A program made the position numbers and the translations under genes. From assembly GCA_963799845.1 (NCBI GenBank), contig CAWCYI010000004.1, forward strand, positions 2,074,643 through 2,138,642: 64,000 nt of DNA, given 5' to 3'. Shown in pieces: positions 1 through 64,000 of this stretch. This DNA is from an uncultured Nitrososphaerota archaeon (GTDB lineage Archaea; Thermoproteota; Nitrososphaeria; Nitrososphaerales; CADDZS01). The notes beneath the pieces are model-generated. The model did not search any database. It was given only the letters and a program-made list of their open reading frames with translations, and was not told where the DNA came from. Position 1 is the first letter of the stretch, and each line of letters opens with the position of its first letter.

Positions 1-109
1 AGTATGAAATCAAATTTCAATCTAGATTTTGAGTAGATCATGGAATTTAAGCATTTGAAGATCCGTTCCATTCATTTTCACTTCAGGCTTTTTGATCTTG
101 ATTAGAAAT

Positions 110-391
110 TCATAACCGAATCATAATATCTTCAAACTGTAATATGAAAAATGGGATCAAGTCCGTCATGATTGACTGGAACGGATGGATTAACGGTAAT
201 GACCAAAAAAATTCAGATGAGAGATTTCTCAGGTAATATATCCAGTGCAAAGGAGAATCGCTCGTTACCTTTTGTACTTGAGGGCTACTTATCGCGAAAC
301 TCAGAAAATATCTGAATAAGCCTGCCGCGATAATTAGCAAAACCACAACTACACTGACAGCTTTAGTGATTCCAGACCTAGTTGACTTCAA
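110..391 (-). CDS. membrane protein with class III (prepilin-like) signal, probably frameshifted
   Basis: N-terminus MKSTRSG|ITKAVSVVVVLLII; C-terminal part looks out of frame. Confidence 0.4.
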   Translation of the reverse strand: MKSTRSGITKAVSVVVVLLIIAAGLFRYFLSFAISSPQVQKVTSDSPLHWIYYLRNLSSEFFWSLPLIHPFQSIMTDLIPFFILQFEDIMIRL

Positions 392-660
392 GCTTGGAAC
401 TGATCGGGTGCTATTGCGTATTTTAGACTAATCAGTAGTTTGCCTTCGCTTGACAGTTGTAAGGTCCGAGACGCTCCCATTTCTCTACAGATGATGTGTA
501 GAGAAATGAGGGGGAGTCGGAGGAATAACAATAATGACACGGCTACTGAGCTCATAATGACAGTCAAGATGAAAGCGTCATTCGTAAAAAGGATCCGAAA
601 TGAATAGCGAAGATCTCGATTACTAGTTTTCTTGTGCAATCCCATCACGACTTTGTAAAG

Positions 661-1314
661 CTAAGATTCGCTACTATTCGTTGAGGCCCAAACTATTTGA
701 TTTGCAAGAGTACCAATAGCTTCGGAATTACTGATGTAGAGACAGGGAAATCCTGCAGGAACAGCAGTGGCATTTCCCACTGCAAGTTCCATCACGTCTT
801 GGCACTGAATCATTTCGGGATAAGAGAACCCTTGCGGCTGAATAAAATAAAGATGAGACTTGGCTTCACTGGTTGGTGTTATCGTGAAGAAAACGTAATC
901 TCCTAGCGGGGATATGATGCCCACATTTGGACTTAAACCAAGCAGAGTCGTAAGAGTTGAAACATACGTTTCAGTAGCCGTGATTGCAAAGTCGGAAGTT
1001 GCAAGTACGAGATGAGTAGCATTAGTTCCTGGAACGTTGTGGTACGTTAAGATTGTTATAGCGTCTTTGGGAACGAAGACGGATAATTTTGGCGAGTCAT
1101 AATAGAAAAATTTGGCACAGATATTGAGGGTCTCTCCTTGGTTAAGTTGGACTGATGTGACATTGCTAATCGCCCCAGAACTCGACGAACACTTACCAGC
1201 AGCGTAATTTGCAGAGCTCGCAAGAATTGATGTTGTGAGAATTGATGTTGCCGACAAAACTATGATTGTGGAAAGGAATGCTACTCCAGATTTTGTTCTT
1301 AGTTGAGATTGCAA
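661..1314 (-). CDS. secreted/membrane-anchored Cys-containing protein (family A)
   Basis: Hydrophobic N-terminus after KSG; clear paralog of 23859..24527 (LNICA.FFYY, MIQCQ.VME.AVGNATA, LANQIVW). Confidence 0.8.
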   Translation of the reverse strand: MQSQLRTKSGVAFLSTIIVLSATSILTTSILASSANYAAGKCSSSSGAISNVTSVQLNQGETLNICAKFFYYDSPKLSVFVPKDAITILTYHNVPGTNATHLVLATSDFAITATETYVSTLTTLLGLSPNVGIISPLGDYVFFTITPTSEAKSHLYFIQPQGFSYPEMIQCQDVMELAVGNATAVPAGFPCLYISNSEAIGTLANQIVWASTNSSES

Positions 1315-1346
1315 TAGAAACTTGACCCAAACTTGGATGTTGGAAA

Positions 1347-1985
1347 ATGAGACTAATAGTTATGTCAGAACGATCGGGTAAAAGTATATACCAGTTTAAC
1401 GGAGTATCCTGGGAAAATAGACTAAAAGCGGACGACATTTTGCTTCAAAGAAGAGTACTCAAAATCATAGCTCTGACTCTTCTAATCGTCGCATCTATCG
1501 TGACTGCACTCTTGTTACTAACTTTGTCTTACCACTCACAAGGTTTGAGCTCTTACGGTAGTCCACCACAGAATTCTACTATTGCTAAGATTGCATTTGA
1601 CTATCGATACGACCTCTGCATTTCCACGGTTGTCGTTTGGTTATTAGTTGCGGCGTTCGGCTCGTGGGTCTGGAAGGGGAGAACTAGGATTGCTTGGAAA
1701 GAAACTGGTTTTGACAAGGATGTCTTTGATCTTTTAATGAAGATGAAAGGCGGGAATAGCCGATTGAAGGTCATGCATGCCCTAGTTTCTAAGTCCAAAG
1801 ATAGATTGCAGCTTTCAAACGAACTCCAAATGGATTGGAAGACAATAGACCGTCACATCAAGATCCACAATGAATATGGTCTAGTCAAAGAACAGACGAG
1901 CTATGGAAATAATGTGAAATTCTACATGCTGACTGAAAAGGGGAGCAGTATTTCCGAGCTCGTAGAAAAATTATCAGAGAACTAA
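1347..1985 (+). CDS. membrane-anchored winged-HTH (ArsR-like) transcriptional regulator
   Basis: Two TM segments, then MKGGNSRLKVM...RLQLSNELQMDWKTIDRH...YMLTEKG wHTH pattern. Confidence 0.8.
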   Translation: MRLIVMSERSGKSIYQFNGVSWENRLKADDILLQRRVLKIIALTLLIVASIVTALLLLTLSYHSQGLSSYGSPPQNSTIAKIAFDYRYDLCISTVVVWLLVAAFGSWVWKGRTRIAWKETGFDKDVFDLLMKMKGGNSRLKVMHALVSKSKDRLQLSNELQMDWKTIDRHIKIHNEYGLVKEQTSYGNNVKFYMLTEKGSSISELVEKLSEN

Positions 1986-2072
1986 CTAACAACCCAGTCT
2001 AGGAAGAGTAGGAGATTGCGAACAGCAGGCTACCAAGATTTCTTGAAATCCTGTTCTTCTGCAAGTAATCTC

Positions 2073-2089
2073 TACCCCAAACTTTGGGT
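2073..2089. promoter_or_regulatory. imperfect palindrome, putative wHTH operator
   Basis: ACCCCAAACTTTGGGT; similar ACCCAAACTTGGAT at ~1326 upstream of the regulator. Confidence 0.3.
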
Positions 2090-2239
2090 CGGCTCTATGT
2101 CTGAGGCGGCCAACCATTTACTTTTGGCATAAACGGTGTTCTATGAACTAGAGCCTTATAGGACTCATCCGCGAGAAAATGAAGGTAGATGAATGGAGTC
2201 TAAGTTTGTTTCCAGTGCGACTGTCGGAGCATAATTCAA

Positions 2240-3299
2240 ATGAGAATCAGATCAGCTATCAGTCGAATCGCATCCTTACCAATAGTAGTAGTGGTGATTA
2301 TTCTTGTATCCACTGGGGTTTTTGGAATTTATCTTAGCCAAATTGTTCCAGAGAGTAATACTGGCAGTACCTCATATTCAGTGACCGTTCTAACGACCGA
2401 GCTCCCTAGTCCTTCGATTTCTCAAACTGTAAACACTTTACTGACCACAAGTAGTAGCACGTGTTATTCTTTGGCTTTGCCTAGGAATGAGACTGTCACT
2501 ACGAAAACCAATTCAATGCAGACAATGATATTCAATGTAACAGATTATTTCGACGCTGGAAATTGGGTTAGCTTTCTTGGTAGCCCCATACATTTTTCTT
2601 CGTATACTTTCGTAGCATACTCTCCGAATTCAACAACCGTGGGAGGGACAGACTATTTTTCAGACAGAGCCGCAGTTCTTCGTTAACGTTTCGGAAAGCG
2701 GAAGCTCAAGCGCGGTAAGCAATATTCAAACGGGAGCCTGGACAGGATTTCCTACTCTAGTCGGAATCGGAAGCCAATGGCCGCCAGTTCTGTCGCCCTC
2801 CAACGCACAAATTCTCTTCGACGGTAATGTGACCATGCAATTTCTATTTCCTTGCAACACTCGAAGCGTAATGTTCGAGATAGATGTGGCCACAAACAAG
2901 AGTCAAACTGTAACGACAACCACGACTCTGAATTCCCACACGACATCTCCTTCCGTCATTTGCACCTTCCCTGGGCAGTCTATGGGTCTCGACATGAGTA
3001 TACTTTCCGATTCTTCATCAACTCCTGTTGTTGGGGCGAATGTTACTGCTATCTACGAGTTCAATGGAAGTTGTAGCGGCGGATTTCAGCAGAGACAGAC
3101 GACTCGAACTTTTACAACAAACGATACTGAATGGTACTACCTGGATGGCCTCAATGATGGGAATTACACATTTTCGATCAATTATTCCGATCACAATTAC
3201 AATTTCACCGCCGAACTCAGGCCTTCAGTTTATACATGTGCAATATTGTTTCTTCCCTCTGGAAAGACAAACGTCACTTTTACTCCAGTATCATGCTGA
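2240..3299 (+). CDS. Ser/Thr-rich secreted protein with class III-like signal; frameshift at T-run ~2656-2660
   Basis: Removing one T joins ORF 2240..2686 to an open frame (QTEPQFFV...) running into ORF 2829..3299. Confidence 0.7.
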
Positions 3300-3324
3300 T
3301 CATTTTGGGAGTGAAGCGAGCGTT

Positions 3325-3993
3325 TTGATTCGTAAGCAAAATTCATCTCGGCTAGTGTTGTTGTTTCCTGTGCTCCTAGTATTGATATTCGGGATATTCG
3401 TTGCGCACGTTACGTCGTCATCGACGATTGCAGACTCAGTTTTTCAGGTCGCCAGAATCAATCCATTAGCTCCTGGACTAAAACTGTCTCTTTCAATTTC
3501 CAATCCTGTGATATTCAGCGGAGATAGCATTGGAATCACGATCAGCGAGTCTAACACCCAGACGACTCCAGTCAACATGAACTTTTCCAGCAATTGGCCC
3601 GTGGAAGGTCTGAGCCTATCAATATGCGGAAGGTTGGGATCTCCATTTGCGTTCGGCGTCGCGCAGGGTTACTACACCATATCTAACATTTCCTCAGCCG
3701 AAATGCTGGACATATTCGCACCCACAAGCTTCCCAATGACAGATTGTGCGCCGTCTCTCTTCAATGCCAGTTCGTACATATTTCAATCGCAGAGCAACAT
3801 TGTCTCGATAGTGTATCCCTTGCTGGAATCTCAACCCCAGATATACAACGAATCGGACGAAGCTTCTGTCTCGGCGAATGGATATTTGCCGAACGTGGGA
3901 AACTGGACAGAGTTCCAAATGGGTACTTACACGGTCGTGGGGGGTGATGAGTGGGGAAATGTCGTGATACTTCACTTTGCCGTTACTCCTTAA
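3325..3993 (+). CDS. secreted protein (family B)
   Basis: Probable TTG start before the TM segment; C-terminus GTYTVVGGDEWGNVVILHF matches 45107 GEYSLLVGDIWGSYVILHF. Confidence 0.75.
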   Translation: MIRKQNSSRLVLLFPVLLVLIFGIFVAHVTSSSTIADSVFQVARINPLAPGLKLSLSISNPVIFSGDSIGITISESNTQTTPVNMNFSSNWPVEGLSLSICGRLGSPFAFGVAQGYYTISNISSAEMLDIFAPTSFPMTDCAPSLFNASSYIFQSQSNIVSIVYPLLESQPQIYNESDEASVSANGYLPNVGNWTEFQMGTYTVVGGDEWGNVVILHFAVTP

Positions 3994-4046
3994 GATTATT
4001 GAAAAATGAACATCTGCTTACTTCTGAAAGAAAAAGAACCTAGATA

Positions 4047-4750
4047 GTGACAGCGTTAGAAATGGGAATCTCAAATACTCCGACACGCCGAAGCTTGAAT
4101 GCAAGCGGAATTTCGAAAATCTCGCTCGCGGTGGTTGTATTGATCACCATATCCCTGGTTGTAGCGGCCAGCTACATATTTTCTTTCTATGAGACCAGCC
4201 CAGGAAGCCAATATCTGGCACAGTGCGACCCGAACTATAATCCATTCACCACTTTTACAAATACCTCGCAACTTGAGACTTTCAGTGCGATACGATGAAA
4301 CCTGATGACGTTGGAAAATTCTGCGCGAGTTACGGTATGTCTTCAGACAGTTCGTTCCAGTTGAATCTTGCAAACAAGTGGTCTGTTTTCTACGCAAACA
4401 ATAAGTCGGCGGTTCCCACCTCTCTCCTGCGCATATCCGCAGAACCGAACTCCGTAACCGTTCCAGCATTCTCCGACCAGAGTGGACCGAATACTGTGAC
4501 ATACGCTTTATTCACCATATCCACTTCAAACTCCTCTAAGGGATTCTACGCCATTTTCCTTCCAGGTTTCTGCTCATTCATGGGGCTGGAGGTGGGCTAC
4601 ACTCAAGTGAATTTTTCTGATTTTGAGTATTGGTATCAAACGCCAGTTTCAGGATGTACTTACGATGGTGGCGGGATCATATCAACCAGCGACAATGTTG
4701 GCGTGGCGTTCACGTCAATTCCGCTAAACGAGCAAAAATATTCTAGTTAA
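4047..4750 (+). CDS. secreted protein (distant family A), frameshift ~4292
   Basis: ORFs 4047..4298 (signal/TM) and 4295..4750 abut; FTI...Y.I...C..M.L.VG resembles 661. Confidence 0.6.
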
Positions 4751-5635
4751 TTTCAAAAGTTGACGACGATTGAGTGTTAGAAGATCGCGGGGTCAGGAAG
4801 TTCGTTGGTTCTAGGCAGTAGAAAACAAAATCTTATCCCCGAGTGCCGAGTTGATTAAAGACAAGTCTAGTATTTGGTCATCATCTTACTATCTTTAAGA
4901 CAAGTTACACTTTTTGAAATAGTTCCAGACCAGTCTCAAATAGAGAATCAAAACTAAACCTTGTTGCTAAAATTTAACAGAAAGTTGTGATCTTGACTAG
5001 ACTGACGCGAACCTATTGAAATGGGCTTTTCAACCAAGAAAGCGTCTCTTTCAGAGAAGCAGCTTTTCGCTCGATGAGAATTAACTTCTCAAATGTAGTT
5101 TTTTCTGTAGCAAGACCTCGTTCAGAGATTATCGTCACTACGAAGCCTTAGTCGCGAAATATTGCTAGATTCTGAGATAATCTCGTTTAGGAGACGAATG
5201 ATCGACTTTACGCCGTATTCATCAAGCTCCGAACGATCGTTGTACCGCTCGAATATTTTTTCTGGTCTCCTCGATTTTTGCGAAAAGAGGAGCCAAATCG
5301 GATTCGGGATGAACTCTATCGCTGGTTATAGCTTCTTCTGCCAAAATTTCGATTTCAGGGAGAAACTTTCTAACCGCTTCTTTCTTCATCTGTCCAGACA
5401 TATGAAGCAGTTCTCCTCAGCATTTTGAATAAGATCCATCCATTTAATCTCTCCTCAACTTTGTTCTCTGATGGGATTGTTGTAGATCTACAGGCGACCA
5501 ATGGGACGAGCGCGACATCCTTCATTTTTCGGTTGTTTAGTTCGGCAGAGACTGCAACTCCTACCTGATTGCTGATCAAGTGATCGAACAAATGAACAAT
5601 ATCAGAATTTTATATCTTTTTTCAAAGGGATAAAA

Positions 5636-6229
5636 TCACTGTGCGGTTACTGAACCAGAGTCAGACTGTCCGTTTGAGAAAATGATAACATAATTGAAGG
5701 CTCGACCAGCTATGACCCGTTGTTGGTTGACTGACTCTGGATAATAGGTGAAGGAAGTCCTTGTGCTGCCCATCACCGCGACGTTGCTATTTGGGTGAGT
5801 TGAACCAAAAAAGACAATCTGGTTCTTGGCTGAAGAAGGTTGGGTTGTATTATCCCAGTTGGTGAATGACACGTTATTTCCGCTTTACGAGAGAGTCAGA
5901 GCGGTGGTGTACGTGGGCGAACCAGGGTTGTTCAGAGTAAATTGGAGGCGTGATGTTGCCGCCAACGATGCGGTTGCCGACTCACCTGCGTGAAGAGTTA
6001 GGGTGGAAAGCGACATAGTCTCAACACTGTGACTTCCAATGCAATCGGAAAAGGGAGCCGAGCATCCGTATTGCTGCTGAAGATAGGATTCATACGCGGT
6101 ATGAGTCGAACATCCTAAATTATCGCACTCTTGCCAGGTGCTGAAAGCGACCACTGGTACATTTAGTCCGATGAAAAGAATCAGAAAGAAAAGTAAGATT
6201 GAAAGTGTAATCTTGATCCTTATTCTCAT
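5636..6229 (-). pseudogene. family C surface protein with in-frame TAA at 5885-5887
   Basis: Two ORFs in the same frame 12 nt apart; joined product is collinear with 12361..12936 (LNNPG...NGQSDSGSVTAQ). Confidence 0.7.
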
Positions 6230-6339
6230 GTCATTGTAGTGAATTCGTTTGTCTCGAATAATCCGTTTTCGATTTCATGATTCAGATTTGTGCTCCTAAA
6301 GACCAAAACATCAGTGGGCGACAAAAATACTTCAAAGGC

Positions 6340-6886
6340 ATGAGGGACCAAACAAAAACTTCACTGATCTTCAGTCTGGGTCTGATTATGATAGCGAGTT
6401 CTGCAAGCTTCGTGTATTTTACGCAACCATGCTCTTTTCCTAACATTTGCAGCGGCCACGTCAACACCGTGACACTTGCGTCAGCCACGCTTTACGCTGG
6501 ATCTACGAGCTTCCAATCGAATCGAGGGAAGGCAAGACTTCATGTTCACGCTCAATAACCCAGGTGCCGAAACTTACATTTCATCCCTATCTATGTGGCA
6601 GGATAATCAGACGATTTATTATGGAAATTCTACTAGCGTGATAGCAACAATTACTCCCGAAAATAGCATCCAGATATCTGCTTGGAAACTCCGTGGAAAT
6701 CAAACTAACGAAGTTAATTTCTCGATTCATTCACTAGTGAATTCAATCTCTTCAGGAATGGTGACTTCATTCAGCTTCTATCCCGATACCTCAACTCCAA
6801 TGAATTTCACAAAAGACGAGGTTTGGAATTATTCGATTCAATGCACCAACGGGCAGTCAGTTTCAGGATCACTCATTGCTCAGTAA
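6340..6886 (+). CDS. family C surface protein, +1 frameshift ~6541
   Basis: ATLYAG...ARL | MFTLNNPG...NGQSVSGSLIAQ, homologous to 12361 and 5636. Confidence 0.7.
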
Positions 6887-6914
6887 GCTGTAGGCTAGCT
6901 GAATTGAGTATGCA

Positions 6915-6966
6915 GCTGTTCTGATGACTAGAAACCATATAGGATGAATTTTTCGACATAACATAG
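6915..6966 (+). promoter_or_regulatory. archaeal BRE/TATA-like promoter for a leaderless gene, repeated
   Basis: CTGTTCT..ACTAGA..C.TATAGGA...TAG-ATGAA; also at ~10441-10496 and ~2135-2198. Confidence 0.55.
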
Positions 6967-7566
6967 ATGAAAGGTACAACAGTTCTTTCATTAGTAGGAG
7001 TCGCAGTCGTCATGCTTGTTATAGGAACAGCTCTGGGATCAGTCGCTTTCCCAGTGACCAAGACTGAGACAACTACACGACTGTCCTCTGTAACACTAAC
7101 TCAAACTGAAACATTGACTCAATCATCGAACACAACAATTTCTTCAACACCCTCCAATACCAAGACCTTATCATCCTCCTCTGGCACCGAGACGATCAAC
7201 ACGTGTGGCTCACAGATCGCGCTGAACGGTACTCAATACTGTTCTTTAGACGTAACAAACATTACGAGCATAGGCGTCCCAGGTTGGGCGACCATGAATC
7301 GATCTGTGGACTTCATGGGAGTGAATTTCAAGACTGTCTGTCAGGACAACGCAGGGAACTGTGGTTCCCAAAACGAAACCATGTTCATAGGCTTGGTTGT
7401 CTTTAACCTATCATTCAGTGATGGCTCCAACGAAAATGTCACTGCCTCGGCGACGTGCGCTGGAAGTCACTACTTTTTGTCGAAACATCAAAATCCCATC
7501 GCAGGCTTTCGCTTAGTCTGCTTCCAAGCGACCAGCCAGGTGTATCTGCTGGTTCAAGGTACGTAA
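6967..7566 (+). CDS. secreted protein with conserved leader (family D)
   Basis: First ~36 aa nearly identical to 10497 ORF; Thr-rich linker; Cys-containing C-terminal domain. Confidence 0.8.
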   Translation: MKGTTVLSLVGVAVVMLVIGTALGSVAFPVTKTETTTRLSSVTLTQTETLTQSSNTTISSTPSNTKTLSSSSGTETINTCGSQIALNGTQYCSLDVTNITSIGVPGWATMNRSVDFMGVNFKTVCQDNAGNCGSQNETMFIGLVVFNLSFSDGSNENVTASATCAGSHYFLSKHQNPIAGFRLVCFQATSQVYLLVQGT

Positions 7567-7595
7567 TCGTTGACAAGAAAATGATCTAGATTAGT

Positions 7596-7901
7596 TTGAG
7601 AAAAAGCAAAGTACTGTACGGGGTTTATCTTTTGGCGTTCTTTGTCTTGTTTGTGCCAATCGTGCCAATAGTGCCTATGAGCGTTCCTAACTTCTTAGTA
7701 TATGGAATTAGAGCTGAGTGCGCAGGGGGTCTTAATGCAGTAGCTACCAGCTGGATTGTCGGATCGATCTCTTATCGTTTAACTTACCGCCCTGGCATGA
7801 GTGGGGTTTCTCATTCTTGGGGAATGATCTACGTTCCCATGTGGTCATCGTTCTATTTTCTCCCTTACGAGTATTCAACAAAGAGTATAACTTGTCATTG
7901 A
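7596..7901 (+). CDS. small membrane protein
   Basis: N-terminal TM, FVPIVP motif similar to 43322. Confidence 0.6.
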   Translation: MRKSKVLYGVYLLAFFVLFVPIVPIVPMSVPNFLVYGIRAECAGGLNAVATSWIVGSISYRLTYRPGMSGVSHSWGMIYVPMWSSFYFLPYEYSTKSITCH

Positions 7902-7960
7902 ATTACATCGAGTAGTCGGAACCTTTTAGGATTTTCAAGTGCATTTCACTGTTGACTGAG

Positions 7961-8010
7961 TTTTATCAGTAAGAAATTTCGTTTTCAAATTGCCAAAGAC
8001 TTGACAGACC
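7961..8010. repeat. ~45-nt intergenic repeat, copy 1 of 3
   Basis: AAGAAATTTCGTTTTCAAATTGCCAAAGACTTGACAG; copies at ~9791-9837 and ~10388-10428. Confidence 0.75.
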
Positions 8011-8260
8011 TCGAAATAAGACCGAGAAGGGAGTTGAGGCGAGCTTAGTTAACCTTGCGCAGCAAAACTGGTCTCATGGTGGGAACTATCTAGCTCTCTC
8101 TGGGAATTCTAGCTGTTATTGCAACAGTTTCTCTTCCCTCTTTGTGATCGACTAAGAATCTAGAGCCACTAGGTGGTTATTGTCTGTTCTGACTAGTAGA
8201 ACATCCCTACGAAAGTCTAGTTTCAAATAATCTCTGCCTAAATCACTATCGGAAATTTTT

Positions 8261-9736
8261 GTGATCGTGGGGCGTACCGTAAGGAAACTGCACTCTTACT
8301 TACATTCATTTCCAAATTATCTTGGGCCAATCATTTTCGTCTCAACGCTTTCAATCTATCTTGCCACTCTAAACGGCGTGTGGGCGACAGACCATTCTAC
8401 AGCGATAGTAGAGTTCCAGTATTCGCTTTGGGCAAACCATTCCTTCATTCTTGGGAAGGTCGGTTCCTTTAACCCAGCGAGTGTGGACGTTTTCCAGTAT
8501 AAGGGAAACTACTACATGGCGAACGCCCCTGGAGTTGCTTTCTTCACTCTGCCGTTTGCTATCTTGGCATTCATTTTGAACGGACACTTTACAGTCTATG
8601 GAAATGTCCTGCTGCTAACCGAAGTTCCTATCGCGCTTGCAAATTCCGTGGCAGCTTACTTGGTCTTCAGAATAAGCAATTTCTATTTCAAGAAAGACGT
8701 TTCTGCCTTTCTCGCATTTTGTTACGCATTCTCCACCATAAGCTGGCCGTTTGCAACGTATCTGTTCCAGAGCGACGTTTCTGCCCTATTCGATCTTGTC
8801 GCGATGTACCTTTCGATCAAGATTAATCGCTCTAGCAATCGTCCAGAAGAAAATGGTGTTAACTATGTCTCGCACAATTTCGTTTTGCCGTTTCTCTGCG
8901 GACTTGCGATCGCCTGCGGTACTGTTGTCGACTATGTCAACGCAATCTTGATACCAATAGTCGGGTTGTATCTATTAGGCGTCTTGAGGAAGAAAAAGCG
9001 GATCGCTGTTTTGAAATCTTTCTTGGGATTTCTCTCAGGCTCAGTATTGGTTACTTTCTCGCTGCTTGGGCTGTTCAACTATCTGAGTTTTGGGAAAGTA
9101 CTGACAAGTTCCGAGCAGCTCTTTTTACATAGTTCAACAATTTTTGGAAATTTCAGTTTCCCAGTCGATATGGGCATTATCTTGAACCTATTTACTCCAA
9201 TGCGCGGGCTATTCTTCTATTCACCGATACTTATCCTCGGAGTCTGGGGGATGTGGAAAATGTTGAGGAATCCAGAACTTGACAGTGAAGCTTTCCTTTT
9301 TCTCGCGATCTTCCTGGGAATCTTGGGACTCTATTCAGCCTGGTACGACCCCACTGGAGGACTCTCGTTCGGCCCTCGGCTGATAATTTCCTCGATCCCA
9401 TTCCTTCTCATTCCGTCTGGATTCGTGATTTCAGGAGCGAAAGGAAAATACTCGTACACTTTTGTATATCTTCTATACGCAATCGGAATTGTAACGAGCG
9501 GAGTCGCGGCCTTTGTAGGAGTACTAGTTCCGCCAAGCAACGATTGGCTCACCTCGCCCTTCTTAACGACGACAATTCCGAGCTTTGTCTCCGATAATCT
9601 CGATACGTGGTGGAAATATTGTGTCGGCGATCTCTGGATGATAGTTGCAGCGTTCATCTTGGGATCTGCGCTCTTTCTCCCAATGATCGTAGGCTACCTA
9701 CTAGACAACGTTAGTACTTCAACGGAAAAAGTCTAA
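8261..9736 (+). CDS. multi-pass GT-C fold glycosyltransferase (PMT/ArnT-like)
   Basis: 491 aa, ~11 TM; motifs TDH, APG, FSTISWP, RGLFFYSP, W...GG.SFGPRL. Confidence 0.7.
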   Translation: MIVGRTVRKLHSYLHSFPNYLGPIIFVSTLSIYLATLNGVWATDHSTAIVEFQYSLWANHSFILGKVGSFNPASVDVFQYKGNYYMANAPGVAFFTLPFAILAFILNGHFTVYGNVLLLTEVPIALANSVAAYLVFRISNFYFKKDVSAFLAFCYAFSTISWPFATYLFQSDVSALFDLVAMYLSIKINRSSNRPEENGVNYVSHNFVLPFLCGLAIACGTVVDYVNAILIPIVGLYLLGVLRKKKRIAVLKSFLGFLSGSVLVTFSLLGLFNYLSFGKVLTSSEQLFLHSSTIFGNFSFPVDMGIILNLFTPMRGLFFYSPILILGVWGMWKMLRNPELDSEAFLFLAIFLGILGLYSAWYDPTGGLSFGPRLIISSIPFLLIPSGFVISGAKGKYSYTFVYLLYAIGIVTSGVAAFVGVLVPPSNDWLTSPFLTTTIPSFVSDNLDTWWKYCVGDLWMIVAAFILGSALFLPMIVGYLLDNVSTSTEKV

Positions 9737-9790
9737 CGGAACGGACATCAGTGGTCACGCAACGTGTCACAAGAGTTGGCGATCACCTGC

Positions 9791-9837
9791 TTTTGCAGGC
9801 AAGAATTTCCGTTTCAAATTACCGAAGACTTGACAGC
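9791..9837. repeat. ~45-nt intergenic repeat, copy 2
   Basis: AAGAATTTCCGTTTCAAATTACCGAAGACTTGACAG. Confidence 0.75.
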
Positions 9838-9909
9838 ATCCTAATTCTAGTCCTAGTTTGATACGATACAAATGTTTTCGGCCAATTAACTAGACGGACG
9901 CGAAACAAT

Positions 9910-10203
9910 TTACTCTGAAGTTTGATACCGAGATTCGATCTTGTCGAACCAAGGAATTATCGCTTCCATTGCATGAATGAAGGCGTAAAGACCGCCAGAA
10001 ATTCCGACAGCCAAGAGGATCATGTAAGCCCAAGAAAGAATAGGAGTGAAGAAAGTTGCAGGATAGAAGCAGGCAAAACATCCGTTGCTACTTGTTAATG
10101 CAAAGCCAAAACCACTGAGGCCTGATGCAACCCAACCAAATAGTCCAAAAAATAAAGCCCAAAACAAAATTAGAGCTATGGATATTTTATTGCGGTACTT
10201 CAT
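9910..10203 (-). CDS. two-TM membrane protein with CxxC loop
   Basis: TM-NGCFAC-TM. Confidence 0.6.
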   Translation of the reverse strand: MKYRNKISIALILFWALFFGLFGWVASGLSGFGFALTSSNGCFACFYPATFFTPILSWAYMILLAVGISGGLYAFIHAMEAIIPWFDKIESRYQTSE

Positions 10204-10387
10204 GTTAGTGGATATATTTCAACATGGCATGATTTAGGCTTTCTCCACTGAAGCGTTCTGGATTAGTATGATCAACTTGTTTGAACCCTCAACGATTATT
10301 CCCATAGCTCCAGTCAGGCTTGACTCTCTATCCTACGTGTTAAAGGATGGTATTGTGACGAAATCTGTGAAAGATTCAACACCGACT

Positions 10388-10428
10388 TTTCACAGCAAAA
10401 GAAATTTCGTTTCAAATTACCGATGACC
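10388..10428. repeat. ~45-nt intergenic repeat, copy 3 (3'-truncated)
   Basis: AAGAAATTTCGTTTCAAATTACCGATGAC. Confidence 0.7.
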
Positions 10429-10496
10429 TTCGGGGTGTAACGCTGTTCTGAAGACTAGAACCTTATAGGACGCCTTCGGGTAAAAATCAAGATTAG

Positions 10497-11102
10497 ATGA
10501 AAGACTCCACGATTCTGTCATTAGTTGGAGTGGCAGTCATCATGCTTGTCATAGGAACGGGTCTGGGTTCAGTCGCTTTCCCAACGACCAGAACTGAAAC
10601 TAGTACGGAAACAATCACCAGCCCGATAACTCTAATTTCGTCTGTAACACTAAACGAAATCCAGACAGTAACTCAAAATTTATCCAGCCAATCTCACACC
10701 GCTACCACCGTTACAAGTACAATGATGGCGGTTGGAACATGCACAGTTGCAACTGCATTTGAAGGGACTCGAAACCAAAGCTCGAGCAGCTACTATGTCC
10801 AAGTCAATTACGCTGGACAGTGGAACTCAGCGATCCAGGGCTTCTCTTCATTCAACGAAAGTCTTGATACTCTCACAGTGAATCAGTGCTTACCTAGTGG
10901 TGGAAACGTTACATTCGCCATTCAGAACTGGAATCCAGGCGGAGAATCATACCTATGCGCTTGGGCGGACAAATTCGACTCCAGCAACGGAACTCTGACG
11001 GTCTCGGTCAGCTATGGAGCTGCAACATATTCATACAGCACTAGTGAGCCTTATGGCAGCGTGACAACCTGTCTTGGCGTCACACCTACAATCTCCGCGT
11101 GA
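10497..11102 (+). CDS. secreted protein with conserved leader (family D)
   Basis: Leader shared with 6967; unrelated C-terminal domain. Confidence 0.8.
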   Translation: MKDSTILSLVGVAVIMLVIGTGLGSVAFPTTRTETSTETITSPITLISSVTLNEIQTVTQNLSSQSHTATTVTSTMMAVGTCTVATAFEGTRNQSSSSYYVQVNYAGQWNSAIQGFSSFNESLDTLTVNQCLPSGGNVTFAIQNWNPGGESYLCAWADKFDSSNGTLTVSVSYGAATYSYSTSEPYGSVTTCLGVTPTISA

Positions 11103-11268
11103 AAAATCTTCCAATTACGTGAAGTTAAAAACTGCCTTTCAATGTGTTCTGGGAATCGGTTCAACAACTTCGTCGGAATTCCTCCCCGATTACTTCCATC
11201 GGATCTCAATGTTTGGTTTTGATTTCTCGGTTAGGATACCGCCTTAACTCATATTCTGATGGTTAGAA

Positions 11269-11775
11269 CTAGGCGGAAGGCAGTTCCTCCGTTTGCGGGA
11301 GCATCTTGCTTTCCTTTCCCGAGTACAAGATTAGTAGAGTCAAACCTACAATGACGAGCGAGAGGCCATAGAATATATCCAACCAAACATCATTGAAATA
11401 AAAAATGGATGGACATCCATACATTACAGAACACGCGTAAATTGGTTGAAACCAGAGCAGCGCAATGGAGCCGAATATGCTAACTACGACACCCGAGATA
11501 ACAAGTGATTTCCCCGAAATTTTCTTGTTCCAAAGTGAGTGGTCGTCGTCCTCACGAGAATTACTCTTCGCGATGGGATAAGCTAGGAAAACAAAGACGC
11601 TCCCAAATAACAACCAGCAAAAGCTGAAGAATGATGTGCTGCAGGAAAAAAGATCGCCGTAACAGAACTCACCACTATTGAGAATGGGATATTGAATAGC
11701 TCCGATGAAAATTAGCGAAGATCCAGATACGAAAGCGAGAGCTGCCAAGAAATATACAAGAAAATTCGGATGCAA
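11269..11775 (-). CDS. four-TM protein (two TM-Cys loop-TM units)
   Basis: Hydrophobic pattern; loops FCYGDLFSC and YACSVMYGC. Confidence 0.65.
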   Translation of the reverse strand: MHPNFLVYFLAALAFVSGSSLIFIGAIQYPILNSGEFCYGDLFSCSTSFFSFCWLLFGSVFVFLAYPIAKSNSREDDDHSLWNKKISGKSLVISGVVVSIFGSIALLWFQPIYACSVMYGCPSIFYFNDVWLDIFYGLSLVIVGLTLLILYSGKESKMLPQTEELPSA

Positions 11776-12360
11776 ACTGGGGCTCTGGTGGAACTAGAAA
11801 AAGGAGCTATTTTAGAATGTTGAAGTCTGGAAATGGAATCAGACATTCAACCTGATTTAGCTACACATAACATGATCTCTTCTTGGCGTCATTACAGATC
11901 CGCAGGACGCTCCGATTGCCTATGAGAAAGTAGACATCGTTAGGCTTCCTGTATATTCAGACGTTCAAAATATTTCGAACTATGACTTGGGCTGCGGGTA
12001 CGAAGGAGCTGAATTCGTTCTATTACTGTATCGCTGCATAGGAGCTACGAGAGTTGTTGACTTGTAATATGTTGAGCGAAGTTTCACCATTTTCGGGATT
12101 AAATTTGGAAGCTAATGGGAATGCTGGCCTCTGTCGGTATAATTCTGAAAATACTGAGAGAGGCCAAAGTCTTTCCTAAAAATAACTCTCCAATCCAGAC
12201 CTACACGTCGCAGATAGGTGAGAACGCGACGGCCAGCAAACGAAAGATCATCGCACTTCCGTTCGACACGTGGAATGATCGCGAATATCCTTGAGATTGC
12301 GGGCCGCGCCCTGGACGAGATTAAACGAAGAAGCTCGGCGGAAAGGGAAAAAAACTTGCG

Positions 12361-12936
12361 CTAAATTGCTATGAGACTTCCAGAGACGGATTGACCATTC
12401 GCAAAATTTGCGACGTAGTTGTAAACTTCTCCTGATATGATGGACTGCGTTGATCCTGATAGATTCGCGGGGTAGAAGGTAACTGCTGTCACATTTGCTG
12501 CGGATAGAAGATTGTTGGTGGGGCGACCCGAGCTGAAGTCTATCAAGTTTCTGTACGACGAAGGATTCGAGCTATTGTCCCAGGCCGTTATAGATGATGA
12601 AAGAGACGAGCCTGTTAGAGTCAGGGAATTTACGTACGTATTTTCCGTGCATGAAGGGTTATTGAATGCTATTTCGAATCGGGACGTCGAAGACGAAGAA
12701 TTTGTGGCAATATGGCCAGCATACAGATACGCTGACGAGAGAGTGACCGTCTTTACGTTGGACCCGAAAGAACAAAAAGTGTAAGGGAATCCACACGGAA
12801 ATTGATAGGTCATGTAAGACTGGTATTCTGTGTGACAATAGGCATCTGTGTAAGGAATGATCGGGACGTTCACAATGATTACGACCAAAATGAATGTTAG
12901 AATAAGTGACAGACCAATTTTACTTTTCTTGCGCAT
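12361..12936 (-). CDS. family C surface protein (intact)
   Basis: TM + NVPII..C..YQSY module + LYAG..NNP..NGQSVSGSLIA domain. Confidence 0.8.
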   Translation of the reverse strand: MRKKSKIGLSLILTFILVVIIVNVPIIPYTDAYCHTEYQSYMTYQFPCGFPYTFCSFGSNVKTVTLSSAYLYAGHIATNSSSSTSRFEIAFNNPSCTENTYVNSLTLTGSSLSSSITAWDNSSNPSSYRNLIDFSSGRPTNNLLSAANVTAVTFYPANLSGSTQSIISGEVYNYVANFANGQSVSGSLIAI

Positions 12937-13156
12937 TTCACTTGTAAGATCTCAGAACCCAACTTTTCGAGTTTTAGGATTCGATGTACGGATCAGTCAC
13001 ACCATCAAAAGCGATCGCAACTCAGTGATCTGTAAATCGGACTCGACAAGTTGCGAATACTAGATCCAAATTTCGCCGTTCCTGAATAAGAGACTGGCAC
13101 GTTCGTCCCCGATGACCCAAGATCAATTGTTAGGAGCACCTCTGGCCTTGGAAAGG

Positions 13157-13191
13157 GGAAAGCCCATAGGCTTCAGCCAAGGGTAATTTAC
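13157..13191 (+). mobile_element. IS200/IS605-family right-end remnant
   Basis: AAGCCCATAGGCTTCAGCCAAGGGTAATTTAC resembles the GAAGCCC..GGCTT.AGCC..GGG...TCAC hairpin end; no tnpA/tnpB nearby. Confidence 0.55.
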
Positions 13192-13226
13192 GTTTTAGTA
13201 CTAGTTCCACGTATTATAGGGGTTCA

Positions 13227-13652
13227 ATGCCGCAGCCCCGACACCACTACACCGAGCGCGGTCCCGAGAGCGATGATTCGGGGATGATGCTACGAGGCTC
13301 TTATCCCAGAAGGAATGGTGCGGCTTTGGAGAGGGCCAAGCCAAGAATCAACGCCTTCACCGATCAGCAGAGGCAAAGGCATCTTCTCGACCCTGACGAG
13401 CTGAACGAGATGGACGAGATCCAGCCAGCCAGATATTCTCAGTTCAGCACCGACAACGATTTCATTTGGGTTAGAGAGACACCGCACTACTTTGTCTACT
13501 CGGAACGCTGGATCGAGAACCGCTTGCTGGACGACCGAATCATCCAGGTCGCGATGCCGCTGCGTATGAAAGTCATAGGCGAGGCTCTGGGCCTAGCCCT
13601 TCAAGACTTTCACTATGAGAACGGGATCATGTGGGCGATTTTCAAGAAATGA
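13227..13652 (+). CDS. hypothetical protein with HY-type leader
   Basis: MPQPRHHYTER; clean 141-aa ORF. Confidence 0.7.
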   Translation: MPQPRHHYTERGPESDDSGMMLRGSYPRRNGAALERAKPRINAFTDQQRQRHLLDPDELNEMDEIQPARYSQFSTDNDFIWVRETPHYFVYSERWIENRLLDDRIIQVAMPLRMKVIGEALGLALQDFHYENGIMWAIFKK

Positions 13653-13653
13653 T

Positions 13654-14238
13654 CTAAACTAGGTGGACTGAGAGACTGATGAGAACAATTCCCGCGAGGA
13701 CCGCCAGCGCGTTGACGACCTGATTATCGTACTTGTATTGCGCCCAATGGTAGCGGGCATTGTGCAGCCCTGATTTTCCTCGAATAGTCCTCACGATGTA
13801 GATACCGCCTTCTGTCAGTATGTCCAAGAAAAGGTGGGAATAAGCGAGGCAGATTCCGAAAAGGATACTGAAATAGACCAGGTGGTTCTCTGGGGAGAAA
13901 AACGTGATTATGTACGTCGCGATCACGGCGAAGCCGATGCCCCAAAGCGGCGCAGTGTAGATCGAGTGGGTCCGAGCCATGCGAATAGGGATCGCCCCTT
14001 TGTACGGCGGCCTGTGTCCAACGAGATCTATGACCTGATTTATCGCCCAGGCGAGAAAACCAGCCCATAGGACGAGCCCCTCAATAGAATTGCCGTCGAT
14101 TGTGTACTCCCATTTGAGCTGCGTGAAGGAAAGATAGTGGGCGAGGATCGGACTGAGGTAAGGAATTCCGTAAGGGAAATGCGAGACTAGAAAGAACGCA
14201 ACTCCCAGAGTGAAAACTGTGTGCGGTGCTAGGTTCAT
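13654..14238 (-). CDS. DUF1286/YdjM-like membrane metal-dependent hydrolase
   Basis: His motifs HTVF, IDLVGH, RTHS, SHLFLDILTEGG, with TM segments. Confidence 0.7.
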   Translation of the reverse strand: MNLAPHTVFTLGVAFFLVSHFPYGIPYLSPILAHYLSFTQLKWEYTIDGNSIEGLVLWAGFLAWAINQVIDLVGHRPPYKGAIPIRMARTHSIYTAPLWGIGFAVIATYIITFFSPENHLVYFSILFGICLAYSHLFLDILTEGGIYIVRTIRGKSGLHNARYHWAQYKYDNQVVNALAVLAGIVLISLSVHLV

Positions 14239-14260
14239 CTTGCAAGACAAAGCAAGAGAT

Positions 14261-15887
14261 TTACTTTCTGACCCGGTACGCCGTAATCGACATGGAAACT
14301 ACGATGAAAATTATCACGAGGGCCCAGAGCCAGAGGGGAACGCCAAAAAACTCTAGGATGGATCCCGAATCGATTCTGACCGTGAAAGGACTCTGCACGT
14401 AAGCGTACGTCTGTCCGTTGAATTTCAGGAATTCCGCAGTTCCCTGAATTACGTAGCTTCCCGTCTTTAATCCAGGAATGTTGATCGTGAAACTGGAAGG
14501 CAGATCCGCTTTGCTGTTGGCTGCAATGTTCAGAGGAAAATCGCTCGGCGGGATCGAAAGAGACGTGCCAGAAGGGGCAGCACTCAAACTAACAGAAAGG
14601 AGCTGCGCCTGGTTTCCTGAACCCGTGTTATCTGCAATGAGATTGAAACTTTCGGAAAAGTTTGTACTGGGCGGTACGTTGAGAACCGCGTCATCGATAA
14701 AGGGATACTGCCTCGTGAAAGTCGTAGTGGTGTTAGTCGTCTCGGTAGCAAACGAATTTGTCGCGGTTATGGTTCCGCTGGAAAGAAAATTGCTCGATGA
14801 GTAGTACGTGGTGTAGTCGGTTGGATATGACACGACGCAGCAATCGCCAGCGGCAGAGGTCGAGCTTGAGCCGTACACGGCGTAGAACATGATTCCAGCA
14901 TTGCAACTATCGGTTCCATAATGCAGCGATTTATCGCAGAGGCCCGCCAAAGATGGATCTGGGGATGCAGTACCATTTCCATAGGTACCTGTGAACAATC
15001 CACCCGTCGATCCGCCTGCATAGTCGGTGTCGTACTGGTCAGCCATGAAGCAATACTGATTTCCTTCGTGATCGCCCACCCAGTTACAAGTGATGGCGTT
15101 TCCCATGCCATTTCCCGCCGAGGCTGCTTGTGAAAGCGTGAATGGATTACCAACGCCGATGGTCATTCCAACGGCACTGGGACACGTAGCCGTGTAAGGC
15201 TCGCAAGCGTTGTTGTCGAATAGCGGACCGAAATTAATTCCGAAAGAAACGTCCCACATGAAGCTATTCAGCTGGCAGTGTAACGTTGGATCCTTCTGCG
15301 GTGTAGCCATTTGAGACAAAATTAGAATAGGAGAAAACGGTTTCATTGCACGGCTGCAAAGCGCAACCCGTGAATCCGCTGAAAACATCTCCCATCAATT
15401 CGCCCGCGACCAGCGCGTCATTAGGCGAACAGTAGAGATAGGGATTGGTACTTACAAAAGTGATTACATCAGTTCCAGAGGCATTGGGAACAAAGGCATA
15501 CTCGTTATTCTGGATCAGACCACACTCAGTACCAACGTTAGTGCTGCCTAAAACCTCGGCATTGCCACAAAAGTAGCCGCCGCACCAGCCAAGCTGGTTC
15601 GGTCCGCCAGAAATCCAATTTCCGTCAGAGTCGGAGAGATTCCAGGGGTTAAAGTGCTGGTATCCACCGACCGCGATCAAAAGAAGATCGCCTGCCTTAA
15701 CAGAACAGTCCATCGTCGTCGAGACTGTTGGAACGTTGTCGGAAACATTCGCTTCGATTGCATAGCAGTTGCTTGCAAAGGTCAGCCCAGAGAACGCACT
15801 TGTAGAATGAAGTACGGGTCTGCCGACAGCGGGCAACGCGCTGATCGCAGCCAGCACAAAGATTAGACCAATAAGCATTGGTTTCAT
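14261..15887 (-). CDS. large Cys-rich surface protein with C-terminal TM anchor; frameshift ~15300-15390
   Basis: ORF 15264..15887 has the signal peptide; overlapping ORF 14261..15388 has the C-terminal anchor; GDLLLIAVG domain shared with 43644. Confidence 0.7.
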
Positions 15888-15910
15888 AAAAGGAAAAGCG
15901 AATTTCAGAT

Positions 15911-16186
15911 CTAGTGCTTGCGATTTACTGGCGGGCGCGTCCTCGTTGCCAGATAGAATTTCGTCGTCTTGGGTTTTGGTTTTGTGGCTTTCTTTGGAGC
16001 TGATCTGGGAAGGACTTTACCTAACTGTTTTTCAGCGTTCTTAGCTCCCGTGTCCAAAGTCTTGAGGGCGTTTTCCGCACCCTTCTGGATCGCCTTTCCA
16101 GCTGTACTACCAACGGCCTTCCCGCTGCTGGCCGCCGCCTCTGCAACTACTTCCGCACCGCGCACTATTGCCGACATTAGCTTCAC
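15911..16186 (-). CDS. small Ala/Lys-rich basic protein
   Basis: Composition; co-oriented operon context. Confidence 0.6.
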   Translation of the reverse strand: MKLMSAIVRGAEVVAEAAASSGKAVGSTAGKAIQKGAENALKTLDTGAKNAEKQLGKVLPRSAPKKATKPKPKTTKFYLATRTRPPVNRKH

Positions 16187-16197
16187 TGATCAAAAGT

Positions 16198-16605
16198 TTA
16201 TTTCAGAATGTCCTTTGCGTACATCCATCCAGCCAGGACTACGAAAAACACGAAAAGTATTCCAGTTACCCACAACTGTGGAGAGGCTAGGTCGCCCTGA
16301 CCATTCAGCTCGTATGTGTCGAAGGCAAACTCGATCAGGAGATTGAACACTACCCAACCAAAGAACGCTTTCAGAAAGTACATCCGACCCTTTCCAATCG
16401 TCAGATAGAGTAGCCCGATGCCTAACGCACCCAAAAGTGCAGACAACAAGAGAAAGCTGATCTCAATCATTAGACCAACCCAGCTCCCAGGAACGCGCAG
16501 CGCGAGATAGCCCGTTGGCGCGAAAAAGAGGACCAGCAGCGCGGTAATGAAAACGAGGCCGCCAGCGATCCGGTACACTGTCTTGTTTGCGACCTTTCGA
16601 GGCAC
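16198..16605 (-). CDS. four-TM membrane protein
   Basis: Hydrophobicity; TATA-like TTTATCTA and TTTTTC upstream. Confidence 0.7.
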   Translation of the reverse strand: MPRKVANKTVYRIAGGLVFITALLVLFFAPTGYLALRVPGSWVGLMIEISFLLLSALLGALGIGLLYLTIGKGRMYFLKAFFGWVVFNLLIEFAFDTYELNGQGDLASPQLWVTGILFVFFVVLAGWMYAKDILK

Positions 16606-16738
16606 GTAAGAAAAACCAAATTTTTCCAGCGAGTAGATAAATTCCTATGAAAACCGACCAGATCAGCTCGTCGTAAAATAGAATTTCCTGAACTGCGGAC
16701 GTGCAGGCCGCCTAAGTGGATATTGGTGTCGTGCCAAT

Positions 16739-17779
16739 TTACTTTCTCATCATTTCCCGTCCAGCTTCCCTAGCCTGAAAACGAGCAAGATTGTCCACAG
16801 CCTTTCTAATATCATAGTCGCCCTGTAACTCTGCGTCGCGGGTCATCTTCAAGAGATCTTCATCGGAAGCTTTGATCTTTTCGGCCTGCGCGATTTCTTT
16901 CAGTCTGGTCGCCATGTCCTTCTCCGTGGGCGATTTGAATTCAAACATACGCATACGGCTCTGTACACCACGGAGAGAAAGGTCGTTGGGATCCAGCCAC
17001 TCGCTAGGCGGCTCGTTGGACGTGAAAATCGTGATAGTATTGTTTCCGTGCTTTTCGAGATCCTGACGGAACCGCAGGATAGATTCTCTGCTCGATCTGT
17101 CAGCTTCGTCCACCACCAAGACACGCTTCACGTTCTCTGACGGCGGAAGATAGCTCATAAAATTGTCCACAATGCCGCCTCGGTCCATATCCTCGACCTT
17201 CATTGGGCGATCCAGAAACAATACTGGATCGAAAACACCCTGAACCTGTTTGCCTTCTTTGTCGAACACGCCGTTGGCGATCATATAGTCCCGCGAGAAG
17301 GCTTTCGCCTCGGAAGTTTTCCCAACGCCTGGCGGACCGAAGAATATCATCGCGTAAGGGATTTCTCCGAGGGTGATCGCCCCAATTAATTCTTCCGCGA
17401 TTTCTCTGTTACCGACCGAATCCGAGACGTGGAAGGGCCGGTACTTTTCCGCGAGAGGTGCGCGATCTCCGACACCAGGATAGGTCGTTGCAGCTCGGGG
17501 GGCTTCAATCTTGTTCAGTACTGTCTCACGTTCTGCAACTGTAACTTTGGAAATCCGCTTGACCCGTCGAGGCGGTGGGGCCTCGAATTTCTTCTGGGTA
17601 AATTTCTGCTTGGTCTTGCGAGGCTGTGATTTCCTTTTCTCGACAACTTTTTCCACCACTTTCTCTCGGGGTTTAGGAAGCTCCCGTTTGGGCGGAGCTG
17701 GCGTCGCTTTCTGCTGTGGTTTTGGTCTGGCTTTTCCGCGCGCAGATCCACCCGAGGCAAGAAAGTAGTGGTGCGCCAT
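16739..17779 (-). CDS. RFC (clamp-loader) small-subunit-like AAA+ ATPase with basic N-terminal extension
   Basis: EKYRP, Walker A GPPGVGKT, Walker B VVDEAD, QSR, DIRKA; start reassigned to ATG 17779 (MAHHYF) because the longer ORF overlaps the ligase. Confidence 0.85.
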   Translation of the reverse strand: MAHHYFLASGGSARGKARPKPQQKATPAPPKRELPKPREKVVEKVVEKRKSQPRKTKQKFTQKKFEAPPPRRVKRISKVTVAERETVLNKIEAPRAATTYPGVGDRAPLAEKYRPFHVSDSVGNREIAEELIGAITLGEIPYAMIFFGPPGVGKTSEAKAFSRDYMIANGVFDKEGKQVQGVFDPVLFLDRPMKVEDMDRGGIVDNFMSYLPPSENVKRVLVVDEADRSSRESILRFRQDLEKHGNNTITIFTSNEPPSEWLDPNDLSLRGVQSRMRMFEFKSPTEKDMATRLKEIAQAEKIKASDEDLLKMTRDAELQGDYDIRKAVDNLARFQAREAGREMMRK

Positions 17780-17815
17780 TGAGAGAAAAACTGCTTTTTC
17801 AGTTGCAGTTCCCTC

Positions 17816-19168
17816 TTGGCTAAGAAACCGACCGTTGCTCATCACAATCCAAATCGGCAGCCTGCCTCGGGGAGAAACTATGGCCCTATGCCAAAGAAAT
17901 TCGGATCGGAGAGGACAGACAAAAGACCCGAGCCACCTGTAACTGAAATGGACCTCTATAAGTCCAGCATACCACATGAAGAACCGCAGACCGCAAAAGG
18001 CTACGCGAGGGTTTCGATCAGCAAGCCATCTTCGGAAGCCACTGGGCCCAAGATACTCACACAAGAACAGGTGCAGCACAAGAAAATCGACGGCCACATT
18101 GACAATCGTACCGTGATCGCCAATTATGCGAGGACTACCGAGTTCCGACCCGAGTTTTTCAAGAAGTATCAGGGAGAGGGCGAATTCTTTGTCGAGATCA
18201 AGAAGGACGGCGAGAGGAATTTCCTGCAAGTGGACGATGAAATTGTCCTAGCAAACAAGCACAAGTCCGTCTACATTACGCCTGACTCGAAATTAACAGG
18301 AAACGATTTCCCGCCAAACACTGATGTTTTTAGATCTATACCGCTGGAACTGGCTAAACAAATTAGGGCGGCAATAGGCAAACACAAAGTCATTCTCGAT
18401 ATAGAATACGTAACCTCTGAGGACGATGTGTATGACTTCCTTTCCGAAAGAGTGAACCCCAACTCGGAAAGGATGCAGGTTTCTGCCTTCGATATTATCT
18501 CCATTGACGGGAAGGACGTGCGAAATCTCAGCTACTCGGAACGCAGCAAGTTGCTGGAAAAGACCCTGAAAGACACGGAGAGGGTTCAGGTCGATAAGAA
18601 GATCATTGCACACTCGGCAGAGGAAGCGATGGCCGCTGGTGATCGGATGATCGATTTAGGCTACGAGGGCGCGGTAATCAAGCCTGGTTCCCACATCTAC
18701 GACAATTCCGAGTGGATGTTAAAGTGGAAGGCGATCAGGGAAATTGATAGCCCGGTACTCGCGATTGAAAAGACTAAGGAATGGGTGAACAATGAGATTC
18801 CCAAGTCCTTCATGTTAGGGCTGTATGATAAGGACGCGCAGGGCTTCAAGCTCATCGGCCAGGCTGGCACGGGCCTCTCTGACAAGCGACGGAAGGAATT
18901 GGTCAGCGAGATCAAAGCGAATACCATCCCGCCAGATGAAGCTCGAAAGATCTATGGACCGTCCTATGACCCCAATTTCATCTACGTCTATCCAACGATT
19001 GTTTTCAAGATCCGGTACACGAAATTAACTCCTGGACGGATCGACAACAAGACGGGAAACCGCAGACCGCCGAAACTTAGGGAACCTCGTATCGAAGATA
19101 TTCGCGCTGATAAATCGCCAGAGGAATGTAGCTACTCGCAGATCGATGTGAAGAAAGCGAAACTCTGA
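17816..19168 (+). CDS. lig: ATP-dependent DNA ligase
   Basis: Motif I EIKKDGER, III ILDIE, IIIa AFDII, IV EGAVIK, V LKWK, VI LREPR...RADK. Confidence 0.93.
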   Translation: MAKKPTVAHHNPNRQPASGRNYGPMPKKFGSERTDKRPEPPVTEMDLYKSSIPHEEPQTAKGYARVSISKPSSEATGPKILTQEQVQHKKIDGHIDNRTVIANYARTTEFRPEFFKKYQGEGEFFVEIKKDGERNFLQVDDEIVLANKHKSVYITPDSKLTGNDFPPNTDVFRSIPLELAKQIRAAIGKHKVILDIEYVTSEDDVYDFLSERVNPNSERMQVSAFDIISIDGKDVRNLSYSERSKLLEKTLKDTERVQVDKKIIAHSAEEAMAAGDRMIDLGYEGAVIKPGSHIYDNSEWMLKWKAIREIDSPVLAIEKTKEWVNNEIPKSFMLGLYDKDAQGFKLIGQAGTGLSDKRRKELVSEIKANTIPPDEARKIYGPSYDPNFIYVYPTIVFKIRYTKLTPGRIDNKTGNRRPPKLREPRIEDIRADKSPEECSYSQIDVKKAKL

Positions 19169-19212
19169 TGCCTAATCCCAATCCGCGTAAGAAAAGCTAG
19201 TTTTTCTGATAG

Positions 19213-19644
19213 TTGCCGTCTCACCATTTCCCGAGCCGTCATCCTCGCTTTCTGCCAAAATCTGAGCAGTACGTCTTGGTCAAGAAAGGCGAACAGGAGA
19301 GAAAGGTTCGCGCCTTTTCCCCAGGACACGGCCACGAATGGGAGAAGCGCGAGATCAGTCGGCAACGCGCCCTGAGAGGAAACAAGTGTGAAGTACCGGG
19401 ATGCAACAGCAGACGGAACCTAGACTTTTCCCACATCAAACACACTCCGATCCTCGACAAACCGTGGGTCAAAGAGAACAGGTTCAATCCCTCTGCCAAT
19501 CGTGGAATGAAAAATCGAGTGCTGGACATTCGCAAATATCCTGACCGCTACAAGTTGATGGACAGGTCGCACAACAGACTTTTCGACAACTGGCGAAAGC
19601 AGAACCCTGGAAAGACGTGGGATGACTGGATCAAGACGCTCTAG
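19213..19644 (+). CDS. HNH-like (Zn-binding) endonuclease with HFP leader
   Basis: GNKCEVPGC..LDFSH...LMDRSHN; N-terminus MPSHHFPSR. Confidence 0.6.
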   Translation: MPSHHFPSRHPRFLPKSEQYVLVKKGEQERKVRAFSPGHGHEWEKREISRQRALRGNKCEVPGCNSRRNLDFSHIKHTPILDKPWVKENRFNPSANRGMKNRVLDIRKYPDRYKLMDRSHNRLFDNWRKQNPGKTWDDWIKTL

Positions 19645-19679
19645 GCCGTCCTACAAAATTTTCTTTTTCCTTTGGACTC

Positions 19680-20198
19680 TTGAGCTATCGCCACTATCCG
19701 AACCGTCAGCCGAGGCAAAAGATCACTAGGGAACATACTCATCCCGCGATCTACGTTCAGGACAAATGTTGCGACGGCTGCGGACGCTCTTTCAAAGGTA
19801 TGACTCTAGGCGAGGTCAGAGAACACAAAGGCCAGCACCGCGCCCGCCAGTCGCTCGGTGGGAGAGAGCCTGATGTGATACAAATTCACAACGAGGTTAC
19901 AGGTTTCCACAACGGCCAGATGGACGGCCATTACAGGGTCGCCGTGAACGGGATCGTCAGGGGCTACCTGGACTATTCGGAATATCCTCATCCCAACGGG
20001 GATCCTTACATAAACATGATCGAGGTTACGCCGCGCTTTCAGCATCAGGGTCTTGCTAGGAAAATGGTGGAAGAGCTGGCGAAGGAATTCGGCGGGTACC
20101 AGAAGATTCGTTGGGGCATGTTGACCGATGACGGCCTGAAATTCAAAGAACAGTTGGACAGAGAGTTCGAGGCGAAGTCTCAAAGATATGAGAGTTAG
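19680..20198 (+). CDS. GNAT acetyltransferase with Zn-finger and HYP leader
   Basis: IEVTPRFQHQGLA (acetyl-CoA motif A), LTDDG, CDGC. Confidence 0.75.
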   Translation: MSYRHYPNRQPRQKITREHTHPAIYVQDKCCDGCGRSFKGMTLGEVREHKGQHRARQSLGGREPDVIQIHNEVTGFHNGQMDGHYRVAVNGIVRGYLDYSEYPHPNGDPYINMIEVTPRFQHQGLARKMVEELAKEFGGYQKIRWGMLTDDGLKFKEQLDREFEAKSQRYES

Positions 20199-20281
20199 AA
20201 TGGCCGCCCTAGTGATCATCGCGGCGATTGCGGTCCTCGCCGCGTTCAGCATGATTTCAGATCCTTACACGGATTTCCACT

Positions 20282-20869
20282 TTGCGCTCATGTGCTTGCT
20301 CGGAAGTTAAATACGAAAGCGCAATTCGGTCAGACGTGCCTAGCAAGAATCAGCTGATCTTTCTTGGAGTCCTGATCCTTCTACTCTCGCTAATTTCAGT
20401 ATCAATTTACATCGGCAGCAGCAACAGCACGTCTCAGGATACCGCGATAATCGTCAGAACTAGCACAACATCGACGAATTCTCTCGGTTACAACATCGTG
20501 GCCGGATGGGCCCAGGTCGGAACTGAAAACATCAACGTCATCCCTGCTTTCGGCGTGGGAAGAACCAATCTAAGCTCCGTACTGATCGTATTCTTTTTCG
20601 GGCCAAACGTGATGGACACGAATCCGAGTGGAGTTTCCCAAGCTCTCTATCAATGCAACCCATCAGGGAGCTGCGACCAAATTCCGCTGACAGTTTCCCA
20701 GTACAACTCAACGTCCTATCAGCTTCTCACTGCAACACCCGTGAACGTGAACGACACTCTGCTCGTCTATCGCCTCTCCATCTTCGGCTACGGTCAGATC
20801 TCGCCCGCAGCAAGTTACACTGTTGGAATGATCAGCTGGAACGCCACCAATACGGGCAGCCAAGTTTAG
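20282..20869 (+). CDS. membrane-anchored secreted protein
   Basis: N-terminal TM; related to the next ORF (YQC/FQC...V..YN.T). Confidence 0.7.
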   Translation: MRSCACSEVKYESAIRSDVPSKNQLIFLGVLILLLSLISVSIYIGSSNSTSQDTAIIVRTSTTSTNSLGYNIVAGWAQVGTENINVIPAFGVGRTNLSSVLIVFFFGPNVMDTNPSGVSQALYQCNPSGSCDQIPLTVSQYNSTSYQLLTATPVNVNDTLLVYRLSIFGYGQISPAASYTVGMISWNATNTGSQV

Positions 20870-20880
20870 CTTTTACTTGT

Positions 20881-21411
20881 ATGGGCAAAAGTTTCGAGAA
20901 GAAAGGGAAGGCACTTCTTTTCTCAGTCATCGCCGTCTGTGTGGTGATCCTGATCACGGTTTTTGCGATCTTTGGGGCTGCCTTCGTCTATCATCGTGCG
21001 ACCACTACAACATATCACGGGAGTAACCCCTTCGAGTACTACACCTTCACCGCCTTCTGGACCAAGTCAGGTTCGGGTAGAATCAACGTGATAGGTCCGA
21101 CGAGCTCCATCGCCAGTACGGATGGCAACGCATCAATCGATCTCGTGTACTATTTCCAGACCGCCGCTTTTCCGATCAATTACTACGGAGCTCAGGCTAA
21201 TCTTTTCCAGTGTCCTAGTCAGAACGGCACGGTCGGCTGCGAAGGGGTCCAGGCCACCGTTACCAAATACAACACGACAACGCTGGTAATCCAAAGTCAT
21301 GCCGTTCAACTGAGCCATTCGCCTCAATGGTTCGATCTGAATATCTACAACTATGCTGATGGACTGAACGCGAGTGCAGTAGCATCAATCAATGTCGCGG
21401 TTTCCGAGTAA
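20881..21411 (+). CDS. membrane-anchored secreted protein, tandem paralog of the previous ORF
   Basis: ATG 20881 MGKSFEKKGKALLF, followed by TM. Confidence 0.7.
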   Translation: MGKSFEKKGKALLFSVIAVCVVILITVFAIFGAAFVYHRATTTTYHGSNPFEYYTFTAFWTKSGSGRINVIGPTSSIASTDGNASIDLVYYFQTAAFPINYYGAQANLFQCPSQNGTVGCEGVQATVTKYNTTTLVIQSHAVQLSHSPQWFDLNIYNYADGLNASAVASINVAVSE

Positions 21412-21597
21412 TAGCCTCACCACTATCCGCATCGTGGTCGCGCGCGCGCTACGTGTGATGGCTGCCAAAGCTGCTGGACAGAAAGAGATGTACGCGTGGG
21501 TCTTTTACAAGCGCATGCTGACAATTCTTCGATCTTCAACAGCAACAGCGACCACGGGCATACGTCCGTGTATGAATTGGATTTTTACAATAGATGA
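21412..21597 (+). CDS. unannotated HYP-leader CxxC protein with damaged start (TAATAG in place of TAATG)
   Basis: Open frame 21415-21597 PHHYPHRGRARATCDGC...; stop overlaps the next start as ATGA. Confidence 0.6.
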
Positions 21598-22043
21598 CGA
21601 AGCACTATCCCGAGAGATCGCCACGCAAGAGACTCAAGAAAAATATTCCTCTGAAAGAGGGTCGAGTGGACCGAGGCACGGATCTGGGAGTTATCAACGC
21701 CAGGGATGAACTGTCAGGGGAGAACGTCTCAATTCCGTGGCGCGTTAGAGATGAGCAGCACATACGACCGCTAGAATCTCTTACACCTCTGGAACAGACA
21801 CGTTATCTAGCATTGCCGATTGAAAGGTTCTCCGTGGACGCACCGCAGAGAACTCTCTTTGAATCCGTGCAAAATCCCGAGAACTGGAAATATCCGACGA
21901 GGCCCGCGAAGGTCGCGAGCTTGCCCGAGGCTGAGGCCCTTTCGAGAGCCATTTCATATTTCGCTGGCGGATCGGAAATAACCGATCTTAGTAGTGGGTA
22001 CGTCGTGAGCTCGAAGGGATACTATCACTACGTTGGAAGTTAG
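21594..22043 (+). CDS. virus-type hypothetical protein with HYP leader
   Basis: MTKHYPER; C-terminus PENWKYP...SKGYYHYVG. Confidence 0.75.
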   Translation: MTKHYPERSPRKRLKKNIPLKEGRVDRGTDLGVINARDELSGENVSIPWRVRDEQHIRPLESLTPLEQTRYLALPIERFSVDAPQRTLFESVQNPENWKYPTRPAKVASLPEAEALSRAISYFAGGSEITDLSSGYVVSSKGYYHYVGS

Positions 22044-22494
22044 GAAGTTAGGAAGTTTGCGTAACTCAGAAGCAGAGAAAGCGTGGCTCGCCTGCGCGAT
22101 TGATTCGGAAGGACTGATCTACTTCCGATTAACCCGAAAGGGAAAGGTCGTCATCAATCTGAAAGTTTCAAACACGGTTAGAGAATTCAGCCGAATGGCT
22201 CAGATAATAGCGGAAACGGGTTACTTAGTCTTGAACGAGCAAAAAAACATGAGTCACAAAACGGGGAAGAAATATAGGACAGTCTTTATTTGGCTCGTTG
22301 AGAACCAAAAAGATATTCTTGAAATCCTTCAAGCGATAGAACCTTATCTGATCGTTAAGAAGGAGAAAGCTAGGGCAGTTATTAATCACATTCTAATACG
22401 CCGAGAATTTTCCCCACAGCTTTTGCCAAGCACCGATATTTTCAATCTCTGTCTCGCGGCGTTAAAAGTTCCTCATGGAAAGAAAGGATCTTGA
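22033..22494 (+). CDS. single-motif LAGLIDADG homing endonuclease
   Basis: AWLACAIDSEG; LKVSNT; ILQAIEPYLIVKKEKA. Confidence 0.85.
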   Translation: MEVRKLGSLRNSEAEKAWLACAIDSEGLIYFRLTRKGKVVINLKVSNTVREFSRMAQIIAETGYLVLNEQKNMSHKTGKKYRTVFIWLVENQKDILEILQAIEPYLIVKKEKARAVINHILIRREFSPQLLPSTDIFNLCLAALKVPHGKKGS

Positions 22495-22526
22495 TCGGGG
22501 CGCACTACTACGTCGGGGCATAGTAA

Positions 22527-23117
22527 ATGACAAACCATTATCCTCGGAGAAAGCCGCGCAGAAAGAAGGCTGGACTCGGACCGACGCCCGGATCAGATTC
22601 TCAGAAAAAAGCTACTGAGGATTTGATCCGAGAATTTTCAAACCTGACCGCAGAACAGAAAGAACTGATTCGCAAGATGGGATTCACCGCAGCTAATCTC
22701 GGTGAGCGAAATGAGGAAATACGTTCAGCAGCCGAGGAAACCATTCTGAAACTGCGTGAGGAAATGGCAGCCCAGATCACCAGGTCTGATCTTAGTTGGG
22801 GCAGTAAATCGAGTGTCTGGGATGCTTTCGACAGCCCAGAAGCTCAGCAGCTCAGGCCGCAGATCAACAGGATTGTCCTCGACATTTTGGATCGCGCCCT
22901 CAACTCGATGGAACTATGGATCGACAACACTGATTGGAACAAGTACGGAATCTCTGAATTGCGAAAGGGGATGCAGTTGGAGATCGAGAATAGCGAAGAT
23001 CTTCTCAAAAGTAATCTGCAACTAGAACCCGTGGTGCAGCAGAAATCGGATATGTCGCCCAAAGCCCAAGAATTCCTGAATGAGTTTGAAAATACTCGGG
23101 TCAATCCAGAGACTTGA
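22527..23117 (+). CDS. helical hypothetical protein with HYP leader
   Basis: MTNHYPRRKPRRKK. Confidence 0.75.
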   Translation: MTNHYPRRKPRRKKAGLGPTPGSDSQKKATEDLIREFSNLTAEQKELIRKMGFTAANLGERNEEIRSAAEETILKLREEMAAQITRSDLSWGSKSSVWDAFDSPEAQQLRPQINRIVLDILDRALNSMELWIDNTDWNKYGISELRKGMQLEIENSEDLLKSNLQLEPVVQQKSDMSPKAQEFLNEFENTRVNPET

Positions 23118-23171
23118 TGGCCGCGATTCCCGAGGCAAAAAGAAAACAGCGCGCGCGCTTAATATCATGAT

Positions 23172-23357
23172 TCAGCCGTGCTTTCGTCTCTTTTCTTTTC
23201 GTTTGATTTCTTGAATTAGAGCATTTTCAACAAAACTTGATAGCGTTAGATTTCTTTCCCACTCTGATTTCTGCTTGTTCTCTTTGTTGACTATTTGACG
23301 AATTCTATTACCTAATCTTTTTCGGATTGTAACAACCATCCATCCTTTTTGGGGCAT
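23172..23357 (-). CDS. RHH-like small DNA-binding protein
   Basis: MPQKGWMVVTIR...LSSFVENAL; paralog of 31961. Confidence 0.7.
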   Translation of the reverse strand: MPQKGWMVVTIRKRLGNRIRQIVNKENKQKSEWERNLTLSSFVENALIQEIKRKEKRRKHG

Positions 23358-23403
23358 AATCGTAATTGTCGTGGATGCCGATTTTTCATAAATGACGTGA
23401 GTG

Positions 23404-23758
23404 TCAACCCTTGCGAAGTTTGACGCCGAGATCTTTAGCTCTTTTGATAACGCTTGGATCGGATAGAACGAAACCCACGTGGTCACAGTCTCCCGTTTGA
23501 TCCAACATGCAGTATAGTTTCCCTTGCTTGATCAAGACCTCAGCATCTTTCAACTTGAAATAATCTCTCACGGTTACTTTGTTTTCTATTCGGTCCTTTA
23601 TCTCGAAACGTCCCTCAAGAACATCCTGCTCGATTGCCCTCTCCAGGAGTTTTTGAGCGTAGGCTGTATAGCTCTTAATGTCCTCCATGATCAGGTCTCG
23701 TTTCTTTCTCTCGTAAGCATCCATCAGCTTAACGAAGAGCTTGGTCTTGAGAGTGAGT
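23404..23758 (-). pseudogene. 5'-truncated copy of the 32207 regulator-like gene
   Basis: Identity to the 32-kb copy stops at 23758; the MPTKGYQT start is missing. Confidence 0.65.
23574..23758. repeat. 185-bp perfect direct repeat (other copy at 32395..32579)
   Basis: Base-by-base comparison by eye. Confidence 0.9.
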
Positions 23759-23858
23759 TACATGATAAGCATGCATTAATGCGCTATACCAACTGCTTCT
23801 TGCTTAAATTTTGAGGATCTTTGGAACTGCAGGAAAAAGTGGTTCTCTTGCTTCTGAA

Positions 23859-24527
23859 CTACGATTGGTTATTGCTCGAGACCCAAACTATCTGATTTGC
23901 CAACATTCCATTTGCCTCCGTATTGCTAATTGCTAGACATGAGAACCCTGCTGAGGGATAAGCAGTTGCGTTCCCCACTGCTATTTCCATCACCTCTTGA
24001 CATTGAATCATTCCTGGGAACGAGAACCCTTGGAGCTGGAGAAAGTAAATGCCGGGTTTGGTCGAATTAGTTGGAGATATTGAGTAAAGAACATAATTTC
24101 CAAGCGTAGTCACGATGCCAAAATCTGAAACTAGACCAAGCAGCGATGTGAAAGTTGAAACGCCAATCTCATCCGATGAGACTGAAAAATTAGAGCTTGC
24201 TTTGATAAGTCGACTTCCATTTGTTCCGGGAACATTGTAGTAAGTTAGAATAGTGAGAGCTCCCTTAGGGTCAAAAGTGGAAAATTTCGGATAACCGTAG
24301 TAAAAGAATCTGGCACATATGTTAAGCGAAGTCCCTTCGTAAATGTGTTCTGTTGGGACAGCACTAAGAGAGTTTTGAGTATCGGGCGAACATTTCGAGG
24401 GAACGTAATTGGCTGAAACCACCATAATTGAAGCTCCCGATAAGACTAGGACTAAAGTGAGTACGGCAAGTCCTGACCGAGTTTGTATACGAGGCTTCAA
24501 TTTGAATCGTTTGACCGTTTTTATCAC
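23859..24527 (-). CDS. secreted protein (family A)
   Basis: Paralog of 661..1314. Confidence 0.8.
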   Translation of the reverse strand: MIKTVKRFKLKPRIQTRSGLAVLTLVLVLSGASIMVVSANYVPSKCSPDTQNSLSAVPTEHIYEGTSLNICARFFYYGYPKFSTFDPKGALTILTYYNVPGTNGSRLIKASSNFSVSSDEIGVSTFTSLLGLVSDFGIVTTLGNYVLYSISPTNSTKPGIYFLQLQGFSFPGMIQCQEVMEIAVGNATAYPSAGFSCLAISNTEANGMLANQIVWVSSNNQS

Positions 24528-24869
24528 AATCGTACTATCATTCAGTTATTTAAGCGATGTATTCTGAAAGCGCTACAAACGATCCCAGCAGATTTCTGAG
24601 AAGGCAAAATAAAAATGGTATTGGGAATCACTAGTCAGTAGGATTCGTCATGCTCGATATGAACTTCGATGCAGCATCGTTAATTTCATCTGGTCAAACA
24701 TACACTATAGCGGGTAACTGGTCGAGCGGATTCTCTCGGGCTCCTGGAGATAGCCTTAGGCGTGAAGCGCTCTCCTCAGAGAATGGGAGTCATGGATGAA
24801 CTCGCCCTCGAACATCGAGTATCCAGCCTTGTCAAGAAGTAGACAACGATTAGTTTGGAAGGATGGTAG

Positions 24870-25097
24870 TTATTGGCTCTCTTCTTTGGATGCGTGAAAG
24901 ACTTTGATAAGTTCCGACACAGTCTCGGAGAAGCTTACGTTCCGACGCCTTTCAGTTATCAATAGTCCCTTTATTCCAATCAGTTCACGATATGCTTCCA
25001 TTTCCAACCTTACAGGGATCACATAGTTCGTTCCTGAATTTTCGGTGGCATCTTTTGTTGATCGTGCCTGGGCAGGCGCATTTGTCTTTTTTGGCAT
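24870..25097 (-). CDS. small RHH/antitoxin-like DNA-binding protein
   Basis: IPVRLEMEAYREL...SFSETVSELI. Confidence 0.6.
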   Translation of the reverse strand: MPKKTNAPAQARSTKDATENSGTNYVIPVRLEMEAYRELIGIKGLLITERRRNVSFSETVSELIKVFHASKEESQ

Positions 25098-25844
25098 TAA
25101 AGTAACTTACATGCGCCCTTGAAGCAAACGCTCATTTAATAATTATTAGATATGTTAGGAAAATGATATGCAAAAGTTGCGAATTTTGCCAAATTAGGGC
25201 AAAATTATCGCTAATGCCTTTTCAAAAATCACTTTTTCAACTCATTGTTCGCTGGCTGGGTTGATACTTGTGTAAGAGTCGTAGACGTGGTCAGCACTTG
25301 AGTTACAGTTTTTGAAGCGGAGTGTTCGTAACCTGTGGAAATTCCGAGAGCCAGCCCGATAATTGCGATTGCAGCGATGAATGCAATAACCTGTCTTGTC
25401 TGAACCAAGAACTATCATCCAGAATGCAAGAGGATCTCATCAAGTTGTATTTGTTCCATTCGGGACGAAGCAGCAAGCGTATCCTAATCACGACTGGGAC
25501 CGAATTCGACCACGCGCTTGGATATTTTCTAAAGGGCGATTATCAGGAGAAAAAGGGCATAGACTGCCTCTGCCACGACGGCGACGCTGATGATCTTCCC
25601 GTTCTTCCCAGTGGTTTGCTCATGCGAATTTTCTTAAGCCAGATATAAAGTCAGAGTTTTTCGCCAAAAAGTAAGTCTAATGATTAATGCTATCGCTTGG
25701 CTTTGCAGTACCAGCCTTTGTCGATAATGAGGGTTAGGTATATGAAGAAAAATCAGCTCCCAATGGACTGCGCAATGAATACAATCACGATTACTGCGGC
25801 AGCTAGGATGGATACGAAAACAATGTCCCGCAATATCGTTTTCC

Positions 25845-26063
25845 TCATTTCTCTAATTCCCTGTTCCACTCACGGAACATTTCGATGGGGACGCTCCTCG
25901 ACATTTCCAGAATCACTTCATCGCTGAGTTTGCCCACGAGCCTGCCGCAATATACGCAGCGGTTCTTGTTTTCTCCGATCTCCTCTGTGGTGAGAGGGGT
26001 TCTGCAGTAAGGGCAGTGGAGAGCGCCATGAATCAGCACGGGACTTTCTTGCTCTGTTGTCAC
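25845..26063 (-). CDS. Zn-ribbon protein
   Basis: CPYC...CVYC. Confidence 0.65.
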   Translation of the reverse strand: MTTEQESPVLIHGALHCPYCRTPLTTEEIGENKNRCVYCGRLVGKLSDEVILEMSRSVPIEMFREWNRELEK

Positions 26064-26802
26064 ACTGCATCGCCGTCGTCAGTTTTACTTGCCGCCCGTA
26101 AAGCCTGCTCTTTGTAAGAGTCCAACAATGCTGTGAGATTGAGTTCTTTCGCTCGCTGCTGCAAATACGGCCAGTCGAGAGAAGAGTAATTGTGGAACAT
26201 CACCATGAACATATCTTGATAGTCCAGAGAGTCTCGTCTCGCCGTGAGTTTCATCAGGATGAAATCTTCGGGGGAAACGATTGAAGTCATAGTGTGATAG
26301 GTGTCGCCCAAATCCATCTTCTTTGCTCTCGTAAAAGCGCTCCTTTGCAACCCATAGACCTGATTTTCGCTCACGAGCAATATGTCAACTGTGACCCCCG
26401 TTTCTCTATCCTTCAACTTGACGAGATTGATCTTATCAAGATCCGACGGCGATTCGAGTAATGGGTCGCCTTTGTCCACCTGCCGATCTGGATAGGTTAT
26501 GGAATACCGGGGGTCTTTGATGATTGAATATAGGGCATCTTTGCTTTTCTCGCCTGTCAGTGCAACGGCAAAGTCCACGTCATTTGAATATCCCCCCTGC
26601 CAAAGAATGCGTTGGCGACCGCACCAACTACCATGAAGTCGATCTTTTCGGGTAAAACGCGATGGACGAGCTCGTTCTGAAAATGACGCAATGAGGTCTT
26701 TACAGGTTCAGAAATAATATCCGAGTTTCTCGATGGCGAGGGCGAATCGGAACTCGAAAAGCTGTGACCCTCATTCTCTCGACCTGACTCCATTTCTCTC
26801 AA
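26060..26802 (-). CDS. nucleotidyltransferase (DUF6036/AbiEii-like), frameshift at G-run ~26592-26597
   Basis: MVVGAVA..FFG.. | ..SNDVDF; VDIL; SPEDFILMKL..RR...D. Confidence 0.75.
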
Positions 26803-27050
26803 CCCTTCGCTATATTCTCTGTCGGCTGCTTTTCTGTCGATGATGTTGGTTTCATTCGCAGTGAAATCAGAGCTATGGCAGCACCAACTATGAGCAAGAA
26901 GATTCCCAAGTATAACTTTTCATAAATTGCGGTGTAAGAGCAACCGTTGATAAGACTGCCAGGGCATATTGGGCTATACAATGCATCCAATACCAAAATT
27001 ACTCCGACAACGGTAGGAGCAGTGCCTGCCAATGCTAAATTCCTTCGCAA
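26799..27050 (-). CDS. two-TM protein with Cys loop
   Basis: TM-ICPGSLINGC-TM. Confidence 0.6.
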   Translation of the reverse strand: MRRNLALAGTAPTVVGVILVLDALYSPICPGSLINGCSYTAIYEKLYLGIFLLIVGAAIALISLRMKPTSSTEKQPTENIAKG

Positions 27051-27098
27051 AAGACGTCTCCCCTTTTATCTCTCCTTACTGCTACTGCCCATACACGA

Positions 27099-27428
27099 TC
27101 ATTTGTACCATGATTTCTTTTCTTCTTCGTAGGATTTCATTAGAACTTTCTGAGCGACATATTTAGGATGCTCATAAACAAACACTCGTGGCGCCACATG
27201 GTTGTTCTCTCTTTCGGCGATGAACTCTAAGTAACCCAACGCATCGCCACCGAGCCCAGAACCGATTCTGAAATCTCTGACGTTACCGAGATTCGCCTCA
27301 ACGATCGGTCGAATCTCGATCTCGAAAATCTTGAGGATCTCAGAATCAGAAAGATGAAGGAAGGCGAATAATGAAATAACTAACAAAAAGAATCTGAGTA
27401 TCTTAACAAAAGACAAAGAATATATCAT
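27099..27428 (-). CDS. hypothetical protein, possibly 5'-truncated
   Basis: C-terminal 80 aa look globular; N-terminus is AT-rich and atypical. Confidence 0.4.
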   Translation of the reverse strand: MIYSLSFVKILRFFLLVISLFAFLHLSDSEILKIFEIEIRPIVEANLGNVRDFRIGSGLGGDALGYLEFIAERENNHVAPRVFVYEHPKYVAQKVLMKSYEEEKKSWYK

Positions 27429-27451
27429 GGCTTGAGTACCACCCCCGCGCT

Positions 27452-28839
27452 ATGAAATCCAGAATAAACTCGATGATTATACTCACTTTGTTGGTTTTCA
27501 GCTCGCTCGTAGTCGTTGTAGTTCCATTCAACATTGCTCAGATTTCAGCCGAGGGCAACATTTCCAACCAACTACCGGGCGCTCCTATCATCTCTGATGC
27601 CACCAACTATCAGAATGCAGCCCATCCTGCTACTGATGTCGAGTTTTACATCAACGGTTTACCAAACGTTGGAACCGTGCAAGTCAGCCTTCCGCCAGGC
27701 GAGCATTCATACTTTGAAGTCACTGCTGTATTGTTAACGTCCGTAGAGATGTCAACGCAGATAAATGTCTCATTTTCATTTTTCCCGTTTCCTCTTTCCG
27801 CTTCACTACCCAATTGGCTTGTGCTTCCTTCAACTTTGCCATCAATTTATCTCAGTGCCTCCTCAAATGCTAATTCTAGTGCGAAGATTCCTATTGAAGT
27901 TTCGAACTCGACAACTAATGGTGAAAGTACTCTGCTTGCTCTAGATTCTACGTACCTAGATCCATCGACTCAACGCTCAATAACTGATGTGTCAATTTTG
28001 CAGATTGTTGCCAACTCATCCTCATCTAGTGTTCCACAATTCTCAGGAACTGACCTTAGCAGCCCTTTGACTGCACCTCCCCCTTCTAGTTCGTGGGCAC
28101 TAGGAACCGGATTATGTGACATGACACTTCAAAGACGAGTCCTTGTAGCGGTTATGGGATTTCGTGGAGCAGTGTAACTGCTATCAAAACTTCATTCACT
28201 TTGCCGACCATTAGGACCTCCGCTGACACCTATATCGACCTCACTGGTTTCATAGGTAGCGGTTATACTCTTCAGCTTGTTTATCATGAATACAACCTCA
28301 ATATCCTGTGGTATCTGGAACTGTGGGTGCTAACACCTACTGGAGGAAGCTGTCATTATAGCCCCTATAGTCTAAGAGGGGGTTCGCCTGATACATTGGA
28401 GATTTTTTACAATGCTGTTCAGAAGGTTTGGTACGCTTACGATGGCGACACAGGTAGAAACTACGCCTATAGTAGTTATTGTAGCAGTGTCCCCACTTCA
28501 TCAGGTTTTACGAGCGAGAATCAGGAGCCCTTTGCGTTTGAATCGTACGATTCAACTGCCTCAGATTTCAGCAGCGTTTACATGAATGTGAATCCTGCTT
28601 GGTCTTACGCTACTACTGGCTCATTTCAGACGCCTGCACATGATTGGGCAATAAACTCAGCGTCCGCAGGTAGTTGGGGCTACTTTGTCGGTGGTGGGGG
28701 CGCTGTACCCAGTGGTTTTGTAATAGCAGGGAATGCGATTTGCTCCTCACTAAGCGTCGGCCAGATATATATCGGATCGAATACTCAAGGAATATTGAAG
28801 AGCTGTGGTACGCAAACGTATGATGTAAAACTATGGTGA
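27452..28839 (+). CDS. secreted protein, frameshift ~28120-28175
   Basis: Signal peptide in the first ORF; second ORF continues the same Ser/Tyr/Cys composition. Confidence 0.65.
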
Positions 28840-28922
28840 GAATTCAGAAAACAATCGAATTTCCCTCGGGATCGAATTCATAAAGTAAATAACTTCGGCT
28901 ATGCTAACTGTACCGATTCAAA

Positions 28923-29306
28923 ATGACTGTTGCACCTATATACTTGGTTACAACCAGCTGTGCTTTGGTTGCAGTTGTGGTGATAGCCATTTTCTTTACT
29001 AATCCTTACCTACTTGGTCTGAGCTCAAACACTCAGACCGTTGAATCTTTTCAAGTCATTGCGACGAACGTTGATCTTTACGGGCACACGGCGTCCATTC
29101 CATCATGCGCCATGCGAGTTCCTTGTGTAACATACACGAATATTCCAACCGTTGCCGAATTGTTGAGATATAACGGTACTTACTATTACGAGTCGAAGTA
29201 TAACCTATCTACACAGGGTTCAACCGCAACTTACACAATTTGGTATAACAACTCAACTTATTTTTGCATAAGCCCAAAGGTTTCTTGGGCAATGACTTGC
29301 CCCTAG
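28923..29306 (+). CDS. small secreted Cys-containing protein
   Basis: N-terminal TM; four Cys. Confidence 0.7.
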   Translation: MTVAPIYLVTTSCALVAVVVIAIFFTNPYLLGLSSNTQTVESFQVIATNVDLYGHTASIPSCAMRVPCVTYTNIPTVAELLRYNGTYYYESKYNLSTQGSTATYTIWYNNSTYFCISPKVSWAMTCP

Positions 29307-29489
29307 TTTGAACTGGGGCAACTTCTAATTTTCTCAAGTGGAAACGGCCTTATTTTCTGCTTTAACATTTCACCCCCTACCCAATAATGCGTGCCGTGCT
29401 CCTTCCACCAGCTCTCGGCTTCTTCGGCAGAGTGGCACCGTCGGATGTGCATGGTCTCCTTCGTCGCTGCGTCTACCAGGAACATCTTT

Positions 29490-29779
29490 TGGTTTTGCAG
29501 GAGTCCCTCACCTCCGAAGAAAAGACGAAACTGGCAGCTGAGGGCTACTACAAAGACGTAAGCGAACAGCCTAGTATTATTTCAATGACAACAATGACGG
29601 CCAGTATGGCAGTGAACAAACTTCTGAACCTCTTGGGCGTATTCGGCCCTGATTACGCCTCAAGGACTCAGATCGAGCTCAAAGATGGCTTTATGATTGA
29701 AGACAATCAGCAACTTAGAGCTGATTGCGTGTGCCTAAAACGCCGAGGTATTGCGGGGCAAAGGAAAATCTATAATTGA
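29490..29779 (+). pseudogene. C-terminal fragment of a ThiF/E1-like adenylyltransferase
   Basis: EGY....PSIIS.TT..AS.AVN.LL...CVC..RG; the ATP-binding N-terminal half is absent. Confidence 0.55.
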
Positions 29780-29920
29780 TTTGGGCGGTACCGTCCTCTA
29801 GTTTTTTGTCGTAGTTTTTGTACAGGTTACACGATTTAGTGCCTGATCACGAAGCGATCGCTGATGACTCCGATGGAAGGCAGGAAGCTTAACAAGTCTG
29901 CATGGAGTTTTTGATTCAAA

Positions 29921-30202
29921 ATGAGACGTGGTATTCTTCTTTCTGGATTGCTCATCGTGGCTGGGTTTGTAATTATCATCGCTTCCGCCTACAATTCGTG
30001 TCCAACAACTTCCCCGCAATGTAGCGGTCCAGTCCCGAGCAATCCATTCTTTAATTCGGCTTGCGCTGGCTGTCTCTCATTCTACGAACCATATTTTCTA
30101 ATTGCGATTTTGATTGTCATTTTTGGAATAATCATAGGCATTATCGGACTTTGGAAAAGAAACGACGATTCCACAATCATTGCAAAAAAAGGGAAGCTTT
30201 AG
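29921..30202 (+). CDS. two-TM protein with four-Cys loop
   Basis: TM-SCPTTSPQC...CAGC-TM. Confidence 0.65.
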   Translation: MRRGILLSGLLIVAGFVIIIASAYNSCPTTSPQCSGPVPSNPFFNSACAGCLSFYEPYFLIAILIVIFGIIIGIIGLWKRNDDSTIIAKKGKL

Positions 30203-30784
30203 TCACGCGTTTGAATGCACTGACATTCCTCCTCATCTTGAGGCCGATTAACTTCAGCTTTTCAACCAAAAACAACAGAGGGGCAAATGTTTGTTGTAGC
30301 CGAAGTTTGCGTGTTTGTTCAAACTTGTAATTACAGGTGACCCATTTGGAGTGGCCGTGACTCTTGTAACTGGTTTGTCGGACAAATTCAAATGTTGTCA
30401 CAGCGATGATAAAATCCTATGTGAGTTTCGGTCCCCCTAATAGTTAATCCCGTTCAATAAGTGCAGTTCGCCTTCACATAAATTGTGTACTTAGTAATCA
30501 CATCAGACATAATGATCTGGCTGAATATCTGAACAGGCTCATTATCTCTCGAAATATGAATATATGCAGTAGTTGTGGTCGAAACTGAGAGCCGCGATAA
30601 GGCGTCGCCGTCGATAACGAAAGCCCCCCGATCTAAAAACTCACCACACTAACTGCGAATAACAGCGGTACAATTGAAATAACCACAAACGTTCTTGCCA
30701 TGTTTTATCACTTTAATTTGCCAAGTCAAACGGGCTATGGAATACAGACTAGGTTGAGCCTGTCCTTTCGGACAGTTTAGGGTC

Positions 30785-31438
30785 TCAAGGTTGCTCTGTA
30801 TTCATGACGAATTCTCCCTGAATACCGGTAACACTGTAACTTGCACTTGCAGAGAAGTCATTTATACTGAACCCATTCGACGCAACAAAATTATTATTGC
30901 TTGAAATTAGAGCAGAGAAAGTTTGACCTGGTTTCATAACGAAAGATTGCGTCGAAGCTAAATTCCCACAATCGATCGTCGCTGTCGTTGAAATGAAAGT
31001 TGTTACTCCATTTGACACTTGGGTAATAGTATCTGGTTGAGTGGTATTCGTTGTGCAACCTACGACGTACGAAGCAAATACTGTGTTAGGATTAGTATCG
31101 TTCTGCCCCCAGATATTCAGCTGGGAGAGTGCCACTTCTTGACTTCCTATGTTAGTGACTTTTACCAATATCACCAAAGTCCCATTCGGAAACGCGTCCC
31201 GATACAAGGCCAAAGAGAAATGGTTCGAGTCATAAACCGAAGCCGCGTTACTAGATGAACTAGGAGGCGTTGGACTCAAACCTATTCCCTTCGTGACACT
31301 GGCGATCAGTTTCAGAGACGTATTCACTGCGATAGGAAAGCTTTGCGACTCGAGCACGGATGCCATCGGATTTAGAGAGCCCTGAGGACCCCCTGTAAAA
31401 AAATCTCGTGTCCCTATCGGTGTGGTCGGATGGTACAT
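30785..31438 (-). CDS. Ser/Thr-rich extracellular-type protein lacking a signal peptide (probably truncated)
   Basis: Composition; VKVTNIG. Confidence 0.5.
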   Translation of the reverse strand: MYHPTTPIGTRDFFTGGPQGSLNPMASVLESQSFPIAVNTSLKLIASVTKGIGLSPTPPSSSSNAASVYDSNHFSLALYRDAFPNGTLVILVKVTNIGSQEVALSQLNIWGQNDTNPNTVFASYVVGCTTNTTQPDTITQVSNGVTTFISTTATIDCGNLASTQSFVMKPGQTFSALISSNNNFVASNGFSINDFSASASYSVTGIQGEFVMNTEQP

Positions 31439-31772
31439 TCCGACCGATGCACTAGCACGAGCAAGTCACGTTCCAACAGAAGCGCTTGAGAAAGCTGGTT
31501 CGAGGGACGGTTATCATGTGTTGGGAGATTATGTATTCGACGATAACACTCTAATCTGGATAAAGAATCGCATCAATCACATGCATCCGAAGCCACTGAA
31601 ACTCTACGACATCGCAGAAAATATTTGTTATGATCCCCGAACAACTTTTGAGATTTTGGAACAACTGGATGGGATTATGATTGGAGAGTTTCCGAATGCG
31701 TCTCTAGTTCGTTTCTTGACTCTCGCCGAGAGAAAAAAAGGAAAAACTAGAGCTCGAAAGAAAAGCCCCTAG
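31422..31772 (+). CDS. hypothetical protein
   Basis: 116-aa ORF. Confidence 0.45.
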   Translation: MVGWYIPTDALARASHVPTEALEKAGSRDGYHVLGDYVFDDNTLIWIKNRINHMHPKPLKLYDIAENICYDPRTTFEILEQLDGIMIGEFPNASLVRFLTLAERKKGKTRARKKSP

Positions 31773-31960
31773 CCTAGACAATGGAAATAGTTGAAAGTAC
31801 AAAATATTTTATGAACTGAACCAGATACAGGTCTCTCAACACCTGGCATAGGCGTTGAGAATAGACAAATTTGCACCAATTCAGCCTCTTTCACAAATTT
31901 GAAACATTAAGGGTTATTTTCAGATTACCGGGATTTCCGAGAAACTTTTAGGATCCCTGT

Positions 31961-32176
31961 CTACTTAATGCGAGAATCCCTGCGATAATTCCTTCGACGT
32001 TTTCCGCTTTTCTCTTTTCGCTCGATTTCTTGAATCAAAGCACTTTCAACAAAGCGTGATAGCGTGAGATTTCTTTCCCACTCTGTTTTATGTTTGTTCG
32101 TCTTATTGACGATTCGACGAATTCTTTTTCCGATTCTCTTTCGGATTGTGACGACCATCCATCCTTCTCGTGGCAT
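31961..32176 (-). CDS. RHH-like small DNA-binding protein
   Basis: MPREGWMVVTIR; paralog of 23172. Confidence 0.7.
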   Translation of the reverse strand: MPREGWMVVTIRKRIGKRIRRIVNKTNKHKTEWERNLTLSRFVESALIQEIERKEKSGKRRRNYRRDSRIK

Positions 32177-32206
32177 GATCAGAATCTTCGTAGCACTTGT
32201 CTTCCG

Positions 32207-32602
32207 TTAAACTATGGAGAAATTTAGCCCCTGCGAAGTTTCACGCCGAGCTCTTTCAGCTCTCTTCACAACACTCGGATCGGACAAGACAAAGCCGATG
32301 TGATCACAATCTCCGGCTTGGTCTAGCATGCAGAAGAGCTTCCCATGCTTGATCAACACCTCGGCATCTTTGAGTTTGTAATAGTCTTTCACTATTACTT
32401 TGTTTTCTATTCGGTCCTTTATCTCGAAACGTCCCTCAAGAACATCCTGCTCGATTGCCCTCTCCAGGAGTTTTTGAGCGTAGGCTGTATAGCTCTTAAT
32501 GTCCTCCATGATCAGGTCTCGTTTCTTTCTCTCGTAAGCATCCATCAGCTTAACGAAGAGCTTGGTCTTGAGAGTGAGTGTCTGGTATCCTTTGGTTGGC
32601 AA
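32207..32602 (-). CDS. RHH-like regulator with C-terminal Cys/His motif; last codons frameshifted
   Basis: MPTKGYQTLTLK; C.LD...DCDH; extra G near 32258 relative to the paralog. Confidence 0.7.
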   Translation of the reverse strand: MPTKGYQTLTLKTKLFVKLMDAYERKKRDLIMEDIKSYTAYAQKLLERAIEQDVLEGRFEIKDRIENKVIVKDYYKLKDAEVLIKHGKLFCMLDQAGDCDHIGFVLSDPSVVKRAERARRETSQGLNFSIV

Positions 32603-32703
32603 CTCTTTTGTTCTCCTTTTATCCGTGAATGGTTCTTAATGAAATTCCAAAGCTATATATCTGATTTACGGTATAATTTACCGTAGATACGAGAGACTGA
32701 CCG

Positions 32704-32946
32704 TTGGCAGAGGGACAAAAGGAGCTCAAGCTCAAGATACATCGTGTCTTGGGCGCTGCGTCGGTTTTCAGACAGGGAGGCTCGCTTCGATTGATTTTGC
32801 CGAAGAAGGCTTTTGGATTTTTGAACATGCCGCGAGATCCAGAAGACTCTGAATTTTCTACCGTTATTCTCATAGCCACAAATAGAGGGATTCTCATTCG
32901 GCCACTCTCTGATTTTTTGCAAGATGACGAAATGAAGAGTCTCTGA
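32704..32946 (+). CDS. AbrB/SpoVT-like small regulator
   Basis: RQGGSLRLILPKK...GILIRP. Confidence 0.6.
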   Translation: MAEGQKELKLKIHRVLGAASVFRQGGSLRLILPKKAFGFLNMPRDPEDSEFSTVILIATNRGILIRPLSDFLQDDEMKSL

Positions 32947-33586
32947 AACAGACCACTGCTAAACTGCTCATCGCAAAGAGGTATAGATTTCCCGAATATT
33001 TTTGTCATATTCTCTGCAAGATATTCTACCTTCCGAAAATTCTTGCGCAATTAACTTTGCGACTCTTCTCTTGTCAGAATTCCAAGCCAGAGCTGGTCCA
33101 ACCATTCTTGAATTTTCGTTTGTACCGATAGTCCAATTTTCAATCTTCCCTTCGTTGAATCTGACCTGCAAATGAACGAGAAGAGGAGAGTGATTTCAGC
33201 CTAATCTAACTTGGATTCTAAGTATCTGAGGAACTAAGGAACCTTGGAAACCAAGTATCCAAGTACACTGGTTAGATTAGCCCCAAATAGTAACTAAATG
33301 TCCTCACACAGTTAAGGTAAATGAAAATCGAAGAAAAAGTTCAATCTTCAAAAAATAGGAAGAAGGAAACGAAATCGTCAGTCGAAAATCGAATCGATGG
33401 TAGCGAAGGGCAAACCGCCTTCTCAGCTGGATTCAACTTAATCGTTCAAGGGTGAATTTTCAGATGAAAATCAAAATCATCTGTGCGGCAGTGTCGGTGC
33501 TCTTTTGTGTTGCGGTGTGTTCGATTAGAGAAAAAAGGAATTACGTGTAGACGTAAGGACAATAAAAGCGAGCGCGCTAACGGCTG

Positions 33587-34255
33587 ATGAAACTGTCCGA
33601 GGCCCTCGTGTTGGCAAATGAAGTGAAAGCCATGCTGGGGCCTCACACTGCTCGGCTCGAAATTGGCGGCGGAATTCGACGGCAGAAGGCCGAACCACAC
33701 GACATTGAGATAATCTGTATTCCGAAGTTCGGCAAATTTGAGAAGGAAACGTTGATGGGAACGGAGTACGAGGACTACAACGAGCTGGACGAATTTATTA
33801 GGGCAAAAATGCTGGACAACACTTTCGAGAAAGGCGATCCTGATTCCGTTGGCAGACGAGCACCTTTCAGCGTAAGATACTATCGCATCAAATACAAAAG
33901 AGAGCAGCTCGACATTTTCGGCGTTCTCCCGCCCGCGCAGTGGGGCGTGGAATTTATCCTTAGAACTGGTTCTGCCGATTTCAACAAGTGGCTTGTAGTC
34001 TATGGAAATCCTGACGGGATCTATTTCCGAGACGGGCATCTTGAGAGGATCACTTTCAAAAGCGACAACGGCATCAAAGTGATCGATACTCGGCTCACGG
34101 TCAGGACCGATGAGGAAGCCGATGTTTTTCGTGTAATGGGATTGGATTGGATTGAACCGAAAAACCGCAACGAAGCCTATCTCAAAAAATTATTCGCGTC
34201 GAATCCAAAGATCAAAGACCAGACTGATAGCGGGTTCAGGAATCTTGGAACGTGA
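33587..34255 (+). CDS. minimal family X DNA polymerase (palm/thumb only)
   Basis: EIGGGIRRQK...DIEII, QLDIF, TGSADFN, EEADVFRVMGLDWIEP..R. Confidence 0.85.
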   Translation: MKLSEALVLANEVKAMLGPHTARLEIGGGIRRQKAEPHDIEIICIPKFGKFEKETLMGTEYEDYNELDEFIRAKMLDNTFEKGDPDSVGRRAPFSVRYYRIKYKREQLDIFGVLPPAQWGVEFILRTGSADFNKWLVVYGNPDGIYFRDGHLERITFKSDNGIKVIDTRLTVRTDEEADVFRVMGLDWIEPKNRNEAYLKKLFASNPKIKDQTDSGFRNLGT

Positions 34256-34400
34256 ATTCAGAGAAATTCGTAGTCTGCACTTTCGACAACTGGCGAAGGA
34301 TTCCTGAAAGCAGAGCGTATCACTCAAGAGACGGTCCAGTTTGCCGCAGATGTGTGCGGATGATCAAATCGATGTTTGGTGAAAGGGAGTTGTTTCTGAT

Positions 34401-35516
34401 TTGAGAGCTGGACAGTTCGCCACCTTAGACTACGACAACGGAACCCACGGCTACCAGATCAAATTCAGCGACGACGAGTGGGAATGGCTGGATGAATTTG
34501 TGTCGACCAAAGACGCTCGCTATTCCTTTGTGAAAATCCTTCGCCGCAGTATCCTGCGAAAACCGTGGTTCACATTTTCCGAAAAGGATCTGCTCGTCTT
34601 ACATGCGGCTCTACTATTGACCGATGGCCACTACACTTCCGTAGCAATCGTGAGTAAGCGGATCCGGCCCGCTGCCATGCGCGTCTTGAGAGGGAAGCGA
34701 AAGAGAAAGTAAAATGCCAGGAATCCATCCACCGCCAGCCCACGGCGCAAGCCGTGAAGATTTGCACGAGTACTCGCAGTGGTACGCTTGTCTGCCTTCC
34801 GAGGAACAGGAGAAGGAAAAGAAGAAACGCTTTCCTCACATGCCTGATCCCGACAAGCAGCACATTATCGACGTGCCAAAGTTGCATCCTGATATTCAGG
34901 CAGCAATTGATCCCGAGACGAATCGGCTGGTAGAAAGGTACCGGACGAAACCGAGGAAGAAGAAAAATGCGAGAGACGATAGGGAGTCAGGCTAAACGAC
35001 TCGGAATCTCACCTGAACGCCTGTTCTTGCTGAGATACATCGATCCCGAAGCCTATCGTTGTATGAAGTGCAACTTTGAAACCACTTCCAGTACTTCGCG
35101 GTGTCCTAACTGTGGAAAAGAATATAGCTCTACGCCTCTTTGGGGAAAGAAGATTTCCGAGCTGCGAGCTAAGGTGAAGAAGATTGAGTGAACCCGTCTG
35201 CCCCGTCCATCCAAAGGTGAAACTCGATCTTCTAATGAAAGGCGAGGGTAGCTGTTTCAAATGCCATCTCCGGTACGACCTGAAAGAAGCTCGACAAATC
35301 CTAGAATTCTGTCAGCGGAACGGATTCAAAGCGAAACAGAAACTCGTCAGAGATACTGGGCCTCTGAGCTTCATCACTTGGGGATTGCCACCGGGCGGAC
35401 TCAAGAGAAAGGAGATGGTGATCGTGCATCAGGACGGCAGCGAATTAACAGATAAGGAAATCCAATTCTTCTCGCGTCCGAAGGCTAGGGCAAATTTCCC
35501 GAAGCTTGCACATTGA
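34401..35516 (+). CDS. four tandem small hypothetical ORFs (34401, 34714, 34967, 35184), two with Zn fingers
   Basis: Abutting or overlapping starts and stops; CxxC..CPNC and CPVH..CFKC. Confidence 0.6.
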
Positions 35517-36583
35517 CGGACAGTAGGATCTCACTCTTGTACCCCGAAAGGTTAGGCATCAGGACGGCGGACCTCGAAAGATGCCGAGCATTACTAGAAT
35601 TAATTCTAAAGAAAGCTGAAACAGAAGATCGGACGTGGTCTTACCCCGCTGAACTCGGGCGCGAGGGTTTGCCACACCTAGAAGATTATAGAACGATTGA
35701 AAAATACGCCGAGAAACTTTCACAGTGGTTGCCTGATGGGATCAGCTATGAACCCCACAGTCCTGGGGCAGATAACGCGAATCTGATCCGCGTCCTAAAC
35801 AGGGCAACGTGTCAAACCTGGTTAAAGCAATCCCAGATAAAGACGGCCAAAGAAATCCTCGAAGTTCAAGCTTATCTGGGACCTGGCTGGTTCTACGAAG
35901 ATTGCATCAGGAATCAGAAAATAGAAGATTGGATCGCATCCGTGACCGACTTTGGCGGGAATTTTTCAGCGGGCGGGACTCCCAGGAGAAAGCTCGCCAT
36001 TGATTGGATCAACAATCGGCTTTTGCATGCTGGATCCACTATTCCGATGAAGCTCCTGAAAATTGCACAGGCATACGGCCAAACGTTGTGGGCTGTCTCC
36101 TCTATGATGCTTCGCGCCAGCGGAACAGACGAGGCCATCTTCATCTACATTCTTTACGAGTTTCGCGAGGCGGTCTGGATTCGCGTTATAGAATATTTGT
36201 CAGAGCAGCGCAGAGAGCTGCCACTTCCGAAGTGGATCAACCTCGCCAACCACTTTCAAAACCGTCTAGCGAAAATGGAGTCTTACGCAATGAGCTTTGA
36301 CGACTGGTTAGCGAAGGACGTAGTGGCGGTTTTCCTCTCCCGCCCCGACACGGAAGAGCTGGCAAAAGAGTACGTTTCGCTGCTCTGTGAGACTGGAAAA
36401 TGGTTTGCGATCCAGCTCGTCATCGACAGCAAATTCGTGTCAGAAGAGTACCACTCCCGATACAATGGCTTTCAGGCTAAACGGGAGAGCCTGATACGGG
36501 AAGCGAGGAAGAAACCGCGCCTGGATGAGATCCGCGCCAGAGAAAAAGGAAAGAGGATCCGTGTACGTTGGAAGAAAAACTGA
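35513..36583 (+). CDS. hypothetical protein, 356 aa
   Basis: Long ORF coupled to the upstream gene (TTGA overlap); no recognised motif. Confidence 0.75.
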   Translation: MTDSRISLLYPERLGIRTADLERCRALLELILKKAETEDRTWSYPAELGREGLPHLEDYRTIEKYAEKLSQWLPDGISYEPHSPGADNANLIRVLNRATCQTWLKQSQIKTAKEILEVQAYLGPGWFYEDCIRNQKIEDWIASVTDFGGNFSAGGTPRRKLAIDWINNRLLHAGSTIPMKLLKIAQAYGQTLWAVSSMMLRASGTDEAIFIYILYEFREAVWIRVIEYLSEQRRELPLPKWINLANHFQNRLAKMESYAMSFDDWLAKDVVAVFLSRPDTEELAKEYVSLLCETGKWFAIQLVIDSKFVSEEYHSRYNGFQAKRESLIREARKKPRLDEIRAREKGKRIRVRWKKN

Positions 36584-36640
36584 TTCTGCAAGCGGCAAAG
36601 GTCGCGAGGAAGATCGCCGACAAAGAGTTACCGAAAGCAG

Positions 36641-36970
36641 TTGAGGACAAGCTCATTGAAAAACTCGATTAAGCTCGTGATCGTTGCTGCGCTGTTGATC
36701 GGTCTAGCATATTTTGGAGTAGAGGCGCAAGAACATCTCAGCATCGGTACCTGCTGCGATCAATTTGTTGTTTATTGGATCGATTGTCGTCCGCTACCTA
36801 GCGGGGCAGAGTGCATATCTCCATTCTCTTTCTTTTCAGAGTACATGGGAGATTGGACCCTCTGCGATAGCGGGAACCTCGGTAACTTCTATGGCTACCA
36901 AAACTGTACGGGTCTGAAAGTCGTGGAAGGCTGCTACGATCTATTTCTGACGTGGAATTTCTGCTACTAG
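36641..36970 (+). CDS. small Cys-rich secreted protein
   Basis: TM followed by eight Cys. Confidence 0.6.
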   Translation: MRTSSLKNSIKLVIVAALLIGLAYFGVEAQEHLSIGTCCDQFVVYWIDCRPLPSGAECISPFSFFSEYMGDWTLCDSGNLGNFYGYQNCTGLKVVEGCYDLFLTWNFCY

Positions 36971-36997
36971 CGCGCGCAGGAATTGATTTTTTCCAGT

Positions 36998-37448
36998 ATG
37001 TCGCACCACTATCCGAATCGCAAGAACGGCTCTCCGCCCCACTCTGGATCTCCCCACGGCGGTAGCAACGAGAAGGAACCCGAGCGAGAGAAGCCGGTTG
37101 TTTCAGACGTACCAACAGTAGTCAGGATGGGCGACAAGATTTTCAAAATTGGTGAAGGCGGGTCGCCTCTGGCAATCGAAAGATGAGAACGCCATCGGTG
37201 TAACTTTCGAGGGCTGGATGGACTTTATGACGGGGAAAAAATACAAAGACAAGCCTGAGCTCGACAGCGAATATTTTTGGTATGCTCTGCTCGCGGTCCC
37301 GAAGGGAGATAGAGACAGAGAGCCGTCGATCAACAAGTATTCGCCTTTGGTAATTAGGTCAGTAAGTTACTCCTCGGTCATGCAACAGCTCAAGAAGTGG
37401 TATGACGAGAACGGACAGAAATCGACCTGGGAGCTGCGAGAGGATTAA
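36998..37448 (+). CDS. HYP-leader protein, frameshift at A-run ~37145-37148
   Basis: MSHHYPNR...IFK | LVKAGRLW joins two ORFs on deleting one A. Confidence 0.65.
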
Positions 37449-37711
37449 TCGTTGCATCACTTTCCAAATTATTAAGCTGGCGCGTCAGAGGCTCGGGAAA
37501 CACTAGCATCAGCTAAGCAGTGTCAGGATCGGCCATGGGAATAATCCTGGGCGGACACCCAAGAAAATAGTCCGCTTTTCCCGAGCTTAACTATGCTTAC
37601 TCGAAAACAGATTCTCTTGCTAGTACTGCTGGTACTGCTCGGGATGATTCTTTCCAGCTTTCTGACCTTTTGAACCGCCTAGTCTTAAATCGTAAAGCAG
37701 AATTCCGTCTG

Positions 37712-37984
37712 ATGATGCCTGCAAAGAAAAAGTCGGTGCCCAAAGGAAGGGCAAAGACTAGCAGCAAGAAGAAATCCGCAAAGAAAAGTTCGAGTGGCGC
37801 GAGGCGACGCGCCCAGACCAAGAGATCGCCTGCGAAAAAGGAGACGGGTCCGCAAAGTGCGGACACGTCCTCTCCCGTTACAAATTCGGAACATCACACT
37901 GACTCGCCGAGTGAACCGATCCCCACAACTACGGGCGGCAACACAAACACGGTGGAGAGTCCAGCTCCGATCAGTGAAAGATAG
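37712..37984 (+). CDS. Lys/Arg-rich basic protein (possible DNA-condensing protein)
   Basis: MPAKKKSVPKGRAKTSSKKKSAKK. Confidence 0.6.
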   Translation: MMPAKKKSVPKGRAKTSSKKKSAKKSSSGARRRAQTKRSPAKKETGPQSADTSSPVTNSEHHTDSPSEPIPTTTGGNTNTVESPAPISER

Positions 37985-39035
37985 TGCCAGACAAGAAAGC
38001 CCGAGACGCGATTGATGGAGCTGCGGAGCTCTGGCGGCTACGAAAGCAGCTCAAGAAAGAGGTCGAGTTTGCCAAAGAAGTTGTGGACTCGCATTTCGGC
38101 AAGACTCCGAAAAGTCCTAGCGAGAACGCGATGAAGCTGGCGGCCTTTGAGGTTATTCTGACACAGCGTTTAGAGCAGCCTCAGGCTAATGAGCTCAGGG
38201 CAATCCTCGATCTGATCGAGGCTTATAAGATTCCACGAGCCTCAAGTCTAGCGCAAGAGCGCATGGAAGCCATGTTTGCTGGAACATTGATCAACGATAT
38301 TGAAGCCAGAGTTAGGCGTTTGCTCGGAGAGCCACATGAACCTATCGTCTCAGAAATGGGTCTTGCAAAGGGATACTCGCAAAATGAGCAGACCGCGTAA
38401 AGACACGTCGAGCGCAGATACATCGAGTAAAATTAGGAATTACGTTCTCGAACAAATCGATGACGAGGGAAAAGCAAAGCTCCAGAAAGTCATTGATCAC
38501 TACCTAGAACATGCAAACGTGGGTGCAATCGGCGGTGGACTGACGTACTCCATCTCTCCGACCAGTCTTGGAGAAAAGATCGAGGTTTCATGTTTCTGCG
38601 GAAAAATCAAAGAGGACTTGACAAACTACGGGTTATGGTGAACAGATGCAACCCGAGCAGGATCCTCGGACAAACTCAGTTAGCGCGAAGATAATCCTAG
38701 TAGTGGCGGTCATTGCTTTCGCGGCAGCGATAGGATATTATTTCGGCACTCAAAGCCCACCAACGCCCACGTACATTACGCAGATACAAGAGCCGCCAAC
38801 CGGCGGTGAACCCTGCGTCCTAGTTCCAGAAAATCTTGTCGGAAACAACAGCAACCAGGCGATAGGAAACAGCTCTCTGTTTGTGATACGCAACTACATG
38901 GGTTTCATCTATCTCGTTTGTGGCGGTCAGGCGTACTACTACACGCCAACTTTGATCTGGAATAACTCGCTCGGAATTTCGCAGGTGGTTTGCTACGAAT
39001 ATTACTGCTACCTTCAAGTACCAAGCCCAGGTTAG
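37984..39035 (+). CDS. three tandem hypothetical ORFs (37984, ~38385, 38646 membrane-anchored)
   Basis: Co-oriented and closely spaced. Confidence 0.6.
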
Positions 39036-39058
39036 AATTTTGGGCCAAAAGTTCTGCA

Positions 39059-39391
39059 ATGAATAATAAGCAGGGAAACGCAGGACGACCCATCGCAGAC
39101 CACAAATCCTCTTATCACGTACTTTCGTGCGGCGCGGGAGTCAATTCTACCGCCCTAATGATTATTCTAGTCGAGAGCAAGATGCCCTTCGATGAGGCAA
39201 TTTTTGCGGACACCACGGCAGAGGTTCCAGCGACGTACTATCATCTGGAAAACGTAATCCGTCCTTATCTGGAGCATTTGGGCAAGAGTCCTCTAATATG
39301 GTGTACTCTTCACCTAGAAGTGGCCAGCAGACGTTTAGCCCCGGTTCACTCCCGAAACCTCCATGCTAATGATGACAGTTTGGTGGATTGA
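39059..39391 (+). pseudogene. N-terminal fragment of a PAPS-reductase/PP-loop family protein
   Basis: VLSCGAGVNSTA, IFADT.AE.P.TY; similarity ends ~39283. Confidence 0.7.
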
Positions 39392-39822
39392 TAATGCGAA
39401 TTAGATCGAGAATAAATCAAGCGAGCTCTAAGAACCTTAGGAGAAGATTGGTGGTTGTCTTTTTTGCGATTGTCACTGCATTTCTACTGACGGTGCTAGT
39501 CGGGTTCGGGATACATGAATCCGCCGTGGCTTCCGAGCCAACCCCGAATTCATCACCGGGTTCACTCCCCGTTTCCGGGCCGATGGTGAGCGGCCCTCAA
39601 TTCTATGTCGGCTGTGACGGGAACCAGACTGTGCTGATCCAATATGGGAATCACCCCGCGAACACCAGCTCGGTGCTTCATACACCGATCGCTCAGTTGG
39701 AAGCAAACGATACGCACGTATTCTGCGATAACAACGGGAATTTGATAAACTCCATTAATGGCCAGATAATTCCTGTTACGCCGCCGACTGCTCCTACTCC
39801 ATTGGTGAATTCGACTCCCTGA
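39388..39822 (+). CDS. membrane-anchored secreted protein
   Basis: Basic N-terminus + TM, Pro/Ser-rich. Confidence 0.65.
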   Translation: MIMRIRSRINQASSKNLRRRLVVVFFAIVTAFLLTVLVGFGIHESAVASEPTPNSSPGSLPVSGPMVSGPQFYVGCDGNQTVLIQYGNHPANTSSVLHTPIAQLEANDTHVFCDNNGNLINSINGQIIPVTPPTAPTPLVNSTP

Positions 39823-40016
39823 ATATTCTCGGATATGCATGAAGCAGAAAGGTTCGGCTAGCCTCCTCAAAAGATAGGCCCATCAGATCCATTAAAATTT
39901 CAAGGATGTAGCTGACGTACTCGGTTCCTTAAATAAGAAAACCTCTGTTTGTTTTGTTATAGCATTATAATTTCGATCGACAAAAGGCGGATTGATTTAC
40001 CTTAAAGATCTCGACA

Positions 40017-40331
40017 ATGCAAGCTCTTCTTGTAATAGCTCTATGTTCAATTTTGGCACTAGCGTTAGGCTTCGCAATTGGTACTTCGTACTCCGGGCAA
40101 AGTCAAAGGCGTGGTCAGATCTTGACAGTTGAGGCAGAGACTGTTGAGGAACAAATTGGGACGATCTATAATGCGGCGGGATGCCCCACGGTCAGCGATA
40201 TCATACATAGCTTTAATGCCACGACGTATCAGCTGCCTTCAACAATTCCTGGCACTTTTGAAGCAACAGTTATTATTGGGTCAAATGTTACGCAGTACAT
40301 TTCAATTACTACAATAACTACCTCTTGTTGA
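40017..40331 (+). CDS. small secreted protein
   Basis: Signal peptide; weak similarity to 48635. Confidence 0.6.
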   Translation: MQALLVIALCSILALALGFAIGTSYSGQSQRRGQILTVEAETVEEQIGTIYNAAGCPTVSDIIHSFNATTYQLPSTIPGTFEATVIIGSNVTQYISITTITTSC

Positions 40332-40644
40332 GTGAGTTAGTTATCTTTCCCTTAGAGCTTGGTAGGGCGATTTAGTCCAACCTTACGAGCTTAATTGAGT
40401 AAAATCTAGATTGTGTGCCGAATGTATTATGAGTCAGGTATCGCGCACACTAATAACGATGTAATTATGGTTTCTCAAGATGTGTCAACATTGCCTTGAG
40501 ATATCAAGCTTTATGGTATCACTCCATATGAACACACAACAAGCGAGGGCGTAACTCGATTCCTAAGTGATACGAAATAGACTCTCGAGAGTTTAAGACA
40601 AGATAATCCTAAGAGAGCGAGTGCAATATCGGGCAAGTACCTCT

Positions 40645-40737
40645 ATGGCATATGATCCAGTAAATGGATACGTGTATGTCTCCAATACAAATGGAGATCA
40701 AAGAGGTAACAGCAATGTTTCCGTTCTGAGTTCATAA
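40645..40737 (+). pseudogene. YVTN beta-propeller repeat remnant
   Basis: MAYDPVNGYVYVSN...NVSVL. Confidence 0.5.
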
Positions 40738-40867
40738 AAATCAATCAAAGAATAGGAGATCCCGAGTTGCATCTTTTTTTACACGCCCCCTAAGGACTCC
40801 TCATGTTTGGGTTTGGGCTTATTAGTAAAATCAAAGTGATCTACAATCTCTGATCTGTTTGTTAATT

Positions 40868-41485
40868 CTAAATGCTCTTGAATAATGGTTTGCTGTTGAT
40901 TTGTTCCTTTATGAAAGTTGGACTCAATTTCGTATAATACTCTAGAATCGTTGCCGGCTTGTCGCCGGTATTTTCTATAACGACACTGTTAGGAATATTG
41001 CTTTCAAAACTCAAAGTAATGTAAGAATGTCTAACACAATGCCATGATTTGGGCTTTCCGAGAATCTTGCTAGTCCAACGTTGAATGATCCTCTCGACTG
41101 TCTTCGAAGACTTATCGAAAAATCTTGGGCTTTTCTTATCTTCTCTCTCATTCCAATATCTTCTCAAGCTGTTAAGGACAGCTTCGGGTACGTAGATCTT
41201 CCTGTACCTGTCTTTCTTCTCGTCCCAGATAGAAACATAGCCTTCGGTCCAGATTATTGAGTTGTAATCAAAGGAGAGTTCGCCTACACGAACACCAGAA
41301 TAGAATCCTAAAAGAAGGAGCGTGTAATCTTTGAGGTTGTCAATCTTGCTAAGAAGTTGTTCGACCTCCGCTTTCGTTAGTGGGTCGTTGTTGTTTCGCA
41401 GCCTGGTCTTCGATCCTGTCTTAATAGGTTCAGGATTAGGACTTTCGGTCTCTTTATGCTCTAAAAATAACGTTGTTTCGGATAT
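40868..41485 (-). CDS. tyrosine recombinase/integrase (catalytic domain only), probable AUA start
   Basis: Frame open to 41509; GFYSGVRVGEL (R), HCVRHS (HxxR), TGD...LEYY (Y). Confidence 0.85.
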   Translation of the reverse strand: MSETTLFLEHKETESPNPEPIKTGSKTRLRNNNDPLTKAEVEQLLSKIDNLKDYTLLLLGFYSGVRVGELSFDYNSIIWTEGYVSIWDEKKDRYRKIYVPEAVLNSLRRYWNEREDKKSPRFFDKSSKTVERIIQRWTSKILGKPKSWHCVRHSYITLSFESNIPNSVVIENTGDKPATILEYYTKLSPTFIKEQINSKPLFKSI

Positions 41486-41532
41486 TTTAGCACCATTTTT
41501 GACTGACTCCTAATTCGTTCTTTCCGCGTTGG

Positions 41533-43010
41533 TTTGTGGGGCGGCTCCATTTCAGGGATTGGGAGCCGCCCGTACCTCTGGCGGATGGACAGATTATTCT
41601 GATCACCAAAATGTGTAGGAGTTGGAATAGTGATATGAAGCGAAAGAATCAGAGAAATTCAGTCAGCAAATTAAGGGAGGAAGTCAGCGAGGCTAATGGT
41701 ATGACAAACCCCACAGTTGCAGGTGTAGATTTAGGCGACAGTACGAGCTTGGCCACGGTACTCTCTCCGAGCGGAGATATGATGGACAGATTCACGTTCC
41801 AGATGAAGCAGGAAGGATATCAGATTCTCGCAGACAGACTACCGGAGAATGCAAAGATAGCGTGCGAAGCCACAGGAATGGTCTACCCATTCTTTAGAGC
41901 AATGACCCAGTTTGGTTACGACGTTACCGTCGCAAATACAAAAGAACTAGCCTGGATTTCGAAATCGAAAAAGAAAAATGATAAGACAGATAGCTTGAAA
42001 CTTGCAAAGCTCCACATGGCAGGCATACTACCTGAGGCTCACCTGTTGACAAGAGAGGAGCAGCTCACGAGAGATCTTTTGATTCAAAGGGTCAGGTTGG
42101 GACAGGACGTCACCAAGCTCAAGCTCAGGATCTTGAGCTATCTCAGCGCGAGGGAGTGAACGAGCTGCTCCCGGTGACAAGTGACAACTTCTCAGTCAAG
42201 AGAAGGAGTGCCATACGCGCGATGAAGTTCGGTGACGAAAGGGACATTGTGGTCAATTCGATGTTGGACAGACTTGAGTTCCTAGAGGAACAGTGTTCTC
42301 CCTTTGAAGAAGCCATCAGGGGCAGAGCCAAGGAGAGTGAGGACGTGAAAATAATAATGTCCGTTCAGGGAATAGATTTCTATTGCGGGTCGCTCCTCTC
42401 TTCATTCATTGGTGATGTAAACAGGTTTCCTACTGACGGCCACCTTGCAAGCGCGTTCGGAGTCGTTCCTGTCCAGCGGGACAGCTCCGATGTCAAAAGG
42501 AGAGGCAGGATGTCGAAGGATGGTCCCGCAATTGTAAGATGGGTACTCTCCGTCGTGACTGACACAGTTATGCAGAACAATGAGCAAATTAAGGCGTACT
42601 ACGAATCGGTGAAGAAAAGGACAGGAAGAAGCAAGAAAGCTCGCGTAGCAACTATGAGGAAGCTCACACGAATGTTCTACTTCATGCTGAAGAACAGACA
42701 AAACTGGAAGTGGGAGAATCCAGAATTGACAAGAGCGAAGATATCTAGACTGGGAGGCGCATCTAACTAACTAACAGGTCTCGGATAGAAAGAAAAGTGG
42801 GATTGAGCAACACAGCCTAACCACTCGTATAGGACTGAGCATTAGAGCTCTTAATTTTGAACGTGGAGCTTCTGTCTCCGCTGAATTGTCAGGTTGCGCG
42901 TTAGAGCGCTTATGGGTGTTTGCGGAAAAGACAGAAGCAGGCCTGCTGCTATCCACTTTGATTCGTCCAGAGAGACAATGTTAATAGAGGTGATGCTCCA
43001 AGCCCACATA
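41533..43010 (+). mobile_element. IS110-family insertion sequence (ends approximate)
   Basis: Transposase, left hairpin GGGCGGCTCC/GGAGCCGCCC, weak subterminal IR TGTGGG/CCCACA, ~240-nt non-coding right end. Confidence 0.7.
41701..42770 (+). CDS. IS110 DEDD transposase/recombinase, frameshift ~42144
   Basis: GVDLG, CEATG, KNDKTD; GDVNRF...GVVP..RDS...GRMSKDG; ARVATMRKL. Confidence 0.9.
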
Positions 43011-43321
43011 GGGCAGTCTGTCTATCAGCCAGGTGAACGAGCCAACTCAGACGAACGAAATTAGATGGGTGTCCTATACCTAGAAGAATAGGACAGGCAA
43101 GAACTAAGAAGGTTTGTTTACTTATTCCGAGTTGAAGTTTATTCCCGAACTCGCGATTTCGTTGGCATTATCGCAACACATCTCTCTCAAAATCAAGTCT
43201 CCTTATCGTCGTTCCTGAGAGCAGTTTCCTGCATGCGTCTCTGTGTATCGTCTTCCGAACTATCAAGATTCATGATCGGTGAATTGTTTTAATTTAGGTT
43301 CAGCTCTCTATAACTTGAATC

Positions 43322-43549
43322 ATGAGAAGACAGACAATGACGATTATAACGATTGTCATCGTAGCGGGAATAATATTCTTCTTCCTTGCTCCCGTGCAAC
43401 CCGTTAACGTTAGATTCGGTTGCCGCAGTTGCTATGGCAGCTACTATCATTCCCTCAGTTGTAATGTTTTCGCTCCTTCACTCGGCGTTGTGTATTATCA
43501 ATCAAAGTTTAGCTTGGGGTGCCATGCAAACATTCCCGCTGTTTTGTGA
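43322..43549 (+). CDS. small membrane protein, Cys-rich
   Basis: TM, FFLAPVQP, GCRSC. Confidence 0.65.
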   Translation: MRRQTMTIITIVIVAGIIFFFLAPVQPVNVRFGCRSCYGSYYHSLSCNVFAPSLGVVYYQSKFSLGCHANIPAVL

Positions 43550-43643
43550 TTCTGTTTCTAAGTGAGTCTGGAGGGAGCTAGGACGTTCCGTGTCCTAACT
43601 CCTACCAAGAGTCTTGCGTTCGCAAGGATTCAGATCCTGCGAC

Positions 43644-45146
43644 CTACTTCGAAAGGAACACTGCCGCCGACTCCGACCATACGTATCCGCTTGAGGAGCA
43701 CGTGAACGAGCCTGAAAAAGGCACTGTGGTTGATACCCCAGATGATGGCACGGAATATTCTGAAGCGCCTCTGTAGAGCCCTTGATGAATGATAAATCCG
43801 GTGCCGGCTCCGAGATTAGTTCCACACCCTACGCTATCCCCGAACACTCCCAGGGCGAAACCGGAAGTCGATGGGCTCATTGAACCAACTGACGGCGTCG
43901 AAGAGTAAGTTCCATGTCCGTTCGAGACATAGATTGTACCTGATTGTATATTGTTGATCTCGTAGACGAATACGTCAGCATCTCCTGCACTTCCTGTCAT
44001 GGTGACCGTAATTGTGATGCCGAATCCCGAATCAGCGGGATGCCCATACCAAATGGAAGAATATGCATTGTTGGGGGTTCCCGTAGCTGAACCCGGCGGA
44101 AGTTCGTTATAAATCGAGCCTCGATTGTCCGTGACTCCTTGAACACTGTTAATATTCGAGCCCACAGCGATTAGGAGAGTGTCCGACGTGCTCTGAGGGG
44201 TTATATTTACCTGGACCATCCCCACTCCGGCCCCGGAATTATGCTGGTACTGTACAAGGGACGCGAGGCCAAAACCCTGCTCGTGCGAACTCACATAGCT
44301 ATACAACATATTGCTGTCCTCGCCCGTCTGGTAGCACAGTCCGTTGGATCCTCCCATAAACTGACCTGGGGCATTCGTGCAGGCACCGGTAAATGGATTC
44401 ACTTTAGAGTAAGTTATTGTGCCTGAGCCACCAGTGAATGTCGTAGTAGGGCATATGAGGGGATCACATGGTCCCACGATGCCGAAGTCTTGCTGTGAAT
44501 CGTGATAGTAAGTAATAGTAGGGGTGTTATTGATCTGGTTAGGATAGATGTAGGTGCTTACAGAATGTGCGCCAGTTGCAGACAACAAGAAGTCGTTAAC
44601 GTTGTCATGCGAAGTAGTCGGATTGCCCCGTCCATCTATCTCAAAAGCAAGCTGCGTACCTGCAGATGTCCATAGAGTTGGATACTGAGTCTCCATCGTT
44701 GCACCAGTGTCGGCGGTATTGGGCATTGTCGCCAAGTTCGGCCAAAATTCAATGGTGTAACAAGAGGCACTTTGGCCAACAATGAGTGCCTGCTGAATCC
44801 ACGACCAGCTCCCGTCGGATTTTTGGACGACGTTATTCTGATAACTGAAAGTGTATGTTTCCTGACTACACGAGGGTGGAGGCGAACCACTGTAGGTTGT
44901 GCCTGTTACGATATTGGTTTTGATGTTGACCGTTGAGGTAAAGAATGTGGTTATCACTCCGCTACTGTTAGTGATAGGGTTGAATACATAGTTGGTCGCG
45001 CCTTCTTCGCCGTAGACATATGGAGTGGTGATAGTCATGAGTAGGGAAATGGCTCCGATGATAATAATTGAGATTTTGATATTTGTTTTCAAAATTATCG
45101 CCTTTCCTAGTTGACTCCGAAATGCAGAATCACATAACTGCCCCAA
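43644..45146 (-). CDS. secreted protein with a possible thermopsin-like N-terminal domain
   Basis: Signal peptide; FSYQNNV...WIQQ resembles thermopsin SLQLN...YWxQN; C-terminal domain shared with 15264. Confidence 0.6.
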   Translation of the reverse strand: MGQLCDSAFRSQLGKAIILKTNIKISIIIIGAISLLMTITTPYVYGEEGATNYVFNPITNSSGVITTFFTSTVNIKTNIVTGTTYSGSPPPSCSQETYTFSYQNNVVQKSDGSWSWIQQALIVGQSASCYTIEFWPNLATMPNTADTGATMETQYPTLWTSAGTQLAFEIDGRGNPTTSHDNVNDFLLSATGAHSVSTYIYPNQINNTPTITYYHDSQQDFGIVGPCDPLICPTTTFTGGSGTITYSKVNPFTGACTNAPGQFMGGSNGLCYQTGEDSNMLYSYVSSHEQGFGLASLVQYQHNSGAGVGMVQVNITPQSTSDTLLIAVGSNINSVQGVTDNRGSIYNELPPGSATGTPNNAYSSIWYGHPADSGFGITITVTMTGSAGDADVFVYEINNIQSGTIYVSNGHGTYSSTPSVGSMSPSTSGFALGVFGDSVGCGTNLGAGTGFIIHQGLYRGASEYSVPSSGVSTTVPFSGSFTCSSSGYVWSESAAVFLSK

Positions 45147-46121
45147 ATGTCGCCGACCAAAAGCGAGTATTCACCTGGAGCAAAATGCACGAATTGGGCT
45201 AGACTGGCATCGTAATAACCATTCACTTGATAGGAAGCGATCGCTGGATATCTGACACTACTCTCGACAGGGTTAGAGGAGGACTGTGGACTAGTTATTA
45301 TGGAAGTGGAAGTCGAAGTAATGCAAAATGAAGTAGAATAACTTGTGACAGTGCTGCCATCAGACATTGTGGAGGTTTGATTGTTAAGACTGCACGAAGT
45401 GTACACTTCAGTTTGAGTTGAAGCTGAAATCGAAACTGAAACAGAAGAATTTGTGCGTACTGCCGTAAGCATATTGCTGCTAGGATCGAAGCTGTAGTCA
45501 GCTATAATTCCCCGAGCGTGGGCAGAGCAGTGGTCCGGGGGCACGCCATGGAATTGGTGTTGCCGAGCTAATATTAGAGGACGCATAGAATCCGGAATAA
45601 AGAGCATCATTGAACAAGCCACCCTTGCACTGTCCCACGAGAGACTGAAACGCCCAGCCCGTGTTCGAAGAGACATTGTTGTAGGATGAAAGCGTGTTGA
45701 ATGCCTCAATAGAGATGGTAAGGTTTCCTCCCTGCGCTAATGAGACCGTATCTAAACTAGCATTCAGCCGAATTCCGTTATTCGATGTTTGTGCTGCCGA
45801 ACTTGGGGAAGTATTGGCCAAACTTGTAGAAAGTGTTGTTGGATTTTGAGGGGTGCGAGAAGAAGTTGAATTTGTAACCTGACCGGTCGTACTAATTCCT
45901 CCAAGGGCCACCCAAACCCCGCCGGCTATGATAATGGTAACAAATGCTAATCCGACCAAGGTAGTTTTCGAAAGGGCGCTTTGAAGTCGTTTGGCTCTTA
46001 CTCCCTCAACGTTTGTGATCATTCTTGCCGTCGGCTGCGTATGAGAATGTGGATTAGATAAAGTATTCCTATTTTTGCTGAATGATATATCATTTTCTGT
46101 CAAACAAACGAATATCATCAA
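45107..46121 (-). CDS. secreted protein (family B), frameshift ~45510
   Basis: Two overlapping ORFs together collinear with 3325..3993. Confidence 0.7.
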
Positions 46122-46220
46122 TTCCGATATAGTAGGGTTAGGATCTTAAGATATCTGAAAATCAGCCTGACTTGGATCCTGTTAAGTTATGTTGAGAGAA
46201 TTTCTTGGACGAGCCCTTCC

Positions 46221-46391
46221 TTACCCATTTGCTCCAAAACCGTGGCCGTTGCCCTGTTTCATTAGCAACTCATTGATCTTGTTGCTTGCATCTTCCTTAG
46301 TCAGACCTGTAAGCTCGCCGTCGCTTACTCCCTTGCTTTCCAAAAGTGCCTTTTGTTTGTCGGTCGCCATTTGCATTATTCCATCGTCCAT
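46221..46391 (-). CDS. small ATxKQ-motif protein
   Basis: ATDKQKALL...LTKEDASNKINEL; similar to the N-terminus of 47201. Confidence 0.6.
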   Translation of the reverse strand: MDDGIMQMATDKQKALLESKGVSDGELTGLTKEDASNKINELLMKQGNGHGFGANG

Positions 46392-46573
46392 CCAAATCAC
46401 TTACAATTCTGAATTATTTTGAGCTTTAAGATTCAAGATACCTTGTTTTGTTTTTGATTATTTTCAGAAACAAGTCCTAAAATTCCAAGTGTAAGACAAA
46501 AAAACAAAAGGACAAAATGTCAGTTTTTGTCTTTCTGGGTTGGTCCGGAAGGGTGTCTTTCTAAAAAAATTTC

Positions 46574-46711
46574 CTACGTGTTTTTGAGTAACTTGGATAA
46601 TGCGTCAATGATAAGATCGTTAATCGTCACGCCTCTTGTTTTGGATTCCTGTTTTAGAATCTCCCTTGTTTCTTCCCTAACGGTTATGTTCTTCCATCCT
46701 TTTTCCGGTAT
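46574..46711 (-). CDS. RHH DNA-binding protein with probable AUA start
   Basis: (I)PEKGWKNITVREETREILK...TINDLI; GGTGA SD upstream. Confidence 0.65.
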   Translation of the reverse strand: MPEKGWKNITVREETREILKQESKTRGVTINDLIIDALSKLLKNT

Positions 46712-46863
46712 TTTATCACCTTACTGAATATTAATTTCGAAGGTCGGGTCGCCTGATTCATCGAAAAATTTCGGGAGGCCGCCGGACTCCCGTGCGCCCA
46801 ATGCACAAAGCCGAGTTGCATAAGATCAGTTATTCTATCACCTTTTGGTTTTATATAGCCTGA

Positions 46864-47201
46864 CTAGTCAACTCGTTTATTGGATTTCTCGATCCAATAC
46901 TTCAATCCGTAGACCTGTCTACTCGTTTCCTGGATAAGCGCGATGTGCGCCTCTTTCAGTTCGGACTTGTCTTTTAGTCCAAAATAGTCCATGACTATTC
47001 GGGCTGCCTCTCCTAAATTCAGGGTACCTGCAATAATGCAGCCTCCTTTCTGTCCGGAGGGGTGTTTTTTCTTCCCTCCCTTGCACGTTTAACGAGTTCC
47101 GCTAACATCTGACTCGCTTCCTCTATACTTAGAGACTGTATTGTTTCTTCTGAGACCTTGAAGTTTCTCAGAGCCTCGATTTGTTTTGTTGTTGGATTCA
47201 T
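46864..47201 (-). CDS. hypothetical protein, frameshift ~47040
   Basis: GGTGA SD; PTTKQIEAL; second frame open to TAG at 46864. Confidence 0.6.
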
Positions 47202-47212
47202 ATTTTCACCTA

Positions 47213-47419
47213 TCAATATCTAACAATCTGTTTCATAATATCCGAAATCTGGTCAGTCACCAGAATTACTGCTTTCAGCGGACAAATACTAGATTTACAC
47301 TCAAATAACGTAAAGTCGTTATTTTCCGTGCTTCCCTTTACTGCCAAAAACGTCCTACAATTTGGACATGACAAAGACACCTTTTCTATTCTATTTTTCG
47401 TTTCCTTTGCTACAAACAC
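47213..47419 (-). CDS. Zn-ribbon protein
   Basis: CPNC...C....C; GGTGA SD. Confidence 0.65.
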   Translation of the reverse strand: MFVAKETKNRIEKVSLSCPNCRTFLAVKGSTENNDFTLFECKSSICPLKAVILVTDQISDIMKQIVRY

Positions 47420-48634
47420 ACTATCACCATTGTTTCATATTCTTGGACTAAAATTACCACATGCGTTAACTTGCGACCCGACCAGCCAGCGCCCTCGTAA
47501 GCGTCAGCGCACGAGCTGGCGATGGCTAATATTAATTCAATTTCAAAACTCTTTCAAAATCATACACTCACAGTCTAACACTATCTTAGTAGGCAATTTC
47601 TCTGTCTATCCTGCGACTGGCAGCTTCATGCAACTGAGATGCAGCAGATGTCATATTAGATTCTACCTGCTTAAAGTAAAACATGCGAGCTTTGATAATA
47701 ATATTCTTTGTCTCGCTCGCGGTATCTATCTCGCCCGCAGGTGCGGGCTCACAAAGTAGCCCCTTTTCTTTACCTGGATTCTCATCCCTTTGTCTGTAAT
47801 TTCATTTCTCAGTTTATGGACGAATGTCTAGTCATCCCCGAGATCTAGATGGCGGACAAAGTATATTGACATACTTCTACCCTGAGGAAGCAGAAGCTTT
47901 TGCAGCAATAAGAGGTTCGACCTTAGTTCCACAGCAATTCTTCAGTATTGAATAGAGTTCATTGAGCATTGGCTCGGTGATCACTCGTGGCGAAAAATCC
48001 CACAATCGAATAAATCCACTTCCTTTTGATTTCAAATCGAAAATCTTAATCCATCCTGACAGATACTTCGTGGAGAACTAACTCTACGTTCTTGTCTTGC
48101 GGTGCTTGAAACGCGAGATCGTAAAGTATGATCATGCTTAATATTTAGATTTAAGACCGAATTCTCTTCTGAACCAATCCAAGAACCTAACGTAAACTCC
48201 GCCAAAGAGAATTTCCAAGACCGTAGACGAACCTAGACCGAAAAGAGCCGCCTCAACTGACTTTGACGTGTTTAGAAAAACTGGGCGTTTAGAGAATCGT
48301 CCAGAAGATTGCCATAGCACCCGCATCTACGGCGAATCGCTTTATCGAGAATCCCTGACCCAAATTATGAATTGAAAAAGGTAATCTCAAATAAATTGTT
48401 GTATGCTGATATACGCACGCAAACAGATTACTTACTTTCGTGCCGTCCATATTTCTTTTTGGCTGTGTTCATACAATCATCAAAAGTTGTTTTCCTTCGG
48501 AGGAAGCCATACTTCTCATCAGCAACGTAGCCGGCGTAGGGCTTTTTGTCAAAAGTGTCGGAGCCGATGGCTGAGTAAGCGTCCTAGCATGACAACCTTT
48601 GATTTCAAATCAGGGCTCAAATTTAGCGGATGAT

Positions 48635-48883
48635 CTAGCCCACGACGGGGCAAGATGCTGAAGTACTTTGAGAAGTTACACTGAGAGTTATTGTTGTAGT
48701 AGTGCTTGAGGCTATTCCAGTTGCCGTGGATGTTATAGTGGTTATCGTTACGTTAAGGAATCGCTGCGAACTAGCATTTACTGTCGGTAAGCTATATTCT
48801 GTATAATTGCTGGTGCTCGCGGAGACGGTTCCAGCAACCCAACTGCATGTTCCGCTGGTGTAAGCAGTTAAATGGGCGATCAT
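48635..48883 (-). pseudogene. 3' part of a degraded secreted-protein gene
   Basis: Thr-rich; upstream frame broken. Confidence 0.45.
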
Positions 48884-49301
48884 GGTTAGAACAATTATCC
48901 TTTGTTCTCAAGGCGAGTATCTCAGCCTCCCTCAAAGGGTGAGCCCAGCATCTCTGGATAGCAGGGAGATGGAAGAATCGAGCAAGCACTACCCCAGGCA
49001 GCTACTTTGCAAATGTAAGGTTCCTCTGCGGGATCACATTGCTAAATGGCAATGGCCCAGCTCACGACCTATTGTTATTGCTTGATGGAAATGACAGTCT
49101 AATGACAGTTGCCTGACAGTTGCCCCACAGTACCCCCACAGTCATGCCACGAAAACCCCACAGTGGCCACGCTCGATCACGCTCACCCATCATCACCATC
49201 ATCAACAGGCGAAGCAGCAGAGGGCGACAACACCACCACCAAGCTCAGCCGAAGTCCGCATGAGCTGATGCCACCTAAGCTATTGCTTTATTCACACCAG
49301 C

Positions 49302-49694
49302 TCAGCCGAAAACATACTTCCTCGGTCCACCGCTTAGAAGGTAGCCGAAGATGATCAGCCCGAGCAACAATTCGATGATTCCAACGGGCAGATCGAAAAG
49401 CGATGTTACGATGGCGAACAACGCGGTGATCAAATCGAATCCCCAGGCCGCTGCATTTCCGACCCACAATCCATAGGCGACACCAAAGCAGATGAGGCCG
49501 ATGACGAGGATCAAGCTGCCGTAAATCAGAGCCGACACTGTTAGGAATAGAAGATGTACCGGCGGGGCGGTCGAGGCCACCGCAGCTAGTATCAACAACG
49601 CGCCGCCCACTAGCAAGAGTATTCCTTCAACTCCCTGCAACACTGCGATTATGCTAACACCCGTTGGTCTTTTTCCGTATCCCAAAGTTCTCAC
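49302..49694 (-). CDS. four-TM membrane protein (RPTGV.IIA type)
   Basis: KRPTGVSIIAVL...YGLW...AW. Confidence 0.75.
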   Translation of the reverse strand: MRTLGYGKRPTGVSIIAVLQGVEGILLLVGGALLILAAVASTAPPVHLLFLTVSALIYGSLILVIGLICFGVAYGLWVGNAAAWGFDLITALFAIVTSLFDLPVGIIELLLGLIIFGYLLSGGPRKYVFG

Positions 49695-49727
49695 ACTAAA
49701 AACCAGTTTCTACTTTAAGGACGCAGA

Positions 49728-51306
49728 TTGTTGCAAAAGGCTACCGCGCTGAGTGAGGAATGTTGCCCGCCGATCCGGATCACGATTGAGGATCTGGTGA
49801 GGTTGAAACGTGAAGGTTCCCTGATCGTTCCAGGCTTCCAGCGAAAAGAGGTCTGGCCCCACCACTACAAGCAGAATCTAATCGCGAAGATACTCAGACG
49901 CAGACCGCTGCCCGAGTTTCTACTTTTTCTAAATCCTGACACGAAGAAATACGAGATTATCAATGGCCAGCAAAGAATAGCCTCGATTTTTGATTTCGTG
50001 AACGGCAGGATAACCGCCGTCAGCTATCCGCTGATGGAACCCGACGAGACAGAGATCAGCTACGGGTTGATGAGCGATGCCGAGAGGGAGAGATTCTTCA
50101 CTTATCCAATGTTCGCGAGGATTGCTCGAACCAAAGAGGACATGCAGCTGATCCGACAGTACTACGACGATTGGAACAGGTACGTCGTGGCGCTTTCGCC
50201 TCAGGAGCTTCGCCACGAGAAATTCTACGGTACTCGCATGTTGAATCTGGTGGAGAGGCTGGCAGAACAGGATGGCTGGCTACAAGAACACAAAATCGTC
50301 TCCCCAAAGGAAGTGAGTCGGATGGGAGATATTCAATTTGTCAGCGAGTTGCTGCTAGGGATTGAGAAAGGAATTCAGGACCGCCACGCATCTGTCGATC
50401 TTTTCTTTGCAGAATTTGATGACTCAAAGTTTCCCGTGGAAATGATGAGGACGTGGGCGACAGATTTCAGCACGACAAAGGATCTCGTACTCAGAATTTT
50501 AGGCAATCAGCTACGAGGAACATACTGGAATAACCGAGCAGATTTCTATTCGCTGTTCATCGCTGTCGATATTCTGAGTCGGCAGCCATGAATTTCTTGA
50601 GGCGCGGGATCCAGACATTCGCCGCAAGCTGATCGCGTTCAAGAAAACCTGCGTGAAGGACGGGCTTAATTCCCAGGACGCAGACGTGCGGCAGTACCAC
50701 TCGGGAGTTTGGAGAGGCGGCCTGAATGACAAAAGAAATCGCGAGAAGCGAACCGAGGTTTTGGTGAGGATCCTGAAACCCTATCTCGCGCCAACGTACA
50801 AACACGAGCAACCAGTACAGACCATTGTTTCAACGGTCAGAGAAGTGGTGAAAGAGGTCGCGAAGATTCCGCCAATCTTCAAAGACATGAAACCTGTCTT
50901 TCCATTGCAGCCAAAAGCACAGCAGCAGCCAACACCCGAACCCGAAGCGAAAGAGGACAGCCGACAGTACCGGGTACAGTTCATCGAGAAATTCTGCAAC
51001 GAGAGGAAAGGCAAGAATGACGCTGAGGGAGTCGGCCTCATCACCAGCTTCATCCTCTACATCGGATCCGAGAATTTCAAAGAGCTCAACGCTTTCCTAA
51101 ATGGACCCAATCGCGGCCACGTCTCGCTGGAAGATCGACACCTGTATCTGATGCAGGTCGAAAAGACGGCGTACATCGAAATATGGAATCTGCCAAAAGG
51201 AGACGACAACGCCCGAGTGATCAAGCAGATAAAATTCAGCTTGATCGAAGTGGAACAAGATCGCGCAGAGACTTTTGAAGGGCTTCTGATAACAACAAGA
51301 GGATGA
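49728..51306 (+). CDS. DUF262 (GmrSD/ParB-like) domain protein, frameshift ~50580
   Basis: PGFQRKEVW, IINGQQR, QELR; alternative frame open from ~50585 into ORF 50653. Confidence 0.8.
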
Positions 51307-51358
51307 AGCCAGATCGCGACTTGGCTGACTCGTAAAACCTCACTTTGCTTTTTCTTCT

Positions 51359-52066
51359 ATGCACAATCCTCGGCACTATCCGCAGCGACGCCCGGCCTCT
51401 CGACCACGCCGAGGACCGTCGAGGAAGGGGAAGGCTCTACCAAAAAGAGAGCAGCCAGAATTCATCGGTCAATTCCCCACTAATCTTGATGAGACTAAGC
51501 CGCTGTCGGGAGAGCTCCTTTTCAAAATCTTTGAAGCTCTGAACGAGTCCAAAGAACACATGCTACTGATGCCGCAATATCCTCATGAATTCGCGGATAA
51601 AGTTGGTCTGCGAGAAGAGTACGATAACCCGTACGATGATACGTTGCACGAATTGATCTTCGACGATTTCAATCAAGCGTTGTATTCGATACAGGATGCA
51701 AAGGGAAACTGGTACACGCCAGACACAAGCGGCCTGACTATTGGGACGGGCTTCACCGATGAGCTGAGATTAGGCAAAGATGGATTCGTGTACTTCCGTG
51801 GAGTGTTCCCCGAGAGTATGGTAGCTGACGCAAGCAAGATGCCAGGCACGGGAGAGAAATCTGACATGGGAGATCGGCGAGTCTACGTACAGATGCGGGT
51901 GAATCCCAATAACGTCTCGACCTTTTTGCTGAACGAATGGCTCAAGAGACTAAACAAGCATGTTTCAGGGTTCGACCCCGAGACTAGTACTTGGATGGGG
52001 CCGAAAGGAGAATTCGAGGATAAGGCTCTGGGCGGCGAATTCTTTCATAAAGATAAGAGTGCTTGA
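51359..52066 (+). CDS. hypothetical protein with HYP leader
   Basis: MHNPRHYPQRRPASRPRR. Confidence 0.75.
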   Translation: MHNPRHYPQRRPASRPRRGPSRKGKALPKREQPEFIGQFPTNLDETKPLSGELLFKIFEALNESKEHMLLMPQYPHEFADKVGLREEYDNPYDDTLHELIFDDFNQALYSIQDAKGNWYTPDTSGLTIGTGFTDELRLGKDGFVYFRGVFPESMVADASKMPGTGEKSDMGDRRVYVQMRVNPNNVSTFLLNEWLKRLNKHVSGFDPETSTWMGPKGEFEDKALGGEFFHKDKSA

Positions 52067-52067
52067 A

Positions 52068-52397
52068 TTGAATATCCGATCTAAACTGGCTCTTGAAGAT
52101 GTAGTTGTGCCGAATAACAGGAACGGGATCTTTGGAAAAGGCGAGTCTTTCGTGGGGGAAATAGTAGCTATCTTACCCAGATACAAATATCTCATCAGAC
52201 TAGCCAATGGGAAAGAATTGGTCAAGAAGCGTGGGGAAATCAAGAAGAATCAGTTGATTAAATTCCACTCAACAGCGCAGACAGTCAGAGACAGAAATAG
52301 AGAGGCACATAAAAAAGCGCGATCAGTGAGGCACACTATTGGCTCGCGAGACGGTCGAAATCGATCAAGAGCTCTACGAGCAGTATCAGGCTCGTAG
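52068..52397 (+). CDS. small basic hypothetical protein (SH3-like?)
   Basis: GEIVAIL..YLIRL.NG. Confidence 0.45.
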   Translation: MNIRSKLALEDVVVPNNRNGIFGKGESFVGEIVAILPRYKYLIRLANGKELVKKRGEIKKNQLIKFHSTAQTVRDRNREAHKKARSVRHTIGSRDGRNRSRALRAVSGS

Positions 52398-52806
52398 AAA
52401 GTATGCAGAGGAACACGGAACGTGTCCCTTCTGCGATAAGAAAATCCTAGATGGACGGCGGACCTATTGCAGCGATTCTTGCTCAATCAAATTCTGGGAG
52501 AAATACAACTATCAGGGAACCGCCTGGTCGACGCTGCGATCTGCTGTACTGATGAGAGACAAGTATCTCTGCCAGGACCGTTTTAGGAAAGGTTCGCATA
52601 CGCCAGCGACCGAGGTTGATCACGTCGCGGAAATTCAGGACGGCGGCGATGAATTCGACGAGGCTAACTGCCTCAGCACCTGTTCAGAGTGTCATCTTGA
52701 GAAAACGAGATTATGGCGAGCGATTCGCCGAAGGGTGAGAGAGGTCGGAGTGGTGGATGCTCTGGACGATCCTGATGCTCGGGTCATCAGCAGATTGGAC
52801 GTGTAA
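52339..52806 (+). CDS. HNH endonuclease
   Basis: VLMRDKYLCQ...EVDH...GG...N....CSECH..KT; N-terminal CPFC..YCSDSC. Confidence 0.85.
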   Translation: MARETVEIDQELYEQYQARRKYAEEHGTCPFCDKKILDGRRTYCSDSCSIKFWEKYNYQGTAWSTLRSAVLMRDKYLCQDRFRKGSHTPATEVDHVAEIQDGGDEFDEANCLSTCSECHLEKTRLWRAIRRRVREVGVVDALDDPDARVISRLDV

Positions 52807-52965
52807 CGAATTATCGAGTTGTAACGAAGTATCGAGTCGTAGAGCTTTAATCCGGCTACTTTTATTTAAACCACGAGCGCGCGCGCACCAGGAAAGAACT
52901 GGGCACAGAGATCCCAATATTGAGACATAAGAAAGAATATTTCCTTTGATCTTCTGAGTAAGGCC

Positions 52966-53412
52966 ATGAAAGCAATTACCGAGACTGAAATGGAAAGCAG
53001 TGTGGACGTTGCAGCGGATCTCATCGGGGAGATCGCCATCTGTGCAGAGGTACCGAATAATCTGCCATGGCTCATCGGAGCTTATCGCAGAGTAGAAACG
53101 ATGTTGAACGACCCGTGGCTCACAAACCCCGTGATCTCTGTCGGTCCAATCAAACTCGTTAGAGACGCGCCCTAGTGCCGAGCGTTAAATATCATCTGAC
53201 ACTTTCGTAATCGTATGGAAGTTACAGTCGCGGCAAAATGCGCCTCTCCCGAAAATCTAGTACTCTTCGGCGAGGCTCTTACCATCTCGGACAAGAAAGC
53301 GAAGATTGCAGAGCTGGATGAGTCGGTCAGGGAGCTTCAAGAGCAAGAGGCGAGGTTGAAGAAATCCATCTCCGCACTAAAACTGGAAAAGAGACAGCTA
53401 TCGAAGCGTTGA
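52966..53412 (+). CDS. two small hypothetical ORFs (52966; 53215 coiled-coil)
   Basis: ATG starts; AT-rich promoter-like sequence upstream. Confidence 0.5.
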
Positions 53413-53682
53413 TTGCAGCCGTTTCATTTCTTGATTTATTTCGATTATCTCCCGGATCAAAAGCTGTCTTGCGCCAAGAGCTTTTGTCCAATCCAATCTT
53501 TTCTCGAAGGGGCTAGGGCGGTAGATATTCGCGACGACCTTTCCATCCTCGTCCAGCACCGTCCAGGTATCAGCTGATCGCGAATCTTCTTTGAAAATCA
53601 ATTTCCCTCCCAACTCATTTTGTAATAGTCTTTGTGGATGGGATCGGGGATGGTCGTTTGACTCGATAAACCTCTGGAACAT
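53398..53682 (-). CDS. hypothetical protein
   Basis: 94-aa ORF. Confidence 0.45.
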   Translation of the reverse strand: MFQRFIESNDHPRSHPQRLLQNELGGKLIFKEDSRSADTWTVLDEDGKVVANIYRPSPFEKRLDWTKALGARQLLIREIIEINQEMKRLQSTLR

Positions 53683-53869
53683 TCGAGTCTATTTTGAGCG
53701 AACCACAATTTCTGCACAGCCAGCCATAACTCCGGTAAAGTCTGGGTTCCCCCAATCATCGCTTTGTAATAGATCCGTATGCTCTCGACGGGATGGCAGC
53801 CCTTCACGCATCGGTCGGTCCTGAATCTTGGCATTGGTAGATGGTCAGATCCTCTGTCCGGATCCGGTG

Positions 53870-56516
53870 ATTGGGTACCCAATGAATATAAGACCCGTCT
53901 CGATCATGCGTGAAATCAGGCATGTGTACATGTTCAATGGTTTGAAATTGAATTAATCGAAAAAATTCGTGAACTGATGGGTCTTAAATATCGAGACCAG
54001 ATTCTCACGGATCGTTGAACAGCTTCCATACTGGCGCGGTCTTTTGAGAGATTTTCATTTTCTAGGTGAGAAAGATTGGGCGTAGTTTCCGTCGCCGAGC
54101 TCCTGAGAACTATTGAGGACTCCCAGGAACGCCTCGCTCTCCAAAGAGCTTTCCAATATCTGAAACTGAAACCAGCTCATTCGGTCTATGTCGAGCCGAC
54201 TGGCGGACGGGCAGTGATCCACACCAGGCAAGAGACGTGGCCGAGATCGCAGCGCGAGAAAGCCGTACTGATGGAAGGAGTCGAGGTTTCCGAGGAAACG
54301 CCACTCGTAGAGCCAGTCCAACCGCCTAATCTTAAATGAGATCGCCTTCTTCCGCAGCTCAATGTCTGCCGAGAAACCCGCAGATAGTGTTCAGACTTTC
54401 AGTGTTGAGCAGCCGCCCTTTTTCCGATGCAGCTCTTGAGAGAGTACTTGATACCATAGGCCATCTAGCCGAGGGCGATTCTGTTACAGTTACAATTCTC
54501 CGTTCATTGGTTCGAGTGTACGAGACTGACCATCAGTTGTATTACGACAATTCGGATGATGAATTAATTTTCAAATCTTCTCGTCTCACGTTTCATGGTA
54601 GAGTGGACCGAGTAACCACAAAATTCGTCTTGATCTCGACATGCTATCTGACTGTGGAAGGCACGGTCAATCAACCAAATCCAGATTCCCTGAAACAACA
54701 GCAACACACAGCCCCCGAGCTTTTTCTGCCAGGTCAGCCAAACACTCCACTCGGAATCACCTTCAACATCTCCCAAGATTCAATCGTGGATTTGCAAATT
54801 CATAATCGAACCAAGAAGCTTCTGAGAGCCGCGCTGGTCAAGAAGGATAACGAGCTCAGAAAATTGCGAAAGGACGTTGCAGATGCGAAAAAGAAACTCG
54901 CCGAGGAAAGGGACTCTCAAATCAGGGAGCTCGCCGAAGCGAGAGGATCTGAAAAAAGAATTCCATTGGTGATAACGGGCCAACCCCGCGCCATCATAAA
55001 GAAAGTGAAGGGGAAGAAATACCTCTACGTCAGATATTATGACGACAAACAACTCAAAGCGGTCGAGCAGGTACTGCGGCCCCGAGGGTGATCCAGAGGC
55101 TCTAAAGAAAGTAAGAGCTTTAGAAAAGGAGATACTGAAACACCAAATCGTTTCCTTTCAAAAACAGTTGAGTGAGATTGAAACTGTGGAAGTTGCCAGT
55201 ACTCTTGAAAGTGCGGAGTTCACCAGTACTCCAATCGACACGGGATTTTTTGCCAGCCAGCCTGGTAGTGCTGAATTCTCCAAACAGCTAGAGACAGAAA
55301 ACCCCTCGAAGGAAGATGCGACGCAGCCCAACGTTGGGCAGCACCGCAGCGATCTAAACACAAATCACCACAGATGGAAGGATGCAGATTTTCAACGAAT
55401 GGCTACGGAGTACCTAAAGATCCCTGAAAAGGAGAGGCCGTCAGCGAGTAAATTCCTGGACGAGAAAATGGGTTACAGAAACAGCAAATATCTCAAGAAA
55501 TTCGACGATGCAGTTGCAGCCGCGAAAGAGAAGCCAGTCTGAGGGCGATGTATGACATGCTAGAATCTTACCATGTTAGACATGCCTAGTAAGCAGACAT
55601 GCTTAGCTACCCTATTTGAACTCCCGAAACGATTGGGTACCCATTCATCGCTTCGAGAATTCAACGTCCGCAGCTTCAATCGATTGAACCTTTGGTTGAA
55701 CTGATTTCGGGTCGAGGGCCTGCATCGCGGCGACCGAGATTTGTTCTCTCGTATCTAGCCACGCCAAGATGAGACGATCTCTCGCCTCGATCCATCCCTT
55801 CAAAGCTTCGAGAGTTTTGATCGCGGCCTGCAAAACGTCGAGGAAGCTAGCGTCGAGACTTGTGGACATGCTAGGCAGGTCTGTTGGGCTGTGTCGCTGA
55901 GCATCATTTAAGCTGTGAGCTTTGACCCGCAAAATGTCCCTAACGGCCCATCCAAGCTTACAACCTCGCGCAGTACATCAGAGGCAATTTCCGAGAGAAT
56001 TGAGAGCAGCGGAGTCCTGTACGACGCGATCTGGAAAAGTGCCACGCCGCGGGATCTGAGCGTGGGCCACATCAAAATTGAGTTGTAAGCTGTAAGATCG
56101 TCTGGAACCTATTGAATAGGCTCGTCGAGATCCCTATTGACAATCCCCCCTCCCTCTGCTCGAAAGGTACCTTTGTTGTTGAACATCTCAGTTCAATATC
56201 CTCTCGCCGGATCTGGTGAACAGCATGGGTACCCAACAGCAGCAATTTGGGCCCCAACGTTAGTCCAGGGCTGATTTCCCTCGTGGAGCTCCACGATGAA
56301 AAGTGGACCAACGTTAGAACATGAGACCCCGATGTATGCAGTGAGGTACCGCAGGTGGATGAGGATGGGTACCTTTCAACTGGCGACGGCAGGACGATCC
56401 TCGAGTGTTCGTAGATGGTAAGCATGTAGAGTACCAGCCTGCCTCGTAAGAACGCCGTCCGCTAATAGGCGCATATTGATAGTAGCCTATCTTCAATTCC
56501 CTGATGGGTACCCAAC
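53870..56516. repeat. dispersed TGGGTACCCA palindromes
   Basis: Copies at ~53872, 55634, 56226, 56505; variants at 56163, 56343, 56365. Confidence 0.75.
54076..55542 (+). CDS. three tandem hypothetical ORFs (54076, 54336, 55039)
   Basis: 54336 has a coiled coil and a KKVKGKKYLY beta-hairpin DNA-binding-like end. Confidence 0.6.
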
Positions 56517-57068
56517 GCAGCAGATCACGCTCAAGACGTGTGAGAGAACCGCCTTCTGTTACAATTACCCGTGGTGTAACTCATCAAAAGCATCATGTCG
56601 CAGCACGATCCACGCTTCCCAAGTGAGGTGTCTATGCAGGAATCTTCGTCTTTGAAAAAAAAATTCGTGGGGGAGTACTGAAAACCAGCGCAATGCTGTA
56701 TGACATTGCGCTAAACTCAACGGGGCAAGATTCTGACTCCTTTCCGTTCAATCACGCTCAATGTACGAGATTGGATGAGATTCCTGGGGGGGTGGTTTTT
56801 TCAATGTTGTCGTCGTCTGCGTCGCGTTTCCACAACGTATTATCCACTCTAGCGGTTTGACCCCCACTAGAGGCTGTATTCATGGGGATCGGATCCCAGA
56901 TCCTCTTGCTTTGACATTAGAAAGTGAGACTAAAAGTAATAGCAGTAGTTTTGTACGACACGTACGACACGTCTTACAAAAATAGATAAAGCAATGAATG
57001 AGGCTTCGCGCCTAAATTGACGACGTACAACATCTGTCGATGAAATCCGCTTTTACTCGTGAATCCCA

Positions 57069-57260
57069 ATGAAGTGTTCCCGTCTCGGTTGCCCCAAGAA
57101 AGAGCCAAAGGACGTGCTGTATCCAGTCCACTACAAAATCGCGGGTGGGGCTATGGTTGGACAGGCGAAATTCTGCGTTGAGCATCTACCCGAGCCAGGA
57201 ATCATTGGAATGACCGACACCATTGAGTACGCCCCAATGCAGCCGCTAATTCTTATTTAG
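57069..57260 (+). CDS. small Zn-finger protein
   Basis: C....C...FCVEH. Confidence 0.5.
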   Translation: MKCSRLGCPKKEPKDVLYPVHYKIAGGAMVGQAKFCVEHLPEPGIIGMTDTIEYAPMQPLILI

Positions 57261-57792
57261 TAGCTTCTCGTACAACAGTTGTCGAAGTCTCACCTTACAC
57301 TGTCGATGTTCACACGATAGAATTCTTTGGAACATCGAACTCGTTACCGACAAATTTCTTACAGTAGCACGTCTCGCGTCCGAAAGAATCTCTGTGCCGT
57401 CTGACGACGAGGACCGTGGGAAAGTGGTAGCAATCAAAGTGCAGTTTGTTACCCCACATCATCGCCAGCTCTGGATTATGCAATTCAATCCAATGCTGAC
57501 CCTTTACTATTGGATCGTCGCAGCCGAGGCAGCCCATCTTGACTCTCCCCGAACAAACATGCAAAGTAAAATAAAAACATGCAAAGTACCCATGATTTCC
57601 TCGCCAAAGATGTACAAGCCATTCTCCCAACGGAACTGGCGACGGGCCCAGTGTTTGCGATTGACACTTGAAGGATGGTGTCTCACGTTCTTCAACGTGT
57701 GGCGAGCTCCCGGATCTCGAGAGCGCGCGCGCGCTCAAATCCGACACTATCGGATTTTGCATGTGGGATCCGCGTACTCTCCATCGCAAGAT

Positions 57793-58020
57793 TCATCCCC
57801 ATTTTGTAGATGCCAAGAAACGAAGAAAGGAGAGGGATGTGTTGATGAGTTTCGCAAGAGGAAAGGAAAGCAGACCGAGATAGATCAGACCGAGATACCA
57901 CGGCCACACTCCATCGCTGACAAGCTGCTGCACCACGAAGCAAGTTGCAATATAGACACCGTTGACAGCGAAAAGGCCGAGGACGTTTTCTTGGTACGCG
58001 CTAAGAAATGAAAGTCTCAC
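57793..58020 (-). CDS. small membrane protein
   Basis: Two TM; coupled to the methyltransferase stop. Confidence 0.5.
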   Translation of the reverse strand: MRLSFLSAYQENVLGLFAVNGVYIATCFVVQQLVSDGVWPWYLGLIYLGLLSFPLAKLINTSLSFLRFLASTKWG

Positions 58021-58607
58021 GATGTTACTACCTCTGCGGTTTCCTGAACGCCGAAATCTCCCAGCTCGGTAACTGATCGCAGAATCTTGCTGCCTTCTAT
58101 CTCCCTGTATTCGGTCCCTAGAATTTCGCAGGCTCGCTTGAGATTGTCGCTGCCTTTGTATGCCTCGCAGACTATACCGCTTTTTCCCACGAAAGCATCG
58201 ACTAGAGTTATCAAAATCTCGATTGGCTTTGATGTTAGAAAGTTGTTGTCCGTTCTTGGGCTTACAAGCACCGAGGGCAGACTGTATTTTGTCCTAAATC
58301 CTTCATTCCATCTTGCCATGATGTACTCGTGCGCGTACCGGACATTCCATCCGATTCCCGCGTGTGCCTTCCACCAAATTATTGTTCGCCTGGTTTCAAA
58401 GCGGCTCATTCGTGTTAGTTCATCCGAGAGGTACCGATCAATGCACCAGATCAGAGATGCGTCCATGCCTTCCTCGAAAATGCTGAGCTCTTTCTGGATT
58501 TCTTTTACAGGTAATCGCTCATAGTCCTTCATCCCCTCATATTTTGAATCTCTTTTGGGGCGTTGGATCTGACCTTCCCACGGCGGATCTGCAACGAGCA
58601 GCTTCAC
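58017..58607 (-). CDS. amino (N6A/N4C) DNA methyltransferase, beta-class order
   Basis: ADPPW at N-terminus; W.K...G; KP; degenerate motif I (EAYKGSD). Confidence 0.75.
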   Translation of the reverse strand: MKLLVADPPWEGQIQRPKRDSKYEGMKDYERLPVKEIQKELSIFEEGMDASLIWCIDRYLSDELTRMSRFETRRTIIWWKAHAGIGWNVRYAHEYIMARWNEGFRTKYSLPSVLVSPRTDNNFLTSKPIEILITLVDAFVGKSGIVCEAYKGSDNLKRACEILGTEYREIEGSKILRSVTELGDFGVQETAEVVTS

Positions 58608-59224
58608 TGAAAATGGAACACCTTTGGAGAGAATTCAGATCTCCTGATTAGCCAGTATTCGCGCTTATCGACGCACACCTGACAGGTATTGCACTCGCAT
58701 CCCGGTACGCACTCACAGGTAACAGATCGCATGTCTCGCGGCACGTTATTCAAAAATCCGTTGTCGAGGAAATTTTGGACAGGAAGGAAAAGTGGTTCGT
58801 ACGATCTGATGGCCCTCTCGTCTAAATCGACCCAGAACATATCACGAATCTTGTCTGGCTCTCCGATCTCAAAGTCTGCATACTTGCTCTCCCCGTACAG
58901 GAAAATTGTAACGTAGTGCTTAGGCTCTGGCGGCCCACCGCGCGGAGCTGGAAATTGCAATCGGTGATCATACGCGAATTTAGTGAATTTGCTAACAGGG
59001 AAAATATCGTTGGTCATCCCGACGCAGTTCAGCTTTCCACGGATCGGCAAAGTGGTTTCCTCAAACACTTCTCTGATCCCACAATGCGCCCACGTCTCTC
59101 CGTTCTCAAGATGCCCGCCAGGAAAGGCATAGGTTCCGTCCGCCCGCTTGATCATCAGGACTTGTTGTAGATTTGAGCTGGGATTGCTCACAAGTACTCC
59201 CACGCCAATGCTCGGCCTGTTCAT
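58604..59224 (-). CDS. Nudix hydrolase (NUDT15-like)
   Basis: GGHLENGE....GIREVFEET; KHYVTIF; EPDK; PLFLP. Confidence 0.9.
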   Translation of the reverse strand: MNRPSIGVGVLVSNPSSNLQQVLMIKRADGTYAFPGGHLENGETWAHCGIREVFEETTLPIRGKLNCVGMTNDIFPVSKFTKFAYDHRLQFPAPRGGPPEPKHYVTIFLYGESKYADFEIGEPDKIRDMFWVDLDERAIRSYEPLFLPVQNFLDNGFLNNVPRDMRSVTCECVPGCECNTCQVCVDKREYWLIRRSEFSPKVFHFQ

Positions 59225-61022
59225 TTCTTCCATCTCCCCATTATTTTGTAATCTCGAAGTGGACCCACGACCGCGCTGCCGCATCTCTCACAAATCCATG
59301 TTATCGAGTTGGGTTTCTTGGGATCCATTTTCCAGAACATACGACCGCCGCACTCTATCAACCCATACAACGTTTTTCCAACTACTGCCTGGCAATTTCT
59401 CCCGTGAAGCATCTGGACGTGATCGGGAAGGTGGAAATCGCAGTACGGAAACTCGCAGTAGAAACAGTCCGAGGTTTTCTCACTACCACAAACATTGCAG
59501 CCCAATTTCAGAACCCCAGAAACAGTAAGGCGAAGGACGCTGACGAGTAAGCTGGCCAGAATTCAGCGTATATTCTTGTCGTTGATCGCGAGCATGGAGA
59601 TCCCCAACATTCCCGAGACTAACACCCAATCTAGGAGAGTCAGCTAGGGACGACCCCCGAGGCAGGAAAGGCAATCGTCGCAGATGCAGAAACCCTCGCA
59701 GCAATCTGGACCGCAGTACTCTTCCATCGGTTTGTTGATCTCGTACACGCCACTGAGTAGCATTGCGATATGCTCTAAATCGGGATCATTGAGAGGCGAA
59801 TCGTGCTGCTGCTGCAACGCGAATTGTTTCCCGTTAGCCAACTCGACGGTTCGCTTGGGCGGAGCTGCCAGGTCAGGATCATCTCTGTGTTCAGGGCGAA
59901 GCCAAAGCGGATTTTGCAGACCGATGATTCTGCCGTGAGGACTGATCGTGATGAGCGAGTAATTGGACTCGACGTGGATCACCTCGGTTGATCCAAAGTA
60001 GCGATAATCGTCAGGCTGACCTTCCTCGGCCATTGCCGCGAGTACTGCAAATCTGAACGTCAAAATTCTGGATGCCTCTGTGCCAGAGCTTGTGCCGTCG
60101 AAAGCGCGTGATGAAATTGAGTAGTCCTTCAAATGCGTACAAGCCAGTAGCGAGTAAGGCGGTTACGAAAGCAGCGGCAGTTAGGACGGCGAAATAGAAG
60201 TACTGACCGCCCACCTCGATCTTGTTCAAATTGCTGATTGCGATGGCGAGAGAAAAGATCCCCCAGAGGCCGAGAAGGGCGAGGATGTTCCTAATATTTC
60301 TGTTCAAATTTTCGATCCATCTGCAACGGTAAAGGATTCACGTCCTCGCTAATCCATGCCCATTCCGCTAACTCGTGTCCATCTCGGAGATGAACAGCCA
60401 GCTCTTCTCTGTCGTAGTTAGGGGCTTTGCAGAGGAAACAGGGCAATGGTCTAGCCCAGGAATATTCGATCAGCGTCCGTTGAATTTCCCGAGAGCTCCA
60501 GAGGATTTTTCTTCGCAGTTGCGCGAGCGTGATCAAGCCTCGGACGCACATGAGAAACGGCATCATGTACACCACGGTTTCAACGTCGCCTGCGTCGTCG
60601 TACGAATCCACTTGCACGTTGGTACCGTAGCGAGCTTCCTTTGGGAATTCGTCCAGTCGGTCCATAAAGCGGCGCACCGCCCACTTTGAATCGCGTTCCC
60701 AGATCTCGGTTTGAAATTTGCCGTTGAGGATTTCATGTTTGAAGATGTTGAGTTTCCCGCCGTGCCAATTCTTGCACACGAACCCGCCCTGGATTCGCGC
60801 AATGGTTTCGATGGTTCGCGCCAGGCTTTCTTTGTGGCCCTTCGGCTTGCTCTCGGGGCCTGCTATCCCTGATTTGCAGATCGTGCATTGGAAGGTTTCC
60901 ACGATTGCATTAACGCCGTCAGCCCACTCGATCAGGGCGATCCAGTGGTGGCGGTGGGGATTGTTTTCGATGAGCAGCAGGCCGCAGCGGTCGCATAGCT
61001 GAGAAAGTTGGGTTGTGGTCAT
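59221..61022 (-). CDS. run of virus-type small ORFs (59221, 59644, 60011, 60291), several with Cys/His Zn fingers
   Basis: Overlapping stop/start codons; CxxC motifs. Confidence 0.6.
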
Positions 61023-61891
61023 CAGGATCGCCTCGGTTGAGCGCAGTGGTCATCCCTTTCGCAGTGGTAAAGGCATGTCCTCGTGTCGTTTCCGTGGACG
61101 CATACGTACATGGAACCCGAGCTTTGGTGAACGTAACCTCTGGCCGGATCGAAGGTCAAAGGTCGGTCGCACCGCCAGCAGGGAACCATAGGGTCTCGTT
61201 GGGGCTGACCTATTTCTTTTTTTTCGTTCAAACCCCTCAGCTCGTCCTGAAATTTCTTCCAATCCTTTTCCGTGAGCTTGGGCCGCGTGGCCGATTCGTC
61301 AAGTTCGATTTCCGCCTCTCCCGCCTCACCGTCAGGGCCATTTTCCAGTTCTTCTGCGCTCAGGGTTTCCCCTCTCGCGATCCGCTTTTGCATATCAGCG
61401 GTCAGCTTGTCTGTGTCAATGATCCGCCCTTCTACCATTTCATCCGAGAACGTCTTGAGACGTTCTTTCAGATCTGAGCGATCCATCATGTCATTTTCCT
61501 CGCCCTTCGTCAGCTTGCAGTAAGGCGTTTCCGTTCCTTTGATCATCACGAACCCAAGCTTAAAGCCGTTGTATTCTTTGAATTCTTTGAAACGAAATCC
61601 GCCTTTCTTTAGGGCAGTTTGTAGCGAGGAGACGGTTTCAAAGCCGCCGATTTCCGCGTCCCATATCCCGAGCTTCCTGAACTCGATGGGTTTGATGTAA
61701 TCTTGGGTGGCGTAGTAGAGCAGCCTCTTGTTTAGAAGGATTGCAATTTTATTCCCGTTCTGGCTCAGAAATCTTGACGCTTCTTTTCTGGACCTGATTG
61801 TTTGCGTAATCTTCCCGAGCTTCAGCTTGACCGCAGCATTGGGGCCCAGTACCAAAGTGGTAAAGTGCAGCTCCACTAATTTCTCGTTCAA
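61022..61891 (-). CDS. ASCH-domain protein with acidic and Zn-finger C-terminal part
   Basis: LGKITQTIR...DAEIGGF resembles the ASCH GxKxxTxR/DAxxxGF pattern. Confidence 0.55.
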   Translation of the reverse strand: MNEKLVELHFTTLVLGPNAAVKLKLGKITQTIRSRKEASRFLSQNGNKIAILLNKRLLYYATQDYIKPIEFRKLGIWDAEIGGFETVSSLQTALKKGGFRFKEFKEYNGFKLGFVMIKGTETPYCKLTKGEENDMMDRSDLKERLKTFSDEMVEGRIIDTDKLTADMQKRIARGETLSAEELENGPDGEAGEAEIELDESATRPKLTEKDWKKFQDELRGLNEKKEIGQPQRDPMVPCWRCDRPLTFDPARGYVHQSSGSMYVCVHGNDTRTCLYHCERDDHCAQPRRS

Positions 61892-63964
61892 TAACCCTCG
61901 CCGTCCTCGAAATCCTCGCCTGAATCCACGCCCAGATCGTTTGCCATCCCTTCAAAATCAACCTCTCCCGAGATCGGGTCAGTCCACGGGAGATCCGGCT
62001 GAACATCGGTGATGTAGTCCCAACATTCTTTGTGGATTAATCCGAGGATGCCTGGGTGCGCCGACTGATCTTCTGCAAACTCTTTCTGTTCTTCCTCGAT
62101 GCGTGTTTTGCACACGGTACATTTCTCAACATTCACCTGTTCGCTCATTCGGGCCGCCCCCTCAAGCCGTCATCTATCCTGCGAAATTTGGTTCTGAGCG
62201 CGCGCGCTCTGACCGTGATATAGGCGATCGTACCCAAAACGATCCCGCTGATAAAATCTGCAAGAAAAATTCCCAACTATCTTTTCACGTCGATCTCCGC
62301 TAGGTCGTAAGGCGTGAGCTCTAGGTTCTGCAAGCGAATCGACACGCTGCGGTCTGCTTTGTAGATGCTGACCGTTACTTTGTACCGCTGCATTTTCAGC
62401 GCGAGATTTTTCTGGACTTCCTCGAAGGGATGCTGGATCAGGAATTCCACGTAAGTACTCAGCTTGTTTCTCCTGACAAATTCTACGGCTTCTAGGATAA
62501 ATTCCTCGTTTGCGAAAATCTCTTTCTCAACCCAATCCTTTCCCGCTTGGATCGCTTTATCCCAATCTTTGTGCCACGCGCCCTGGGGCCCAAAACCTTC
62601 TTCCCACGTTGGACCTTTGGGGTGAGCTTCCTTCCATATCGCGTGGTGGTCAACATAGTTGATGACGAGTTTCGATTTCATTTTTGTTTCACTTGATTTG
62701 CTTCCCTGATCAAACTTTTAACACCCGTAACAGCGTCGCAGCCAATACAGAAAACTGCGAGCCATCCATCTCCGTTTTCGCCGAACAGGATGATCGGATT
62801 CTCGGGAACGATCATGCTGCACCTGACGCAAGCAGCGGTATCTCCGATGTGCGTGTACACGTCATAACGAGTACCTAAAATCACGGTTGGATTAGCCCGG
62901 TACTTCCAGCCTGCCACGTTGTTTTCGTTGATCTCCACGCCGTCCGAGTCAGCATGTTGGCGATGGTTGCAGTTAGGGCCGTGCTTGATTCTCCAAGCGA
63001 AGTTACCGAAAGTACCGTCCGAATCGAGCTGATCTTTCTCGATCCTGACCTCGTAAGGCGCGGAACAGGAACCACACTCGCCAGCAGCGGGGATCCAAGT
63101 ATCCATCTGGAAATCTTTGAGCAGTTCTCTCAAACTTTTTCCTCTGCCTCGATTTCTTTCTCGACTTTCTTGATGTATGCCCGACTCTCGCGCATGTGGT
63201 CGTCGCTGGCTCGGAAGAACTGGACCCGCCCTTCATGGCCTTTCGTTGAACACTCATTTACCTCGATGATCGGATTCTGGACTAGCCGCATTGTCTCGGA
63301 GAGCTCGATGATTCCGACATGCCGCATGTCCTTCCCGCAGAGATCGCAGATCATTCCTAAACACCAATTCCTTCGGCCAGATCGAGAACGTCCAGCCTAT
63401 CGAAAGTAGTTTTGCCGTTGCTACGGAAAGGACGCTTTGTGAATCTGCGTTTCCGCAACTTGCTGATCTCATCGTTGTTGGTTTCAATAGTGTGGGAATG
63501 GCCGTTAGGATGGACGAATTCCTTCCTGTACCGGATCCCGTACGTCGGAGTACCGGACGTGTGAACATTGATCTTCAAGACCATCAATCTGCACCCTTTC
63601 TTCGGACATTTCATTTTGTTAGGGCTTCCAGTATGTTTTCGACGTGCAGCTTTTCGAGAGAATCAGTTACCCGAGAGTAATCCGTAATGTCAATCTTCCA
63701 ACCCATGCCGCCGTACCGCGTTCCCGTGCTGCCACGTTCCTTCAATTGTCCGTAATAATACTCATCAAGCGAAACTGTAATTTCGTCGTCGGGCCACTCC
63801 ACTCCAATCCCGAGGCCGACATGATCCTTTCGCTGCACGGTCAGCTTCGCGATTTCGTCGAACATGATTCTTCTGTCAGCTCCCATTTTCAATTTCATAT
63901 TTCGCGAGACAAGTTTTCCTTTCAACATCTCCCGCTTTTCGAGAGCTGCCAGATCCTCGGGCAT
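61888..63964 (-). CDS. run of translationally coupled small ORFs (61888, 62277, 62678, 63130, 63357, 63611)
   Basis: 4-nt stop/start overlaps (ATGA/TTGA); Zn-ribbon motifs. Confidence 0.65.
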
Positions 63965-64000
63965 GAAATAAATTTCAATGTCGTTGCTGGAATCCCGCGC

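Follow-up and report, generated by a model that had tools for sequence, protein, structure and literature searches.

A translated N-terminal leader motif shared by about 31 otherwise unrelated proteins of one mobile-looking archaeal stretch

The N-termini of about 31 otherwise unrelated soluble proteins share a short linear motif that is translated and maintained by selection. Their genes lie in one mobile-looking stretch of about 85 kb in the genome of a soil archaeon (C4:2,041,570-2,126,708), the right part of which corresponds to positions 13227-52066 of the window, i.e., the 64,000 nt of DNA from an uncultured Nitrososphaerota archaeon that were analyzed. The ten N-termini listed in an earlier sequence-only reading are all present in the window, and the set was enlarged by 21 leader ORFs upstream of it (C4:2,041,570-2,064,830); two further short leader ORFs turned up via a DNA box located upstream of the genes. 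The core of the leader reads M-x(1-11)-[KRH]-H-[YF]-P-x-[RK] with a Lys/Arg/Pro-rich arm behind it, and a second motif, [YF]-F-L-[AV], replaces or accompanies this core in some proteins; degenerate copies exist among the set. The carriers in the window are as follows.

13227..13652, + strand: loose leader variant, 141 aa; starts MPQPRHHYTER, with HHY only and a rather acidic tail; no Pfam match
16739..17779, - strand: AAA+ clamp-loader-like protein, 346 aa; MAHHYFLAS (HHY plus YFLA variant); Pfam AAA 7.9e-6, DNA_pol3_delta2
17816..19168, + strand: ATP-dependent DNA ligase, 450 aa; TTG start; N-terminus MAKKPTVAHHNPNRQP; Pfam DNA_ligase_A_M 1.3e-18, DNA_ligase_A_C 4.1e-12
19213..19644, + strand: ORF, 143 aa; TTG start; MPSHHFPSRHPRFLPK; both motif types present; no family match
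19680..20198, + strand: GNAT acetyltransferase, 172 aa; TTG start; MSYRHYPNRQPR; Pfam Acetyltransf_1 1.2e-5, above cut-off
21415..21597, + strand: leader copy PHHYPHRGR; no ATG, GTG or TTG; abuts TAA-TAG
21594..22043, + strand: ORF, 149 aa; MTKHYPERSPRK; T5 run starts 12 nt before the ATG; no family match
22527..23117, + strand: ORF, 196 aa; MTNHYPRRKPRR; no family match
36998..37186, + strand: ORF, 62 aa; MSHHYPNRK; T6 run 5 nt before the ATG
51359..52066, + strand: ORF, 235 aa; MHNPRHYPQRRP; no family match

The sequence-only reading had assigned one motif to all ten; the copies at 13227 and at 17779 on the - strand, however, carry the HH[YF] part alone and lack P-x-R. Its ligase, RFC-like and GNAT labels are borne out by Pfam, the second as an AAA+/clamp-loader-like protein which shows 26-31% identity to RFC small subunits and whose leader is followed by an arm of about 110 aa rich in Lys and Pro. 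The label "HNH" for the ORF at 19213 is unverified, and no HNH match was obtained in Pfam or PHROGs; the recognizable HNH gene is located at 52339-52806 and has no leader. The copy at 21415 has probably decayed or uses an unusual start, and small indels occur at 21439 and 21514 in contigs of other runs. A near-identical public protein, P0121, begins at the same Met as ORF 21594, and the H-Y pair of ORF 51359 is kept in the orthologs P0001 (85%) and P0003 (61%) and in a 32% paralog (C4:2050413-2051141).

In 17 of the 31 proteins the leader His stands at position 4 or 5, the full range being residues 2-16; residue 2 is P, A, S or T in 27 of them, and 12 of the genes start with TTG or GTG. The basic, Pro-rich tail described earlier is evident in residues 1-40, where K+R account for 25% and P for 12%, versus 12% and 4% in 152 other ORFs. 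Judging by composition, the Lys/Arg/Pro-rich stretch between the leader and the folded domain looks disordered. No conserved cleavage site was found after the leader in the 31 proteins. A downstream [IVLP]-P-[EKR] pattern, chosen post hoc from the alignment, occurs in 14 of them.

A six-frame scan of the window for the strict form H[YFN]PxR returned 11 matches, all on the + strand. Eight are located no more than 22 codons past a stop, in frames of at least 58 codons (17843, 19225, 19692, 21421, 21603, 22536, 37007 and 51374); the other three (4552, 15109 and 34573) fall in frames of only 10-22 codons and look like chance. Genome-wide, the same scan gave 209 matches. Of these, 28 lie close to the start of an ORF, more than half of them (15) in C4:2,042,388-2,126,016. 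N-terminal enrichment over background is clear: H[YF]PxR occurs within the first 22 residues of 13 of the 331 ORFs of the 87-kb stretch versus 3 of 16,106 ORFs elsewhere (Fisher p=3.8e-20), with an internal motif density of 0.00 versus 0.01 per 1000 aa.

Conservation of the leader is codon-periodic and acts at the protein level, as the synonymous codon variation reported earlier had indicated. In the codons for H, P and R, positions 1-2 have an information content of about 2 bits, whereas third positions are free (0.07-0.15 bits for P and R). The Arg is encoded by CGN and also by AGA, with Lys sometimes in its place, and the reading frame runs on into the domain in every case. The first 25 codons evolve as coding sequence, with pN 0.38 versus pS 0.82 in three G000/G002 ortholog pairs, the remainder of which gives 0.30 versus 0.88; H[YF]PxR is retained in all three pairs with differing flanks. 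The G002 orthologs of the GNAT (19680) and of ORF 22527 have the N-termini MSSHHYPNRRSP and MSSHHFPRRSPKKK, respectively. Further information on the true starts comes from the public gene calls P0003 and P0118-P0125, which include the leader, and from the clamp-loader-like gene, in which a start after the leader would leave no ATG ahead of the Walker A region.

Many leader genes are preceded by a palindromic box, A4-5-N3-6-T5, which ends 4-12 nt upstream of the start codon. The full box has 16 copies in 87 kb versus 3.2 expected, 13 of which directly precede a leader-type start, and a T-run 6-30 nt upstream is present in 18 of the 31 leader genes versus 19 of 153 other ORFs (p=2e-7). Because the box and the tag occur together, a single regulon is suggested. 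Three boxes of the window are given here.

17786..17800, no single strand: palindromic box AAAAACTGCTTTTTC, within the 36 nt that separate the clamp-loader-like gene from the ligase gene (a divergent pair), with a T5 run ahead of a start codon on both strands
19192..19206, + strand: box AAAAGCTAGTTTTTC; 6 nt separate its end from the TTG start of ORF 19213
19655..19669, + strand: box AAAATTTTCTTTTTC, ahead of the GNAT gene with its TTG start at 19680

The proposal of a portable N-terminal motif on unrelated proteins agrees with the low pN of the orthologs and with all-against-all BLASTP, which links the leader proteins almost solely through the leader and leaves one true paralog pair. Pfam domains begin behind it, at residues 53-144 (LPD29 53, DUF6876 79, GNAT 83, ligase 114, AAA 144). 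The carriers include two GNAT acetyltransferases, and LPD29 and DUF6876 were found in two of them; Pfam and other family searches detected no recognizable domain in most. The leader had been reported as missing from secreted proteins, and a hydrophobic 19-residue window is indeed found in none of the 31 leader proteins versus 55 of 116 neighboring ORFs. The cargo is not DNA-acting alone, as most carriers have no recognizable domain. Several DNA-acting genes of the region are untagged, namely those for the PolX-thumb protein, GmrSD_N, NUDIX and the HNH protein at 52339-52806.

In the genomes and protein sets searched, the leader is confined to one element and its relatives. Profile matches (E<=0.05) occur in two of 13 family genomes, G000 and one contig of G002; in a class-level sample of 400 other genomes, nine had one match each, which is chance level. 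In a set of 5.8 billion proteins, all eight matches are the element's own proteins or their orthologs, and both matches among 1.84 billion representatives belong to the element. Orthologs keep the leader, both those of a second genome and those found in metagenomes. One ortholog carries the NCBI label "Candidatus Bathyarchaeia archaeon".

Capsid, portal and protease genes, which the sequence-only reading had proposed to look for, were sought among 137 ORFs; the scan yielded none for a capsid, a portal, a prohead protease or a compartment shell, and no relaxase or clear VirB4/VirD4 family. Weak "terminase" matches were traced to an intein-bearing HerA-like ATPase and to an HNH gene. Two large nearby P-loop ATPases match the HerA/DUF87 families, which also serve in defense systems. 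Neither an integrase nor an attachment site was found in the leader region, which is interrupted by low-GC blocks of genes for membrane proteins. Two PCNA paralogs belong to the host; the element has none. Since the scan gave no capsid, portal or protease gene and no clear gene for conjugation, packaging into a virion, like sorting into a compartment, is a proposal rather than a finding.

Tentatively, the leader may be a recognition tag for the co-delivery of proteins with the element's DNA. The motif would be a shared handle recognized by one putative receptor, the basic arm would hold the tagged proteins on nucleic acid, and the tag would load the early-acting proteins of the element, together with its DNA, into a transfer vehicle, whatever that may be; the co-delivered proteins would then act immediately in the new host. 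The proposed cargo comprises the ligase, the clamp-loader-like ATPase, the two GNATs, the LPD29 and DUF6876 proteins and many proteins with no assigned function. The leader may be tied to delivered proteins because two carriers bear LPD29 and DUF6876; LPD29 is listed among the domains of polyvalent proteins (Iyer et al. 2017, PMC5512222). That paper argues that phages and conjugative elements deliver such proteins along with their DNA, and that a "header" domain at the N-terminus may couple them to the machinery of transfer. Against co-delivery stand the variable distance of the tag from the N-terminus, the degenerate copies, the untagged DNA-acting genes of the region, the defense use of the HerA/DUF87 families matched by the two nearby ATPases, the failure to find an integrase or attachment site, the interspersed low-GC blocks and the fact that no transfer or packaging machinery was identified among the 137 ORFs.

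The tag might also act within the same cell and involve no transport, as a docking motif that brings the enzymes of the element to a DNA-bound hub such as the PCNA clamp, a single-strand-binding protein or chromatin. The ligases of archaea and eukaryotes bind PCNA via short N-terminal motifs, and a ligase and a clamp-loader-like ATPase are among the carriers of this terminal motif; the host has the two PCNA paralogs that the element lacks, the YFLA[KS], RFLPK and RFFLV variants resemble the APIM consensus, [KR]-[FYW]-[LIVA]-[LIVA]-[KR], and the arms resemble SPKK-type DNA-binding tails. The dominant HYPxR core, however, fits neither the PIP box nor APIM. A DNA-related domain is missing from most carriers and a known DNA function from many, and other DNA enzymes of the region are untagged; docking is a rather doubtful explanation. 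A dedicated receptor would not be needed if the His-Tyr pair and the Arg/Lys/Pro tail simply bound DNA or RNA, or Cu/Ni at a free N-terminus. The composition of residues 1-40 fits this reading, as do the preferred positions of the His and the nature of residue 2, since Met removal before P, A, S or T would place the His near position 3, as in the ATCUN motif. Such a metal site cannot be general, because the His ranges from residue 2 to 16; moreover, a specific five-residue core that survives saturated synonymous divergence exceeds what charge or composition needs, and confinement of the motif to one element is left unexplained. A plain binding arm is unlikely.

A role as a degron, or as a site of processing or modification, is likewise improbable; through it one protease, chaperone or modifier, e.g., the element's own tagged GNATs, would set the timing of activity or stability for the whole gene set. 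The shared upstream box, the two GNATs and the Lys-rich tails would suit such a role, but no protease gene was found among the 137 ORFs scanned, nor a conserved cleavage site in the leader proteins, and the post hoc pattern is present in just 14 of 31. Far less probable, and largely refuted, is the view that the leader is no peptide signal: a promoter, initiator or 5'-UTR cassette, acting as DNA or RNA, would be read in frame by accident, or the true starts would lie downstream of it. The palindromic box lies just 4-12 nt before the called starts, and archaeal TATA boxes are spaced about 25 bp from the start site; if the box were a TATA box, transcription would start within the leader codons. 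The frequent TTG and GTG starts and the startless copy at 21415 point the same way. Strict codon periodicity, a pN much lower than the pS of the first 25 codons, the interchange of CGN, AGA and Lys codons, a frame that always enters the domain, the lack of a later ATG before the Walker A region of the clamp-loader-like gene and the public gene calls all argue against it. Least credible of all is a Sec- or Tat-type export signal. The RFFLV and HYFLAK variants recall the Tat consensus, S/T-R-R-x-F-L-K, a likeness at the level of letters in about ten leaders, but there is no h-region, because none of the 31 proteins has any 19-residue hydrophobic stretch, and the tail behind the motif is highly basic.

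Several known systems resemble a tag for co-delivery in part. Cargo-loading peptides of encapsulins and microcompartments are also short terminal tags on diverse enzymes, but they are usually C-terminal or amphipathic helices, whereas the leader tags are basic Pro-rich arms, and the region yielded no family of shell proteins. The RxLR (oomycete) and PEXEL (Plasmodium) motifs are, like the leader, lineage-specific, near-N-terminal, present on dozens of unrelated proteins and recognizable by position and enrichment alone; however, they stand behind a classical signal peptide and serve eukaryotic secretion, whereas the leader proteins lack a hydrophobic segment and the host is archaeal. The internal proteins of T4 (IPI-III, Alt) carry an N-terminal capsid targeting sequence, which works with the scaffold core and is removed by the prohead protease. 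This is likewise a short N-terminal peptide on unrelated proteins of a mobile genome, and in T4 it marks co-packaging and delivery with DNA (Alt packaging is cited in PMC5512222). The sequence of the leader is different, a long basic arm follows it, and no capsid, scaffold, portal or protease genes were found in the leader region.

Polyvalent proteins share with the leader set LPD29, GNAT and DNA-acting enzymes, together with the proposed delivery of early-acting proteins with DNA (PMC5512222). In that account, the subject of which is mainly bacteria, 2-15 domains are fused behind a folded header, e.g., ArdC-N or MuF, whereas the leader proteins are separate and small, with a five-residue motif and an arm that looks disordered by composition. 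If co-delivery is true, the element would hold a "polyvalent protein in pieces", that is, separate proteins under one header in place of the many domains that are fused elsewhere.

The leader is a translated, element-specific, selected N-terminal short linear motif, H-[YF]-P-x-[RK] with a basic arm, carried by unrelated soluble proteins, and it goes together with a shared gene-start box. The ten N-termini from which the sequence-only reading had proposed it were all found in the sequence. A six-frame scan of the window for H[YFN]PxR gave 11 matches, every one on the + strand; eight are at most 22 codons past a stop and open frames of at least 58 codons, and three are in very short frames and chance-like. 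Over the whole genome the same scan gave 209 matches, 28 of them close to where an ORF begins; C4:2,042,388-2,126,016 (C4, the contig that ends with the window) contains 15 of the 28. When all ORFs of at least 60 aa are counted, H[YF]PxR occurs in residues 1-22 of 13 of the 331 ORFs in the 85-87-kb stretch that holds the leader genes, versus 3 of 16,106 elsewhere (Fisher p = 3.8e-20), which bears out the expected N-terminal enrichment; its internal density is 0.00 per 1000 aa in the stretch and 0.01 elsewhere. The N-termini of 5/331 stretch ORFs, versus 0/16,106 elsewhere, show another motif, [KH][YF]FL[AV]. These pattern counts are the independent test, as genome counts made with the leader HMM are partly circular, 18 of its hits in the source genome being its training sequences.

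When N-termini were read by eye, the leader or a looser HH[YF] or YFLA form was recognized on 31 ORFs, nine in the window and 22 upstream, 21 of the latter in a dense 23-kb block (C4:2,041,570-2,064,830). Two extra short leader ORFs were located through the upstream DNA box described below. Some details of the earlier list did not hold: the 21415 copy lacks a start codon, P-x-R is missing at both 13227 and 17779(-), the ORF at 19213 has no HNH match, and the recognizable HNH gene (52339-52806) is without the leader.

In 17 of 31 leaders the His stands at residue 4 or 5 (range 2-16), and 27 have P, A, S or T as their second residue. The basic, Pro-rich character was confirmed, with K+R at 25% and Pro at 12% of residues 1-40 compared with 12% and 4% in 152 other ORFs of the region; D+E amounts to 7% versus 9%. 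Recognized domains start past the arm (ligase at residue 114, AAA at 144, GNAT at 83, LPD29 at 53, DUF6876 at 79), and each leader protein has at most one recognized domain type. Secreted proteins do lack the leader, as had been claimed: a hydrophobic window (19 residues, mean Kyte-Doolittle at least 1.6) is present in none of the 31 leader proteins versus 55 of 116 other stretch ORFs. As a candidate for the conserved protease site that closes the tag in T4-like systems, the leaders offer only a downstream [IVLP]-P-[EKR] pattern, seen in 14/31; it was chosen after viewing alignment A6, so that its shuffle test (9/1000) is not trustworthy. In an all-against-all BLASTP the carriers are joined almost solely by the leader, with one true paralog pair, in which H-Y is still common to both at 32% identity; by sequence comparison, the carriers are not paralogs.

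Two observations concern individual copies. The leader protein MNKHYPNRKPRFFLV (C4:2054496-2055077, sub-locus L057) is 193 aa long here and 327 aa in its ENA ortholog P0120, and the copy of the source genome may be truncated. In the public gene call P0002 (191 aa, with 99% identity over 74%) the N-terminal part of 51359-52066 is read in another frame, which implies that the copy behind P0002 differs from the window by 1 nt; the orthologs P0001 and P0003 share the frame of the window.

Codon usage indicates that conservation acts on the peptide, as first proposed from synonymous variation. When 19 strict copies are aligned on the His codon, the first two positions hold about 2 bits in the His and Pro codons and 1.0-1.3 bits in the Arg codon, and the third positions of the Pro and Arg codons are free (0.15 and 0.07 bits, respectively). 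The Arg is coded by CGN or AGA, sometimes with Lys in its place. A 9-kb contig (C144) of the same-genus genome G002 contains the ligase end and three leader genes orthologous to genes of the source genome, with the following N-termini:

Leader ortholog pair 1: MSSHHYPNRRSP versus MSYRHYPNRQPR
Leader ortholog pair 2: MSSHHFPRRSPKKK versus MTNHYPRRKPRR
Leader ortholog pair 3: MAKHYPQREPRSP versus MHNPRHYPQRRP

Synonymous sites are saturated in these pairs, and pN is 0.38 versus a pS of 0.82 in the first 25 codons (codons 2-25), the remainder of the same proteins giving 0.30 versus 0.88. Because pN is below pS at saturated synonymous sites, the leader is, on this comparative evidence, translated and under purifying selection, and the codon-periodic conservation likewise marks it as a coding N-terminal peptide. 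Orthologs keep it, and their public gene calls include it (P0003, P0118-P0125).

The leader genes also share a feature at the DNA level. Of the 31 leader genes, 18 have a run of at least four T residues that begins 6-30 nt 5' of the start codon, versus 19 of 153 other ORFs (p = 2e-7). The full box is a palindromic A4-5-N3-6-T5-[C/A] ending 4-12 nt ahead of start codons; the genome has 169 copies of it, and the 87-kb stretch has 16, versus 3.2 expected, of which 13 are directly 5' of a leader-type start. Divergent leader genes with gaps of 34-36 nt have one box for both.

Window 17786-17800: box between the clamp-loader-like and ligase genes, serving both
Window 19192-19206: box
Window 19655-19669: box
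C4:2047304-2061685 (sub-loci L006/L007): further boxes

Host gene starts differ: AT content peaks weakly between -38 and -26, motifs of the GGAG type lie between -20 and -11, and T5 runs are few around -10. The archaeal TATA box lies about 25 bp from the start site, and with this spacing the box is too near the start codon for the usual TATA box of a leaderless message; an operator, an unusual promoter and a 5'-UTR element are the candidates. Some 60 kb upstream of the first leader gene, within C4:1,977,992-1,983,221 (sub-locus L055), is a gene for a 479-aa homolog of TFB (TFIIB), and such an extra TFB could drive element-specific promoters.

L055:2992-4290, + strand: ParB_N-DNA methylase fusion
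L055:4761-5624, + strand: second methylase
L055:6782-8218, + strand: TFB homolog (C4:1,981,782-1,983,221)

The genes identified in the region are an ATP-dependent ligase, a clamp-loader-like AAA+ ATPase, two GNATs, an LPD29 protein and a DUF6876 protein, together with the following:

Window 22033-22494: homing-endonuclease-like ORF (PHROG and PADLOC "HEase" matches), without leader, between two leader genes
Window 33587-34255: PolX-thumb (DNA polymerase beta thumb domain) protein, without leader
Window 41536-42770: IS110 transposase as two overlapping ORFs (DEDD_Tnp_IS110, 41536-42159; Transposase_20, 42156-42770)
Window 49728-50591: GmrSD_N-type restriction endonuclease domain, without leader
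Window 52339-52806: HNH endonuclease, without leader
Window 58017-59284: methylase-like ORF adjoining a NUDIX hydrolase, without leader
C4:2,022,261-2,029,387, - strand: two adjacent HerA/DUF87-like P-loop ATPases of about 1,100 aa (L005:7264-10545 and L005:11202-14387)

A contig of run X3 skips 22029-22508, joining 22028 to 22509, and thus is without the homing-endonuclease ORF, suggesting that this ORF is a recent mobile insertion; the IS110 transposase is probably frameshifted. Each of the two large ATPases is split by an intein, one of which has a LAGLIDADG domain. Their DUF87/HerA match is weak, and the extein shares 33-35% identity with "ATP-binding protein" genes of bacterial plasmids, mostly non-mobilizable. 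Capsid, portal and protease genes, which the sequence-only reading had proposed to seek, were not found in Pfam and PHROGs scans of 137 ORFs, nor were scaffold genes, though PHROGs is poor on archaeal viruses and their absence is thus a weak argument; the same scans gave no relaxase or integrase families. Matches to "terminase" PHROGs were rejected, as they map to an intein-bearing HerA-like ATPase and an HNH gene, as were RNA-polymerase, helicase and IF-2 family matches, traced to inteins and the HNH domain.

GC content alternates between blocks of about 0.50 with leader genes and blocks of 0.41-0.45 crowded with small membrane proteins. The proteins of the low-GC blocks are small and paralogous, each with a single hydrophobic helix at the N-terminus and Thr-rich stretches (…TKTETTT…) after it.

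Window 1-13000, 23800-33000 and 38600-47800, and C4:2,064,900-2,074,600: low-GC blocks
Window 23404-23724 and 32207-32602: recent duplicates, 91% protein identity
Window 40868-41167 and C4:2053453-2053746: recent duplicates, 80% protein identity
Window 661-1314 and 23859-24527: recent duplicates, 53% protein identity

The source genome consists of 4.6 Mb in nine contigs at 87% completeness, includes an archaeal SSU rRNA fragment, and has the element at a contig end, the window being the last 64 kb of C4 (2,138,642 bp). An ortholog from a same-genus genome is labeled "Candidatus Bathyarchaeia archaeon" at NCBI. The window has neither a tRNA nor an Rfam match that passes the threshold. The DNA of the region is present in soil and peat metagenome runs of several studies, with no RNA run among the 14 listed; contigs from four DNA runs were compared with the window, and transcript starts are not readable from such runs.

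The leader profile (E ≤ 0.05) matches 2 of 13 genomes of the family (one of three tallies that include the unpublished genome G001, on which nothing else depends), namely the source genome and one G002 contig, and the region is therefore not core genome. In a class-level sample of 400 other genomes, a 20-column profile gave single chance-level matches in nine. A 40-column profile run against a 5.8-billion-protein set, in a pass over longer proteins that scored only the 8000 candidates with the most words shared, gave eight matches, all of them proteins of this element or their orthologs and some from a 31.8-kb ENA contig. Exhaustive HMMER over 1.84 billion representatives returned two proteins at E ≤ 0.001, both the element's own; so short a profile has little power, and distant variants could escape it. 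Scans of IMG/VR with the 51359 protein and the ligase gave no relative, a metagenome contig scan with the 51359 family gave one 1.2-kb locus, and a genome contig scan with the clamp-loader family gave one match, bacterial and unrelated. Because these scans yielded so few relatives, the neighborhood comparison was limited to C144, the relatives available being G002 and some short metagenome contigs. The ESM Atlas gave no usable match to the 51359 protein, and a full-text search on the motif strings, the sole literature check, found nothing relevant.

Nearest to the leader in logic are the T4 capsid targeting sequence and the RxLR/PEXEL effector motifs, and nearest in cargo are the polyvalent proteins; it is a member of none of these. 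T4-like internal-protein systems have a capsid and protease context that was not found here. Polyvalent proteins combine at least two unrelated effector domains per polypeptide, unlike the leader proteins, with which they have the LPD29 domain in common. Conjugative (type IV secretion-like) systems have VirB4/VirD4-type ATPases and a relaxase; this region has two P-loop ATPases with weak DUF87/HerA matches, and the scans gave no relaxase family.

The motif is inferred to be read by a single receptor. That the leader serves as a delivery tag is possible and is tentatively favored, because it is confined to a mobile region, because its carriers are soluble and partly DNA-acting, and because two of them hold LPD29 and DUF6876. 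In Iyer et al. 2017 (PMC5512222), LPD29 is listed among "polyvalent protein" domains, and these proteins are argued to be delivered together with phage or conjugative-element DNA, some of them preceded by an N-terminal header domain. Against a delivery tag counts that neither transfer machinery nor a receptor was found in the region scans. The fuller reading, on which we are more doubtful, is of an archaeal mobile element with its own sorting code, whose tagged proteins are co-loaded with its DNA and expressed as one regulon. The five-residue N-terminal motif (HYPxR or YFLA) and the basic arm would form a code read by one receptor; about thirty separate repair, modification and anti-host proteins would be loaded with the element DNA for transfer to a new cell; and the tagged genes would be one regulon controlled from the palindromic gene-start box, perhaps via the distant TFB homolog.

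Docking to a DNA-bound hub such as PCNA is an unlikely alternative reading of the motif. The PIP box is Q-x-x-[LIM]-x-x-[FY]-[FY], and no such pattern was seen on reading the 31 leaders; for APIM, [KR]-[FYW]-[LIVA]-[LIVA]-[KR], putative four-of-five matches occur in a minority of leaders (YFLAK, FYLAK, RFLPK). When the leader of 19213 (40 aa) was co-folded with the host PCNA, the latter as alignment A5 with 27 rows, the score was 0.00, without controls, and it counts neither for nor against docking. The host has two PCNA paralogs, 43% identical (G000:C6:307124-307912 and G000:C8:24740-25522, in the source genome), which are a genuine pair and not contamination, as both are found in same-genus genomes too. 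We consider it improbable that the leader is a plain nucleic-acid- or metal-binding arm; an ATCUN metal site was rejected as a general explanation, since the His may be anywhere from residue 2 to 16. A degron, or a handle for processing or modification, is if anything less probable. There is very little room for a DNA/RNA element or mis-called starts, a reading largely refuted by the free third codon positions and by pN below pS. Least probable of all is an export signal. In Sec and Tat signal peptides a charged n-region is followed by a hydrophobic h-region of about 12-20 residues, and this defining region is absent from all 31 leaders, so that export by either route was rejected. The Tat consensus is S/T-R-R-x-F-L-K, and no leader has R-R ahead of F-L, the closest being PRFFLV, HPRFLPK and HHYFLAK.

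Shared terminal tags are a means by which cells and viruses address cargo. To our knowledge, the transfer biology of archaeal mobile elements is largely uncharted, and we know of no terminal cargo tags in them apart from membrane signal peptides. The tag described here groups about 30 proteins, mostly without assigned function, into one functional set in an uncultured soil/peat archaeon, and it is a short, concrete peptide that can be used in reporter fusions, as receptor bait and in searches for related elements. Were it instead a hub-docking or regulatory mark, it would still be a new short linear motif used across the element and matched by a promoter box. If co-delivery is true, archaea too send protein along with DNA, in a form that is modular and based on tags, and a sorting code for co-delivery would be a trans-acting counterpart of the polyvalent proteins of bacteria and, among archaeal mobile elements, the first cargo signal to be described.
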